Origin: an uncultured Planctomycetaceae bacterium
GTDB taxonomy: Bacteria > Planctomycetota > Planctomycetia > Isosphaerales > Isosphaeraceae
NCBI GenBank assembly: GCA_963833985.1
Contig: CAWIAD010000001.1
Coordinates: forward strand, 3,104,001 to 3,168,000
Length of the DNA stretch: 64,000 bases
Direction: 5' to 3'
In this document: piece after piece, positions 1 to 64,000 of the stretch
Numbering within the stretch: the first letter of the stretch is position 1
Layout of the letters: every line of letters starts with the position of its first letter
Notes under the pieces: model-generated
What the model saw: only the letters and a program-made list of their open reading frames with translations
Database searches by the model: none
Told to the model about the DNA's origin: nothing
Position numbers and translations under genes: made by a program

Positions 1-480
1 GACTTCCAGAACAATCAGACGGAAATGCGGCAGGGGCTCGAGCGGGTCGGGTGCGTGCGTGGGAAATGGGGCCAGGGGCACGCGCGCCTGGCCTGGCTCG
101 GGCCAGGTGTAGGTAAGCCGCGATTCATCGGACATTTCGCGCGATACCTCGAGCCGGGTCTCGCGCAGAGTGCGCTCGAGCGTCTCTGGGCCAACGGAGA
201 TGACCGTGCCGCCGAACCGGAACTGCTCGCGGGTGAGGTGGAAGTACCAGCAGGCCTCGGCCCAGGGCGCGTTTTCCAGCTCGGCGGTCTTGGTGCTACG
301 GCCGTCGGTGGCGAAGGTAAGCTTGTGGGTATCTCCCAGGAAGCCCCGGAAGACGAGCGTGCGCACGGCGGGCCGGCCGGAGTCGCGGACCGTCGCCAGC
401 TGGACGAACCGCACCTGCGGAGACTGCCGGTTCCTGTGCAAGGCCAGGTCAAGTGAAGGACGCCACAGTTCTTCAGCCAT
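1..480 (-). CDS. Pyridoxamine 5'-phosphate oxidase-like FMN-binding protein (Alr4036/Npun_F5749-like), 3' end runs off the window
   Basis: Not in the ORF track. Read manually from ATG at 480: MAEELWRPSLDLALHRNRQSPQVRFVQLATVRDSGRPAVRTLVFRGF...EACWYFHLTREQFRF, a typical PNPOx-like split-barrel signature. No stop before position 1. Confidence 0.8.
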   Translation of the reverse strand, partial: MAEELWRPSLDLALHRNRQSPQVRFVQLATVRDSGRPAVRTLVFRGFLGDTHKLTFATDGRSTKTAELENAPWAEACWYFHLTREQFRFGGTVISVGPETLERTLRETRLEVSREMSDESRLTYTWPEPGQARVPLAPFPTHAPDPLEPLPHFRLIVLEV

Positions 481-556
481 GCACCTATTCTGAGCCAAGA
501 GGTGCGCCGGGGAAAGACCAATCCCCTCACGGATGCGGGTAGCCTCGGGGGTTCGG

Positions 557-1428
557 TCACTCGAGTGATCCGATCAGCGAGCCGAGGCGGACGAGTGCGC
601 GGTGGACCTCGTCGATGGTGCGATCGAGGGTGGACGTGCCCGCCGTGAGGCCGACCACGGCGAAGCCATGAAACCAGGCCGGGTCCAGCTCGGCCGCGGA
701 CTGTACGTGCAGCACGGGCCGGCCCTGACGGCGGCAGAGCTCCGCCAGCTCACGGGTGTTGTTCGAGTTCCGGCCGCCCACGACCACGACCGCATCGACA
801 CGGCCCAGCAGCCGCTCCAGCGCGCGCTGATGGTCCTTGGTGGGCTGGCAAATGGTGTCGATGAAGCGAACCTCGGCGTGCGGGTTACGCGCGACAATGG
901 CCGCACGGATCGTCGCGGCCTGGGACTCGGTGACGGTCGTCTGGCAGAGGACGCCCAGCCGGGACGACGGGTACGCGCGGACGTCGTCCTCGGACTCGAG
1001 CACTTCGGCGTGGTCCAGGCTGCCGACGATCCCGCGGACCTCCACGTGCCCCTTGCGACCGATCACCAGAACGGAATAGCCCTCGGCCTCGAGGACCCGC
1101 GCGGCCTGGTGGCGCGCTCCACGAGCGGGCAGGTCGTGTCAATGAGCGTCTTGCCGGCCGCCTGGAGTGCGTGCCGCCGGCGATCGCTGATCCCGTGCGC
1201 CGTCACCAGCACCCGCGGGCTGGCCGGTACGGGGCGCGTCGGGGTGCCATTTTGCGGCTCGTCCTCCATCGAGAACCCGCGCGCTTCCAGCTCGCCCAGC
1301 ACCACCTCGTTATGCACAAGCTGGCCCAGGATCGTCACGCCCCCGGGGTCTGCAACTTGACCAATCGTGTGCAGGGCGTCGCGCACGCCGAAGCACATTC
1401 CCAGCACATCCGCCCGGATCACGCGCAT
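557..1428 (-). CDS. ispH: 4-hydroxy-3-methylbut-2-enyl diphosphate reductase (frameshift near 1090-1110)
   Basis: Two ORFs give GMCFGV, LVHN, DTTCPLV, GHVEV, QTT, DTICQPT, GGRNSNNT and TAGTST, i.e. the three Fe-S Cys and the conserved IspH motifs. Confidence 0.92.
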
Positions 1429-1519
1429 GGCCTGTCTCCTCCCGGCCGGCTCGCTACTCGCTGGGCCAGCCTGCTTGATTCATCGGGGCCCTTTGGCGGT
1501 CACTTGTATTCGCCAATAA

Positions 1520-1534
1520 CTTTGCACCACAAAG
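1520..1534. promoter_or_regulatory. Candidate operator CTTTGCACCACAAAG upstream of ispH
   Basis: Imperfect palindrome CTTT-N7-AAAG. It resembles the site at 2677-2691. Confidence 0.55.
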
Positions 1535-1597
1535 CAAGACGCACCAGAAAAGGGGCGGCCCGCGGAGCAGGGCCGACCAGCGGGCACACGGTTCGGT

Positions 1598-1996
1598 TCA
1601 GACGGGCGACCAGCCTTCGGTGAGGTTGGCCGAAGCGCCGGTCCTGGCGGCCTTGAGGGCATCCCGGACCACGGTCTCCAGGACGTTGATGTACTCAAGG
1701 AAGCGGCGGCGGCCGTCGTCAGTGAGCCGGCAGAGGGTCTGGGGGCGGTTCTTGTGGAAGCCTTTCCAGATCTCCACGAAGCCAGCCTCACTGAGCACCT
1801 GAAGGTGGCGGCTGAGGTTGCCGTCGGTCAGGTTGCAAAGTTCCTTGAGGTCGGCGAAGACGAGCCCGCGTGGATTGGTCACGAGCGAGGTCATGATGCC
1901 AAGCCTGGCCTTCTCGTGGAAGATCCGCTCCAGGCCCTCGTAAGCGAACCGGCCCAGGGCATCGTCGTGCGTGGTTTCAGGAGGCGTCATGGTCAC
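1598..1996 (-). CDS. Winged-helix transcriptional regulator (ArsR/MarR-like, HTH_34 type)
   Basis: IFHEKARLGIMTSL...FADLKELCNLTDGNLSRHLQVLSEAGFV...PQTLCRLT pattern. Confidence 0.85.
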   Translation of the reverse strand: MTMTPPETTHDDALGRFAYEGLERIFHEKARLGIMTSLVTNPRGLVFADLKELCNLTDGNLSRHLQVLSEAGFVEIWKGFHKNRPQTLCRLTDDGRRRFLEYINVLETVVRDALKAARTGASANLTEGWSPV

Positions 1997-2591
1997 GCTC
2001 CAGTGTCTGATAAAGCACGGCGGCGGCCAGAAGTTGCCCCAGGCAGAACGGCAGGCCCATGGCCCAGGCGTCCAGCGCGTGCTGGCCCTGCATGAACGCC
2101 AGCGCGACCAGCCCGGTCAGCAGGTAGAAGACGGCCACGCCGAACATGAGGCGCGGGAGCAACCGCCGCGAGGCGAAGATGCCCAGGCTGTAGAGCACCT
2201 GCCAGAGACCTGGCAAGATCCAGACGCTCTCGGGCGCCGAGCGCACCACGACCAGCGTCACCAGGGCACCGGCGATGAGGCAGGGGCAGAACTGCTCGAG
2301 CGCCAGGAAGGTGAGCTCGCGGGTCAGCGGCGAGGCGGCATGCCGGGCGCGAATGCCCATCTCCACCACCGCGGAGGCACCGCTGATGGCCGCGGCCCCG
2401 ATCCACAGGATCAGGTAGGTGTTGATCTCCTGGACCGGGTCCTGCACCACCAGCGACTGAAGCGCCGCGGCCAGCAGCGCGACCAGCCCGGAGAAGGCTG
2501 CCGGCACCGCGCGATAACCCCGGAACAGCTCGGTCCGGGCCATCTGCAACCGGATCTCGGTGATCTGAGTGAGCGCCTCACGAAGTTCCAT
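1977..2591 (-). CDS. Conserved multi-pass membrane protein, co-transcribed with the wHTH regulator
   Basis: MELREALTQITEIRLQMARTELFRGY start followed by several hydrophobic segments. Overlaps the regulator start. Confidence 0.7.
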   Translation of the reverse strand: MELREALTQITEIRLQMARTELFRGYRAVPAAFSGLVALLAAALQSLVVQDPVQEINTYLILWIGAAAISGASAVVEMGIRARHAASPLTRELTFLALEQFCPCLIAGALVTLVVVRSAPESVWILPGLWQVLYSLGIFASRRLLPRLMFGVAVFYLLTGLVALAFMQGQHALDAWAMGLPFCLGQLLAAAVLYQTLERDHDAS

Positions 2592-2676
2592 GCACGAGCC
2601 TCCCAGGAGCCCCCGATCGCCGCACGTTGTGGTGCCAGCCATGTCTTCCGGTAGACCTGCCCCGGACACACGAACG

Positions 2677-2711
2677 CTTTGCATTGTAAAGCCTCAAGGC
2701 CGCGCTGTCAA
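2677..2711 (-). promoter_or_regulatory. Sigma70-type promoter (TTGACA-N17-TACAAT) overlapped by operator CTTTACAATGCAAAG
   Basis: Minus strand: TTGACA at 2711-2706, 17-bp spacer, TACAAT at 2688-2683. The palindrome at 2677-2691 covers the -10. Confidence 0.7.
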
Positions 2712-2951
2712 TGCCTTCCAGTTGCGCGGTCGGGCGGTCCAGGCGTCGCTCGCCCGGGTCGCCGGGCGGCCAGGGAATGGAATGCCGTCGTGCGAACCCG
2801 CCGGATTCGGTGTACACTGGTGGCATTGGCACCAGAGGTTCTTGAGAATCCAGTTGATGCCGCTGTGACCGGTCGGCGTGCCAGCCATTTTCGAACGGTT
2901 TCCCCGAGGGGGACTCAATTCTCCCCGGGGAGCACGAGAACGCCTTCCACG

Positions 2952-4378
2952 ATGGATTATTCACAGTTCTTGATCATCGCCGGGCTGATCCTGGTCAACG
3001 CCTATTTCGTGACCGCCGAGTTCGCTCTGGTGAAGGTGCGGACCAGCCAGATCGACCAGCTCGTGGAGCAGGGAAGCTGGGCGGCACGCATGACCAGCAA
3101 GGCCCTGGACAAGCTGGACGTCTACCTCTCGGCCTCCCAGATCGGCATCACGGTTGCCAGCCTGGCGCTGGGGCGGGCCATCCAGGACTGGGTTGAGCCG
3201 ATGGTCGCCGCGGCCTTCTCCAACATGGCAGGCCTGCCCGGCATTCGCCAGGGCCTGGGCTTTCTGGCGCGGCCTGCCGCAGCCTCTTTGGTGTCGTCGG
3301 GCTCGACTTCGAGCGGCTGGTACCCGGGGTCTCGGTGGGGATCGTCCCGGTCGCAGCGCTCTGCCTGGTAACGTTCCTGCACATGGCGCTGGGCGAGCAG
3401 GCCCCGAAAACGCTGGCCATCCGCGCCCCGAGGATCCTCGCGCTGGTGACGGCGCCTCCGCTGGTTCTGATCGGCCACGTCTTCTGGCCGGTGATCTGGC
3501 TGCTGAACACGGCCAGCAACCTGACGCTGCGGGTGATCGGCCTGGGTCAAGGGAGCCACGAGGAGTTGACCCACACCGAGGAAGAGCTGCGGCATATCGT
3601 GCTCGAAAGCGTGGAAGGCGGGCACCTCTCGCGGAACGAGCGGATGATGATCGAGAACGTGCTCGACCTGGAAGAGAAGACCGCGCGGCGGGTGATGGTC
3701 CCGCGGCCGGACATCGTCTACCTGAGTCTGTCGCGTCCGCTCGAGGAGAACCTCCGGCTGGCGCGCCAGGCGGGGCACACGCGTTTTCCGCTTTGCGAGG
3801 ACGACCTCACCACCGTGATCGGCATGATTCACGTCAAGGACGTCTTCCGCTCCGGCGGGCTCCAGAACGGCCGGGTTGATCTCCGCCACCTGGCGCGCAA
3901 GGTGCCGTTCCTTCCGGTCACGCTGCGGCTCGACCAGCTTCTGCTCGAGTTCCAGAAGAACCGGGTGCACCTGGCGATGCTGCTCGACGAGTACGGCAGC
4001 GTGGTGGGAATGGTGACGCTTGAAAATGTGCTCGAGGAGCTGGTCGGGCCTATCCAGGACGAGTTCGACCGGGAGCCGCCCCAGGTGACGCCGGTGGGTA
4101 ACAATGTTTTCGAGGTCGAGGCGACATGCCCGCTGGACGTCCTGGCCGAGCAGGTGGGCATGGAGATTCCGGAGACCGAGGCCGAGACGGCCGGCGGCCT
4201 GGTGCTCGACCTCCTGGGCCGCCTGGCCCGTGCCGGAGACAGCGTGCAGACCGGAGGCCATCGCCTCACCGTGATCCGTGCCGACCCGACGCGAATTCGC
4301 AGGATCCGCATCGAGCCGGTCGAGGAACCCGAGGTGGAATCGCGAGGAAACCAAGCGGAAAAGGCCGATGGGCCGTAG
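2952..4378 (+). CDS. Hemolysin family / CNNM-CBS-CorC transporter protein (frameshift around 3240-3340)
   Basis: NAYFVTAEFALVKVR, SASQIGIT, GEQAPK, VMVPR, HTRFP, DEYGSVVGMVTLENVLEELVG and a CorC C-terminus. Confidence 0.9.
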
Positions 4379-5509
4379 CCTTTGACTCCGAGCTCTCGAG
4401 CCAGCTCCGCAGAGTGGCGGCCACCTCGCCACAGGAGGCGTAGCGGCTTGCGGGAACCTTGGAGAGCATCTTCTCGCAGATCGCGGCCAGATGAGGCGGG
4501 ATGCGCGGGTTGATGGATCGTGGCGAACAGGGATCTTCGTTCGCAACCTGATAGAGCACGTAGAGTGGCGGCCCGGTGAACGGCAGCCTGCCACAAAGCA
4601 GCTCGTAGAAGACGGCACCAAGACTGTACTGATCGCTGGCGGGCAGGACGACGCCATCGACACCGCGTGCCAGCTCGGGTGCGACGTATGCCGGCGTACC
4701 GTGCCGCACGTCCACCTGACGAGGGAGCTCACCGGAATCGGGCCGGCAGGCAATGCCGAAATCCATGAGGTGAACCTGCCCCGCCTGATCGAGCAAAATG
4801 TTCAGTGGCTTGACGTCCCGGTGAACGATGCCCTGGCGATGAGCATGGGCCAGCGCCTCGGCCACATCCGCGACGATCTCCACAGCCCCGCGAACCTCGA
4901 CTCGGCCGGCTTCACGCTGGAGCCGATCCGCCAGGCTCTCGCCTTCCACGAGACCCATGACGATGAAGATGCAATCGGCGTCCTGGCCGACCTCGAAGAC
5001 CGGAACGATCCGCGGATGCTTGAGGCGCGCAGCGCTCGTGCTTCGTTGAGGAATCGCTCCTTCGTCCGCTCGTGCCGCAGCAACGAGGGTCTTGGCACCT
5101 TCAGTGCCACCGGCCGATCGAGTATGGGATCATAACCGCGATAGACCCGCGACTGATGCCCTTCTCCGAGCATGCCCAGAATCTGGTATCGTCCCAGTCG
5201 AGCGAGGCCCTTGCAACACGCGGTGGAGTCAGGCTCAAGCAGCGCCCGGCCCCAGGATGGGTCGTCATGGCCCCAGCCGAGCGTGGTCCAGTGAGGCTCA
5301 GGCCACCCGCCGTTGTCCTCGGGTCGCAAGCGGGCCAGGCCCGACGCACGTTCGCCCACGCCATGTGTCGTGGAATCGGCCTGCTCCGCAATGCTGCCGC
5401 CCAGCCTGCCATGGCAGCGCGGGCACCGGAAGATGCGCCCGGGAGGGTCACGGCTGACGCGCGAAAGTTGACCGCATCCCGGGTTGGGACAACGGATCAG
5501 CAGATTCAT
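4266..5509 (-). CDS. Ser/Thr protein kinase with N-terminal Zn-ribbon (frameshift near 5030)
   Basis: CPNPGC...CPRC N-terminus, then LGEG, VALKV, HRDVKPLNILL, DFG, GTPAYVAPE, SDQYSLG. Confidence 0.85.
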
Positions 5510-5642
5510 GATGCCTCCGCCTCGGCACGGCCCCGTCCTCTCCGGCGGCGTCGCCGGGCGGACTGGAAAGAGTGGCCATGAGGCCGCGCGGGTCTCATGG
5601 ACCGTTCGACACCTCAAGAACTCCGAGAAACCCTCGTTCTCA

Positions 5643-6641
5643 TCACTCGGGTGAATCGAATGCCATCCTGGCGGATCCGCGAGCAATGTCGAACTCACTC
5701 TTGGCGCAGCGCAGCGTGTCCTGTAAACGGTCGAGCACCCTCTCGAACGCTTGCCGCTCAAGCTCCCTGCCTTCGGAGGCCGTCTTGAGCTCGGAGACAA
5801 GCTGGCCGGCCCGTACCTCACAGTGCGAGACCCGATCCAGCGCGTCCCGCAGAATGGACCGCTCGCCCGCGGCTGTCTTGAGCCCGGAGATGCCGGCTGG
5901 CGTCGGCGTCTGTCGAGGACGAGAATAAGAAAAGCGGCCCGGGCCACCATTGCGGCCGGGATGGGGAGCGGACGGAACCGGCAAGCCCGCGCCGTTCTGA
6001 ATCGGCAGCCCGCGGATTCGATCGAGCTCTCCGGGGATTCGATCAAGCTCCCGGAGAAGCGTCATGCAGCGGTCCTCGACGCGCTGAAGCGCGACGCTCA
6101 GCCGCTCGATCTCGAGCTTGTCCCGCTCGGCGGCGGCCTGGCTTTCCGTTCGCCACTGGGTCAGGGAACTGAGGGTACTCTGCTGCTGGACCTTGAGCTC
6201 AAGCAGGGCTTGCTCCACAGGTACGATCCGTTCGCCATGCTGCTGTTGTGCGGCATTCATGCGGTCAAGCTGGGCCAGCGCAGCCTCGAGCCCCCTGTCA
6301 GGCTCTCCCTCGATGTGCAGACCCGCCGCCGGGTCGTGGAGCGGCAGGATCGCCACATGCTCGCCCGGGCAGGTCTTCCGCGAGCTGGTGGCCAGCTCCG
6401 GCCGGGCGCGGAAGGGCTCGTTGCAATGCCTGCAGACCACCTGGCGGTCAAGCATCTGCGGCAGGACTCGCAAGGAGGCTCGACACCCGGGGCAAGTGAT
6501 GTAAACGTGACCGGGCATCTGAAACACATGCTTGCAAACTTTGCATCGGGACCTCTGTCCCAGAAGTTCCGTGTAGGCCGGGCCTTCGTGCCGGCAGTAC
6601 GGACACTGAATGGTAACGGTCGACCGGATTGTCGAGCACAT
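5643..6641 (-). CDS. Zn-ribbon plus coiled-coil hypothetical protein
   Basis: CPYC..CKVC and CPGC..CRHC pairs followed by heptad-rich helical segments. The start at ATG 6641 is inferred. Confidence 0.6.
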   Translation of the reverse strand: MCSTIRSTVTIQCPYCRHEGPAYTELLGQRSRCKVCKHVFQMPGHVYITCPGCRASLRVLPQMLDRQVVCRHCNEPFRARPELATSSRKTCPGEHVAILPLHDPAAGLHIEGEPDRGLEAALAQLDRMNAAQQQHGERIVPVEQALLELKVQQQSTLSSLTQWRTESQAAAERDKLEIERLSVALQRVEDRCMTLLRELDRIPGELDRIRGLPIQNGAGLPVPSAPHPGRNGGPGRFSYSRPRQTPTPAGISGLKTAAGERSILRDALDRVSHCEVRAGQLVSELKTASEGRELERQAFERVLDRLQDTLRCAKSEFDIARGSARMAFDSPE

Positions 6642-6987
6642 CGTGGTGATTCCCTTGTATTTCCCTGTTTCAGGACTTCCTCCCGGCGCACCGTCGAAGC
6701 AAACCGTCCTTGGCCAGTGAAACCATAGAATGGCACACGCGAACGGGGAGCGCGACATCAGGAATACCCTGAGGAACCGAACTATCCGCCGCGTGACTCG
6801 CAAGACGCGATCGGCGCGCATGGAATCGACGCACCGCACTGTTTCGAAGGACTCTACGCCCTGATACCGAGGGCGGAACTCGCTTATACTGAGGCGTCCG
6901 CGCTCGGCGGGTCGAGCCTGGGGCGGCGCGATCCGCCTCGTTTGGCCGGGTCAGCCCTGGAATTGACGCCAGGAGTCCAGTGCATCG

Positions 6988-7737
6988 ATGCAAGTTTCTC
7001 TCTTCATCGCCTGTTTCAACGACACGCTGTTTCCGGACACGGGCAAGGCGGTGGTGCGTCTGCTGGAGCGGCTCGGGCACACCGTCGAGTTCCCGATGGG
7101 CCAGACCTGCTGCGGGCAGATGCACTACAACACGGGCTACCAGCGCGAGACCATTCCGCTGGTCCGGCATTTCGTCGATGTCTTCCGCGACAGTGAGTTC
7201 GTCGTCTCGCCCTCGCCCTCGTGCGTGGGGATGGTCCACGAGTCGTTCCCGAAGGTCGCGGAGATGGCCGAGGATGAGTCGCTGGCGCGGGCGGTGGCCG
7301 AACTGATCCCGCGCGTGCACGACCTGTCGATGTTCCTGGTGCATGAGCTGGGCATCGAGGACGTTGGCGCGTACTTTCCGCACCAGGTGACGTTCCACCC
7401 GACGTGCCACTCCCAGCGCATTCTGCGAATCGGCGACGCTCCCCAGCGGCTGTTGCGGAGAGTGCGGGGCATCCGGCTCGTGGAGCTGCCCCATGCAGAG
7501 GAGTGCTGCGGCTTCGGGGGGACCTTCTCGGTGAAGAATGCCGATACCTCGGCGGCCATGCTGGCCGACAAGTTGCGCTGTGTGCTGGACACGGGTGCCG
7601 AGTACTGTGCCGCGGCGGATAACTCCTGCCTCATGCACATCGGCGGCGGCCTGCACCGCCAGCGCACCGGGGTGAGACCTCTGCACCTTGCCGAGATCCT
7701 GGCGTCGACCGAGGAGAACGGGAGCGACCCTTCATGA
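6988..7737 (+). CDS. lutA: Lactate utilization protein A (CCG-domain Fe-S oxidoreductase)
   Basis: QTCCGQ, HPTCH, EECCGFGGTFSVKN, SCLMHI. Confidence 0.9.
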   Translation: MQVSLFIACFNDTLFPDTGKAVVRLLERLGHTVEFPMGQTCCGQMHYNTGYQRETIPLVRHFVDVFRDSEFVVSPSPSCVGMVHESFPKVAEMAEDESLARAVAELIPRVHDLSMFLVHELGIEDVGAYFPHQVTFHPTCHSQRILRIGDAPQRLLRRVRGIRLVELPHAEECCGFGGTFSVKNADTSAAMLADKLRCVLDTGAEYCAAADNSCLMHIGGGLHRQRTGVRPLHLAEILASTEENGSDPS

Positions 7738-9259
7738 GCGGCAAGGTGCCGGCCACGCAAGGCGAGCTGATGTCGCGCGACCACGAGCCGTTGCCCACGC
7801 GCCCCGGTCTGTCGTTTCAGGATGCGGCAAGGCTCTCGCTGGCAGACCCCCAACTTCGCCACAACATGGGGGTGGCCACCCAGACAATCCTGCGCCAAGC
7901 GGGCCAGAGTTGTGCAGGAACTGCCGGACTGGGAGCTGCTGCGCGAGGCCGTGCGCGCCATCAAGTACCGGACTCTGCGGCACCTCGACTCCTATCTCTT
8001 GCAGCTCGAGTCGGTTGTCAGGCGCGCCGGCGGAACGGTCCACTGGGCACGCGACGCCGCCGAGGCGAACCAGATCATTGCCGGCATCGCCACGGCCCAG
8101 GGTGCCAGGGAGGTGGTCAAGATCAAGTCTCTGACCAGCGACGAGATCGGCCTCAACGAAGCGCTCAGCAAGGTGGGAGTGGAAGCCATCGAGACGGACC
8201 TCGCCGAGCTGATCATCCAGCTTGCCGGCGAGCGGTCCTCACACATCCTGGTGCCCGCAATCCACAAGAACCGCGCGGAGATCCGCGCCGTTCCGCCGCC
8301 GGATCAAGGACACCGAGGGGCTCACCGATGACCCCGCCGCCCTCGCCGCCGCCGCCCGGGCCCACCTTCGAGCGAAGTTCCTGAGCGCCCCCGTGGCCGT
8401 CAGCGGCGTGAACTTCGCCGTGGCAGAAACCGGCACGATCTGCATCGTCGAATCCGAAGGCAACGGCCGCATGTGCCTCACCTTGCCGCGTGTGCTGGTC
8501 TCGGTGATGGGCATCGAAAAGGTCGTCCCCACCTGGCAGGACATGGAGGTCTTCCTCCAGCTCCTGCCGCGCTCGAGCACGGCCGAACGGATGAACCCGT
8601 ACACCTCCTTCTGGACCGGCGTGGCGCCCGGCGACGGTCCCCAGGAATTCCACCTTGTGCTGCTGGATAATGGCAGAACGAAGGTGCTGGCCGACCCGGC
8701 CGGCCGCCAGACGCTGCAATGCATACGCTGCTCTGCATGCTTGAATATCTGCCCGGTCTACGAGCGTACCGGCGGACACGCCTACAACTCGGTCTATCCC
8801 GGGCCAATCGGGGCGATCCTCACGCCCCAGCTCGTGGGGGTTCAGAACGCGAGTTCGCTACCATTTGCCTCGACGCTCTGCGGCGCCTGCTACGACGTTT
8901 GCCCCGTGAAGATCAACATCCCCGAGGTACTCTTGCATCTGCGGGGCGAGGTGGTGCGGCACAAGCAGGAGAGCCGGGTCCTGCCCACCATGGAGGGGCT
9001 TGGCATGAAGATCCTGGCCGACCTCTTCGCCAGCTCCGCGAAGTTCGAGCAGATGCAGAAGCTTGGCCGCCTGGGCCAGCGCCTGTTCTTGAAGCGGGGC
9101 GTGATCACCAGCCTTCCCGGCCCGCTCGGCGGCTGGACGGCCGTGCGGGACATTTATCCGGTCGCCAGCCAGACGTTCCGCGAATGGTGGCGGACGCGAA
9201 AGAGAGATCCGGTCTCTTCCCAGCCCTCATTGCCCCAGCCCGCCGGAGAACTCCCGTGA
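7734..9259 (+). CDS. lutB: Lactate utilization protein B (Fe-S); frameshifts near 7890 and 8290
   Basis: VKIKSLTSDEIGLN, ETDLAELIIQL, SHILVPAIH, ESEGNGR, CIRCSACLNICPVY, CGACYDVCPVKI. Confidence 0.9.
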
Positions 9260-9938
9260 GCGATGCCCGGGAAGCCATGATCGGCCGGATTCGCAATGCG
9301 CTACGCGACGTCCCGCGGTCGGAACAGGCCGACGATGTGTCCGTGGAACGATCGTATCGCACAGAAGACCACGAGCCGCTCGCGGAACGACTTCGCCTCT
9401 TCATCGAGCGCGTCCGCGATTACGGGCGCGGGTCCACCTCGTCCGGCCGGAAAGTCTGGCACAGTCCATCGCCGAAACCTGCACCGCGCGTGGCGTGAAG
9501 CGCCTGATCGTGCCGGCCGACCTTCCCGAGGCCTGGGTGCCCGCGGGCCTGGCCGTACTTCGCGAGCCCGGTCTGAGCAACGACAGCCTGGAGAACAGTG
9601 ACGGCGTGCTCACCGCGGCCGCGCTGGGGATCGCCCAGACCGGGACCATCGTTCTCAATGCCGGATTTGCCCAGGGCCGGCGTGCCCTGACCCTGCTGCC
9701 CGACTATCACCTGTGTGTGATCCGCGAGGACCAGGTGATGGGCCTGGTTCCCGAGGCGGTCGCCCGGCTCCGGTCCGCCGCGGCCGAGCCCTCCCGGCCC
9801 ATCACGTTCATCTCCGGTCCTTCGGCCACATCCGACATCGAGCTGAACCGCGTCGAGGGCGTCCACGGGCCAAGGACGCTCGAGGTGCTGCTGGTGACCG
9901 AGCTGGAGCTGGAGTTGCAAGAGGCGCAGTCATCCTGA
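9256..9938 (+). CDS. lutC: Lactate utilization protein C (LUD domain); frameshift near 9430
   Basis: GTG overlaps the lutB stop. Motifs GIAQTGT, LTLLPDYH, FISGPSATSDIELNRVEGVHGP. Confidence 0.88.
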
Positions 9939-9992
9939 CCGCGTGGGACAAGACTCCATACTTGTCGTTCTTATCGCTGCCTCATCGGCTCA

Positions 9993-11796
9993 TCAATGGC
10001 AAGCCAGGGACCTTGTCTCACGCAAGGTCAGCCCGGCCGCGAAGCTCCGCAAGCGCTTGACCATCTCGGCCAGACCGTTGCGCCGGCTCATGAGGAGGTT
10101 CGTGGTCAGGCCCAGCCTGGCGAGCAGGCTGTTGAGATCAAATTCGATGATCTGGTCCGCCGGCTGGCCGGAGAAAATGGCCTGGAGCAAAGCGATCAGG
10201 CCGCGGACGATCTCGCTGTCGCTGTCGGCCAGGAACTCCACGATGTCGTTCGAGCCCGGGCGCAAGCGGGGGTGGAGAAAGACGATGCTCTGGCAGCCGC
10301 GCACGCGGTGATCCTCGATTTTCAGCTCCTTCGGCATGGCGGGCAGGCCGCGGCCCAGCTCGATCAGGTACGCGTAACGATCGGACCAGTCGTGCAGGTC
10401 CTCGAACTCGGCGGCGAAGTTCTCAGCGGCCGCCTGGATCGAGGCAGCCGATGCCGCGGGATAGTCCACCGAGTGAGAGTCCGGGCAGGGGGGTGATGCG
10501 GGCCGGAGCGGCACGCGAGCCTGCTCGCCGGCGATACGGCCCAGGCAGTCCGCCAGGGCGTCGACTTCCTCGAGGGTGTTGTACACGGAGAACGAGGCAC
10601 GCACGGTGCCGGCCACGCCCAGGCGGTGCATCAGCGGCTGGCAGCAATGGTGGCCGGTACGGACCGCAATGCCTTCAAGGTCAAGCCGCATGCCCACGTC
10701 GAGAGATGAGAGATGTGAATCCTCGAGCACGAACGACACGGCGCCCGACTCGGTGCGCCGGGCGACCCACGAGGCGCACGCCCGGAATGGCGGAGAGCGC
10801 CCGGACGCAGCGATCAACAAGCTCCGCCTCGTGCTCGGCGATGGCCTGACGGTCCTGCCCCTGGAGCCAGTCCAGCGCCGCGGCCAGGCCGATGGCCCCG
10901 GCGACGTGCGGCGTGCCGGCCTCGAACTTCAGTGGGGCGGGTGCGTACGAGGTCTTCTCGAACGTGACGGAGTCGATCATGTCGCCTCCGCCTTGCCATG
11001 GGGGCATCGCCTCGAGATGGTGCAGCTTGCCGTAAAGGACTCCCATGCCCATAGGCCCAAAGATCTTGTGGCCGGAGAACGCGTAGAAGTCGCAGTTGAG
11101 GTCCTGAACGTCAACGTCCACATGAGCCACTGCCTGGGCGCCGTCCACCAGAACGATCGCACCGTGCTGGTGTGCCCGATCGATGATGCGCTTGACCGGG
11201 TTGACAGTCCCGAGCGCATTGGACACGTGGCTGACGGCCACGATCCTGGTGCGACGCGAAAGCATTTCCTCCAGGGATTCGAGGTCGAGCTCGCCATCGT
11301 CGCTGATCGGCACGACGCGGAGCTTCGCGCCGGTCTGCTCGCAGAGGATCTGCCAGGGGACGATATTGGCGTGGTGCTCCATCCAGGTAATCAGCACCTC
11401 ATCACCTGGCTTCACGGTCTGCCGGCCGAAGCAATGCGCCGCCAGGTTGATGGCTTCGGTGGCGCCGCGGACGAAGACGACTTCCCGGTGAGAGGCGGCA
11501 TTGAGGAAACGGGCGATCGTCGTACGGGCCTGTTCGTACCGCTGCGTCGCCTGGTCGCTCAGCTCGTGCACTCCCCGGTGCACGTTGGCACAGCAGCCCT
11601 CGTAAAAGTCGGTCATCGCATCCAGAACGACCTGCGGCTTCTGGGTTGTGGCGGCGTTGTCCAGGTAGATGAGCGGTCTGTCGTGAACCCGGCGGGCGAG
11701 GATCGGAAACTCGCCACGGATCGCCGCCAGATCCAGTCCGGTGCCCCGGACTGCGGTGCGGCTGACTTCCAGGGCGCCGGGGTCGCTACGGTTCAT
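9993..11796 (-). CDS. sufS: SufS-type cysteine desulfurase fused to a C-terminal SufE domain (frameshift near 10780)
   Basis: YLDNAATTQKP, EHHANIVPW, DGAQ, FSGHK, FEAGTP and RTGHHC, then in the same frame DWSDRYAYLIELG, VRGCQS, DSDSEIVRGL and RRNGL (SufE). Confidence 0.88.
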
Positions 11797-12001
11797 CAGG
11801 CATTCCTCGGTGTTCGTTTCGCCATACGATCTGGAGTGATGCGCTCATCCGTTCGACAGTCTCCATTCTAGCAGATTCAGCGCCGGGACGCCTGCTCCAC
11901 AGCCAAAAGAGAGAACCGGCACGAATTCCCGCCAGGGAGGAAGACGGGCACTTCCTTCCCGTTCTCGATTTGTCCGATTGGAACCAAATGTCTGCTCGCT
12001 G

Positions 12002-12017
12002 TGTGGTGTTTCCGACA
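12002..12017. promoter_or_regulatory. NifA upstream activator sequence TGT-N10-ACA for nifB
   Basis: TGTGGTGTTTCCGACA, about 80 bp upstream of the sigma54 site. A near-match lies at 11971-11986. Confidence 0.75.
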
Positions 12018-12093
12018 TGACCTGGGCTGGGAGGCCGCCTGTCCGGGTGCGGAAACCCCGGTGTTCCTGCACTTTTCCTGTAGCCGACCGGTT

Positions 12094-12109
12094 CGGCATC
12101 GGCCTTGCT
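12094..12109 (+). promoter_or_regulatory. Sigma54 (-24/-12) promoter of nifB
   Basis: CGGCATCGGCCTTGCT: GG-N10-GC. Confidence 0.75.
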
Positions 12110-12175
12110 TTGGCCCGATCGAGCCTCGCTACAGCCAACGGGAACGCGCACCGACCGCCCTGGGAGGGCCATCAC

Positions 12176-13654
12176 TTGAAACTCACGGTCCTTGGACAGG
12201 ACGACAACGCCGCGCAGGGGACAGGCTGCTCGGCCTCCTCGTGCGGCAGCACGGCCGACCAGTTCAACCAGCTTCCCCCGTCCATCCGCAGCCGCGTGTA
12301 CAACCATCCCTGCTATTCCGAGCAGGCCCATCACCACTTCGCGCGGATGCACGTGGCCGTGGCGCCGGCCTGTAATATTCAGTGCCACTACTGCAATCGC
12401 AAGTACGATTGTGCAAACGAGTCGCGTCCCGGCGTCGTCTCCGAAGTGCTGACTCCGGAGCAGGCCGTGAAGAAGACGCTCGCGGTGGCGGCGAAGATTC
12501 CCCAGCTGACCGTGCTGGGCATTGCCGGACCGGGCGACCCGCTGGCCAATCCCAGCCGCACGTTCCCCACGTTCCGGATGCTGTCCCAGCAGGCGCCCGA
12601 TATCAAGCTGTGCGTCTCGACCAACGGCCTGGCGCTGCCTGACTGCGTGGACGAGCTGGCGCGGCATAATATCGAACATGTGACGATCACGATCAACTGC
12701 CTGGACCCGGAAGTCGGCCAGCATATCTATCCCTGGGTCTTCTGGAAGCACAAGCGGCTCCGCGGCCGCGCCGCGGCTGCCATCCTCATCGAGCGGCAGC
12801 AGCAGGGGCTGGAAATGCTCGTGGAGCGCGACATCCTGGTGAAGGTGAATTCGGTAATGATCCCCGGCGTGAACGACCAGCACCTCAAGGAGGTGAGCAG
12901 GACGGTCAAGAGCAAGGGGGCCTTCCTGCACAACGTGATGCCACTGATCGCCGAGGCCGAGCACGGAACGTATTACGGCCTCGCGGGCCAGCGCGGACCG
13001 ACCGCGGCCGAGCTCCAGGCATTGCAGGACCAGTGCGCCGGCGACATGAACATGATGCGGCACTGCCGCCAGTGCCGGGCCGATGCGGTCGGCCTCCTGG
13101 GTGAGGATCGGGGCGCGGAGTTCACGCTCGACAAGATCGATGCCCTCGAGATCGACTACGCGGCCGCCATGGAGACTCGCGCTGCGGTCCACCAGGCGAT
13201 TCGCGCGCAGCTTGGAGCCAGCCTCCCCGCGTCGCCGCCGGCGCTTGCGCAAGTTCCCGGCGCAGCGCGCGCGGTGCTCATGGCGGTCGCCAGCCGGGGC
13301 GGAGGGCTCGTCAACGAGCACTTCGGTCACGCGCGCGAGTTCCTCGTTTACGAGGCTTCGCCCGCGGGCGTCCGGTTCATCGGGCATCGCAAGACTGATC
13401 TGTATTGCGGTGGCGGAGACACGTGCGGCGACGCCGAGTCCACGCTCGCCCAGACCATTCGAGCCCTCGAGGGCTGCGTGGCCGTGCTCTGCTCCAAAGT
13501 CGGCTTTGAACCCTGGGAACACCTGGAGGCCGCCGGCATCACTCCCAATGGGGAGCATGCCCTGGAGCCAATCGAGCAGGCCGTCGCGGCAGTTTACCTG
13601 GCCATGTACCAGGAGGGCCGGCTCATCCAGGCCGCCGGTCACAAGGCCGGTTGA
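12176..13654 (+). CDS. nifB: Nitrogenase cofactor biosynthesis radical SAM protein NifB
   Basis: TTG start after GGAGG. HPCY, CNIQCHYCNRKYDCANESRPG, AGPGDPL, HCRQCRADA and a C-terminal NifX-like domain (NEHFGHA). Confidence 0.97.
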   Translation: MKLTVLGQDDNAAQGTGCSASSCGSTADQFNQLPPSIRSRVYNHPCYSEQAHHHFARMHVAVAPACNIQCHYCNRKYDCANESRPGVVSEVLTPEQAVKKTLAVAAKIPQLTVLGIAGPGDPLANPSRTFPTFRMLSQQAPDIKLCVSTNGLALPDCVDELARHNIEHVTITINCLDPEVGQHIYPWVFWKHKRLRGRAAAAILIERQQQGLEMLVERDILVKVNSVMIPGVNDQHLKEVSRTVKSKGAFLHNVMPLIAEAEHGTYYGLAGQRGPTAAELQALQDQCAGDMNMMRHCRQCRADAVGLLGEDRGAEFTLDKIDALEIDYAAAMETRAAVHQAIRAQLGASLPASPPALAQVPGAARAVLMAVASRGGGLVNEHFGHAREFLVYEASPAGVRFIGHRKTDLYCGGGDTCGDAESTLAQTIRALEGCVAVLCSKVGFEPWEHLEAAGITPNGEHALEPIEQAVAAVYLAMYQEGRLIQAAGHKAG

Positions 13655-13680
13655 ACGCCAGCGCAGGAAAGGATCGATCC

Positions 13681-13959
13681 ATGGCACTGAAGATCAACGA
13701 CCAGTGTGTGAATTGCTGGGCATGCTTCGACGTGTGCCCCACGCAGTCGATCTCGCCGGGCAAGCAGCACGCCCACTTCTTCATCGACCCGCGCAGCTGC
13801 ACCGAATGCGAGGGATCGTTCCAGGACCCCCAGTGTGCCTCGATCTGTCCGATCGAGGGCGCGATTGTCCGCAAAGGGGTTCCGCTCAATCCTCCCGGCT
13901 CGCTCAGCGGTCTCGACCCGGAGTGGGTCCGCCAGAGACTGAGCGGCCAGCCAAGCTGA
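13681..13959 (+). CDS. fdxN: nifB-associated 2[4Fe-4S] ferredoxin
   Basis: CVNCWACFDVCP and CTECEG...PQCASICP, directly after nifB. Confidence 0.85.
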   Translation: MALKINDQCVNCWACFDVCPTQSISPGKQHAHFFIDPRSCTECEGSFQDPQCASICPIEGAIVRKGVPLNPPGSLSGLDPEWVRQRLSGQPS

Positions 13960-14050
13960 GTCTCCGGCTGCAAAGCGGCCGCCCGTTGAATCCTGGTACC
14001 AGGGTCCCACGGGCGGTCAGCAAGGAGAGGTTCGATTTCCCCGCCAGCGC

Positions 14051-14926
14051 TCAGCCGGCCAGCACGGCCTCCGTTTGCGTCCAGGTCGTCCGGTCGTGTG
14101 CGGCGTGGATCAGGTCGGTGATGGTGCACTCGAGGATCTCGATCTGCTTGGACTGGCAATAGCGGCGTTCCTTGGCGGTCGGCTCGGGAATCAGTGCCCA
14201 GCCCGCGGGAGAGTCGGCGTCGACGACGATGTCGGAGAGGATCATCCGCTGCGTGTCGCGTTTCATACGCACGCCGGCGATGAGGTATTGCTTGCCCTGG
14301 CGATGCTGCTTGACGAAGCCCGGCACGGCGAAGCCGCCCATGAGCTCGGTGATGTAGTCGACGAAGTCGGCATCCGAGGCGATATAAGTGGGCTCGGGGT
14401 GGGGAGTGCCCAGGGGCTTGAAGAGAATGGGCAGATCAGGGTTGGCCGAGTCGGGGCCCACCTCGCGGTAGGTCTCGCCGTCATACTCCCAGATGCGGAA
14501 CCGGTAATCCGAGGCCATGATCCGGGCCACGCCCGTCACCAGGGTGTGGCGGCGGTTCGCGTAACGGTGCTGGAGCAGCGCATCGCGATTGGTGTCGACA
14601 ATGTAGGGAAGCCGGAGCGAGCTCAGCCACTCGTGCACCGCGCCTCCGGTCCAGGGAGAGCTGTAGACTCGCGTCAGAAACGATGAGAGGAACCGGCGTC
14701 CCTTCTTGAGCTCGAAGTGCATGGCGGCTCGGGGGAACTCGGTCATCAGCTTGGGGCTGATCGGCCGCCCCTCGGTCATCGCCAGGATGAGCGGCTCGTC
14801 GGCCGCGGGGATCGGTGCGCCCGTCCCGGAGTGGATCACGTCGTCCAGGACCTGCGGGCCGAGGTACGGAATCACCTGGCCGGATCGCAGTCCCGCAAGA
14901 ATATGGTCGAATCGACTGGAAGGCAT
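14051..14926 (-). CDS. SIR2-like family protein (nif-associated)
   Basis: VIPYLGP, IVDTNRD, LFKPLG and YIASDADFVDYITELMGGF match the SIR2_2-like proteins I recall from nif clusters. Confidence 0.78.
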   Translation of the reverse strand: MPSSRFDHILAGLRSGQVIPYLGPQVLDDVIHSGTGAPIPAADEPLILAMTEGRPISPKLMTEFPRAAMHFELKKGRRFLSSFLTRVYSSPWTGGAVHEWLSSLRLPYIVDTNRDALLQHRYANRRHTLVTGVARIMASDYRFRIWEYDGETYREVGPDSANPDLPILFKPLGTPHPEPTYIASDADFVDYITELMGGFAVPGFVKQHRQGKQYLIAGVRMKRDTQRMILSDIVVDADSPAGWALIPEPTAKERRYCQSKQIEILECTITDLIHAAHDRTTWTQTEAVLAG

Positions 14927-15004
14927 ACGTGTTTCCTTTCTCTGGTGTGGTCGTCTGTCTGCCCCAGCTCCGCTGCCGTGGGGAACTTCCTCGTTTCCGC
15001 CTGA

Positions 15005-15020
15005 AGCAAGCGACGTGCCA
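15005..15020 (-). promoter_or_regulatory. Sigma54 promoter of the SIR2-like gene
   Basis: Minus strand TGGCACGTCGCTTGCT, a perfect TGGCACG-N4-TTGC. Confidence 0.85.
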
Positions 15021-15077
15021 GCCGCCGATCCGGCCCGCACAGGCCGCTCAGGGCGGCAACGAGCACGGCTGGCGCCG

Positions 15078-15141
15078 TGTCGCACAGCCAGCACCGCGTC
15101 GGAAACCCGACACAGCACCGCCCAATGTGGCAACTCCCACA
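15078..15141. promoter_or_regulatory. NifA UAS cluster shared by the divergent nifH and SIR2-like promoters
   Basis: Perfect TGT-N10-ACA at 15126-15141. One-mismatch sites at 15097-15112 and 15078-15093. Confidence 0.75.
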
Positions 15142-15229
15142 CAATCCGACCCGCGGCTCACGGGATCATCGAGGCTGCCGGCCTCTATTCCAGGCTGCGC
15201 ACGCTTCCTTCGCGAGATGTATTTCGTGT

Positions 15230-15245
15230 TGGCACGGTCCTTGCG
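15230..15245 (+). promoter_or_regulatory. Sigma54 promoter of nifH
   Basis: TGGCACGGTCCTTGCG, consensus match. Confidence 0.88.
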
Positions 15246-15320
15246 AGGTCCACGTCGGTCGCCCACGACGCTAGCTTCAGCAATGGAGCCGATTGACATC
15301 TACATACTCAGGAGACTTGA

Positions 15321-16223
<903 letters not shown>

Positions 16224-16351
16224 GCCCCAAATTGCGGCCCATCCTCCTCTCCCACCGGCCGTGGCCTGCGACCCAGGCCAGATCCTTCCATCGTCTTCCA
16301 GTCCTCTCCAGCGCCATCCGAGACCCATCCCCGATTTCGCAGGAGCCCTCC

Positions 16352-17803
16352 ATGTCCGTGATGACTCGAGAAGAAACCGAGGCCTTGATTCAAGAGGTGC
16401 TCGAGGTGTACCCGAGCGCCGCCCGCGAGGACCGGGCCAAGCACCTGGCCGCCAACGACCCCGAGCTCGCCCAGTCGAAGAAGTGCATCACCTCGAACAA
16501 GAAATCGCTTCCCGGCATGATGACGATCCGCGGCTGCGCCTACGCCGGCTCGAAAGGCGTCGTCTGGGGACCGATCAAGGACATGATCCACATCTCGCAC
16601 GGTCCTGTCGGCTGCGGCCAGTACTCCCGCGCCGGGCGGCGCAATTACTACATCGGCACGACGGGCGTGAACACGTTCGTCACCATGAACTTCACCTCCG
16701 ATTTTCAGGAGAAGGACATCGTCTTCGGCGGCGACAAGAAGCTCACCGCGCTGATCGGCGAGGTCGAAACCCTCTTCCCGCTCAACAAGGGAATCACGGT
16801 CCAGTCCGAATGCCCGATCGGACTGATTGGCGATGACATCGAGGCGGTTTCCAGGAAGGTCTCGAAGGAGATCGGCAAGCGGGTCGTGCCGGTGCGGTGC
16901 GAGGGCTTCCGGGGCGTTTCACAGTCGCTTGGCCACCACATCGCCAACGACTCGATCCGCGACCACGTCTTCACCGACGGCATCGAGGACCGCGCGACCG
17001 CCTGGCAGCCTTCGGATTACGACGTCTCGATCATTGGCGACTACAACATTGGCGGCGATGCCTGGTCGTCACGCACCTTGCTGGAAGAGATGGGCCTGCG
17101 CGTGGTTGCCCAGTGGTCGGGCGACGGCACGATCGCCGAGCTGGAAAACACGCCCAAGGTCAAGCTCAACCTGCTGCATTGCTATCGCTCCATGAACTAC
17201 ATCTCGCGGCACATGGAGGAGAAGTACGGTATTCCCTGGGTGGAGTACAATTTCTTCGGGCCCACCAAGATCGCCGAGTCGCTGCGGAGCATCGCGCAGC
17301 ACTTCGATGCGTCCATTCAGGAGGGCGCGGAGCGGGTGATCGAGAAGTACCGTCCCGAGTTCGAGGCGGTCGTCGAGAAGTACAAGCCGCGGCTGAAGGG
17401 CAAGCGGGTGATGCTCTTCGTCGGCGGCCTGCGGCCGCGCCACGTCATCGGCGCCTATGAAGACCTGGGCATGGAGGTGGTTGGCACCGGCTACGAATTC
17501 GGCCACAACGACGACTACGACCGCACGCTCAAGGAGATGGGCAACGCCACCCTGCTCTATGACGACGTCACCGGCTACGAGTTCGAGGAGTTCGTCAAGA
17601 AGATCAAGCCTGATCTCATCGGCTCGGGCATCAAGGAGAAGTACATCTTCCAGAAGATGGGCATCCCCTTCCGGCAGATGCACTCGTGGGACTACTCCGG
17701 TCCGTACCACGGCTACGACGGCTTCGCCATCTTCGCCCGCGACATGGACATGACGCTGAACAACCCGTGCTGGAACCAGATCCGGCCGCCCTGGAAGTCA
17801 TGA
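16352..17803 (+). CDS. nifD: Nitrogenase MoFe protein alpha chain
   Basis: [42 protein letters not shown] (FeMo-co Cys), [12 protein letters not shown] (Mo-ligating His). No group II insertion. Confidence 0.99.
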
Positions 17804-17870
17804 CCCGGCCGCGCACCGCCACGGAACGACGCCTGGAGCAGACGCATACACCCCGAAGGGAGCGAGTCCC

Positions 17871-19442
17871 ATGAGCCAGAATGTGGAAGCAATCAAGCCC
17901 TGCTTTCCCCTCTTTCGCGAACAGGAATACAAGGATAGCCTCGCGCGCAAGAAGGAGCTGTACGAGGAAGCTCACGACGCCGGCAAGATCCGCGAGGTCT
18001 TCGAGTGGACCACGACGGCCGAGTACCAGGAGCTCAATTTCAATCGCCAGGCCCTGACCGTGAACCCGGCGAAGGCCTGCCAGCCTCTGGGCGCGGTGCT
18101 GTGTGCCCTGGGGTTCGAGAAAACCCTCCCCTACGTCCATGGCTCGCAAGGCTGCGTCGCCTACTTCCGGACGTATTTCAACCGCCACTTCAAGGAGCCG
18201 ATCTCCTGCGTTTCCGACTCGATGACCGAGGACGCGGCGGTCTTCGGCGGCCAGAAGAACATGTTCGCCGGCCTGGAGAATGCCCGGGCGGTCTACAAGC
18301 CCGACATGATCGCCGTGAGCACGACGTGCATGGCCGAGGTCATCGGCGACGACCTGAACGCGTTCATCAACAACGCCAGGAAGAACGGGCACGTCCCCGA
18401 GGAGTATCCCGTGCCGTTCGCGCACACCCCGAGCTTCGTGGGCAGCCACACCACGGGCTGGGACAACATGATGGAGGGGATCCTTCGCTTCTTCACGCTC
18501 AACCACATGGAAGGCAAGCGGGCCGGCACCAACGCCAAGATCAATATCGTTCCCGGCTTCGAGACCTACCTGGGCAACTTCCGCGTGATCAAGCGGATGC
18601 TGCGCGAGATGGACGTTCCGTTCACGTTCCTGTCCGATCCGGAAGAGGTGCTCGACACGCCGGCCGACGGCCAGTTCCGGATGTACGCCGGAGGCACCAC
18701 GCAGGAGGAGGTGAAGGACGCTCCCAATTCGTCCGCCACGTTCCTGCTCCAGCCCTGGCAGCTCGACAAGACGGCGAAGTACGTTGAGAACACATGGGGC
18801 CACGAGATCCCGATCACGCACATCCCCATGGGGCTGGAGTGGACCGACCAGTTCCTCATGAAGGTCTCCGAGGTGACCGGCAAGCCCATCCCGGCATCGC
18901 TCGAGAAGGAGCGCGGCCGGCTCGTCGACATGATGACCGACTCGCACACCTGGCTGCACGGCAAGACCTTCGCGCTCTGGGGCGACCCGGACTTCGTGAT
19001 GGGGCTGTGCAAGTTCCTCACGGAGGTGGGAGCCGAGCCCACTCACGTCATCTGCCACAACGGCAACAAGCGGTGGCGCAAGGAACTCATGGGGCTGCTC
19101 GCCGAGTCGCCCTACGGCAAGAAGGCCGAGGTGCACATCGGCCGCGACCTCTGGCACCTGCGCTCGCTGGTCTTCACCGACAAGCCTGACTTCATGATCG
19201 GCAACTCGTATGGCAAGTTCATCCAGCGCGACACGATCACCAAGGGACCCGAGTTCGAGGTCCCGCTGATCCGGCTCGGCTTCCCGATCTTCGACCGCCA
19301 TCACCTGCACCGCGACACGACGCTTGGCTACGAGGGCGCGATGCACATGCTGCGGACGGTCGTCAACGCCGTTCTTGAAAAGCTCGACCATGACACCCGC
19401 GGCATGGGTACGACCGACTACAACTACGACCTGATCCGCTGA
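17871..19442 (+). CDS. nifK: Nitrogenase MoFe protein beta chain
   Basis: NPAKACQPLG, HGSQGCVAYFR, TTCMAEVIGDDL, C-terminal YNYDLIR. Confidence 0.99.
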   Translation: MSQNVEAIKPCFPLFREQEYKDSLARKKELYEEAHDAGKIREVFEWTTTAEYQELNFNRQALTVNPAKACQPLGAVLCALGFEKTLPYVHGSQGCVAYFRTYFNRHFKEPISCVSDSMTEDAAVFGGQKNMFAGLENARAVYKPDMIAVSTTCMAEVIGDDLNAFINNARKNGHVPEEYPVPFAHTPSFVGSHTTGWDNMMEGILRFFTLNHMEGKRAGTNAKINIVPGFETYLGNFRVIKRMLREMDVPFTFLSDPEEVLDTPADGQFRMYAGGTTQEEVKDAPNSSATFLLQPWQLDKTAKYVENTWGHEIPITHIPMGLEWTDQFLMKVSEVTGKPIPASLEKERGRLVDMMTDSHTWLHGKTFALWGDPDFVMGLCKFLTEVGAEPTHVICHNGNKRWRKELMGLLAESPYGKKAEVHIGRDLWHLRSLVFTDKPDFMIGNSYGKFIQRDTITKGPEFEVPLIRLGFPIFDRHHLHRDTTLGYEGAMHMLRTVVNAVLEKLDHDTRGMGTTDYNYDLIR

Positions 19443-19489
19443 GCCTGCCGCTTTGACCGACTGAACCTTCTTTCCTCGAGGAATCTGCA

Positions 19490-19702
19490 ATGCCCAAGGT
19501 GATGCTCCGCCGGGCGGCGTCCGGCAGCCTCGTCTTCTACGTCGCCAAGAAAGACCTGGAAGACGAGGTGGCCTCGCTCGAGTTCGACCAGCCGGACAAA
19601 TGGGGCGGCGAACTGGTGCTGCGCGACGGATCGCGCTATTTCGTCGAGCCGTTCGACGCCCCGCCCCGGCTCCCCCTGACCGTGCAGGCGCAAAAGCTTT
19701 GA
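19490..19702 (+). CDS. nifT: NifT/FixU
   Basis: MPKVMLR...FYVAKKDLE...KWGG...LPLTVQA, located after nifK. Confidence 0.92.
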   Translation: MPKVMLRRAASGSLVFYVAKKDLEDEVASLEFDQPDKWGGELVLRDGSRYFVEPFDAPPRLPLTVQAQKL

Positions 19703-19730
19703 CGGGTCCTCGTTTCCGGGAGAATCAAGC

Positions 19731-20471
19731 ATGGGACTCTCGTTTTCACGCGAAACCGCGCTGCGGATTGGCAAGGCGGCGCAGGCCCTGCCGGGCGTGC
19801 CCGTGGCCGACCTGGTCGACGGACTGGCCAGGGAGCTGGGCTGGCCCCTGGATGAAGGCGTTCTCGATCGCGTGACCGTCAGCCAGCTGCGCAATGCCCT
19901 CGTCCAGGGCGGGCCTGGCGCCGCTGAACCCAGGTCGCCCTCCGCCGCGCTCGCCGATCGTTTCTCGATCGAGCGGCTCAAGGAAGTGGTCGAGATCCTC
20001 TGGGGCCAGAGGGAACAGGAGCAGGCGGAGCCCCCACTCGATGACTTCGCGGACGGGGCGATGCCCGGCTCGGTCCGGGTGGCCGTCGCCTCGGACGCGG
20101 GCGAGGAGATCGACGCCCATTTCGGCTCAGCCCGGCGCTACCTGGTCTACCAGGTGTCCCCGGGCGAAGCCCGGCTCATCGACATTCGCCGCACCGACGA
20201 TCCGGGCGAGACCCGAGACGGCACCGAGTTCCGCGTCGGGCTCATCGACGATTGCCACGTGCTCCTGGTGCAGTCGATCGGCGGGCCGGCCGCGGCCAAG
20301 GTCATCAACGCCGGGATCTACCCGCTGAAGCAGGCAGGAGGCGGCCCCGCACGCGTCTTCCTGGCCACTCTCCAGGCACGGATGGCCACAAGCCCGCCTC
20401 CCTGGCTGGCCAAGGCAATGAACGTCCCGCTCGAGGACCGCATTCGTCTCCACTCCGAGGCCGAGGTGTGA
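19731..20471 (+). CDS. nifY: NifY/NafY FeMo-co binding protein
   Basis: ALRIG..A..LPG N-domain plus NifX-like domain ([25 protein letters not shown]). Confidence 0.85.
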
Positions 20472-20565
20472 AACGCCCTGCCGGCCCCACGGAACCGCAT
20501 CGCGACACCTGAAACCGGTAACGCGGCATCTGCTCACCGAGAGGATCCTGAATCCAGGAGCCGGT

Positions 20566-21978
20566 ATGACTTCCAAAGATGTGGCCGAGCTGCTCAACGA
20601 GCCGGCCTGCGAACACAACAAGAAGGAGAAGTCTGGCTGTGCCAGGCTGAAGCCAGGCTCGACGGCCGGCGGATGCGCCTTCGACGGCGCCCAGATCGCG
20701 CTCATCCCGGTCGCCGACGTGGCCCACATCGTGCACGGACCGATCGCCTGCGCAGGCAGCTCGTGGGACAATCGCGGCACCCGGTCCTCGGGTCCGGAGC
20801 TCTACCGCATCGGCATGACCACCGACCTTACCGAGCAGGACGTGATCATGGGCCGGGGTGAGGAGCGGCTCTTCCATTCGATCAAGCAGGCGATCGACGA
20901 CCATGCCCCGGCCGCCGTCTTCGTGTACAACACCTGCGTCCCCGCACTCATCGGCGACGACGTGGAGGCCGTCTGCAAGGCCGCCAACCAGCGCTGGGGG
21001 GTGCCGGTGGTCCCCATCGACTGCGCCGGCTTCTTCGGCACGAAGAACCTGGGGAACCGCATCGCCGGCGACGCCATGCTCAAACATGTGATCGGTACCC
21101 GCGAGCCCGACCCGCTACCGCAGGGAATGCCCGCCGGCATCAGCGTGCACGACATCAACCTGATCGGCGAGTACAACATCGCCGGCGAGCTGTGGCACGT
21201 CCTGCCGCTCTTCGACGAGCTGGGCCTGCGCGTCCTCTGCACGCTTTCCGGGGACGCCCGGTTCCGCGAGATCCAGACCATGCACCGTGCCAGGGCGAAC
21301 ATGATGGTCTGCTCGAAAGCCCTGCTCAACGTGGCTCGAAAGCTCGAGCAGAAGTATGGAACGCCCTGGTTCGAGGGATCGATCTACGGCGTGGCCGACA
21401 CCTCGGCGGCGCTTCGGGATTTCGCCCGGATCATCGCCGATCCGGACCTGACACGCCGCACCGCAGCGCTCGTCGCGCGAGAGGAGGCCAGGATCCACGA
21501 GGCGCTCGAGCCCTGGCGCACCCGGCTCAAAGGTAAGCGGGTGTTGCTCTACACCGGGGGCGTCAAATCGTGGTCGATCATCTCGGCACTTCAGGACCTG
21601 GGGATGGATGTGGTCGCCACCGGAACCACCAAGTCGACCGAGGAGGACAAGAAGCGGATTCGCGAGCTCATGGGCGAGCAGGTGAAGATGATTGACGACG
21701 GCAATCCCCGTGCGCTCTTGAAACTGGTACGGGAGCTTGACGCTGACATCCTGATTGCCGGTGGCCGCAACATGTACACCGCGCTCAAAGCCAGGATCCC
21801 GTTCCTGGACATCAACCAGGAGCGGGATTTCGGTTACGCCGGCTACACCGGCATGCTCGAGCTGGCCCGCCAGCTCACGAACACCCTGGAGAGCCCGGTC
21901 TGGGAAGCGGCGACCCGACCGACACCCTGGCAGTCCGCCAGCGACATCATTCCCGCCCAACGGCGGCTTCGCGCGTGA
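20566..21978 (+). CDS. nifE: FeMo-co scaffold NifE
   Basis: [42 protein letters not shown]. Confidence 0.97.
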
Positions 21979-21990
21979 GGAGGTCGGAAC

Positions 21991-23385
21991 ATGACCCGCA
22001 CCAGGATCATCCGCCGCAGCAAGCCGATGTCGGTCAGCCCGCTCAAGAGCAGCGCCACCATTGGCGCCGCTCTCGCGTTCATGGGCGTCGCCCGGGCAAT
22101 TCCGCTGATGCACGGAGCGCAGGGGTGTACGGCCTTTGGCAAGGTCTTCTTCGTGCGTCACTTTCGCGAGCCGATCCCGCTCCAGACCACCGCGATGGAC
22201 CAGGTGAGTTCAGTGATGGGTGCCGATGAGAACATCATCGAAGCTCTGGTCGCGGTCTGCGGCAAGCAGAAGCCCGACCTGGTGGGCCTGCCGACGACGG
22301 GGCTGGCCGAGACCCAGGGCACCGACATTCACGGGGCGGTCCGCCAGTTCCGCAACCGCTACCCTGAGTTTGCCGCGATCACCGTGGTGCCCGTGAACAC
22401 GCCGGATTACTCGGGATGCTTCGAGTCCGGTTACGCGCAGGCGGTGCGAGCGCTCATCGATACGGTCGTGCCCGAGACGCGAGCCGTCCGGCCCGCAGTA
22501 CCAAGACGCAACGGACGCGTTGCCGTGCTGGCCGGCTCGCTGCTCTCGGTGGGCGACGTCGAGGCGATCAAGGAGCTGATCGAGCTGTTCGGCTTGCAGC
22601 CGGTGGTCCTACCCGACCTGGCCGACTCGCTGGATGGACACCTGACTGACGAGGACTTCAATCCCTTGACGTACGGCGGCCTCTCCGTCGCCGAGCTGAA
22701 CGCACTGGGAACGGCCGACGCGACGATCGTCGTGGGCCGTTCGCTGAACGCGGCCGCCGACCTGCTGCATGAACGCACGGGGGTTCCGGATTACCGTTTC
22801 GACCATTTGCTCGGGCTCGAGGCCAGTGACGCCTTGGTCTACGCGCTGGCGGCGATCAGCGGCCGGGACGTGCCCGCGCACATCGAGCGGCAACGCGCCC
22901 AGCTTCAGGACGCCATGGTCGACACCCACTTCACGATCGGCCAGCGGCGGTACGCCATTGCGGCCGATCCAGATTTGATGCTCGGTTTCAGCCAGTTCCT
23001 CACCCAGATGGGCGGCGAAGTGGTTGCCGCCGTCGCTCCCGCGCACGGGCCTGCGCTGGAGTCGGTGCCGGCCGCCGAGGTGGCCGTGGGCGATCTGGAG
23101 GATCTCGAAAAGCAAGCGAGGGCGGCCTCCGCCGAGCTGGTGATCGGCAACTCGCACGCGGTGGAATCGGCGCGCCGACTGGGCCTGCCGATCTTCCGTG
23201 CGGGGTTTCCCCAGTTCGATCTACTGGGCGGTTACCAGCACACCTGCATCGGCTACCGGGGCGCCCGGCAGTTGCTGTTCGACCTGGCGAATCTGCTCCA
23301 GGAGCAAAGTCACACAGCCATTCCAGTCTATCGCTCGATCTATTCTCAGAAACAGGACCGGCCGGTCCAGGAGCGGGAACGATGA
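21991..23385 (+). CDS. nifN: FeMo-co scaffold NifN
   Basis: [44 protein letters not shown]. Confidence 0.97.
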
Positions 23386-23870
23386 CAGGGTCGATCCCCG
23401 TGCAGCTGAAGATTTGCGATGACCGTGAAACGCCCTGCGAGCCGGCGCTGCTGGTGGCCTTCGCCAGCAGCGACATGACCGCCGTGGATCAGCATTTTGG
23501 GTCCGCGACGCGGTTCGTGGTTTATCGCGTCAGTGCACGCGAAGGGACGCTGCTCCATCTGACGCAGTTCGAGGAGACGAGCCAGGACGGCAATGAGTCG
23601 AAGCTGGCCGCCAAGATTGCGGCCCTCAGCGGCTGCTCGGCAGTTCTCTGCGTGGCCGTGGGTGCCTCGGCCCTGCGACAGCTCGTGGCCGCCGGCATCC
23701 AGCCCATCAAGGTGGAGCCTGGAAGCACGATCCGCGAGGCCGTGGCGCTTCTGGTCCAGGAGATCCAACGAGCTTCCACGCCGTGGGTGGTCAAGGGGCT
23801 GCGGCGTGCGGGTGGAACCCAGGAGTTCAGCCGGTTTGACGACATGGAACAGGGTGGCTGGAAAGGCTGA
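23382..23870 (+). CDS. nifX: NifX
   Basis: [32 protein letters not shown] motif. Confidence 0.93.
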
Positions 23871-23989
23871 CCGCTGGACCCGGCCGGGTGTGCCGGTCGG
23901 GAGATTGGCGTCCCGGGCGATGCCCGCCCGCGGCGCAGATGACCTTTGAGTCGCGCGGACGGCCTTCACGGCGTCCGCGCCGGAGCTGG

Positions 23990-24448
23990 ATGTCCATGAG
24001 TACCACGACCGACCTGGCCCAACACGCGATCATTCGACAGATCGTCAAGCAGGTCCGGGCCAACGACACCTACGGTCAGTATGACCGGAGTACGACTGAA
24101 GAGCTGATCGCCCCGTTCATCGTCACAAAGGAGCAAAAGCACGAGATCCCCATCGTGGGTGACCCCGACGAGCAGACGATCGAGCGCGTGCGGGAGTATT
24201 ACAATGCCATCTCGTCGCTGGTCGAGGAAAGGACGGGGTTGATGGCGATCCCGATGATGAGCCTGACACATGAGGGGTTCGGCCGCGCGCTCATCACCGT
24301 GGGCAAGCTCGTTGTCTATGACCGGACGCTGCGCAACGTCCATCGCTACGGTTACAGCTCGGTCGAGCACCTGGAATCGGAAGCCGACAAGGCGCTCACC
24401 GGCATCCTGGGACTCATCGAGCGCTACCGAGAAGTGGCCGAGGACTGA
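23990..24448 (+). CDS. NifX-associated protein (DUF269)
   Basis: VRANDTYG, EIPIVGDPD, HEGFGR, LRNVHRYGY. Confidence 0.88.
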   Translation: MSMSTTTDLAQHAIIRQIVKQVRANDTYGQYDRSTTEELIAPFIVTKEQKHEIPIVGDPDEQTIERVREYYNAISSLVEERTGLMAIPMMSLTHEGFGRALITVGKLVVYDRTLRNVHRYGYSSVEHLESEADKALTGILGLIERYREVAED

Positions 24449-24467
24449 AACCGGAGATCGTTTCGCC

Positions 24468-24782
24468 ATGAGCACCAGCACGCTTTCGTATGTCGGCCGC
24501 ACGCGGGGCGGGGCCGAGTGGTACCCCAGATACGTCATGGCCCTGGACCAGTCGCGCTGCATCGGCTGCGGCCGGTGCTTCAAGTCGTGCTCGCGATCGG
24601 TTTTCCAGCTCGTCGCGCGGGAGACCGACGAGGATGACGACTGTGACGAGACCTCCAAGGTCATGCAGATTGCCGATGCATTCGACTGCATCGGCTGCGA
24701 GGCCTGCGGCAAGGTCTGCCCCAAGTCATGCCTCACGCACGAGTCAGTCGAGCAGTCTGCCGAGGCAGTTGCTGCAAGATGA
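24468..24782 (+). CDS. fdxB: nif-specific ferredoxin III
   Basis: TRGG.EW.P, CIGCGRCFKSCSR, acidic loop, CIGCEACGKVCPKSC. Confidence 0.9.
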   Translation: MSTSTLSYVGRTRGGAEWYPRYVMALDQSRCIGCGRCFKSCSRSVFQLVARETDEDDDCDETSKVMQIADAFDCIGCEACGKVCPKSCLTHESVEQSAEAVAAR

Positions 24783-24870
24783 GACGGATCCCGTTCTGGA
24801 AGCCAGCAGACCTTCTCCGTGCGGCCAGTGCCCGGAGGAGGTCTTGCCGTTAACGGAGCCGGTCCGCGAC

Positions 24871-24916
24871 TGTCGGATCTTCGACATGGACCGGTAAAAA
24901 TGTGAACTTCGCGACA
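24871..24916. promoter_or_regulatory. Two perfect NifA UAS upstream of nifU
   Basis: TGTCGGATCTTCGACA (24871-24886) and TGTGAACTTCGCGACA (24901-24916). Confidence 0.82.
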
Positions 24917-24980
24917 CCCACCGCGCCGCGCAAGCGTTGCGCGGCCGCATCCGGGACGGTGTGAAATTGAAGTCAGGGAT

Positions 24981-24996
24981 TGGCATCCTATTTGTT
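24981..24996 (+). promoter_or_regulatory. Sigma54 promoter of the nifU operon (GT in place of GC at -12)
   Basis: TGGCATCCTATTTGTT: GG-N10-GT, about 65 bp downstream of the UAS pair. Confidence 0.65.
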
Positions 24997-25116
24997 AGGC
25001 GAGTGGTCCGACGCGGATCAATGTCGTACCGACCAGCGAATCACCCAGTCCGGTGATCCATCTCCCGCGCGGTCGTAAACCGCCCCGAAACTCTCTCGCG
25101 ACGAAAGGTGTGCATC

Positions 25117-26031
25117 ATGTGGGAGTACTCCGAGAAAGTTCAGGACCATTTCTTCCACCCGCGGAACGCGGGCGCGCTGGTTGACGCCAATGCGGTGGGC
25201 GAGATCGGATCGATCGCCTGCGGCGACGCACTGCGGCTGATGCTCCGGGTGGACCCTGAGTCCGAACGGATCCTGGACGCGCGGTTCCAGACCTTCGGTT
25301 GCGGTTCCGCGATTGCGTCGTCCTCGGCGCTCACGGAGATCATCAAGGGCAAGTCGCTCGACGACGCGCTTCAGGTCTCGAACCAGGATATTGCCGACTA
25401 TCTCGACGGTCTGCCTCCCGAGAAGATGCACTGTTCCGTCATGGGGCGGGAAGCTCTCCAGGCCGCGGTCGCCAACTACCGGGGAGTGGCGCCGGCCGAA
25501 GATCACGAGGAAGGGGCACTGGTGTGCCACTGCTTCGGCATTCATGCCGGGCTGATCGAGGAGGTCGCGCAGAGCAACCGGCTGGCGACGGTGGAGGACA
25601 TCACGAACTACACGAAGGCGGGAGGCGGCTGCACTTCCTGCCACGAGAAGATCGAGGAAATGCTGGACCAGATCAAGGCGAAGCGGAGCCAGCGGCTGGA
25701 CCCGGTGGAGTCCGAGTGTCCGCCGCTACCGCGGGCACCGCGGTGGTCGGAGCTGACCATGCCCCAGCGGGTGCGCCGGGTCGAGTCCGTCATCGAGCGC
25801 ATCCGTCCCCAGTTGCGGGCGGACCACGGGGACATCGAACTCGTGGAGATCGATGGCAAGGCCGTCTTCGTCTCGATGCTCGGTGCCTGCAAGGGATGCG
25901 CGCAGGAGGCGGCCACGCTCGGCGGATTGCAGCAGAAGCTCATCGAGGAATTCGGCGAGCTGGTGACCGTACGTCCGGCCCATGCAATGGCTCTGGCCGC
26001 GGCCAGCCGGGGAGGCAATCACCATGGCTGA
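25117..26031 (+). CDS. nifU: Fe-S scaffold NifU
   Basis: [46 protein letters not shown] (three-domain NifU). Confidence 0.96.
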
Positions 26032-27239
26032 TATCTATATGGACAACAACGCCACGACCAGGGTTGATCCCGCGGTCGTGGAGGCGATGCTCCCCTTCTT
26101 CACCGAGCAGTTCGGCAATCCCTCGTCGATGCACAGCTTCGGTGACCAGGTGGGCAAGGCGATCAAGAAGGCGCGGGGACAGGTGGCCGGGCTCCTCGGC
26201 GCGGCCCACGATTCCGAGATCATCTTCACCTCGTGCGGGACGGAGTCCGACTCGACGGCCATCCTCTCGGCCCTCAAGTCGCAGCCGGACCGCTGCGAGC
26301 TGATCACCACGGCCGTGGAGCACCCCGCCATTCTCAATCTCTGCGAGCACCTCGAGAAGCAGCTCGGCGAGGATGGCTACGTCGTGCACCGGCTGCACGT
26401 CGATTCCAAGGGCCGGCTTGATCTCCGCGAGTATCGCCGGCTGCTCGGGCCGCAGACGGCCGTCGTCTCGGTGATGTGGGCCAACAACGAGACCGGGACG
26501 ATCTTCCCGGTCGAGGAGATGGCCGAGATGGCGAAGTCCTGCGGCGCCCAGTTCCATACCGATGCGGTCCAGGCCGTGGGCAAGGTTCCCATCAACCTCA
26601 AAGAATCCACGATCGACATGCTGTCGCTCTCCGGCCACAAGCTGCATGCGCCCAAGGGGGTGGGCGTACTCTACCTGCGCCGCGGAACCCGGTTTCGACC
26701 GCTGCTGCGCGGAGGCCACCAGGAGCGGGGGCGGCGCGGGGACGGAGAACACCGCGTCGATCGTGGCCCTGGGCCAGGCGGCCGAGCTGGCATCGGAGCA
26801 CCTCGTCCTCGAGAACACCACCGTCAAGGCAATGCGCGATCGCCTGGAACAAGCCATCATCGAGCAGGTGCCGAACTGCTTCGTCACGGGCGATCGCTCC
26901 AGCCGCCTGCCCAATACCTCGAACATTGCGTTCGAGTACATCGAAGGCGAGAGCATCCTGCTCATGCTGAACCGCCTGGGCATCGCAGCGTCGAGCGGTT
27001 CGGCGTGCACATCGGGATCGCTGGAGCCCTCGCACGTGATGCGCGCCATGGGCATTCCCTACACCGCTGCGCATGGAACCATCCGGTTCTCGCTCTCGCG
27101 TTACAACACCATGGCCGAGGTCGAGCGTGTGATCCAGGCCGTGCCGGGGATCGTCCAGCAACTGCGCTCGCTCTCGCCTTACTGGAACGGTGACTGCCCG
27201 GTCGCCGCCGAGGCCGCGTTCGCTCCGAAGTACGCTTGA
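26024..27239 (+). CDS. nifS: Cysteine desulfurase NifS (frameshift near 26735)
   Basis: [43 protein letters not shown]. The [13 protein letters not shown] motif is split by a 1-base loss. Confidence 0.95.
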
Positions 27240-27271
27240 CCCATCGTCGATTATTCATCCTCGAGGCATTC

Positions 27272-28433
27272 ATGGCTCTCTCGAAGACGATCGTGCTCGA
27301 CGACACGACGCTGCGCGACGGCGAACAATCGGCGGGCGTGGCGTTCACGGTCCAGGAGAAGATGGCGATTGCCCAGGACCTCGATCGCGCCGGCGTGCCG
27401 GAGCTCGAGGTTGGCATCCCCAGCATGGGCGACGAGGAGCGCGAAAGCATCCTGGCCGTCGCCTCGAGCGGGCTGAATGCCAGGCTTCTGGTATGGTGCC
27501 GGATGCGGCAGGACGACCTGGACGCCTCGGCCGGACTGGGCGCCCACATGGTCGACCTGTCGATTCCGGTCTCCGACCTCCAGATCCGGCACAAGCTGCG
27601 GCGCGACCGGCCGGCCGTGCTGAGGACGATCCGCGAGCTTGTGCCGCAAGCCGTCGCGGCCGGCATGGAAGTCTGCGTCGGCGGCGAGGACGCGTCACGC
27701 GCCAGCATCACCTTCCTGCTCCGCGTCATCGAGGCCGCCGAGTGCGCCGGCGCACGACGGTTCCGGTTCGCCGACACGGTGGGTATCCTCGACCCCTTCC
27801 GGACCCACCGCATCTTTCGCAGGCTGCGACGATCCACCTCCATGGAGCTGGAGATGCACGCGCACGACGACCTGGGCATGGCCACGGCGAACAGCCTGGC
27901 AGCCGCACGCGCCGGCGCGACTCACGTCAACACGACCGTCAATGGCCTGGGCGAGCGCGCGGGAAACGCGCCACTGGAGGAAGTTGCCGTTGCTCTGGAG
28001 ATGCTTCACGGCGTGCAGACCGGGGTGGATCTCCGGCGCCTGCCTGCCGTATCCACCCGGGTCGCGCAAGCGTCCGGCCGGCAGGTCGGCTGGCAGAAGA
28101 GCCTGGTGGGTGAGGGGGTCTTCACCCATGAGGCCGGCATCCACGTCGACGGGCTGCTCAAGAACCGGCTCAATTACCAGGGGGTCGACCCCGCGCTCCT
28201 GGGCCGCGAACACCGTCTTGTTCTGGGCAAGCATTCCGGCTCGCATGCCGTGGAGCGGGCCCTGGTGGCCCTGGGGCTGGACGCCGACCCTGGCGAGGTC
28301 GCCGAGATTCTCCGGCAACTCCGGTCGTTCGCCGAAGCTTCCAAGCGGTCCCCCACCGAGCACGACCTGCGACTCCTGGTACGCCAGACTCGTCACTCAT
28401 CGACCCCTGCCCAGCGGAGGACTCGTCCCGTGA
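27272..28433 (+). CDS. nifV: Homocitrate synthase NifV (reads through into nifW as assembled)
   Basis: DTTLRDGEQSAG, FADTVG, MHAHDDLGMATANS, GLGERAGNA, FTHEAGIHVDG, LGKHSG. Confidence 0.93.
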
Positions 28434-28774
28434 TCAGCGACCCGATGCAGGAAGATCTTCAGGAGCTCGGCAGCGCCGAGGAGTTCCTGAACTACTTCGA
28501 AGTGCCGTTTGACGAGCGCATCGTACAAGTCAACCGCTTGCACATCCTTCAGAGATTTCACGATTATCTCGCGCGGGCCACGGCGGAGCGACCCCTTGCG
28601 GATGTCGTAAGCCGTGAGAGCTACAAGGCACTGCTGATGCGTGCCTACCAGGATTTCGTCGACTCCGACGCGATTACTCAGCGGGTCTTCAAGGTGTTCC
28701 ATGACGTCCGCGGCGAGAGCTTCGTGGCCGCGGAAACCATCGGCCTGCAACCAGGGAAGCCCACCCAGGAGTGA
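28430..28774 (+). CDS. nifW: NifW
   Basis: GGAGG then GTG at 28430. SAEEFLNYF, VNRLHILQRF, AYQDF, VFKVF. Confidence 0.9.
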   Translation: MISDPMQEDLQELGSAEEFLNYFEVPFDERIVQVNRLHILQRFHDYLARATAERPLADVVSRESYKALLMRAYQDFVDSDAITQRVFKVFHDVRGESFVAAETIGLQPGKPTQE

Positions 28775-28778
28775 CGCC

Positions 28779-29246
28779 GTGATTCCAGCATTTGATTATG
28801 GGGACATGGTGCGCGTCATCCGCACGATCCGCAACGACGGAACCTACCCCGATATGGAGACAGGCGCCCAGCTCGTGCGGGCCGGCAGCGTGGGGCACGT
28901 CCGCAACGTGGGGACCTTTCTTCAGGAGCAGATCATCTACGCCGTGCACTTCCTGGGAGAGGACCGGATCGTCGGTTGCCGCGAGGAAGAGCTGGTCTCC
29001 ATCGACGCGCCCTGGACCACGACCCGGTTCCTCTTCCGCGATTGCGTCGTGGCGCGCATCCCTCTGACCGTCGGCGGGCAAGTGGTCGTTGCCCAGGGTT
29101 CGGCGGGCGAGGTGGTCCAGCGCCTGGGTGACGGACCACAGGGACCAAGCTACCATGTCGGTTTCGGCAACCGCGTCTTTCAGGTACCGGAGTCGGCTCT
29201 GGACGAGGCTCCGGTCTGCGACCTGCCGGAAGATCCCGGCGCATGA
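28779..29246 (+). CDS. nifZ: NifZ
   Basis: P.FDYG..VRV.R.IRNDGTYP, GTFLQ.QIIY.VHF, VGCREEEL. Confidence 0.92.
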   Translation: MIPAFDYGDMVRVIRTIRNDGTYPDMETGAQLVRAGSVGHVRNVGTFLQEQIIYAVHFLGEDRIVGCREEELVSIDAPWTTTRFLFRDCVVARIPLTVGGQVVVAQGSAGEVVQRLGDGPQGPSYHVGFGNRVFQVPESALDEAPVCDLPEDPGA

Positions 29247-29280
29247 GACGACCCCAGGCGCGGACACGTGGAGCGACGCC

Positions 29281-30084
29281 ATGCTTCCCGAGCTTTCGGA
29301 CGACGAGCGGACACGCTACGACAGGCAGATCGGGCCGGGCGTTCTCACCGAGCAAGGACAGCAGCGCCTGAAGGCCGCGACGGCCCTGGTAACGCGGGTG
29401 GGCGGCGTCGGCGGGCCAGCGGCGCTGGCCCTGGCCATGGCGGGCCTTGGCAAGCTCATCATCGCGCACGGCGGCCCGCTGGAATCGCCCGACCTGAACC
29501 GGCAGGTGCTGGGCTCGGAAGCTGGCGTGGGGCAGCCCCGCGCCTGGCAATTCGCGGAGAACATCCGCAAGCTCTGCCGGTTCGTCGAAATTGACGTCAT
29601 CCCGCACGAACCCGACGAGGACGAGGCCGTCGAGCTGGCACGACGCGCGCAGATCGTGCTCAGTTGCCCCGCGGACTTCACGCACCGGCTCCGGCTCAAC
29701 CGCGCGGCCCACCGCGCCGGTGTGCCATTCATCGACGCCGCGCAGTGGGGCATGGCCGGTTCGCTTTTCGTCAGTGATGGAGCGACGACGCCGTGCCTGG
29801 AGTGCCTCTACCCGGAAGAGCCCCCGTTCGAGCCTCGGTTTCCGGTCGTGGGAGCGATCGCCGGGGCCATCGGCAACCTGGCGGCCCTCGAAGCCGTGAA
29901 GATTCTCAGCGGCACCGGCAAGCCAATCTGGGGACAGATGTTGCTCATCGACGGGTTCAGCGGCGAGACGCACAGGATCTGCCTGCAACGGCGGCCCACG
30001 TGCCCGGTGTGCGCTGGCTATCCTCCAGCGACCGGCGAGAAGATCAGGACCTCGTCCCCTTCACGGAGCGTCCTTTCGCGGTGA
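29281..30084 (+). CDS. hesA: HesA/MoeB/ThiF family E1-like adenylyltransferase
   Basis: RYDRQ, VGGVGG, DLNRQ, PCLECLYP, CPVC. Last gene of the nifU operon. Confidence 0.82.
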   Translation: MLPELSDDERTRYDRQIGPGVLTEQGQQRLKAATALVTRVGGVGGPAALALAMAGLGKLIIAHGGPLESPDLNRQVLGSEAGVGQPRAWQFAENIRKLCRFVEIDVIPHEPDEDEAVELARRAQIVLSCPADFTHRLRLNRAAHRAGVPFIDAAQWGMAGSLFVSDGATTPCLECLYPEEPPFEPRFPVVGAIAGAIGNLAALEAVKILSGTGKPIWGQMLLIDGFSGETHRICLQRRPTCPVCAGYPPATGEKIRTSSPSRSVLSR

Positions 30085-30269
30085 TCGGCGACCGTGCCGA
30101 GATGCTCGCCGCAGACTGCGACCATGGTGCCAGGGCCCAGCGCGCACTGCCAGGCGCGAACCGCGGACAGCGCCTCGTCGAGCGATGCCCCCTCGGGGAG
30201 TTCCAGGACCTCGGGAATTGACCCAGACTCTGGATACTGCCTCCCCGTAATCTTCACTCGTACCTTCAC
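30018..30269 (-). CDS. MoaD/ThiS-like ubiquitin-fold sulfur carrier
   Basis: About 83 aa ending LREGDEVLIFSPVAGG-stop (C-terminal diglycine). Confidence 0.82.
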   Translation of the reverse strand: MKVRVKITGRQYPESGSIPEVLELPEGASLDEALSAVRAWQCALGPGTMVAVCGEHLGTVADHRERTLREGDEVLIFSPVAGG

Positions 30270-30348
30270 TCGCCTTGCCTCCCAAGAATCTCTACGCGCT
30301 CTAGGCGGTTTTCTGACCGGTTGCAAGCAGCTTCTGAGGTCTTGGAAA

Positions 30349-30412
30349 GGGGGGCAGACATTCCTGTCTGCCAGGGCAGGCCGGCTCCGGCAGGCAGGAA
30401 TGCCTGCCCCCC
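30349..30412. repeat. REP-like inverted repeat pair
   Basis: GGGGGGCAGACATTCCTGTCTGCC (30349-30372) and GGCAGGCAGGAATGCCTGCCCCCC (30389-30412) are near-perfect reverse complements, and each arm is itself a hairpin. Confidence 0.75.
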
Positions 30413-30505
30413 TCAGTCTCAATCTGCGTTCCAAGTGAAAACCGCTCTAGACCTCGACAAGTCGCTCGCAGTGCATCGGCAGATCGCTCGCGCATGGAGC
30501 GTTTC

Positions 30506-30522
30506 TGCTCCATTTGTGTGCA
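30506..30522. promoter_or_regulatory. NtrC-like binding site upstream of the nifA promoter
   Basis: TGCTCCATTTGTGTGCA compared with consensus TGCACCA-N3-TGGTGCA (11 of 14 positions). Confidence 0.5.
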
Positions 30523-30637
30523 GAATGTGTGATCCAGGAAAGGCCTTTTTGTCGCAACTGTGGGATCTTGACAGGTCCCGCGGGCTAAAGCGAAGTCACC
30601 ATGCAGTTTACAAGCCGAGCTTCAACGGCCGCGAGGT

Positions 30638-30653
30638 TGGTGCGAGATTTGCA
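30638..30653 (+). promoter_or_regulatory. Sigma54 promoter candidate for nifA
   Basis: TGGTGCGAGATTTGCA: GG-N10-GC. Confidence 0.6.
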
Positions 30654-30907
30654 CTTGTGAGACTGATCCTCGATCGCAGCGATGCCGGACGAGCGGATTC
30701 CATCCACGATTGACGATCGCCAGCGGACGTCGTTGGTCAACGCACAAATGAATCGTCATCTTCTCGATGGCGATGCACGGTTGCAAGCCGTCGAAGCGAT
30801 TCCTTGCATCGGACGGTGGAAAGCTGACATCGGATGGGGATGGTCCCGCGGTCAAAAGCCGCGTGGATCCAGAGTTCCAGGTCCGTTGAAGCTCCCGGAG
30901 GGAAAAG

Positions 30908-32481
30908 GTGGAGCCGCTACCCTTGGCCTGCCCGGCGACTGATTGTGCATCCTGCCCGATCACGATTGAACGCGACATGTTCTTCAGCGTCAGCCAGATC
31001 CTGGCTCACTCGCTGGATCTGCGCCGCACGCTTTCCGATGTGCTTCAAGAGCTGGAGAACCGGGTCAATCTCACACGGGGCATCGTCACCCTGCTGGACG
31101 CGGAGAGTGGCGACCTGATCCTGGAGGCGATGATCGGCCCCGATGGAACGATTTTCAAGCCGGCCGACATCCGCTACCGGAGCGGTGAAGGGATTCTCGG
31201 TCAGATCCTCGCCGAGGGCCAGACCATCGTCGTGAGCCGGATCGCCGACGAGCCGAGGTTCATTGGCCGCCTGGGGATCTACGATCCCGAGCTACCATTC
31301 ATCGCCGTACCGATCCGGCTCGGCACGCGGATCGTAGGAGTGCTCGCGGCGCAGCCGCAACCATCGTCGGACGTCGACCTCAGGGACCGGGCACGCGCCC
31401 TGGAGATGGTCGCCAACCTGGTCGGTCAGGTGATCCGACTTTCGTGGAACATGGCCGAGGAGCGCAAGCACCTGGTCAGCGAGCGTGATCGTCTCTTGCA
31501 GGAAGTTCGCGGCCAGTACGGCTTCGACAATATCATCGGCCGCTCCGCGCTCATGCGGCGAGTCTTCGAGCAGATCCGCGCGGTCGCCAAGTGGACGACG
31601 ACCGTGCTCATTCGCGGAGAGTCCGGCACGGGGAAGGAGTTGGTCGCCAACTCCATCCACTACAATTCCCAGCGGGCCGACAAGCCGTTCATTCGCCTCA
31701 ACTGCGCTGCACTGTCGGACCAGCTTCTCGAATCCGAGTTATTCGGTCACGAGAAGGGGGCGTTCACCGGCGCGGGCGATCATCGCCTGGGGCGTTTTGA
31801 GCAGGCCGACGGCGGCACGCTTTTCCTGGACGAGATCGGCGAAATCTCCTCCTCGTTCCAGGCCAAGCTGCTGCGCGTCTTGCAGGAAGGGGAGTTCGAG
31901 CGGGTCGGCAGCTCCCAGACCCGCAACGTCGACATCCGGATTATCGCCGCCACCAACCGCAATCTCGAAGAAGACGTGCAATCCGGCAAGTTCCGAGAGG
32001 ACCTCTATTACCGGCTCAACGTGATGCCGATCTACATGCCGCCATTACGCTCGCGGATCGAGGACGTGCCTGACCTCTCCCGGGCGCTCGTCAGTCGTAT
32101 CGGCACGCGCCAGGGACGCCAGTTGCTCGTCACGGATTGTGCGCTGCGGCTCTTGATCCAGTACGATTGGCCCGGGAATATCCGTGAGCTCGAGAACGTG
32201 CTGGAGCGCGCCGCGGTCATGGCCGAGGACGGCATGATTGACCATGAGGCCCTCACGCTGAGCGGTCTCGAGGACCGCATCCTCTCGCGCGGCGGAAATC
32301 TGATCCAGCTTCAGCCCAAGGTGAACTTCAACGACCCTGACCTCGACGAGCGCGAGCGCATCGTCTCGGCGCTGGAGAGCCCGGCTGGGTTCAGGCCAAG
32401 GCCGCCCGCCTGCTCGGGATGACTCCCAGGCAGATTGCCTACCGGATCCAGCAGTTCAACATCAAGATGAGACGGCTCTGA
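30908..32481 (+). CDS. nifA: Nif-specific transcriptional activator NifA (frameshift near 32380)
   Basis: GAF domain, [34 protein letters not shown]. The [26 protein letters not shown] lies in the shifted frame ending at 32481. Confidence 0.95.
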
Positions 32482-32517
32482 TCGCCGCGGCCCCAGAACC
32501 GTGCGCAGCGAGCGAGC

Positions 32518-33836
32518 CTAGCGGCGCTCGCCCATCGGCATGTAGGCGCACGGGATGACCCGGTGTAAATCTGCCTTGGCCGGCCGATGCGCCGGTCCGG
32601 ATCGCGGTAGAGCTCGTACCAGTGAGCGATCCACCCCGGGATCCGTCCGATGGAGAACATCACTGTGAACATGTTCACCGGGATGCCGATCGCGCAGAAT
32701 GATGCCCGAGTAGAAGTCGACGTTGGGATACAGCTTGCGCTCCAGGAAGTAATCATCCGAGAGGGCGATTGCGGCCAGCTCCTCGGCGATCTCCAGCAGC
32801 GGATCAGCCACCCCCAGGGTGGCCAGCAGCTCCTCGGCGGTCTGCATGAGGATCTTGGCCCGAGGGTCAAAGTGCTTGTAGACGCGGTGGCCAAAGCCCA
32901 TCAGGCGAAACTTCTTCGCCTTCACCTTCTCGACGATCGATCGAGGACTCTCGCCCCCCTTGTGGATCTGCTCGAGCATCTCGATCACGGCCATGTTGGC
33001 GCCGCCGTGCGAAGGTCCCCAGAGCGCACAGACTCCGGCCGCGACGCAGGCGAAGACGTTCGCGACCGACGAGCCGACCATGCGCACGGTCGATGTTGAG
33101 CAGTTCTGTTCGTGATCGGCATGGAGGATCAGGAACCGGCTCGCGCCTTGACGACCTGGGGCGTGGGCTCGTCGCGCCGGTGCGGCTTGGAGAACATCAT
33201 GTGCAGGAAGTTGCGGCAATAGCTCAGGCCCGGATCGGGATACTCCACGCGCTGGCCCAGCGTCATCTTGTAGCTGAACGCCGCGATCGTGCGGACCTTG
33301 CTCATGAGAATGGCCACGGCGGCCAGGAAGTGGTCCGGGTCCAGGTCGGTATCCAGCAGCTCGGGATGGTAACAGCCGCAGGCGTTGATCATCGCCGAGA
33401 GCATGGCCATGGGATGCCCGTGGGGCGGGAAACCCTCGAAGTGGTTGCGCATCCCCTCGTGCAGCAACTGCTGCTCGGTCAAGAGCTCACGGAAGCGGGC
33501 AAGCTGAGCTTCACTGGGCAGCTCGCCGTAGATGAGCAGCCAGGCCGTCTCGATGAAGGTGCTGTGCTCGGCAAGCTCCTCAATCGGGTAGCCACGGTAA
33601 CGCAGGACGCCGCTCTCGCCGTCGATGAACGTGATCTTGCTTTCACAGGCCCCCGTATTGCTATACCCGGGGTCCAGCGTGATGTATCCGGTCCGGTCGC
33701 GCAGGGTCGTGATGTCGATGGCCAGCTCATCCTCGGTTCCCGAGAGGATCGGCAACCGGACCTCTTCGCCGGGGATCTGGAGTACGGCCGTTTTGAGCTC
33801 GGGTTTGTGACGTGGATGTTCAGGAGAGATCAACAT
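32518..33836 (-). CDS. gltA: Citrate synthase (several frameshifts, near 33140, 32695 and 32550)
   Basis: [75 protein letters not shown]. Confidence 0.93.
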
Positions 33837-34102
33837 GATGACCGCCTCGCCAGGGTGTGGCTCAGGCCGGCATCGCCTGAGTCTGAAGTACTGAAGTCTT
33901 TTTGATGCAACCAAATTAGCAAAAAGCGCACCCAAGTCCCCGTGGCGGATGTGGGACGATCAACCCGTGAGACGTTCCTGCGTTTCATCGACTCCGGACG
34001 TTCCGCGCAGTCCGTTCCCGACCGGCTCGCCGTGTCCACACACGCGGGTGCTTCACGACGAGCGGTTGACTTCCTGCGCATTCGTGATCGATCCTCAGGC
34101 AC

Positions 34103-34693
34103 TCACGCCGAGCGGTCAAGCCTCCTCCGGCGATGCAGGACAACCCCAAGGCAGGCGGCGCCGGCCCAGCCTGCGAGGATCCAGGCCGGCGGCTCGGGAA
34201 CCGCCACAGCCGCGACGAGCAGGGACAGATCCGTGGGAACACCGGGTGCATGGGCACCGCGGAGGAATGCGGTGACGTCAAAGAACCCGCCCGGCGGAGT
34301 GACGAAGAAGACTCCGGGGCCCGGATCCAGGGAACCGGAGAGGAGACCGTCGAAGGCCACACTCACGGCGGTATTCTCAAGCGGTGTGGGATCGTTCAAT
34401 CCCGAGATGGTGACCTCGGTCGAGGCCACGCCAACCGGATTGCCGGCTGCCCCGGAAGGTTCCAGAAAGATCACGGTGTAGGTCACCGATTGACCCGGGC
34501 CCGGAGCATCCTTGCTGAGGTAATCCCCGCTAAAACTTGCCTGCTGGAGCACCCCGCTGGAAAAGCTGCCGGCGGCGGAGAACCCGCTCGAGGAAATCGA
34601 AATGGGCTGATCGACGTCATCGACCCAGATCGTGCCCGCGGTCACCGGAGTGCCCAGCAACCCCAGCAGCAAGAGCGAGCCGAGACCGCTCAC
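34103..34693 (-). CDS. PEP-CTERM exosortase-target secreted protein
   Basis: Signal-like N-terminus. C-terminal VPEP, hydrophobic helix, then RRRR. Confidence 0.8.
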   Translation of the reverse strand: MSGLGSLLLLGLLGTPVTAGTIWVDDVDQPISISSSGFSAAGSFSSGVLQQASFSGDYLSKDAPGPGQSVTYTVIFLEPSGAAGNPVGVASTEVTISGLNDPTPLENTAVSVAFDGLLSGSLDPGPGVFFVTPPGGFFDVTAFLRGAHAPGVPTDLSLLVAAVAVPEPPAWILAGWAGAACLGVVLHRRRRLDRSA

Positions 34694-35811
34694 GAGGCGG
34701 ATCGAGATTCCCGGGTCCTGCGGTTCTGATGAGTCCGCCGGGGGCGGCCCGAAAGCCGATGCCACTGCCGAATACCGAGGCACCCACCGAGCACCAGGAT
34801 GCCCATGGCCATCTCCAGGAATGACGCGGGCTCCGGAACCAGCACGCCGCCGGTGTAAACGCCGATGGTCGGGGGCGGCCCGCTCAATCCGCTCGACGCG
34901 CCGAGCTGGATCCGCGAGCCGGGATCGGAGATGAGAGTCAGGTACGCATCGATTGACACCGTCATGTTCGCGCTCAGCGTGACGGAACCGAAAGTCTGAT
35001 ATCCCTGAATGTTGTAGATTCCCGGAGCGGTGGGAGTTTCGCCCATCATGGCGGTGCCCGTGTTCATCGTGCTGACCGTACCACCGTTGTAGCCCAGTGC
35101 CGAGATACCGGTGAACGAATCCGTTGCGACCACTTGATGGCTCGAATTCCTGATCACGATCGTTCCTTCCTCGCCGAGCACGACAAAGCTCCCCGCCGTC
35201 TGGCTGAGCGTGGCGTTGGCGTTGATGAGCATGCCCGGAATGGCCTTGAAGGCGGTGCCGCTCGCCAGGAAATCGGAATGCAGGTGCGTGAAGCTGACGG
35301 CGGCCGTGTTGGGAGTCATGATTGCCGCGCTCTGGAGATAGCTCCCCGAGTTGAACGAGATGCCGGTTTTCTGGTTCACGTCGGTGCCGTCATTGGGCAG
35401 GCTGACGGCCGCCTGCGCCGCAATCGCGGCCGTACCGAAGCTGGCTGGCAGGGGAGTCAAGAACGAGGAATTCGGCAGCGGGTTGGTCTGGTTGGCCGCG
35501 ATGACCTGTGTGTACGCGCCCTGGCCGGTGGGCAAGCTATAGCTTTGCGTGTTCCCGCTGACCGCGTTGAGTGCGGGGAACAAGGCGCTCCCTGTCGAGG
35601 TCAGCAAGCCGTTACTATTGAAGACGGGAGACCCCTGGCTCCCGGCCACCGTGCTGTACAGGGAGAAACTCAGCGACTCGGTACTTGTGGTCTGGACACT
35701 CAGTGTGCCGCCCAAAGTGCGGCGCGGCGGTGCGGCGAGGATCGCAAGGGTCCCCAGCAGCAACACCATCGACATCCTGCAAACCCGCCTGCTGCATCGA
35801 TTTTCACTCAT
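34690..35811 (-). CDS. PEP-CTERM secreted protein (Ser/Thr/Gly-rich)
   Basis: Signal peptide, then C-terminal LVPEPAS, TM segment and basic tail. GGGGAGG RBS. Confidence 0.8.
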   Translation of the reverse strand: MSENRCSRRVCRMSMVLLLGTLAILAAPPRRTLGGTLSVQTTSTESLSFSLYSTVAGSQGSPVFNSNGLLTSTGSALFPALNAVSGNTQSYSLPTGQGAYTQVIAANQTNPLPNSSFLTPLPASFGTAAIAAQAAVSLPNDGTDVNQKTGISFNSGSYLQSAAIMTPNTAAVSFTHLHSDFLASGTAFKAIPGMLINANATLSQTAGSFVVLGEEGTIVIRNSSHQVVATDSFTGISALGYNGGTVSTMNTGTAMMGETPTAPGIYNIQGYQTFGSVTLSANMTVSIDAYLTLISDPGSRIQLGASSGLSGPPPTIGVYTGGVLVPEPASFLEMAMGILVLGGCLGIRQWHRLSGRPRRTHQNRRTRESRSAS

Positions 35812-36163
35812 GACACAACCTCCCCGACCGCCCGGGATGAGGGTTCGGTCGATCCGGAGAAACAATGGACCCGCGCACCCGCTCCCTGCTCGCGTGAGCG
35901 TGTCTTCATCAATCGCCCGTGAGTGAGGGCTCCGTCCCCAGCATGCGATCAAGGTGCGAACAGTGAGATGGTAATCACTCATCGGCCCGCACTGCAAGCG
36001 TCAGAAACGTGCGTTCACCGCTGCGAGATGATCACAAGCGTTGTTTGAACCACTCTTTTCGCCCGTTTGTAAATTCACGCGGGCGCATTGACTGGACCGC
36101 AACGCAGCGCATATTTACAGGGGATTCCACGCCGCTCTGGACCGGGGCCCTGCGGATCGAGAA

Positions 36164-39100
36164 ATGAGCAGAAGACGACGACGACAGCCGACTCGTGATC
36201 ACCGTTTCGCAGCCTGGGGCGAGCGAGTCGAGCAACGACTTTTGCCGGCAGCGTTTTTCGTGCAGAACACGTTCGATTCCGGCTCCGGATCGCTGCGCCA
36301 GGCGATCATCGACTCCAACGGCGTTCCCGGGAGAAACTCGATCTCCTTCAACATCACGCCGTCGGCCGCCTCATACGTCATCGATGTTCAGAACGCCCTG
36401 CCGGCAATCACGAACCCCGTACTCATCGACGGTACGAGCCAGCCTGGCTATTCGGGAATCCCCATCATCACGCTCAACGACGTCGGGACCGGCGCGGGGC
36501 CCGTGGGCGACGGCCTGCTGCTGGCCCCCGGCTCGGACGGGAGCACCATCGAGGGGCTGGACATCGCCAACTTCCAGGACCCCAACACCGGCGCGGGCGT
36601 CCACATTCAGTCCAGCGGCAACCTCGTCGCGGCGAACTCTCTGGGAACCAATCTGGCAGGCACGCTGGACGGACCTGGAAACCAGATCGGGGTCTTCATC
36701 GACGGCGGTTCGCAGAACACCATTGGCGGTACCGGATCGCTGGGCAACCTGATCTCCGGCAACATCAGCGTCGGCGTCTTGATCCAGGACGGCACCCAGC
36801 TCGCCACCGGCAACCTGGTCATCGGCAACAAGGTCGGCACCGACGCCAGCGGCACGGTCGCCGTGCCCAATCAGGGAGACGGCATCGACCTGTACGCCTC
36901 CGGCAACACCATCGGCGGTACCATTACCGCTGCTGCCAACCTGGTTTCGGCCAATCTCGGGTACGGCATCAACATTTCCAACATCATTAACCCGGCGGAC
37001 GACAACACGGTTGAAGGCAACCTGGTCGGCACCGACATCTCCGGCATGATCGCCCTGGGCAACGGCAGCGACGGCATCACGGACAACTCGGATGCCGGCA
37101 ACACGATCGGCGGCACGGCCTCCGGAGCCGGCAACCTGTGCTCCGCGAATCAGGGCCAGGGCATCAGCCTTTTCAGCGTCTCGAACGATCTGCTCGCCGG
37201 CAACATTCTCGGCACCACGCCCGGCTCGATCACCGACAACCCATCCCGGTTCCATCGCCTGGGCAACGCCGGCAACGGCATTCTCGTCACCGCACAAAGC
37301 ACAAACAACGTGATCGGACTCCCGGCGCGGGGAACCTGATCGCGGCGAACGCGGCCAACGGCATCGACATCGGTCTGGGGTCCGACTTCAACACGATCTC
37401 GGGGAACGCGATCGGCACAACGCTGGCTTCCGGCTCATCGGTCATCATCGGCGCGCCCATCAACCTCGGCAACCAGCAATTCGGTATTCTGCTCCGGAAC
37501 GTGTCGGCCAATACGGTCGGCGGCGTGGATACGCTCAATTCCGCTGGCCAGTTCACTCAGTTCGGCGGCAACATCATCGCGCAGAACGGTCAAAGCGGAA
37601 TCGATCTGCTGGGGAACGATTCCGGTGTGACCGGCGGCACGGCGAACCTGGGGAACGCGATCGCGGGCAACCTGATCGGCACCAGCGCCGATGGCTCGCG
37701 AGCGGTGCCCAACGCCGGTGACGGCATCCTCATGAGCGGCACCACGGACAACACGATCGGCGGTACGAACGTCCTGAACTCCGATGGCTCGCTGAGCAGC
37801 TTCTCCGGCAACCTGATCTCGGGCAACGCCGGAACCGGGTTGCTCCTGAGCGCATCAAACCAGAACCTGGCCGAGGGGAACTGGATCGGCACGAACCTCG
37901 CGGGCACGGGCAGCGTTCCTAACGCCGTCCTGGGAGTGCTGATCTTTTCGGGTGCGTCCGGCAATTCCATCGGCGCGGCGAACATCGACGGGTCGGCCGC
38001 CAACCTCGTCTCCGGCAACGCGCAGGCCGGCATCGAGATCCAGGGCGCCGGCACATCCGGCAACGTGGTGCAGGGCAACCGCGTCGGCCTGGCGGCCTCC
38101 GGTACCGCAACGATTCCCAACCTGAGTGACGGCATCGTCGTCAGCGCCGCCAGCAACATCATCGGCGGCACGGCCACCGGGGCGGGCAACGTGATATCGG
38201 GGAACCTGGGATCGGGCGTCCGCATCACCGATTCGCTCCCTTCCTTTGGCACGACCAGCGCCGATGACAACCAGCTTCTGGGAAACGTCATCGGATTATC
38301 TCCTGCCGGAACCTCCGCCGGACTGGGCAACGTGCAGAACGGCGTGGAGATCGATAACGCCGCGGGCACCACGATCGGAGGCGCGACGGCCACGGCTGGC
38401 ACTGGCGCCGGCAACGTGATCTCGGGAAACCGCCAGTCGGGCATCGCGCTCTCCGGGTCGACGACGGGCTCGCTGATCCTCGGGAATCTTGTCGGCCTCG
38501 ACGCCAGCGGGGCCGCGACCCAGGGGAACTTCATCGCCGGCATCGTGCTCAGTGGCGTATCGGGCAATACGATCGGCGGCGCCATCCCCGGGGCGGGGAA
38601 CGTGCTGTCAAACAACGGTACCGCGGGGCTTCAGATCGACGCGGGTGCGAACAACCTGGCCGAGGGCAATCGCATCGGCACCGACCGGTCGGCCACAGCG
38701 GCCGCAGGCAACCTCCAGAACGGCGTGGACATCAATCACAGCTCGGGCAACACGATCGGCGGCACCACCGGCCTGGCCGGCAACATCATCTCGGGCAATA
38801 ACCTGTCGGGTATCTACATCTCGGGAGCAGGGGCAACGGGCAACGCCGTGCTGGGCAACCTGATCGGGACCGACCGCTCGGGCACTCTGGCGGTGCCCGA
38901 CGGGCAGGACGGGGTGGTCGTCGACTCCGCGCTCTCGAACACGATCGGCGGCATCATCCCCGGCGCGGGAAATGTGATCTCGGGGAACCGGTCGCACGGG
39001 GTGGAGCTTCGTGGCACGACCTCCACGCCGGCCCAGCTCAACGTGGTGGAGGGAAACCTGCTGGGCACCGCCGTGAACGGCCTCACGGCTCTGGGCAACG

Positions 39101-41464
39101 CTCAGGACGGGGTGTTCCTCTCCGCCGGGACCAGCGGCAATCGCGTGGGCGGCACCGTTTCCGGCGCGGGCAACGTGATCTCGGGGAACCTCGCCAATGG
39201 CGTGGAGCTGGTCCCAGGCGCCACCGGTAACCTTGTGGCCGGCAACCTCATCGGCATCGATCTGACGGGCACTCAGCCCGTGGGCAACAGCAATGTCGGC
39301 GTGGTCGTCTACGACACTGCCGCCAATACGATCGGCGGCACCGTTTCCGGCGCGGGCAACGTGATCTCGGGGAACCGCTCCAGCGGCGTGCTGATCACCG
39401 GCGTCACGTCGACGGGCAACCAGATCGCCGGCAACCTCATCGGCACTGATCGCAACGGCTCCTTCGCGGTGCCCAACGCGTCCACCGGTCTGACCATCGA
39501 CAGCGCCGGACAATGTCATCGGCGGCGACGTCCCAGGCGCAGGCAACGTCATCGCTGGCAACCGCGCCTTCGGCGTGTTCCTCCTGGGCACCAGCGCGAC
39601 CGGCAACCGCATCGCGGGCAACTTCATCGGCACCAATCGGGCCGGTGCAAGCAACCTCGGCAACGCGCTCGACGGCCTGATCCTCAGCGACGCCCCGGGC
39701 AACACGATCGGCGGCACCGTCGCCGCGGACCGGAACATTATCTCCGGCAACGGCGGCAACGGCGTGAACATCCTCAACATCGCCGGCCCGGACCGCGTGG
39801 CCATCCTCGGCAACTTCATCGGTACCAGCCCGTCGGGCCTGGCCGCGCTGGGCAACGGCATGTCCGGCGTACTGCTCAACGGCGTGAGCGGCACGGTCAT
39901 CGCCGGCGCGGCCCTCCCGAATGTGATCTCGGGCAATGGCGGCAACGGGATTTACGTTCTGGGAGCCAGCGCCGCGGGGACCATCATCGAGGGGAGCCTG
40001 ATCGGCATCGGTATCACCGGAACGGCCGCACTTGGCAATGGCGGCGACGGAATCGCGCTGGAGGGCGCGCCAGGCGCGACCCTCGGCGGCACGACGGCCG
40101 GCCTGGGGAACCTGATCAGCGGCAACGCGGGCAACGGCATCCATCTCTACGGCGGCACGGCCGATGGCAACCTGATTCTGGGGTCAACCATCGGAACGGA
40201 CGCGGCTGGTGAGGTCTCGGTCCCGAACGGCGGCTTTGGCATCTCGATCGAAGGCGTGGCCGACAACCTCGTGCAGGCGAGCCTGATCTCGGGCAACTCG
40301 TCCGGCGGCGTTCAGATCAGTCTGCTGGGTGCAGGGGGCAACCGGATCTATGGCTGCACGATCGGCACCGACCGCACCGGGCAGTTCGCGCTCAGCAACG
40401 GCGCCGCGGCGCAGGGAAACGGCGTCGGGGTCTTCATCAATGGAGCGGCGGGCAATGACGTCGGCGGAGCCGCCCCCGGCGAAGGGAACATCCTCTCGGG
40501 CAACGCGACCGCGGGCGTTTACCTCTTCGGCCGCTTCGCCTCGGCCAACATGGTCCAGGGCAACCTGATCGGCACGAATGCCAGCGGCCAGCGGCCCATC
40601 CTTCAACAAGGGGGATCGACACCGAGCCAGCAGCTTGGTGTCCTGATCAACCAGGCTCCCGGCCTGAACCTTCAGGATGTAAGTCCCGGCGCAGGCAATA
40701 CCATCGGCGGGGCGAGCAGCGGAGCGGGCAATGTCATCTCGGGCAACATCGTGGGTATCGAGATCAGCGGCTCCGAATCGAGCGGCAACGTGGTTGCGGG
40801 GAACCTGGTCGGCCCGAGCGCCAGTGGCGGCGCCGGGGCGGGCAACACGGTGGGAGTCTACATCAACGGTGCGGCGGGGAACCTGATCGGGGTCGGCGGA
40901 GGCAATGTGATCTCGGGGAACAGCGACGTCGGTATCTACATCCTGGGAAGCGTTTCCTCGGGCAACATCGTTTCCGGGAACCTGGTCGGTCTGGCTGCCG
41001 ATGGCGTTAGCCGGCTACCGAATCAGACCGGCATCTACCTGGAGAACGCGCCCGCCAACCAGATCGGCGCCCCGTCGCAGTCTTCGGGCAACGTGGTTTC
41101 GGCCAATACCTCGGTGGGGGTTTACGTTCTGGGCGGACAGTCCGTGGGCAACGTGATCCAGGGGAACACAATCGGCCTGACGGCCGCCGGCGGCCGCGCC
41201 GGAAACGCCCAGTACGGGGTGCTGCTCTACAACGCGCCTTCCAACACGGTCGTTCGCAGCGGTCCCAGCAGCAACCGGATTTCCGGGAGCGGCATCGCCA
41301 ACTTCCGCGAGTTCACCGGCCGCCCGGTCTACGCCAATTCCTCCAGCGGCCAGACCGCACGCCAGAGGCGTTCCACGCGTACCAGCAACGTCGCAAGCGG
41401 CGTGCTGCTCGGACACGCGGCTCCCGCCGGACCTCGGAGCTGGAAGAGTCTGGTCCGGCCCTGA
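36164..41464 (+). CDS. Giant extracellular right-handed beta-helix repeat protein (frameshifts near 37325 and 39510)
   Basis: N-terminal MSRRRRR...ERVEQRLLPA (planctomycete extracellular-type motif), DSGSGSLRQAI, and dozens of NTIGG..GAGNVISGN / GN.IGTD repeats across three ORFs. Confidence 0.85.
39148..39376 (+). repeat. Exact 43-bp direct repeat within the beta-helix gene
   Basis: GGCGGCACCGTTTCCGGCGCGGGCAACGTGATCTCGGGGAACC at 39148-39190 and 39334-39376. Confidence 0.85.
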
Positions 41465-41501
41465 CGCTGGCGCCAGGCATGGACTGAGGCCTGCCTCGCG
41501 C

Positions 41502-41933
41502 TCAGTGCCGGAGCAGGCCGAGTAGCCTCTCGATTTCCTCGTGCACCTCGGGCGTATGGCGGATGATGAGCGCCGGAGGCAAGAGCCAGGGGATCACCGC
41601 ACCGACGGGGCGGGCAGCCCCGAACCCCTGGGCACTCCTCGCGCGGCGCTGCCGGCGCTTCTCGACCGTCTGGCGGATGGAATCGCGATACGCCTGGCTT
41701 GGCTCTTTGCGCGGCTGGGCCGCTTTCTGTACGGCCTGCCCGGCACGGTTCGCGCTCTTGCGATTGGCACCGCCTGGTTTCGCCTTCGCGGTCGCCGGTG
41801 CGGTCGCGGTGGACGCGCCTGGGCCGGCCGACTGAGCACTGGCGTCCTGCGTCGCCGTCACGAAGAGCCAGACCGCCAGAGAAGCGGCGAGCCCGTGCGG
41901 CAAGAATTGGAATCTAAGCGCGGTACGCGCCAT
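41502..41933 (-). CDS. Hypothetical secreted basic protein
   Basis: Signal-peptide-like N-terminus (ASA-Q), Ala/Lys/Arg-rich, C-terminal IIRHTPEVHEEIERLLGLLR. Confidence 0.55.
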   Translation of the reverse strand: MARTALRFQFLPHGLAASLAVWLFVTATQDASAQSAGPGASTATAPATAKAKPGGANRKSANRAGQAVQKAAQPRKEPSQAYRDSIRQTVEKRRQRRARSAQGFGAARPVGAVIPWLLPPALIIRHTPEVHEEIERLLGLLRH

Positions 41934-42080
41934 GGGCTTCGCCCTCCGTGATCACACCCGGACCGGCCCTCAAACGTTCGTTGCCGTATGCATTCGTAGA
42001 CTACCCTGGCGACTTGGGCCGATCAAGGACCCCAGCCGCCGGCAGTACAGACAGAAGGTGGAGTAACCACCCGGCAGACC

Positions 42081-43553
42081 TCAACCGCCGATGATGGGCG
42101 GAGCCGCGTACGAGCGCGAGCGGCCAAAGCGCCAGTTCAGGAGCACGATCGCCTCGTAATTGAACGGCCGGGGTCCGGTGACCGGAGTCACCCAGCCGAA
42201 GGTGATGACTGACTGCCGGTAAAAGGTCACGTTCAGGCCGTAGGTCAGGTCCACCACGTCGGCCGTGCCAGTGGGATCGTTGGCGTTGAACCAGTCGCGA
42301 TGTGTCAGCGGGTCGTTGACGTGGACCTCGAAGGTGGGCGCGATGCTCGTGAGGGCATTGTTGGGGTCGCTCGCCCGGAAAAGGAAATAGCCAATGCCGA
42401 TGTCGTTGTAGACCATCGTCACGTCGCGGATCGAGGACGGGGCCGAGAGCGACAGGAAACCGTGGAGGTAGAACCGGTCGCGGATCAGCAGGTAGCCGAT
42501 GAACGGCTGGATCTCGGTGCTATGAATACCCTGGATGTACTTCGCCCCCGCGAACTGGCTGGGGCCGGTCGGCAGCGTCATCTCCAGGCCGACCGAGAGC
42601 AGGCTGCCGGTCGCTGGATTGGCCTTGATGACGTACTTGGTGAAGAGACTCAGGTCGTTGAGCGACGTGCTGGTGCCGCCCGGCTTGTTGAAGCTTCCCG
42701 AGACGGTCGAATCAGCACTCAACTGGTCCAGCGGCAGCCTCGCCCCGAACGAGCCGTAACCCTCGTCGAAGGTTTTCTCGAAGCCGAAAATATAGCGATA
42801 GCCGGTGAGATTATTGACCGGCGACTCGAACCGGCGGTTGAGAGCTCCGTTCAGGTCCGAGAAATAGTTGAAGGTGAAGAAAACGCGGTCTTGCGGCTGT
42901 GGCGACTGGTTTTCGGCGATCTTGAACCCGCGCACCGACGGGACGATCGCCGAGGCAAGACGCGGGCTGGGTGGCGGAGGGGGCGTACCGGGCGGAAAGG
43001 GCTGCGGCAAGCCCGGCACCGCGGCCTGGTGGAGCACCGCAGGCGCCTGGTCGCCGATCATCTGAAAATCGGGGCCGGAAGTCAGCCTGCGTGTACTCAA
43101 GAGCCCGGAAGAAACCGCGGGGCCTTCGCCGAAGAGCGAGGCATTCGCGTTCGAAAAGCTGGTCACGGCGGGACTGCCGGCCATGGCCGAGGAGAACATT
43201 CCTTCGGTGCCGCCGAAGGGTGGTGCCACTCCTGCCGGCTGGCCGGGCAGTGGCGGAACGGGCTGCGCAGGGGGGACTGCTGCCGCGGAGGCTCCAGCCC
43301 TGGGAGTCGTGGCGGCCGGAGATCCCGAGGTGGGCGGCGTCGCTCTGCCGGGCACGGCCGGCACCTGCGAGGGTCGCCCCGGAACAGCGCCGGAAGCCGT
43401 TGGCGCTGGACGTTGTACAGGCCGGTTCGGCACGGCTGTGGAAGTACCCAGGCCAGGCGGCAAGGGCGGCAAATCGGGAACTTGCCCGCAGGCGTTGGCC
43501 CAAACGCACCAGAGGCCCAGGCTGAAGCCCCCGAGAACCGACCTCACCTGCAT
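42081..43553 (-). CDS. Planctomycete-type secreted/outer-membrane protein with Pro-rich N-terminus
   Basis: Signal peptide, Pro/Ala linker, FKIAENQSPQPQDRVFFTFNYF, alternating beta-strand pattern ending LNWRF. Confidence 0.7.
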   Translation of the reverse strand: MQVRSVLGGFSLGLWCVWANACGQVPDLPPLPPGLGTSTAVPNRPVQRPAPTASGAVPGRPSQVPAVPGRATPPTSGSPAATTPRAGASAAAVPPAQPVPPLPGQPAGVAPPFGGTEGMFSSAMAGSPAVTSFSNANASLFGEGPAVSSGLLSTRRLTSGPDFQMIGDQAPAVLHQAAVPGLPQPFPPGTPPPPPSPRLASAIVPSVRGFKIAENQSPQPQDRVFFTFNYFSDLNGALNRRFESPVNNLTGYRYIFGFEKTFDEGYGSFGARLPLDQLSADSTVSGSFNKPGGTSTSLNDLSLFTKYVIKANPATGSLLSVGLEMTLPTGPSQFAGAKYIQGIHSTEIQPFIGYLLIRDRFYLHGFLSLSAPSSIRDVTMVYNDIGIGYFLFRASDPNNALTSIAPTFEVHVNDPLTHRDWFNANDPTGTADVVDLTYGLNVTFYRQSVITFGWVTPVTGPRPFNYEAIVLLNWRFGRSRSYAAPPIIGG

Positions 43554-43677
43554 ATCCGGCTCCGTGCCATGGGGGTCACTGCTTCCGCGGCGCCACACCG
43601 CCAGATAGTTCCTTCGTCAAGATCGGCAAAAATGGCCTAGACGTTAAGAGTTCTCTCCCGCTCCAGCCAGATTTCGA

Positions 43678-46600
43678 TCAGCCGCGCAGCGGATTCAGTC
43701 CGTTGCGGAGCTGCTCGAAGAGCTTTCTGAAGTCCGGTCGCTCGCGTAACGGCTCAAACTCCTTGGACCGGAGCGGATCCGCGGAATCGAGCAGCCCGCG
43801 CTGGACGGCCTGTCGCAGCAGTTCCACGGCGCGCCGGGCATACGTTTCGGCGCTGTGCCTGGGGTCAGACACACGGTTCTGGTCCGCGAGCAGCGCGCAC
43901 TGGGCCAGGCCCTCCGCGACCGTCAGGTAATCGCTCAGTCTGCCAGGCAAGACCCCGACAAGCCGCTCTGCGCAATCTCCGGCACGCTCGACCTGCTTCA
44001 GCTCCAGAGCTATCAACATCTGAGAGGTCAATGCCTCGTAGCGGTTCCTGGTGTAGATGCGGTTGCCCGGGTCACCTTGCAGCGCCTCTTCGAAACGTGT
44101 CACGGCCTGGTTGAGGAAGTCCGACGCGCGGACCGAATCGCCCAGCTCGATGAGCCGCTTGCCATAATCGAAAAGGTTGCGTCCCTCTGAGTTGCGATAA
44201 TCGGGCACGTCCGGATAGTCGGCAATCAAGCGGGCCTGATCCACAAGCACGCGCTGCAATTCCGCCGCGGCGCCGGCCGGGTTCTGGGCCAGGTCCTGCA
44301 GTGCGAGCTGGAAGCGGGCGATGGCCAGGTTCTGGCGGTAATCGGGGACCTGCGGATAATCCTCCGCCAGCGGCTGTAGCAGTCGGACCGCCTGGCGGAA
44401 GGCCTCCTGCGCCTGCCTGGAATCGTCACGCAAACGAGCCAACCGTCCCAGGTTATGCCAGGCCGACGCAAGCTCGCGGCGATACTGCACGATGCCGGGG
44501 AACTCAACGGACAGGCGATCGAACTCGTCGCGTGCCTGGGTCAGGAGCTGCTCCGCGGCCTGGCTCTCCGGCTGCTTGCTGGCCGCGAGCGATCCCAGAT
44601 TGCTGCATGCCCGGGCGTGCTGCCAGCGTGCCGCGGGCAGGGTGCGGTGAATCGGCTCCAGACTGCCCAGGAGCTCAAGGATCTTGCGGTACTGGGCCTC
44701 GGCGCGTGCGGGATCGGTCCTGGCCTGGAGGATCGCCAGGTTATTGAGATACTGTGACAGCTTTACCCGGTTCTGGGGCAGGTCAGGCTTGGAGGCCAGC
44801 AGCGCCTGCTGGTCCTGGATGGCCTGTTGATAGAGCTCGCGGTCCGCCGGGCTCGGATCCGCCAGACGCGCGAGCAGGGCGCCCAGGTAGTAGCGGCTCT
44901 CGGCCAGGGCCTTGACTGCCGCGGCATCCTGGGCTGACCGGTCCGAGAGCTGCTTGCGCAGCGTGATGGCCTGCCGGAACCGGGACTCGGCGTCCTTGAA
45001 GCGGTTCATCCTGTAATCCAGGACGCCGAGCCCGTGGCTGGCTCGAGCCAGCGCTTGCAGGGGCCGGTCGTCGCCGGGCAGGCGGTCCTTCAAGTCCTCC
45101 AGCGAGGCGATGGCGGTGCGATCGTTCTGCTGGGCGTCGCTGTACAGGCCCAGCATCTCCAGCACGTCGCCCAGTCGGGCACGGGTGCGGGCTTCCAGCA
45201 GAAGCACCTCCGGATCGCGGCTGCTTTGCTCCAGCAGCTTCTGGAACTGCACCCGCGCCGTCTCCAGCAACTGCCGGCGAACGCCCTCCATCTGCGGGAT
45301 GTCCGCAAGGTCGACGTCGCCCACGTGGCTGAGCATCGTCTCGGCCGCTTCATAGGCGTAGCGATAGTTCTTTACCGCGAGCGCCCGCTCACGCTCGGTG
45401 CGGGCGCGTTCCCGCTCCAGGGCGATCGAACCGGCCGACAGTCCCACGACCGCAGCGACCAGCAGGGCCGCGGCCGTGGCCACCGCGGTCTTGTGGCGCC
45501 GCGCGAACCGGCCAAGGCGGGTCAGCCAGGGGTCGCGGTAGGCCGAGACCGGCTCGTCGGCCATCCAGTGCTCGATGTCGACGCGGAGCGCCCGGGCGCT
45601 CGGGTAGCGGTCGGCCGGGTTCAACGCCATCGCCTTGAGCACGATCGCTTCCAGCGCCCGGGGTACCGACGGCTTGACCCTGCGCGGCTTTGGAAAATCG
45701 CCCTCGATGACCCGCACCAGGGTCTTGGTGAGGTCGGTGCCGACGAAGGGTGGCCTGCCAGTAATAATGTTGTAGAGCGTCGATCCCAGGCTGAAGATAT
45801 CGCTGGTCGGCCCTAGCTCATCGGTCCGGCCGGCGGCCTGCTCCGGGCTCATGAACGAGGGTGTACCGACGAGTGTGCCGGCGACGGTTTGCGCCGTGCG
45901 GCCCATCGAAGGCGGCATCAACGGCTGTTCGGTGTGGGACCGGGCAGCTCCCGGACTGGATCTCTGTCCCGCCGGCAGCGCTGGCGGCCCCTCGCCATGG
46001 GGGCCGTCGAGCGTGGTGGTCCGGTCGTCGGCGTGCTCGGTATCGCCGTCTGGTGCACTCGACCGTTCCAGCACGGACAGGAAAGCCTCCGGCGAAGCGG
46101 CATCTTCCTGCGGAAAACAACGGCCGAGAGGCTTCGCCAGGCCCCAGTCCACCACCAGGGTCTCACCGTACTTTCCCAGCATGATGTTGGCTGGCTTGAT
46201 GTCGCGGTGCAGCACGCCACGGCTGTGCGCGTAGGCGATGGCGTCGCAGACGTCCAGGAAGTGGGACAGTAGCCTCCGCAGGCCGAGGGCCCGCTCGCCG
46301 GAGTTGCGATCGCGCGTGTCGGACTTGTAATAGCTGGCGATGGCTGCCTTCAGACTGACGCCCCTGATAAACTTCATGGCGTAGTACGGCCGGCCGTCCT
46401 GATGATGGCCGAGTCCGTAAACCGGCACAACTCCCGGGTGCTCGAGCCCGCCGGTGACCTCGGCTTCCACGACGAACCGCAAGCGGTTCTCCGCAATACG
46501 CGCGTGGCGGTCGTGCATCTCCTTCAGCGCCACCTCGCGGTGCAGCTCCTCGTCGCGCGCCACGGAAACCACGCCCAGGCCGCCCTCGGCGTGGGGTCGA

Positions 46601-47310
46601 AGCACGCGATAGCGCGGCGGAGCGATGTACGGCCCCGCCCCGGCGCCGGGCGGATGACCGCCGCGCGGACCGTCGGGCGGTAGCTCCGTCCGCCCGCGAT
46701 CACCGTTGCCGCCGTTCCAGGTCTCGGTCACGGGCATGCCGGGCGTCTCCGGCAAGTGGACGGGACGATCGGGAGAGGCGGCGGGCACGTTCGGTCGCTG
46801 TCCATCGTACTCCAGCAGAGCAGTCGCCTCCGGGTCGGCGGCACCTGCATTCCCGGGCAAACCGACCGTGACGTCACGCAGGGGTGGCGGCTCGGTCTGC
46901 TCGGCCTCCGAACCACCCGGTTCGGGCCCATCGCCCACCATCGTCAAGCTACCGTCGTGCGAGTCCTCAACTCCCACGCACGCGGCGGCGCGGATGAGCT
47001 GCAATCGCCATGCAGAATCACTCAGCTCCGGCAGCAAACGCGCGAGCAGCTCCCACAGGGCCACGGATTGAAACACCTTGATCGGGTCGGACTCCCGCCT
47101 GTTCAGGATGCCGCGCGCCGCCTCCTCGATCCTGAGCGCCACATCGCCCGGAATCCCTGCTGTTTCGCGCAGGATCGCGCCGAACGACTGCTCCGGCCGC
47201 CTTCGCCACACTTCCATCGCGGCCAGCCATTGCGGCCGCGAGAGTACCCTCTGCTGCAAGGCCAGCAGGCCCCAGACAAGCTCGTGCCCCATGCGGTCGA
47301 GGGAATCCAT
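43678..47310 (-). CDS. Ser/Thr protein kinase with TM segment and TPR repeats
   Basis: HAEGGLG, VALKE, HRDIKPANIML, DWGLAK, GTPSFMSPEQ, then TM and helical TPR-like repeats. Confidence 0.92.
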   Translation of the reverse strand: MDSLDRMGHELVWGLLALQQRVLSRPQWLAAMEVWRRRPEQSFGAILRETAGIPGDVALRIEEAARGILNRRESDPIKVFQSVALWELLARLLPELSDSAWRLQLIRAAACVGVEDSHDGSLTMVGDGPEPGGSEAEQTEPPPLRDVTVGLPGNAGAADPEATALLEYDGQRPNVPAASPDRPVHLPETPGMPVTETWNGGNGDRGRTELPPDGPRGGHPPGAGAGPYIAPPRYRVLRPHAEGGLGVVSVARDEELHREVALKEMHDRHARIAENRLRFVVEAEVTGGLEHPGVVPVYGLGHHQDGRPYYAMKFIRGVSLKAAIASYYKSDTRDRNSGERALGLRRLLSHFLDVCDAIAYAHSRGVLHRDIKPANIMLGKYGETLVVDWGLAKPLGRCFPQEDAASPEAFLSVLERSSAPDGDTEHADDRTTTLDGPHGEGPPALPAGQRSSPGAARSHTEQPLMPPSMGRTAQTVAGTLVGTPSFMSPEQAAGRTDELGPTSDIFSLGSTLYNIITGRPPFVGTDLTKTLVRVIEGDFPKPRRVKPSVPRALEAIVLKAMALNPADRYPSARALRVDIEHWMADEPVSAYRDPWLTRLGRFARRHKTAVATAAALLVAAVVGLSAGSIALERERARTERERALAVKNYRYAYEAAETMLSHVGDVDLADIPQMEGVRRQLLETARVQFQKLLEQSSRDPEVLLLEARTRARLGDVLEMLGLYSDAQQNDRTAIASLEDLKDRLPGDDRPLQALARASHGLGVLDYRMNRFKDAESRFRQAITLRKQLSDRSAQDAAAVKALAESRYYLGALLARLADPSPADRELYQQAIQDQQALLASKPDLPQNRVKLSQYLNNLAILQARTDPARAEAQYRKILELLGSLEPIHRTLPAARWQHARACSNLGSLAASKQPESQAAEQLLTQARDEFDRLSVEFPGIVQYRRELASAWHNLGRLARLRDDSRQAQEAFRQAVRLLQPLAEDYPQVPDYRQNLAIARFQLALQDLAQNPAGAAAELQRVLVDQARLIADYPDVPDYRNSEGRNLFDYGKRLIELGDSVRASDFLNQAVTRFEEALQGDPGNRIYTRNRYEALTSQMLIALELKQVERAGDCAERLVGVLPGRLSDYLTVAEGLAQCALLADQNRVSDPRHSAETYARRAVELLRQAVQRGLLDSADPLRSKEFEPLRERPDFRKLFEQLRNGLNPLRG

Positions 47311-47552
47311 GAACCGACGTCCTCCCAGGCGCAATGAGCGACGCGCAGCGCCAGACGGAACGAGACCTTGCCACTGATCCGCAACGGACCGACCTCCGGC
47401 GCCGCCGCAGCGAGCGCGAGAGCGGCGTCGACAGCGCCGGGAGTCGTCCACAGGCGGCAGGGGAGGTCGCTTCGCCGCACCCGTCCGCCCTTGCTGAACC
47501 AGCTCAATCCGTTCCAGGTCAATCCGCCCAGCGGCACTGATCCCGGTTCGGT

Positions 47553-48890
47553 TCAGGCCCGGACCGGTACGACGAACGGCTGCCGGTACTTGCGAGTGAG
47601 CATCGAGTCGGCTTCCGGGTCGGCGATGAACGACTCGTTTGCCGGGTTGATATGCAGCTTACGTCCCAGTCGATATGCAATGTTGCCCAGATGGCAATAC
47701 GCACTCGAGAGGTGCCCCTCCTCGATGTCGGCTGCGAGCAGTGTGTGATCGCGCGACTTGACGGCCTTCACGAAGTTGGCGAAGTGATCACCGCCGCCCG
47801 TGCCGGCCGGGCCCCGCTCCAGGTTCGGCCCGAAGTAGGTTTGCCAGTTGGTGTAGCTGGTCACCGCGAGGATGCCTTCGGTGCCGTAGAAAATATCTCC
47901 GATCTTGACCTTCAGCTCGTCGTTGGTGGGCAGGCCGCGGACCTCGAACTGAAGCTCGCAGTCGTCAAACTCGTAAGTGACGTGCAGCGTGTTGGGAGTC
48001 TGGGCGTCGTCGGAATAGCCGAACCGGCCCCCCGAGGCAAGCACGGCACGGGGGAACTCATGCTTGTTCAGACCCCAGCGCGCCACGTCCATCTGGTGAA
48101 TGCCCTGATTGCCCAGGTCGCCGTTGCCGTAGTCCCAGAACCAGTGCCAGTTGTAGTGGAACCGGTTGGGGTTGAACGGCCGCTCGGGTGCAGGACCAAG
48201 CCAGAGATTGTAATCGACACCGGCGGGAACCGGCCCGTCGGGCTTATGGCCGATCGATCCGCGCGGCTTGTAGCACAGCCCCTTGGCCATATAGATCTTG
48301 CCCAGCTTGCCGGAGTGGACGAACGCCATGGCATCCTGGATGCCCTTGTGACTGCGCAGCTGCGTACCGGTCTGGACAATGCGATTGTACTTGCGGGCGA
48401 ACTCCACCATCCGCCTGCCTTCGGTCACGTTGTGGCTGACCGGCTTCTCCACGTAAACGTCTTTCTCAGCCTGGCAGGCCCAGATGGTCGCCAGCGCGTG
48501 CCAGTGGTTCGTTGTGGCCACGGAGATCGCATCGACCTCCTTGTCGTCGAGCAACTGGCGGATATCCTGATAGTATTTCGGTGCGGTGCCGTAAAGCTGC
48601 TCGATCTCGTGCCGGGCCGAGCCAATCACGTTCTGATCGATATCGCAGATCGCGGTGATCCGCACGTCCTTCTGATGGCCGAACCCTTCGATGTGGTCCA
48701 TGCCCCGTCCATGCACGCCGACAACCGCCACCCGCAGTGTGTCATTGGCGCTGGCGGTTCTTCCCTGACCGCCATTCGTACTGGGCTCCGCGTTCCCGCC
48801 GGCCCGAGCCGATCCGGCCGGAAGGGCGGCGATGGCAGCCGCCAGCGCGGCAGTATCTTGAAGGAAACGACGGCGATCCGGTGAGCGCAT
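47553..48890 (-). CDS. Tat-exported Gfo/Idh/MocA oxidoreductase
   Basis: DRRRFL Tat motif, VGVHGRG, NHWHA, YVEKP, WLGPAP, GNQGIHQMD. Confidence 0.9.
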   Translation of the reverse strand: MRSPDRRRFLQDTAALAAAIAALPAGSARAGGNAEPSTNGGQGRTASANDTLRVAVVGVHGRGMDHIEGFGHQKDVRITAICDIDQNVIGSARHEIEQLYGTAPKYYQDIRQLLDDKEVDAISVATTNHWHALATIWACQAEKDVYVEKPVSHNVTEGRRMVEFARKYNRIVQTGTQLRSHKGIQDAMAFVHSGKLGKIYMAKGLCYKPRGSIGHKPDGPVPAGVDYNLWLGPAPERPFNPNRFHYNWHWFWDYGNGDLGNQGIHQMDVARWGLNKHEFPRAVLASGGRFGYSDDAQTPNTLHVTYEFDDCELQFEVRGLPTNDELKVKIGDIFYGTEGILAVTSYTNWQTYFGPNLERGPAGTGGGDHFANFVKAVKSRDHTLLAADIEEGHLSSAYCHLGNIAYRLGRKLHINPANESFIADPEADSMLTRKYRQPFVVPVRA

Positions 48891-49006
48891 GACTATGCTC
48901 CGGAGTAGGCCAGGGGCCGGTTAGTTCGGTGACGAATGCTCCCGCTATCACACAGCGCCGCCCCGCGCAGGTCAAGCAGGGTGCACAGGCGTGACGCAGG
49001 TCTTCG

Positions 49007-50024
49007 TCAGCTTGCGGCAGGGAAGCCGAGGGAGAAGAGTTTCTTGATCGCGTGGCTCACCTTCCAGGTCCGGCTTCCCTGGAACTGGGCCACGGCAGCG
49101 GAGAGTCGGGCATTCTCGCGGTCGAGGTGGTGCACCCTGGCCTCGAGTTCCAGGGAGCGGGCGGCCTGAACGGTCAGACCTGATATGTGCTCATACAACT
49201 GCTGGTTCGTCTGCTCCAGTGAGGAACGCCTGGCCCGCTCCTCGTGCCAGCCCGCGGTGCACTCGACCAGCTCCTGGTGCCGCCAGTCCACGGCACGCGA
49301 GGAGACGTCGATCATCGTCGACGACGGGGCTTCCCCGATCGGCTCATCAGAGGCGATGGCCACGACGTAAAGCTGCTTCTCGAGCATCCTCGCTCACGGG
49401 AGTGAAGCCCGTCGGGCCAAACTGCAACTGGCAGAACTCGCTCCCCTGGCCGTGATCCAGGGGCCAGAGGAATGAGGCAGGGTACACCCTTTGACCCAGC
49501 AACGTCACATGCTGAAACCAGCGCTTCAAGAAGTCATAGAATTCGCTGGTGTAAAATTCTTTGACGTGAAAAGGATTTTGGCGATTCGGTACGTCGGAAT
49601 AGAGATACCTGTTCGGCGTCGAGATCAGGAGCCGGCCCTCGGGCTTGAGCAAGCGCTTGATCTCTTGCAGCAGGCGGCCTTGCGTGGCCGTGTCAATGTG
49701 CTCGATCGTTTCGAATGAGGTGACGATGTCGAAGAGCGACCGGCCCTGGATCGGCAACGACTCGGCCGAGCCCTGCAAGAAGCACAGGTTCTCTGCCGGG
49801 TAGCGAGCACTGGCGTGGGAAATCGCCTCCGCGGAGTTGTCCACGCCAACGACCTCGCGAGCCAGGCGAGCCATCCACTGGCAACCATAGCCTTCCCCGC
49901 AGGCCACATCCAGGACGGACTTGCCGGCAACCAACCTCTCTGCGTACACGTAGCGATGCCAGTGTTCGTAGGAGATTTCCGGCCAGTCCAGTTCCGGAAT
50001 GTATCTCTCTCCCGTGAAGTCCAT
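49007..50024 (-). CDS. Class I SAM-dependent methyltransferase with C-terminal coiled coil (frameshift near 49385)
   Basis: MDFTGERYIP, EHWHRY, VLDVACGEGYG, SFETIEH, ISTPN, NPFHVKE. The tail ending GSRTWK is typical of glycan-associated proteins. Confidence 0.82.
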
Positions 50025-50423
50025 GGGCGCCTCGACGATCCTGTCCAGGGAGCCGTCTCGATCTGCTTCGGGGCATGGCGACTGCCCCCACTCCTCACTC
50101 CACGCATTGGTGTGAGGTTTGGCCCGAGACCGCCGGTTTATACGCGAATCCCTTCCGCAGGTAAAGCATACCTGGGTTTCATTACGGTGCTGAAAAGGGA
50201 TCCGCGTGAAGCCACCGGACTCAGAGCTTCAGAAGCGTCTGTCTGCATCTGGCTGGCACTTCGTCGGATCAGCCTTCCAGCGAGCCACCATTACTCAGAA
50301 TCGATGGATCGGTCAACGCGGATTCCAGATCTCCTGGAGGATTGGAGGATCTGGAATTCGTGGGCCGCCGCTCACGCAGGCCATGCGCGGGACAGCCAGT
50401 CGCGTATCAGCGCTGATGCGGCA

Positions 50424-51530
50424 TCACCGCGCCAGGATCCCGCGCGAGATGGCCGAGGGGTCACGGCTGACGCGGTCGGCAAAGGCCCGGAAGGAGGTGA
50501 GAACCAGCTTGAGCTGGGCCAAAGCCGACGTCCCGCTCAGGGCCAGGTTATTGAAGTTGTCGTACAGGTCCGATTGGAGAAGCAGCTTTTGCAGCGAGCC
50601 GTCCGTGTTCAGCGCTCCCTTGCGGTTGCGGAGTGCGGCCGTCAAGAGCTCCAGGTCGGCGACCACGCGATTGAACCGGCGCACGCTCTGGCCGAAATCG
50701 GTGGCGGGGGCGTGGTTCACGGGCGCGCCCAGGTCCTTGAGCAGCGGGTTCACGTCCGCCAGGCCGGCGTCCAGACGGGCCGAGGCCGACGAGATCCGGG
50801 CGACAGCGGTCTGGAACGAGTCCTGGGTCTCGGGGCTCAGAGTACTGTTCAGCTTGTCGCCCACCTTCTTGAGATTGGCGATGGTGGCGCGTAGGTCGTT
50901 CTCGTTGTTCTTCAGAAAGCCGTCGATGGCAGCGGACGCGTCGGAAACGTCCTGCCCCGTCTTGGTCCAGGTCTTCAGGAAGTCCTCCACGCGCTCGGAG
51001 TTCTTGGACAGCTTGGCCAGTCCGCTGGCCGCCTCGTTGATCGTCTTCAGCGTGTCGCCCACCTGGTCGAACGCCTGGGTGGCCGCGGCCAGCGCCTTGG
51101 ACGGGTCGATGGCCACCTCACCCTCGAGCACAGGGGCTGTCTCGGGGGTCCGGCCAAGCACGAGGTCGGCCTGTCCGGTGCCGGGCAGCATATCGATGGT
51201 CACATCGCCGATCAGGGACCGGGACAACCGCGGCACCGAGCCCTCGCGGATGGAATACCTGCGCTCGATGGCCAGGGTCACCAGCACGCCGTCGGGCTGA
51301 TTGGGGCGATGGTCGAAGGCGATGGCCGCCACCTCGCCCACCCGGATGCCGCTCTTGCGCACGGCCACTCCCTCCAGCACGCCCGGAGCGTCCGCATAGC
51401 GGGCCTTCAGGTAAACCTGGTCGCGGAGCAGCGCAGGGGACTCGCCAAACCAGACGATCAACATGGTCAGGACCAGGCCGGCCACGATCACGAACATGCC
51501 GATCCGAAATTGCATGACGCGTTCGTTCAT
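50424..51530 (-). CDS. mlaD: MlaD/MCE family protein
   Basis: N-terminal TM, APGV..G.AVRKSGIRVGEV MCE domain, helical tail. Confidence 0.85.
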   Translation of the reverse strand: MNERVMQFRIGMFVIVAGLVLTMLIVWFGESPALLRDQVYLKARYADAPGVLEGVAVRKSGIRVGEVAAIAFDHRPNQPDGVLVTLAIERRYSIREGSVPRLSRSLIGDVTIDMLPGTGQADLVLGRTPETAPVLEGEVAIDPSKALAAATQAFDQVGDTLKTINEAASGLAKLSKNSERVEDFLKTWTKTGQDVSDASAAIDGFLKNNENDLRATIANLKKVGDKLNSTLSPETQDSFQTAVARISSASARLDAGLADVNPLLKDLGAPVNHAPATDFGQSVRRFNRVVADLELLTAALRNRKGALNTDGSLQKLLLQSDLYDNFNNLALSGTSALAQLKLVLTSFRAFADRVSRDPSAISRGILAR

Positions 51531-51599
51531 CTTGTCACTGCCCCCTGACTTGATGGTTCCCGCTCTGGCTCCAGGTGTGGCTCATCGCCGGTCAACTCC

Positions 51600-52442
51600 T
51601 CATCCATTCGCGTCGGCCCGTTGCTGGGCCAGCTCGCGGAGCCGTTCTCCGGCCTCCCCGCGCACGAACTGACGGACCCGCGGGTCCTCGGCGTCCTCGA
51701 TGTGCTCCGGCGGACCGTCGTAGATGATCTGGGGCTCATCGGGCGCCAGCCGCGCCAGCGGGTAAAGCATGACCACGCGGTCGGCCACCTTGGTCACCGT
51801 TTTCATGTCGTGAGTCACCACCACGCCGGTGGTCTTCTTGCTCTGCTGGGTCATCAGGATCAGCTCGTTGATCACGTCGCTCATGATCGGGTCCAGCCCG
51901 GTGGTGGGTTCGTCATAGAGCATGACCTCGGGATTCAAGGCCAGCGCCCGGGCCAGGCCCACGCGCTTGCGCTGGCCGCCGGAAAGCTCGGCGGGCTTCT
52001 TCTGTTCCAGCCCCGCGGGCAGGCCCACCTCCTGAAGCCGCTCGGCGACAATCGTGCGAATCTCGTCCTCGCGGCGAAGATGGTGCTCGCGCAGGCCGAA
52101 GGCCACGTTGTCGTAGATGGTCAGGCTGTCGAAGAGCGCGGCCATCTGGAAGAGGAAGCCGAACCGCAAGCGCAGCTTGACGAGCTCCTTGCCGCCCAAT
52201 CCCGCGATATTCGTGCCGTCGAACCGGACGCTTCCCTGGGTGGGATGAAGCAGGCCGATGATCAGCTTGAGCATGACGGTCTTGCCGCAGCCGCTCTCGC
52301 CGATGATGCAGACAGTCTCGCCCTTGTGGATTGCCAGGTTGATGCCGCGGAGCACGTTCTGCGTGCGGAACCGCATGCTCACGCCGCGCAGCTCGATCAG
52401 ATCCCTGCCTTTCACGCCATCGAGCGCCGACGCGTCGCTCAT
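51600..52442 (-). CDS. mlaF: MlaF-type ABC transporter ATPase
   Basis: GESGCGKT, LSGGQRKRVGLARA, YDEPTTGLDP, VTHD. Confidence 0.9.
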   Translation of the reverse strand: MSDASALDGVKGRDLIELRGVSMRFRTQNVLRGINLAIHKGETVCIIGESGCGKTVMLKLIIGLLHPTQGSVRFDGTNIAGLGGKELVKLRLRFGFLFQMAALFDSLTIYDNVAFGLREHHLRREDEIRTIVAERLQEVGLPAGLEQKKPAELSGGQRKRVGLARALALNPEVMLYDEPTTGLDPIMSDVINELILMTQQSKKTTGVVVTHDMKTVTKVADRVVMLYPLARLAPDEPQIIYDGPPEHIEDAEDPRVRQFVRGEAGERLRELAQQRADANG

Positions 52443-53326
52443 AGCAACCCCTGGGCCTGGGGCCAGATCGAGCGGTAAACCGTGTTCCAGCCCAGCCCAA
52501 GTACGAAGTCGAGGAAGAGGATGGCGATGAACGAAAAGACGAAAGCCTCGGTCGCTGCTTTGCCCACGCCCTCCGCTCCCGCGCTGGAGTTGAACCCGCG
52601 GTGGCAGCTGATCAGCGCAATCCCAGCTCCGAAGAAGTAGCTCTTGAAGACGCCGGCAAAGATGTCCAGGCTCTCCACGAAATCGCGCGAATGCTTCCAG
52701 TAGGCGAAGGAATCGACGCCAAGAATCTGCGTCGCCACCACGGCGCCGCCGATCACCCCCATGAAGTCAGCCATCAAGGTCAGAAGCGGGATCAGCAGCA
52801 GGCAGGCCAGAAAGCGGGGGGTCACAAGATAGTAAATCGGGTTGGTACCCAGCGCCGTCAGGGCGTCGATCTGCTCGGTGACGCGCATCGTGCCCAGCTC
52901 GGCGGCCATCGACGAACCCACCCGTCCCGCCAGCATGGTTGCCGCCAGCACCGGTCCCAGCTCCTTGACAATGGAAATATTGATGACAGAGCCCAGCCGC
53001 GTGGCCAGCCCCATCATCTGGAACGAGTGATAGGCCTGGACCGCAAGGACCATACCGATGAACGTGCCGGTGATGGCCACCACCGAGACGCTCTGCACGC
53101 CGATGGCGTAAAAGATCGGTACCAGCACGGACCAGCGGGGCCGCTTGCGGACGATCCAGGTCACCGTCTGGATCGAGAATTGCCCCACGTCGCCGATCTC
53201 GGCGACCGTATCGAAGACCTGTTCGCCCAGCCGGTGGACCGGGGTCTCCTGGGGTCCGGACAGATCCGCATCCGCACTGCTACCGGCTGTGGCAACGGCC
53301 ATCCAGCGACGACTCCCACGCGCCAT
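52439..53326 (-). CDS. mlaE: MlaE-type ABC permease
   Basis: KELGPVL, AGRVGSSMAAELGTMRVTEQIDAL, GAEGVGKA. Confidence 0.92.
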   Translation of the reverse strand: MARGSRRWMAVATAGSSADADLSGPQETPVHRLGEQVFDTVAEIGDVGQFSIQTVTWIVRKRPRWSVLVPIFYAIGVQSVSVVAITGTFIGMVLAVQAYHSFQMMGLATRLGSVINISIVKELGPVLAATMLAGRVGSSMAAELGTMRVTEQIDALTALGTNPIYYLVTPRFLACLLLIPLLTLMADFMGVIGGAVVATQILGVDSFAYWKHSRDFVESLDIFAGVFKSYFFGAGIALISCHRGFNSSAGAEGVGKAATEAFVFSFIAILFLDFVLGLGWNTVYRSIWPQAQGLL

Positions 53327-53579
53327 TCACCGGTCGACGGATGGTCGCCAGACGGCCTTCCCTCAACCACGAAAACCACGTCACTTGCCAGCACGCTTCA
53401 TGTTGAAACATCCCGACCATGTTCATTCTTGGCATTTCCCAGCCACTTGGCAAGGCCGACTGCGGGAAGCCCGGCAACGAGCAGAGAGGCCGGCGTATCA
53501 ATCTCTCTGCCAAAGACTTACGGCTGGACACGGGCGCACGGAGGCGTCGAGTGGCCGGACCGCCGCGAGGGGGCCTCGT

Positions 53580-54711
53580 TCAGAGTCCAAGCTGCTTGAG
53601 CCGGGCTTCGAGCATCTGCTCGATCATCTGCGCCGTCTGGCGGTAGGTGTGATGGTCCGAGCCGATGGGGTCGGGAACGTCGCCGCCCTCGGGATCCAGC
53701 AGGTAAGCGTGGTCCTGGACCTCGGGAACAGCCTCGAGCAAAGCGTCCAGATGGTCGGCGGTCATGGCGAAGATGCAGTCGGCCTGGCGCACCATCTCCA
53801 GCGTGGCGCGCCGGCTGCGATGGTTCTCCAGCGTTCCCCCCATCGAGCGGAGCACGTCGACAGCATGGGACGCCGCCGGTGATCCGCTGGCCGCGGCCAC
53901 GCCCGCTGACTGCACCACGTAGCCTTGCTCCTCGATCTGCTCGAGGTCACAGTGCAAGCGACGCGCAATCATCAGCCGGCAGATGGCCTCGGCCATCGGA
54001 CTGCGGCAGGTGTTCCCCGTGCAAATGAACAGAACAATCAAGCCCGACATCTGAAGCAGCGTCCGCGCAGTCATGGCCCCTGCATGCACCACGGTCCAGC
54101 CGTCCTGGTCGACCCGCACCCATGTGCACTGCTGTCCACAGGGAGTCGGGCCGGAGTCAATGACCAGGTCCAGGTCCGCCAGGCCCTGGAGAGAATCAGC
54201 CGTGGTCGCGAGCGTCTTCCCGTCCGGCATGAGCGGACGAAGCACGAGCGGAGCCGGAGTCAGGTCCAGCACGTCGCGCAGGAACGGCTCGGCCGAACTG
54301 CGCAGGCGCCAACTCACCCGCCGGCGCGATGAGACCGCGGACGGGCAGCGGAAGGCGGCTGAACAGACTCGATCGGGCACTCGAGGGGAAGACCAGCGTC
54401 AACGGTCCCGGCCAGAGCCGCGCAGCCAGGCGGCGACCGACCAGTGAGATCTCCGGCACCCAGTCCTGGCATTCCTGTGCACTGCGGACGATGAGCGTGA
54501 GCGGAAGGGAATCCGTGGTGGCTCCGATTCCGCGGAGCCGCTCCAGCCCGCTGGGATGAAGGGCACTGGCCGCAAGCGAGTATTCCGTCTCGGTGGCCAG
54601 GCCGACTACTCCCCCCTGAGCCAGGCAGGCCACCGCCTGATGGACCACGTCGCGCGGGTCGTCGCAATGGACAAGATCGATCGACTGTGCAGTGACTCGG
54701 GCGTCGGCCAT
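53580..54711 (-). CDS. Sua5/TsaC-like domain fused to a low-molecular-weight protein phosphatase (YwlE-type); frameshift near 54310
   Basis: GGVVGLATETEY and LWPGPLTLV (TsaC fold), then FICTGNTCRSPMAE and DVPDPIG (LMW-PTP). Confidence 0.85.
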
Positions 54712-54886
54712 CAAATACCATCATCGCGGCGCAGGAAACGGGACCTTGGTTCCGCTCATGGTTGCATGACGGGAGGCAACACCCTCCATCGAGCAACAGG
54801 AATGCATCATACCCGTGCCGTCCGGCGGAGCAAACGCTCTGGTGACGATCCGGGCTCTTTCATGCTCCCAGGTGCATGGAAATCCA

Positions 54887-55213
54887 TCAGAAGAGAAGCG
54901 TGAGCCCTTCAATTTCGCGGACTTCCGCGTAGATGGTCCGCACCTGCTCCGCATTCTGAACCGAGACATCGAGCGTCAGCGCCACGTGGCGGCCGCCTGG
55001 CGTTGTGCGGACCGAGTAATCCAGGTCAGACCGCGCGGGAAGCTGGGCGACAACTGTCTCGATGACGCGGTTCTCGAAGTCATCGTCCGTCCGGCCAATC
55101 GCCTTGATGCGGTAAACGCCGGGGAACGGGTGGATCGATTCGAGAAGTTCCACGGAGGGCCGATGATCGACGCGAGGACGGACAGGGACCTGCCGATCGC
55201 CTGTGGGTTCCAT
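54887..55213 (-). CDS. DUF493/YbeD family protein
   Basis: FPGVYRIKAIG...GRHVALTL...AEQVRTIY pattern. Confidence 0.78.
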   Translation of the reverse strand: MEPTGDRQVPVRPRVDHRPSVELLESIHPFPGVYRIKAIGRTDDDFENRVIETVVAQLPARSDLDYSVRTTPGGRHVALTLDVSVQNAEQVRTIYAEVREIEGLTLLF

Positions 55214-55475
55214 GGCGCGCTCCATGCCAATACGAAGAGCAACATGAACTGATCTCTACGTATTCTATCGAACCGAGGAACGCCGCGACACGTCTATCCC
55301 AGCATTTTTCCGGATTCGTCCGCGCAGCAAACAGCCCCGGCCCTCGTGCGCTGGGGGCGCGGGGCTCATGGGCTGCCTGTAAGCGGTTGCTGTCCTGAGA
55401 CCGTCGTCGAGATGGATCTGGAGGGGCAGGCTCAGGGCCCGGCGGTGCCCGGGCGGCGGAAAAGCGGCGGGTGAG

Positions 55476-55565
55476 CTACTTCTTGCGGTGTCGGATCCGG
55501 CTCCGCATCCGGCGTTTCTTGCGGCCGACCTTGCGGCGGCCCTTACCTCGGCGACGGCTGGCCAT
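55476..55565 (-). CDS. 29-aa extremely basic small protein MASRRRGKGRRKVGRKKRRMRSRIRHRKK
   Basis: Below the ORF-track cutoff. Strong AAGGAG RBS just upstream of ATG 55565, TAG at 55478-55476, 18 of 29 residues Arg/Lys. Confidence 0.72.
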   Translation of the reverse strand: MASRRRGKGRRKVGRKKRRMRSRIRHRKK

Positions 55566-55643
55566 GCGTTCTCCTTGGGTTCACGAAGCGATTGCGTGCA
55601 CGACGGACCCGCGAGACGGATGAATCTCGCAAAGCAAATCACC

Positions 55644-55672
55644 TTTGTAACGAAAAACTCGCCCGGTCTCAA
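55644..55672 (-). promoter_or_regulatory. Sigma70-like promoter for the small basic protein
   Basis: Minus strand TTGAGA-N17-TACAAA. Confidence 0.5.
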
Positions 55673-55798
55673 GAGCTACATGACCACGGAAACAGGGCAA
55701 CAGGGCAGGCGGCCAGGCCGTCGATGCTGGATCGGACTGCGGGACACCGGTTGCAAGCCACAAGCTCAACATGGTCTCGGTTGCGGTGCGCAGCTTGG

Positions 55799-56758
55799 CT
55801 ATCCTACCAGCGCGAATGCCCGGTCCATGGCTTTGCTGGTCAGCTCCAGCACCTGATCAGCCGGCATGCGGCGGAGCTCCGCCTTGAACGGCTCGGCGCG
55901 CACGGGACCGTCGTAGCCAATCTTCACCAGGGCGGTCAGGAACGTCTTCACGTCGATCACGCCGGTGGCGCAGGGGAGGTCGCGCACCAGGTCTTTCTGC
56001 TCGTCGGTGGCGATGCCAGACGGGGCGTCGTTCAGGTCGCAGGCGATCACGTCCGATCCCTTGAGGCCCAGCAAGTCCGCCTCGGTCTCGTGCGCCGTGT
56101 ACCAGTGCCAGCTATCAAGCACAAGTCCCAGGTTCGGCCGGTTGATCGCGGCGATCAGCTCGCGCACCTCGGCCATGGTGTGCACGAACGGGTACCTCAT
56201 GGTGGACCAGGAGGTCTTGGGACCCACGTATTCCAGGCCTAGCCGCACGCCGTGGTCGCCCAGCACGCGGGCGACCTCGCCCAGCCGGGCGACGTGCTGC
56301 TTGAAGTTGGCCGGATAGGTGAGGTGGTTGTGGCCGGGCGTCAGCCACGTTCCCACGCGCGATGCGCCGGCGCGCTGAAGGGCCTTGGCGTCCTCGCCAA
56401 GCTTTTCCATGCCGCTCTTGAATGCGGACTCGTCGCCTCGGAAGTTCACCGATAGACCCGCCGCGCCCCAGACCAGCTTCTTCGCCTTCAGGTCGCCCAG
56501 CAGCTCATCAAGCTGGCTGTCCGAGATGGACCTGAGATATCCGGAATCCGGCGCGACCGATTCGAAGCCGTGCCGGTGCGCCAGCGCGATGGCTTCTGGC
56601 AGTGGCACACTCAATCCAAGGTTGCCGCAGACAAGGTCCTTGGTGAACTTCCGGCTGACGCGCTGACCCGCCCGCACCCCGGTCGTCCCCAGAAGAAACG
56701 CGGAACCGGCCGCACCGCGAAGCAGATCCCGACGGGACAGTGCACGTGACATGATCAT
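55799..56758 (-). CDS. Tat-exported sugar phosphate isomerase/epimerase (xylose isomerase-like TIM barrel)
   Basis: SRRDLL Tat motif, GLEYVGP, LDSWHW, DLNDAP, GYDGPVRAEPF. Confidence 0.85.
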   Translation of the reverse strand: MIMSRALSRRDLLRGAAGSAFLLGTTGVRAGQRVSRKFTKDLVCGNLGLSVPLPEAIALAHRHGFESVAPDSGYLRSISDSQLDELLGDLKAKKLVWGAAGLSVNFRGDESAFKSGMEKLGEDAKALQRAGASRVGTWLTPGHNHLTYPANFKQHVARLGEVARVLGDHGVRLGLEYVGPKTSWSTMRYPFVHTMAEVRELIAAINRPNLGLVLDSWHWYTAHETEADLLGLKGSDVIACDLNDAPSGIATDEQKDLVRDLPCATGVIDVKTFLTALVKIGYDGPVRAEPFKAELRRMPADQVLELTSKAMDRAFALVG

Positions 56759-57051
56759 GACAGTCCTCGAACCCGTGGTTCGTCAAGGAATTCTGAGCCG
56801 GCGCCGACGCGGGGCGAACCGCCCCCGCCTCTTCCGCCAATGTATCGGAGCACCAACCGGAATCAAGGACCTGGTCCGGCCAAGGGATGGTGGATCTTTG
56901 CGAATTCTCAAGCGACTTGAACGAATCACTTCTGGTCACTCGTCTGTTCGTCTACAATCCGGCCCGCCGGGACGGCCGCGGAGGTTCATCGCTCCCCAGG
57001 AAGTCGGCGCTCGGTCCTGACGATTTCACGTTCACATGAAGGATAACGACG

Positions 57052-58186
57052 ATGTTGATGACCGGACTCTCCGGTAACGAGATCTACTGCCTGGCACAGG
57101 TCGGGTTCAGCCCGGGGAACATCGTGCTGGGTAATAGCGTGCACTCGCTGGGGCTGGTGCGGGGCATCACCAGCGGGCTGAAGACGCTCTCCGGCGGAGA
57201 GATCCGCAGCGTCACCGAGCTCATCGTCGACGGCCGCCACGCCGCAATCAATCGGCTGGAGAGCGAGGCCCAGGATGAGAAGGCGCGCGGGCTCACGGGT
57301 GTGACCTCCGAGCTCAGGCAGATTGGCAACCTCATGGAATTCATGGCCATCGGCTCGGCGGTCAACGACGAGAGGAAAAACGGCACGTTCTTCTCGACAG
57401 CCTGCACCGGGCAGGACCTGTTCTGCCAGATCGATTCGGGCTACGAACCGAGGCACTTCGTGATGGGCAACGTGGCCTACGCACTGGGCGTCGGCCGGGG
57501 CATCTCCGGCGGACTGAAGATGATCGCGCGGCGCGGGGAGATCAAAGAGTTCTCTAATATGTACAACCACACGCGGCACCTGGCGCTCGAGCGGCTGGAA
57601 GCCGAGGCGGCCGAGCGGGGCTGCAACGCCGTGGTCGACATCATCACGAAAATCCTGCCGTTCGGGCCCGGTGTCCGCGAGATGCTCATGGTTGGTACCG
57701 GCTCTTACAACCCGGCGCTCGGCCATCCCAAGGTGCCCTACACCTCTGAGCTGACGGGCGAGGAGCTCTGGAACCTGACCCAGTTGGGCTACGCCCCGTT
57801 GCGGCTTGTGCTGGGCACCAGCGTTTACGCCCTCGGGCTTGCCGGCGGCCTCACGGCGTTCTTCCGGTCGTTCGCCCGAGGTGAGATTGGCGAGGTCACC
57901 CGCCTGGTCTACGACGCGCGTGAGAACTGCCTCGATCACATCCGCATCGAGGCCGAGGAGCTCAAGGCCGACGGCGTGATCGGCGTGAAGGTCTTCATCT
58001 ACGAGGCTCGGCGGAGGACTGGTCGAGGTGATGGCGATCGGTACCGCCATCCGCAAGCACGCGAGCGTCTCGACTCACAGCGATCAGCTCATTCCCCAGG
58101 CCATCATCCGCGACCGCGACACCTTCTTCGACCAGCCTCCCCTGCTGCCGGGCGCGCCGAAGCCGAAGAGCCTGGACCGGACGTGA
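57052..58186 (+). CDS. Protein with three tandem YbjQ/heavy-metal-binding-like domains (frameshift near 58010)
   Basis: Three internal repeats (LSGNEIYCL..G..P..IVLGNSV / CTGQDLFC..GYEP..FVMGNVA / LTGEELW..GYAP..LVLGTSV), each ending in an A.GSA/GTA-like motif. Confidence 0.75.
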
Positions 58187-58263
58187 GGCCGCGACTCCTG
58201 CGCAGGCGCAGAGCTTGAACACTCGGTCGCCCGTCCGGTGAGTCTCTGCCTCAGCGGAAGTAC

Positions 58264-58292
58264 AAAAAAAGGCGGAACGCGTGGGTTCCGCC
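58264..58292 (-). terminator. Rho-independent terminator after the Gfo/Idh/MocA gene
   Basis: Minus strand: stem GGCGGAAC / GTTCCGCC with 6-nt loop, followed by T7. Confidence 0.8.
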
Positions 58293-58338
58293 GGGATGGC
58301 GACCTGGTGGCTTGCCGGGTGTGCGGCGGTCCCGCTGC

Positions 58339-59910
58339 TCAGGTGCGGCGGGCCACCGCCGGGGTCGCCGTTGCAGGGGTGTCGGGCGCCTTGTCCGACT
58401 TGTAATCGAACCAGGCCGGGTCGAATTCGATGCGCCGGTTCTGCCGCATGGCCAGGTTGCTGGTCAGCGCGATGACGGCGTCGGCCAGCGCCACCTCGCC
58501 ACGGCAGCGCGGCTGGTGGTCCTTGTCCTCGTGGTAGTTCTTCGGGTCGCCGTGGCGCAGGCAGTAGGCGAAGTGCTCGAGCTCCTCGCGATAGCCGCGG
58601 GAGGGGTCGACGGTGGCCAGTGTGCCCAGGGCCGACGCCGTGCTCGGGCCGGCCAGGCTGGGACTCGTCTCGAGCACCGGCTTCTTGCCCACGGTCTCCA
58701 CCGACACGCTCGTCTGCCGGGACGTGTAGGCGTTGCCGGCCTCCTTGTAGAGCAGGATCTCCTTCTCCTGGCTCACGAGCATCGTTCCCCGCGAGCCCAT
58801 GACCATCTCGCCATAGCCGTCAAATGAGTTGGTATTGATCGAGGAGTAGGTCACGATCACCCGGTCCTTCTCGTCCTTGCCCGAGGGGAATTCGTACGTC
58901 ATGAAGACGTGGTCGTCTACCTCGCGGCCGTCCTTGTAGAAGATCGTCCCGCCCACGCCGGTGACGGCCAGCGGGTGCTTCTTGCCCAGGAAGATCGAGC
59001 AGGCGTCCAGCTGGTGGCTGCCCAGCTCGGCCATCAGGCCGGCCCCTGTGCGGTTGTAGAGCCGCCAGTGGATGAGCTCGTCCAGGCTCTTGTAGCCGTA
59101 CTTGGTGTAATCGACGTTCAGGTCCTTCTCGGGGATCGGCCGCTTCCAGCTATCCTGGTAGACGATGTTGCCGCTTGAATCCCGCTCGTACTCGGGCAGG
59201 CCCGTTTTGGGGTCGTAAATGGTGTTCTTGTCCTTGTCCTTCTTGACCAGGGGTTGGGCGTTATTGCGGTGCCAGAGAGCACGGATGTGCCGCACGTCGC
59301 CCAGCACGCCGTTCTGGAGCAGGAAGTTGGCGTTGTCGTAGAGGGCCGAGTAATGCCGCTGATGGCCGACGGCCAGCAGCCGGTTCTTCTCGCGCGCCAC
59401 CCGGCACATCTCCTTGCACTCGGCCACCGAGTGCGCCATCAGCTTCTCGGTGAAGACGTGCTTGCCGGCCTTCATCGCCTCGATGGCCACCGGGGCGTGC
59501 AGCCACAAAGGAAGCGCGATGACGATCATCTCGACATCGGGGTCGGCCAGCATCTGCTCCTTGGTCTCGTATTGCTTGAGCTTCTTGACGTCCGCCGCGG
59601 TGTACTGCTTGTGGTTGGAGAACTCCTTGACCGCCCGCTCCTGCTGCGACGGGCGGATATCGCAGAAGCCGATGTAGTTCAGGTAATCGCGGTTGTGAAA
59701 GCGGATCATCGCCTGGCAGCCCTCGTCGCCGGTGCCGATGATCGCGGCCTTGACCGGAGGCTTGCTGCCCATATCTTTGTAGCCGAAGTAAAACCCCGCG
59801 AGCGCGGGGGTCGCGGAAGCGGCAATCAGCCAGTCGCGACGGGTCACGCCGAGAGCCCGATCCGCGTTCTCGCGTCCCAGGATCCGTTCTTCGGGGGTCA
59901 GGTTCGTCAT
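58339..59910 (-). CDS. Gfo/Idh/MocA oxidoreductase (Tat-like TRRDWL)
   Basis: IIGTGDEG, ALPLWLHA, FTEKLM, WRLY, ELGSHQLD. Confidence 0.88.
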   Translation of the reverse strand: MTNLTPEERILGRENADRALGVTRRDWLIAASATPALAGFYFGYKDMGSKPPVKAAIIGTGDEGCQAMIRFHNRDYLNYIGFCDIRPSQQERAVKEFSNHKQYTAADVKKLKQYETKEQMLADPDVEMIVIALPLWLHAPVAIEAMKAGKHVFTEKLMAHSVAECKEMCRVAREKNRLLAVGHQRHYSALYDNANFLLQNGVLGDVRHIRALWHRNNAQPLVKKDKDKNTIYDPKTGLPEYERDSSGNIVYQDSWKRPIPEKDLNVDYTKYGYKSLDELIHWRLYNRTGAGLMAELGSHQLDACSIFLGKKHPLAVTGVGGTIFYKDGREVDDHVFMTYEFPSGKDEKDRVIVTYSSINTNSFDGYGEMVMGSRGTMLVSQEKEILLYKEAGNAYTSRQTSVSVETVGKKPVLETSPSLAGPSTASALGTLATVDPSRGYREELEHFAYCLRHGDPKNYHEDKDHQPRCRGEVALADAVIALTSNLAMRQNRRIEFDPAWFDYKSDKAPDTPATATPAVARRT

Positions 59911-59957
59911 GCCTCGCTCCTTGTGAACGAAGGGTTGGTGTTGAGATCAGATCGGTG

Positions 59958-61004
59958 TCACGATCGGGTCGCGAGAGGTTCCGTTTCCCGGGGATGCATC
60001 GAGGTGGCCTTGCCGGTCGTGGTCAGCCCGTACTTCTCGGCCAGCCGGGCCTCGTACCGCGCCCAGCGGCGCCGGCGGCGGGCGCCGAAGAACAGGGCGT
60101 CGAGGCCGAACCAGTGGCCGCTGGCCGTCACCGCGATCAGCAGGCAGGCGATCAATTCAATCAGGTTCTTGCTCACGATCCAGTAATGCCCCTCGGTCTT
60201 GGGATTGGGCGGCAAGCCGGGCCAGGGAGGAATCGAGAGGTAGATCATGGCCAGGAACGCGGCCGCGCATACCGCCGCGAAGGGCGTCAGGAATCCGAGG
60301 ATCAGGCACACCCCGATCGCGCACAGGCCGTACATCGTCAGCCAGTTGGCCATGTCCAGGAAGGTGAGCGGCGCCTTGTAATCGCCAGCGGAGGCCTGCT
60401 GCTCGGGGGTCTTGAGCCCGATCACGCCATCGACCAGTGCCTGGGTGCGCGTCACCAGCGGCTCGGTCAGTTTCCGGCGGTCGCTCTCCAGGGTGCGCCG
60501 GGTTTCCCACGCCCGCTCCCGTTCGTACGACAGAGCGTCGGTGCTTTGTTCGGTCTTCTGGATGACATCCAGCTCGTGCAGATACTTTTCCCGTGCTTCG
60601 CGGTTGTCATAGGCGTTGAACCAGACGTCTGCCCAGACGTTCGCCTGGTCCAGCAGCCCCTTGGCCTTGGCCTTCTGTTCCTCATTGAACTGGTAATGGT
60701 CCCCGATCCGCGTCACGGTGTCGCTCCAGCCGGTCTTGAGCTGCTCGGGGTCCAGCAGCGCCAGGCCATCGGCATCCGGCAGCATGCGGCGAAACTGGGG
60801 CGCCAGCGGACCGGCCGCATTCCTGAGGTAGATCTCGGCCGAGAACGGCTGCTTGCCGTAGAGCGTCGACTCCACCTTGTCGAGCCCCTCGGTGAGGAAA
60901 TGCCAGCCGATGGCAACCCGGAGCAAGACCAGGAAGAGGGCGCCGAGGAACCCGGGATAGTTACGGGACGATAAAATCCCCGGCGGGATGGAAAGGGTGG
61001 GCAT
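59958..61004 (-). CDS. DoxX family membrane protein
   Basis: LLRVAIGWHFLTEGLDK, IGVCLILG.LT, MIYLSIPPWPG, VSKNLIE, GLDA. Confidence 0.8.
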   Translation of the reverse strand: MPTLSIPPGILSSRNYPGFLGALFLVLLRVAIGWHFLTEGLDKVESTLYGKQPFSAEIYLRNAAGPLAPQFRRMLPDADGLALLDPEQLKTGWSDTVTRIGDHYQFNEEQKAKAKGLLDQANVWADVWFNAYDNREAREKYLHELDVIQKTEQSTDALSYERERAWETRRTLESDRRKLTEPLVTRTQALVDGVIGLKTPEQQASAGDYKAPLTFLDMANWLTMYGLCAIGVCLILGFLTPFAAVCAAAFLAMIYLSIPPWPGLPPNPKTEGHYWIVSKNLIELIACLLIAVTASGHWFGLDALFFGARRRRRWARYEARLAEKYGLTTTGKATSMHPRETEPLATRS

Positions 61005-61088
61005 GATTCTCGGTCCTCTTGCGTCGGCCAGGCAAGCGGGACGGCCAGCAAGCCGGGGTCACCGGCGTGGGCCGCGCTCGCATGTTCT

Positions 61089-62190
61089 TCATCGTTGCGT
61101 CATCGAGTCTATCGCGTTCTCGTCGATCAGAAAATCCTGCGGGCCCAGACCGAAGGTCAAGATCCGCGGCGCGGCATGTGCGGCATCGGCCTCGACCAGC
61201 ACCACGCCGATCTCGGGATGGCGTTCGACATGGTCGCGGGCGGCGTCCGGACCAAGCAGGTAGAACGCCGTCGAGAGCGCATCGGCATCGGCCGCCGTCG
61301 GTGCCAGCACGGTCACCGAGAGCGGTCCGCCGCACGCCGGTTCGCCCGTTCGAGGGTCCAGGATATGACCGTACACCTTTCCATCCGCCACGAACTGCTG
61401 AAAGGCGCTTCCGGAAGTCCCCAGCCCGCGGTTGCGCAGCCGGACCAGGCCCAGGGGCGTTTCCGGGCGCAGCGGATTGCGCACGGCGACTTCCCAGCGG
61501 CCGCCCAGCCGGCCAGGAGGGGAGCCAAGCGCGTAAACGCTCGATTGCCCGCCGTGGATGAGAGCTGAGGTCGGGAACCAGTGGCGGCCGATCACCGCCG
61601 CGGCGCAGTCAATCGCGTACCCTTTGCCAATGCTCCCGAGATTGATCTGGATGCCAGCCCGGTCAAAGGCCACCGTCTGGTCCTCGCGGTCGAGCCTCAG
61701 ATGCTGCCACCCGGTCCGGGCCCGGGCCTCGGCCAGCGCTGCGGCATCGGGGACACGCTTCGGCCCGCGCACGAACCCCCACGCCAGCGAGAGCGCCCCC
61801 GAGGTCACGTCGTACGCCCCGCCGGTCTGCTCGCTGAGCGCCACCGCACGCTCGAGCAGCGCGAAGAGTCCTGCGCTCCACGGCCACCGGTCGCAGATGG
61901 GCCGTCGCGTTCAGCCGGCTCACCTCCGACTGGTCATTATAGATGGTGAGCTGGGCCTCCAGCTCGTCAATGACATCGAGTGCGCGGCTTGCCAGGTCGA
62001 CCGCGCCGGGAACTCCGGCCCCCAGCCGCACCTCGAAGTACGAGCCCATCCCCTGCCGGTGCGCCCGGATCAGCTCGCCGCGTGCTTCCGCTGCCGGAGG
62101 TGGAACCGAACCGGGCTTCGCCGGACCGGCGGTCGTTCGCCGCAGCCGCAGGAGATCACGCCGATGAAGGCCAGTTCGCGGTGGTTTCAC
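61089..62190 (-). CDS. apbE: FAD:protein FMN transferase (frameshift near 61870)
   Basis: MGSYFEV, SEVSRLN, TGGAYDVT, NLGSIGKGYAID, TSGS, YGHILDPRTG, ADALSTA. Confidence 0.9.
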
Positions 62191-62799
62191 AGACGGCCTC
62201 GAGCAATGGGCACGGGGCGGGGCCGCAGGCAGGCAACATGTCGATTATACCCGGCGTGAGACCGCTGCAAAGAGGTGACGCACCCGTGCGCGTCGGGCCG
62301 ACACTTCCCCGGCTCATTGCGCAATGGCCAGACCATCTCACACGAGCACGCGACCGCTGGCCCGACTCGCCCGAAATGGCTTCGTTCCGTCCATCCGGCA
62401 TCGAAGCCATCGGACGCTAACCCTTTGTCTGATTGAAGTTAAACATCCATTTTCGATTGGCTTCGATTTTCGCATTTCTTTCTCGGGATGTCCTGAGGCG
62501 GGCCAGAAATCACTTGGGCCAGCGCGACGCCTGGCTGCGGAGGCGCCGCGCTGGTTTGAACTATCGACCGAATTGTCAAAGAGTCTCGGCACAGTGCCGT
62601 CTCATTCAGTCTACGATCGGAACGGCGGGCGCCTGCGAGATTCCCCGCGGTTTGCTCTTCTTGTGCCGGCGCGGTCTTATCACTTGACCTGAGGTGCTCC
62701 ATGCGCTTGCCCTTCTCGTCGGTTCACTGTGACCTGGACCCCTCCGACGACGCGGCGGTGTGCACGCGCGAGATGCTGGAACTGCTGGCGGCGCGGGGG

Positions 62800-63022
62800 C
62801 CTCGGGCGTGAGCCCGACCTGCACGTCGCGGCATCGCACGCAAGGCCTCTGCGCTGGTCCGCCGGTCCCGGCGTTCGTGGCGCATGGCCAGGTGCGCCAG
62901 CGCCCTGGCGTCCGCGGCGTATGGCCACGTGCGCGAGCGCCCTGACGTCCGGGCGCATGGCCACGTGCGCGAGCACGTGGTTTTCACGGGCGCAGCCCCC
63001 AACCTCGGGCGTGAGCCCGACC
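62800..63022. repeat. Two identical 20-bp hairpins flanking three 36-37-bp tandem units
   Basis: CCTCGGGCGTGAGCCCGACC at 62800-62819 and 63003-63022. Units GGCGYATGGCCASGTGCGCSAGC... start at 62879, 62916 and 62952. Confidence 0.8.
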
Positions 63023-63045
63023 AGCACCGCGCCGCATCACGCTCA

Positions 63046-64000
63046 TCACCTCACCGCGCACCCGCCCAGGTTCGCCAGGTGATGCCGGCCCAGACGCCCG
63101 GCCACGTCCCGCAGCCGCTCCCGGCTTGCCGCGAAGAACCGGCCCAGCAGCCGACCCCCGGCCAGCTTCAGCAGCCGTGCTTGCCAGCTCTCGGCATTGC
63201 TTCCCAGCCGCTCCAGGATCCCGGCCAGCTCCGCCGAGATCGCCGCCTTCCCCTCGCGAAACAGCCGCCCGGTGTACTCTACCAGCAGCAGATAGCTGCC
63301 CAGCGAGAACCCCTCGACCATCCCTTCGCGACCGAGACCGCGACCCGAGTCCGAGTCCAGCCTCCTGCGGTCCTCGATCGGGCACAGCCACAGACCCTCT
63401 TCCAGCCCCTCCGCCGCTTGCGACCCCGCCACGCTGCCCGCCTTTGCGGCGTTCAGGTCCTCGGCCCGCCCCTGCTCCTGAGCATGCTCGACCCGCTGCT
63501 TGATCGACGTGTGGGCACTCGCCTCGGGCACCTCGGCGATGCCCGCGGCCACCGGGTTCAGATCGATGTAAGTGCAAGTGGCCAGCAACGATTCCTCATC
63601 GAGGATCGCCACGCTCTGGAACCGCCCCTCGAAGAACGCCCCGCGGGTGTTCTCCTCGCGGTTGGCCATCCGCGACAGCGGCTCCTTCAGGCACTTCATG
63701 AACCAGCTCAGGCTTTGCAGCCGCTGGCGTGCCATCACCACCCACTTCACGTCTTTCAGCCGTTCCTTGACCCACGCCTCCGAGATCGCAACCGCCCGCC
63801 GCGCCTTGTCGCGGGGCGGAAAGAGCCTCCCCCAGCGGCGAACGACCTCCTCATCCGACCACCCGGTGGCGACATCAGGATCGAGCCGCACCAGCAGGTG
63901 CAGGTGGTTGTCGAGGATCGCGAACCCGCCCACGGCGATCGAGAAGATCTCCGCAAGTTCCCGCAACCGCCGTTCGATCCATTCTTTACGGTCGAGATGC
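63046..64000 (-). mobile_element. HUH/Y1 (REP-associated tyrosine, IS200-like) transposase, 5' end outside the window
   Basis: Frame is open to position 64000. NHLHLLV (HUH), SLSWFMKCLKE, AN.E....GAFFEGRF, YIDLNPVAAG. Confidence 0.8.

Follow-up and report, generated by a model that had tools for sequence, protein, structure and literature searches.

Proteobacterial nitrogenase in Isosphaeraceae is already known: according to excerpts of Camargo et al. (PMC9938248), campos rupestres members of this planctomycete family took group I nif genes from Gammaproteobacteria, with which these genes group, and keep them in a packed cluster with a SIR2-family gene, nifT, nifY, and ferredoxin III. Acetylene reduction under air has been reported for a cultured planctomycete with nifHDKBEN and nifA, Crateriforma sp. 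HD03 (PMC12628686, in excerpts); this bacterium is marine, belongs to another family (Pirellulaceae), and has reported rnf, FeSII, and hydrogenase genes, unlike the host considered here. With the transfer and the activity both published, the rarity of diazotrophy in the phylum, assumed in the first-pass annotation of the DNA studied here, is out of date.

The DNA in question is a 64,000-nt stretch (the window) of an uncultured planctomycete genome (G000). Its nif locus resembles that of Camargo et al. in family, group I type, grouping with Gammaproteobacteria, and the packed layout with the same four extra genes; the excerpts of that paper make no mention of nifL, of a NifA motif, of group II or Fe-only nitrogenases in the family, or of a shared site. 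With Azotobacter vinelandii and Stutzerimonas stutzeri A1501 the locus shares group I NifHDK and a NifA with sigma-54 promoters. Unlike in these bacteria, a single block of 20 kb runs from nifB to nifA, a CxxCP extension marks NifA, and searches of the genome found no nifL, nifQ, or rnf and, in a search run without a nifM-positive control, no nifM match above cut-off. The gene orders HDKTY-ENX and USV-WZ are as initially annotated and are those of the major nif cluster of A. vinelandii and S. stutzeri A1501.

The window holds a genuine group I molybdenum-nitrogenase cluster, predicted to reduce N2. All six genes of the nifHDKENB minimum are uninterrupted, as claimed earlier, each being a single open frame above its NCBIfam cut-off (nifH, 463 vs. 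394 bits; nifD, 847 vs. 654; nifK, 889 vs. 427; nifE, 701 vs. 505; nifN, 595 vs. 327; nifB, 652 vs. 344). Also above cut-off are nifT, ferredoxin III, nifU, and nifV, and Pfam matches were obtained for nifY, nifX, nifW, nifZ, the ThiF-family gene, and the second 4Fe-4S ferredoxin. Catalytic or cluster-binding motifs are found in NifH, NifD, NifK, NifB, and NifE: the FeMo-co and P-cluster ligands of NifD/NifK and the P-loop and cluster cysteines of NifH are at the places expected from Azotobacter residue numbering, those of NifD and NifH also when aligned to solved structures. This is not a V- or Fe-only enzyme: nifD/K profiles score best, the best PDB matches of NifD are MoFe nitrogenase alpha chains, and the delta subunit is absent, an AnfG query having no match in the host genome. 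The proteobacterial group I assignment of the first-pass annotation is borne out by the NifHDK and NifD trees (see below), by a NifK of 523 aa with a long N-terminus, and by a NifD of 483 aa without the group II insertion; the corresponding proteins of a group II genome, G011, have 460 and 555 aa. The limits assigned to the island, 12002 and 32481, coincide with the NifA site before nifB and the nifA stop (Table 1). Two genes had been overlooked, the SIR2-like gene, divergent from nifH, and the DUF269 gene.

Table 1. Features of the nif locus and its flanks (window positions)
Feature	Position	Strand	Remarks
Left host flank: lutABC-like genes for lactate utilisation	6988..9938	+	lutB, lutC frameshifted in assembly
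sufS-sufE fusion gene	9993..11796	-	1-nt insertion near 10745; probable group II operon leftover
Predicted NifA upstream site TGT-N10-ACA for nifB	12002..12017	+	before nifB in 5/6 genomes scanned
Predicted sigma-54 promoter (-24/-12) for nifB	12094..12108	+	6/6 genomes
nifB, radical SAM + C-terminal NifX-like domain	12176..13654	+	CxxxCxxC motif
2[4Fe-4S] ferredoxin (fdxN-like)	13678..13959	+	55% to post-nifB ferredoxin of Marinobacterium
SIR2-like nif accessory gene	14051..14932	-	PF13289; 53% to nifH-adjoining gene of Marinobacterium
Predicted sigma-54 site of SIR2-like gene	15006..15020		own promoter pattern
Predicted NifA site for nifH	15126..15141	+	6/6 genomes
Predicted sigma-54 promoter for nifH	15230..15244	+	6/6 genomes
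nifH, Fe protein	15324..16223	+	NCBIfam, structure alignment, motifs
nifD, MoFe alpha chain, group I	16352..17803	+	NCBIfam, PDB matches, motifs
nifK, MoFe beta chain, long group I N-terminus	17871..19442	+	NCBIfam, motifs
nifT	19490..19702	+	above NCBIfam cut-off
nifY/nafY-type cofactor carrier	19731..20471	+	Pfam
nifE	20566..21978	+	NCBIfam
nifN	21991..23385	+	NCBIfam
nifX	23382..23870	+	98 bits, slightly below cut-off 112; Pfam match
NifX-associated protein (DUF269, TIGR02935)	23993..24448	+	family match
nif-specific ferredoxin III	24468..24782	+	above NCBIfam cut-off
Two predicted NifA sites (24871, 24901) before nifU	24871..24995 region	+	4/4 genomes
Sigma-54-like site before nifU	24981	+	pattern in 1/4 genomes only
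nifU	25117..26031	+	above NCBIfam cut-off
nifS	26024..27239	+	2-nt deletion near 26740 in assembly
nifV, homocitrate synthase	27272..28433	+	1-nt insertion near 28373, apparent nifW fusion
nifW	28442..28774	+	Pfam
nifZ	28776..29246	+	Pfam
ThiF/MoeB-family gene, hesA-like	29281..30084	+	annotated earlier as hesA
33-bp hairpin, terminator-like, between hesA and nifA	30348..30413	no strand	
Sigma-54-like promoter, 270 nt before nifA	30638..30652	+	without NifA site; 4/4 genomes
nifA, N-terminal CxxCP before GAF domain	30908..32481	+	1-nt deletion near 32380
Citrate synthase gltA, right host flank	32546..33800	-	two frameshifts in assembly

All four TGT-N10-ACA matches in the 64 kb stand before nif operon heads; raw counts of NifA-site and sigma-54 patterns in the window are not above chance, and it is position and conservation that argue for the predicted promoters. 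They accompany a NifA of GAF-AAA-HTH architecture (the HTH lies behind the 1-nt indel), and the genome also encodes rpoN, P-II, modA, and a NifJ-type pyruvate:ferredoxin oxidoreductase (PFOR). Genome-wide searches returned no NifL (the best match has 94 bits over one PAS domain vs. a cut-off of 242, which both controls exceeded), no NifQ (two controls detected), and no RnfD (control detected); the best nifM match reaches 54 bits vs. a cut-off of 168. The genome's sole ETF genes, considered as FixAB, adjoin acyl-CoA dehydrogenase genes and were rejected. The earlier description of a complete, regulated system was thus overstated, and its Azotobacter-type label fits the group I genes and their order; the set is not self-contained in the Azotobacter manner, since searches turned up no NifL, NifQ, or Rnf. 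In the working model, NifA and host sigma-54 would activate the nifB, nifH, SIR2-like, and nifU promoters, NifUS, NifB, NifV, and NifEN would assemble FeMo-co, and NifH would hand electrons to NifDK, all steps of established nif biochemistry. With neither an Rnf nor a Fix system turning up, we infer that the host PFOR would feed electrons through the two cluster ferredoxins.

Can a cluster with broken genes be switched on? The accessory set described earlier (nifTYXUSVWZ, two ferredoxins, hesA, and nifA) is present, but the frames of nifS, nifA, and nifV are not intact: as assembled, NifS loses its C-terminal third, NifA its DNA-binding helix-turn-helix, and nifV reads through into nifW. A true NifV-NifW fusion was rejected because the two genes are separate in relatives (G002, G075, and G026) and a 1-nt insertion accounts for the read-through. 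Indels of the same kind break housekeeping genes, ispH/lytB, lutB, lutC, and gltA in the window and those for PFOR and modA elsewhere, and the nifS, nifV, and nifA indels are very probably sequencing errors. Were the nifA and nifS frameshifts true mutations, a real but decaying cluster could not be switched on, as the truncated assembled proteins would suggest; decay does occur in the genus, in which G008 carries broken group I genes, and six of 14 genomes yield no nitrogenase match (five of these six are <90% complete). Decay is nonetheless improbable here: every break is a single indel of 1–2 nt after which the protein match to relatives resumes (nifS, 79–81% identity before and 77–81% after; nifA, 85–72% before and 91% after), the flanks are more densely broken than the island, no in-frame stops occur in the island genes tested, and the promoter elements are intact.

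The host is an Isosphaeraceae planctomycete, as proposed earlier and supported by taxonomic assignment. Among the host cues cited, the TPR kinase, Gfo/Idh/MocA, and phosphatase domains were recovered and the TsaC half of a fusion was not; the translations show the EQRLL and VPEP motifs, for which no family matched. An error-rich assembly with 3.9% contamination might be thought to have joined proteobacterial DNA to this genome by mis-assembly or binning; that explanation, largely refuted already, is barely credible. The island sits within a 3.5-Mb contig, its composition matches the host, and the nearest NifK relatives are planctomycetes (92% and 84%), with proteobacteria at ≤80%. The cluster is not chimeric because G002, of the same genus, has the same set of nif genes, likewise ordered, between the same lutABC and gltA flanks; both junctions are seen in G002, and the left one in G010. 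The lutABC-like flank is common to G002, G010, G011, G004, G008, G012, and G013, and this nif cluster is also found in the type strain Aquisphaera insulae JC669.

Neither does the locus look like a mobile genomic island, which an integrase, a tRNA target, terminal repeats, and atypical composition would mark: the window contains no integrase or tRNA, in line with the first-pass annotation, no Rfam match, and no convincing terminal repeat. Island GC is 64.7%, close to the 64.8–65.0% of the two contigs, island genes fall at the 48th–99th percentile of host codon adaptation, and the tetranucleotide distance ranks at the 77th percentile among 495 windows. Composition and divergence rule out a recent transfer, and codon usage inside and outside agrees with the old, ameliorated one that had been suggested. 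Fourfold-site divergence between G000 and G002 is 0.36–0.54 for nif genes and 0.49–0.60 for flank genes; vertical inheritance is weakly timed because these sites are near saturation.

In the NifHDK tree, all six planctomycete group I rows form a single clade (SH-aLRT 99) amid 71 rows that are mostly proteobacterial, and the NifD tree agrees (98). The NifHDK sample consists of the best 80 matches listed, with long outgroup branches; seven of 84 rows had <1000 filled columns and were dropped, and L016 and L017 were left out since genome handles and named loci share one GTDB source and could partly coincide (counts from the two are never summed). The sister group of the clade, among the best 80 matches listed, has a support of 84. 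A gamma/beta-proteobacterial donor to one planctomycete lineage appears likely from these trees, the exact donor being weakly placed. The NifHDK tree joins G000 to G002 rather than G002 to G010 (94), against the species tree (rplKAJL-rpoB-rpoC DNA, replacing a weakly supported RpoB-only tree), perhaps because the G010 nif genes are heavily frameshifted; in nifB, the SIR2-like gene, and nifH, G002 and G010 are the closest pair, with G000 farther from both, which is what the species tree predicts. The cluster seems to have been passed on at the lutC-gltA site from a time before G000 split from G002 and G010. We are confident in the explanation as a whole: a real, proteobacterial-derived cluster, anciently ameliorated and inherited at this site.

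How might a transplanted nitrogenase be controlled without NifL? The window protein is a NifA by score (579 bits vs. a family cut-off of 529) and by tree, and derives from the NifL-partnered type. NifL is encoded directly 5′ of motif-less NifA in L270, L271, L464, and L465; in L466, a motif-less NifA occurs without any NifL match in the 10 kb on either side. The N-terminal CxxCP occurs in 18 of the 22 nearest homologs vs. none of the next 98; since CxxCP proteins form a single clade, CxxCP without NifL represents one event, not many. For the more distant NifA sub-clade, no named planctomycete relative appears among the matches listed. A structure model gives the GAF domain fold, with CxxCP on a short N-terminal stretch. 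Similarly, VnfA and AnfA of A. vinelandii are sigma-54 activators whose N-terminal GAF cysteines are essential, with VnfA possibly containing a [3Fe-4S] cluster (PMC9542535, in excerpts); the window protein differs in being a NifA and in its CxxCP spacing. As has been proposed for VnfA and AnfA, it is quite possible that CxxCP binds an Fe-S cluster or metal, in which case this NifA would itself sense oxygen or redox state. An equally serious possibility is that the cysteines are structural or neutral and that host factors exert oxygen and nitrogen control (P-II binding to GAF and sigma-54 control of nifA are the ones named): P-II genes are present, a sigma-54-like promoter precedes nifA in 4/4 genomes, and reconstituted VnfA cluster gave no clear oxygen sensitivity in E. 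coli, as excerpts of PMC9542535 have it. Against structural or neutral cysteines, every full-length member seen retains CxxCP, even where GAF-region identity falls to about 42–46%, and the NifL-less group II NifA and AnfA of Isosphaeraceae also carry an N-terminal cysteine pair. A literature search by titles and abstract openings found, among the papers listed, no NifA with CxxCP but without NifL, a new point relative to that literature.

The second new point concerns the site. The cluster is no lone island, for close relatives hold another nitrogenase type at the same place: between lutC and gltA, three genomes of the genus have group I nif, three have group II nif, and four are empty (the site is unreadable in G001, where the contig ends, and in G005, which lacks a lutA match; G007 has other neighbors). 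One relative combines group I and group II types and also has an Fe-only nitrogenase. Exchange of nitrogenase types at one site was not found in the same kind of literature search, and the main text of a preprint (bioRxiv 10.64898/2026.07.27.741065) does not mention planctomycetes. The adjacent sufS-sufE gene suggests that an ancestor probably also held a group II operon here, which would have been lost with sufS-sufE as its remnant: the fusion ends the group II operon in G011, G006, G008, and G080, follows group II nifV in four of the five other genomes carrying an orthologue (in G065, the copy and a group II cluster are on different contigs), has the same position and strand in the window as in G011, is absent from all four empty sites, and forms one clade with genus copies (100), at a flank-like fourfold divergence of 0.46. 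It is rather unlikely that sufS-sufE is unrelated, with a lutC-gltA hotspot hit independently by groups I and II, or group II replacing group I in G003, G006, and G011 only, even though SufS-SufE fusions are common in the absence of nif, the group II trio branches from within a clade with group I at the site (bootstrap 100), and the G008 group II operon seems to have inserted into a group I cluster, which shows that group II arrival into group I can occur. As a general nif marker the fusion was rejected: outside the family, none of 80 loci is near a real nif gene (one has a 36% NifH-like match).

More tentatively, uptake without NifL may have led to a planctomycete self-sensing NifA, its CxxCP holding an oxygen-labile metal, and in one Isosphaeraceae genus aerobe-type and anaerobe-type (group II) nitrogenases may have stood next to each other at one site and been lost reciprocally, leaving relics; this combined reading is doubtful. 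The relics would be sufS-sufE here and the broken nifB, nifV, and nifA in G008. Both new points are testable because the cultured type strain A. insulae JC669 has the cluster. Any wider interest would lie in the control of a transplanted nitrogenase that lacks NifL: a self-sensing NifA, if true, would be a design apart from the NifL-NifA pair and from alpha-type linker cysteines, and useful for engineering nitrogen fixation. A genus in which group I, group II, and Fe-only nitrogenases all occur, two of these types at a shared site, offers a natural comparison of why cells keep one type.

The first-pass annotation had claimed a complete Mo-nitrogenase island in the window, and the gene set found there (see table) partly confirms it: the six core nif genes are open frames, each above its NCBIfam cut-off in a profile search, motifs for the P-cluster, FeMo-co and Fe-protein cluster ligands are all in place, and the closest solved structures belong to group I MoFe and Fe proteins. 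The island is a real group I nitrogenase cluster, of an already published kind, and it probably works. Indels of 1–2 nt occur in three accessory genes (nifS, nifV and nifA); because some ten comparable breaks affect flanking genes in the first 40 kb (including ispH/lytB, lutB, lutC and gltA), and because the host's PFOR and modA genes, which lie outside the window, are likewise fragmented, we read these indels as probable assembly errors. The lower number of frameshifts within the 20-kb island (3, vs about 10 in the flanks) possibly reflects uneven polishing. A large β-helix repeat protein with an EQRLL motif, broken across three frames, is probably one gene; its homologues occupy the same place in two relatives from the genus (G002 and G009).

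Positions of the features discussed
Feature	Sequence	Position	Content
nif island	window	12002–32481	nifB, ferredoxin, SIR2-like gene (opposite strand), nifHDKTY, nifENX, DUF269 gene, ferredoxin III, nifUSVWZ, ThiF-family gene, nifA
sufS-sufE	window	9993–11796 (−)	
nifH	window	15324–16223	
nifA	window	30908–32481	
Flank frameshift count	window	1–40000	
β-helix/EQRLL protein	window	36164–41464	
ETF subunits	G000, C1	3448500–3451300	
[NiFe] hydrogenase, weak match	G000, C1	1254839	
[NiFe] hydrogenase large subunit	G011, C220		
[NiFe] hydrogenase large subunit	G006, C595		
[NiFe] hydrogenase large subunit	G008, C13		
Group I cluster	G026, L102	8841–12462	
Group I cluster	G026, L103	10175–13795	
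9.5-kb contig	G008, L448	1–9536	broken group I nifV + nifA, nifZ, hesA, broken gltA, then group II nifA + nifH
nif/anf locus	G008, L109	5937–13575	
nif/anf locus	G008, L259	1–6631	

Could the island be a chimeric join? This is very unlikely, because the cluster recurs in G002 between lutABC (left) and gltA (right), and G010, another genus member, has the left junction in common with the genome under study (G000; 10.16 Mb, 2 contigs, 96% complete). The proposed Isosphaeraceae-like host is borne out by RpoC, which is 94% identical to that of the genome with the Aquisphaera insulae locus; Paludisphaera soli (93%) and Singulisphaera sp. PoT (90%) follow, and the collection scan has Isosphaeraceae or Planctomycetota entries as its best matches. 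In the type strain A. insulae JC669, the genes from nifB to nifV have the same arrangement (L017). The island is host-like in composition, in GC as first described and also in codon use and tetranucleotides, and no tRNA, integrase match or terminal repeat was found at it.

The proteobacterial type assigned to the cluster also stands. In an 80-row NifHDK tree, whose sampling is biased toward top matches, the six planctomycete group I rows, of which five are Isosphaeraceae and one (G026) belongs to another family, group as a single clade (SH-aLRT 99), and most of the rows around them are gamma- or beta-proteobacterial; support for the sister group is only 84. Nitrogenase is patchy: an alpha-chain match occurs in 10 of the 121 genomes from the family and in 16 of the 401 sampled across the phylum. 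The other 15 genomes from the phylum with such a match comprise 13 group II, one group I and one unplaced. Group I nif from Gammaproteobacteria has been reported in four Isosphaeraceae genomes (Camargo et al., PMC9938248), and acetylene reduction in Crateriforma (Zhang et al., PMC12628686, in whose main text the words Aquisphaera and Isosphaer- are absent); thus, the main point of the first-pass annotation, a proteobacterial nif system in such a planctomycete, is already known. What appears to be new is a NifL-less, cysteine-tipped NifA and a genomic site shared by nif types, neither of which we found described in a search of the open-access literature.

How would the enzyme be supplied with electrons and molybdenum? 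Neither RnfD nor nifQ was found in G000, and a nifM search, run without a positive control, gave nothing over the cut-off; NifH retains a proline aligned with the NifM-dependent Azotobacter Pro258, though nifM was not found. A Fix-type supply through ETF was rejected, the only ETF in G000 being grouped with acyl-CoA dehydrogenase genes; its subunits, 67–71% identical to Marinobacterium ETF, occur in just 3 of 10 genomes, so ETF may be a separate transfer. A NifJ-type PFOR and modA are host genes, present also in the nif-less G004. The simplest route would run from PFOR through ferredoxin to NifH, and the G026 group I cluster fits it, since it contains a 2-oxoacid:ferredoxin oxidoreductase. This cluster also has a bacterioferritin-like gene, modA and an IscA-type gene; in G013, bacterioferritin lies ahead of nifB. 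In each of the three group II carriers examined, the [NiFe] hydrogenase large subunit is full-length (~735 bits); matches in group I carriers are weak (G000, G002 and G075) or absent (G013, G026).

The lutC-gltA site was surveyed in 14 genus genomes. Group I nif occupies it in three of them, G000, G002 and G010 (for G010, just the left side could be read), and group II nif in another three, G011, G006 and G003 (G006 and G003 show just the gltA side); it is empty in G004, G008, G012 and G013. G009 has lost both nif and gltA there, and G001, G005 and G007 were uninformative. The group I cluster of G013 sits at another locus. The group II operon reads gltA, nifA, H, D, K, E, N, B, ferredoxin, nifV, sufS-sufE, and the window's sufS-sufE matches its final gene in position and strand. 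Among 20 genomes searched, orthologues occur in G000 and five carriers of group II genes, adjoining nifV in four of the five. In the species tree, G000 branches outside the clade that unites (G002, G010) with (G003, G006, G011, G009) (100 bootstrap), in line with the gltA and lut trees; sufS-sufE copies from the genus fall into one clade, with G008 placed differently (support 78). Because the group I genes and sufS-sufE each appear to date from the time when G000 parted from that clade, an ancestor carrying both clusters is the simplest reading, and sufS-sufE is probably a relic of its group II operon. Counting against this, the fusion has no nif link outside the family, and the G008 cluster, known from a fragmented bin, lies at a different site.

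G008 shows group I and group II genes in contact on its 9.5-kb contig; on a second contig, group II nifN, B, V and sufS-sufE adjoin a truncated group I nifB, and a third carries anfD, G, K and O, all above cut-off. Overall, G008 has an Fe-only operon (anfA, H, D, G, K, O) together with a group II Mo operon in which nifD/K are unassembled and which broken group I genes adjoin. A literature search found no report of Fe-only nitrogenase in Isosphaeraceae; G337, from another planctomycete class, has an AnfD-like chain 79% identical to that of G008, plus a group II NifD (L210, L225). Between G008 and G011, group II nifH, N and B are 92–98% identical and nifA, nifV and sufS-sufE only 73–83%, a mosaic that points to recent recombination of the core genes.

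All four TGT-N10-ACA matches in the window precede nifB, nifH or nifU; their raw count is no higher than chance would give, but relatives conserve both where they lie and how far they are from sigma-54 sites. G000 has rpoN and P-II genes. NifL was not found in G000, where the best match spans one PAS domain (two proteobacterial controls scored above cut-off), nor above cut-off in any of four other group I planctomycete genomes; G010 is a fifth with no match above it. NifA of G000, G002, G013, G026 and A. insulae JC669 (P0009) carries an N-terminal CxxCP, in the first four immediately ahead of the GAF domain; the N-terminal domain is predicted to fold as a NifA GAF. Among the 120 matches listed of 581 NifA homologues, the motif occurs in 18 of the top 22 and none of the next 98; the four exceptions, one of them the window's own gene call, begin downstream of it. 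CxxCP proteins form one clade (FastTree support 95), whose organism-named members are all planctomycetes. An extra cysteine in the AAA+ region marks the window's NifA clade (18 of 23 rows vs 0 of 95 others). A pair of N-terminal cysteines, with Cx4C spacing, is likewise present in the family's group II NifA and in G008 AnfA. In Azotobacter, N-terminal cysteines of this kind are required for VnfA and AnfA activity, and VnfA may bind a [3Fe-4S] cluster (PMC9542535). CxxCP without NifL is a single evolutionary event, and we infer that in these planctomycetes the motif may substitute for NifL.
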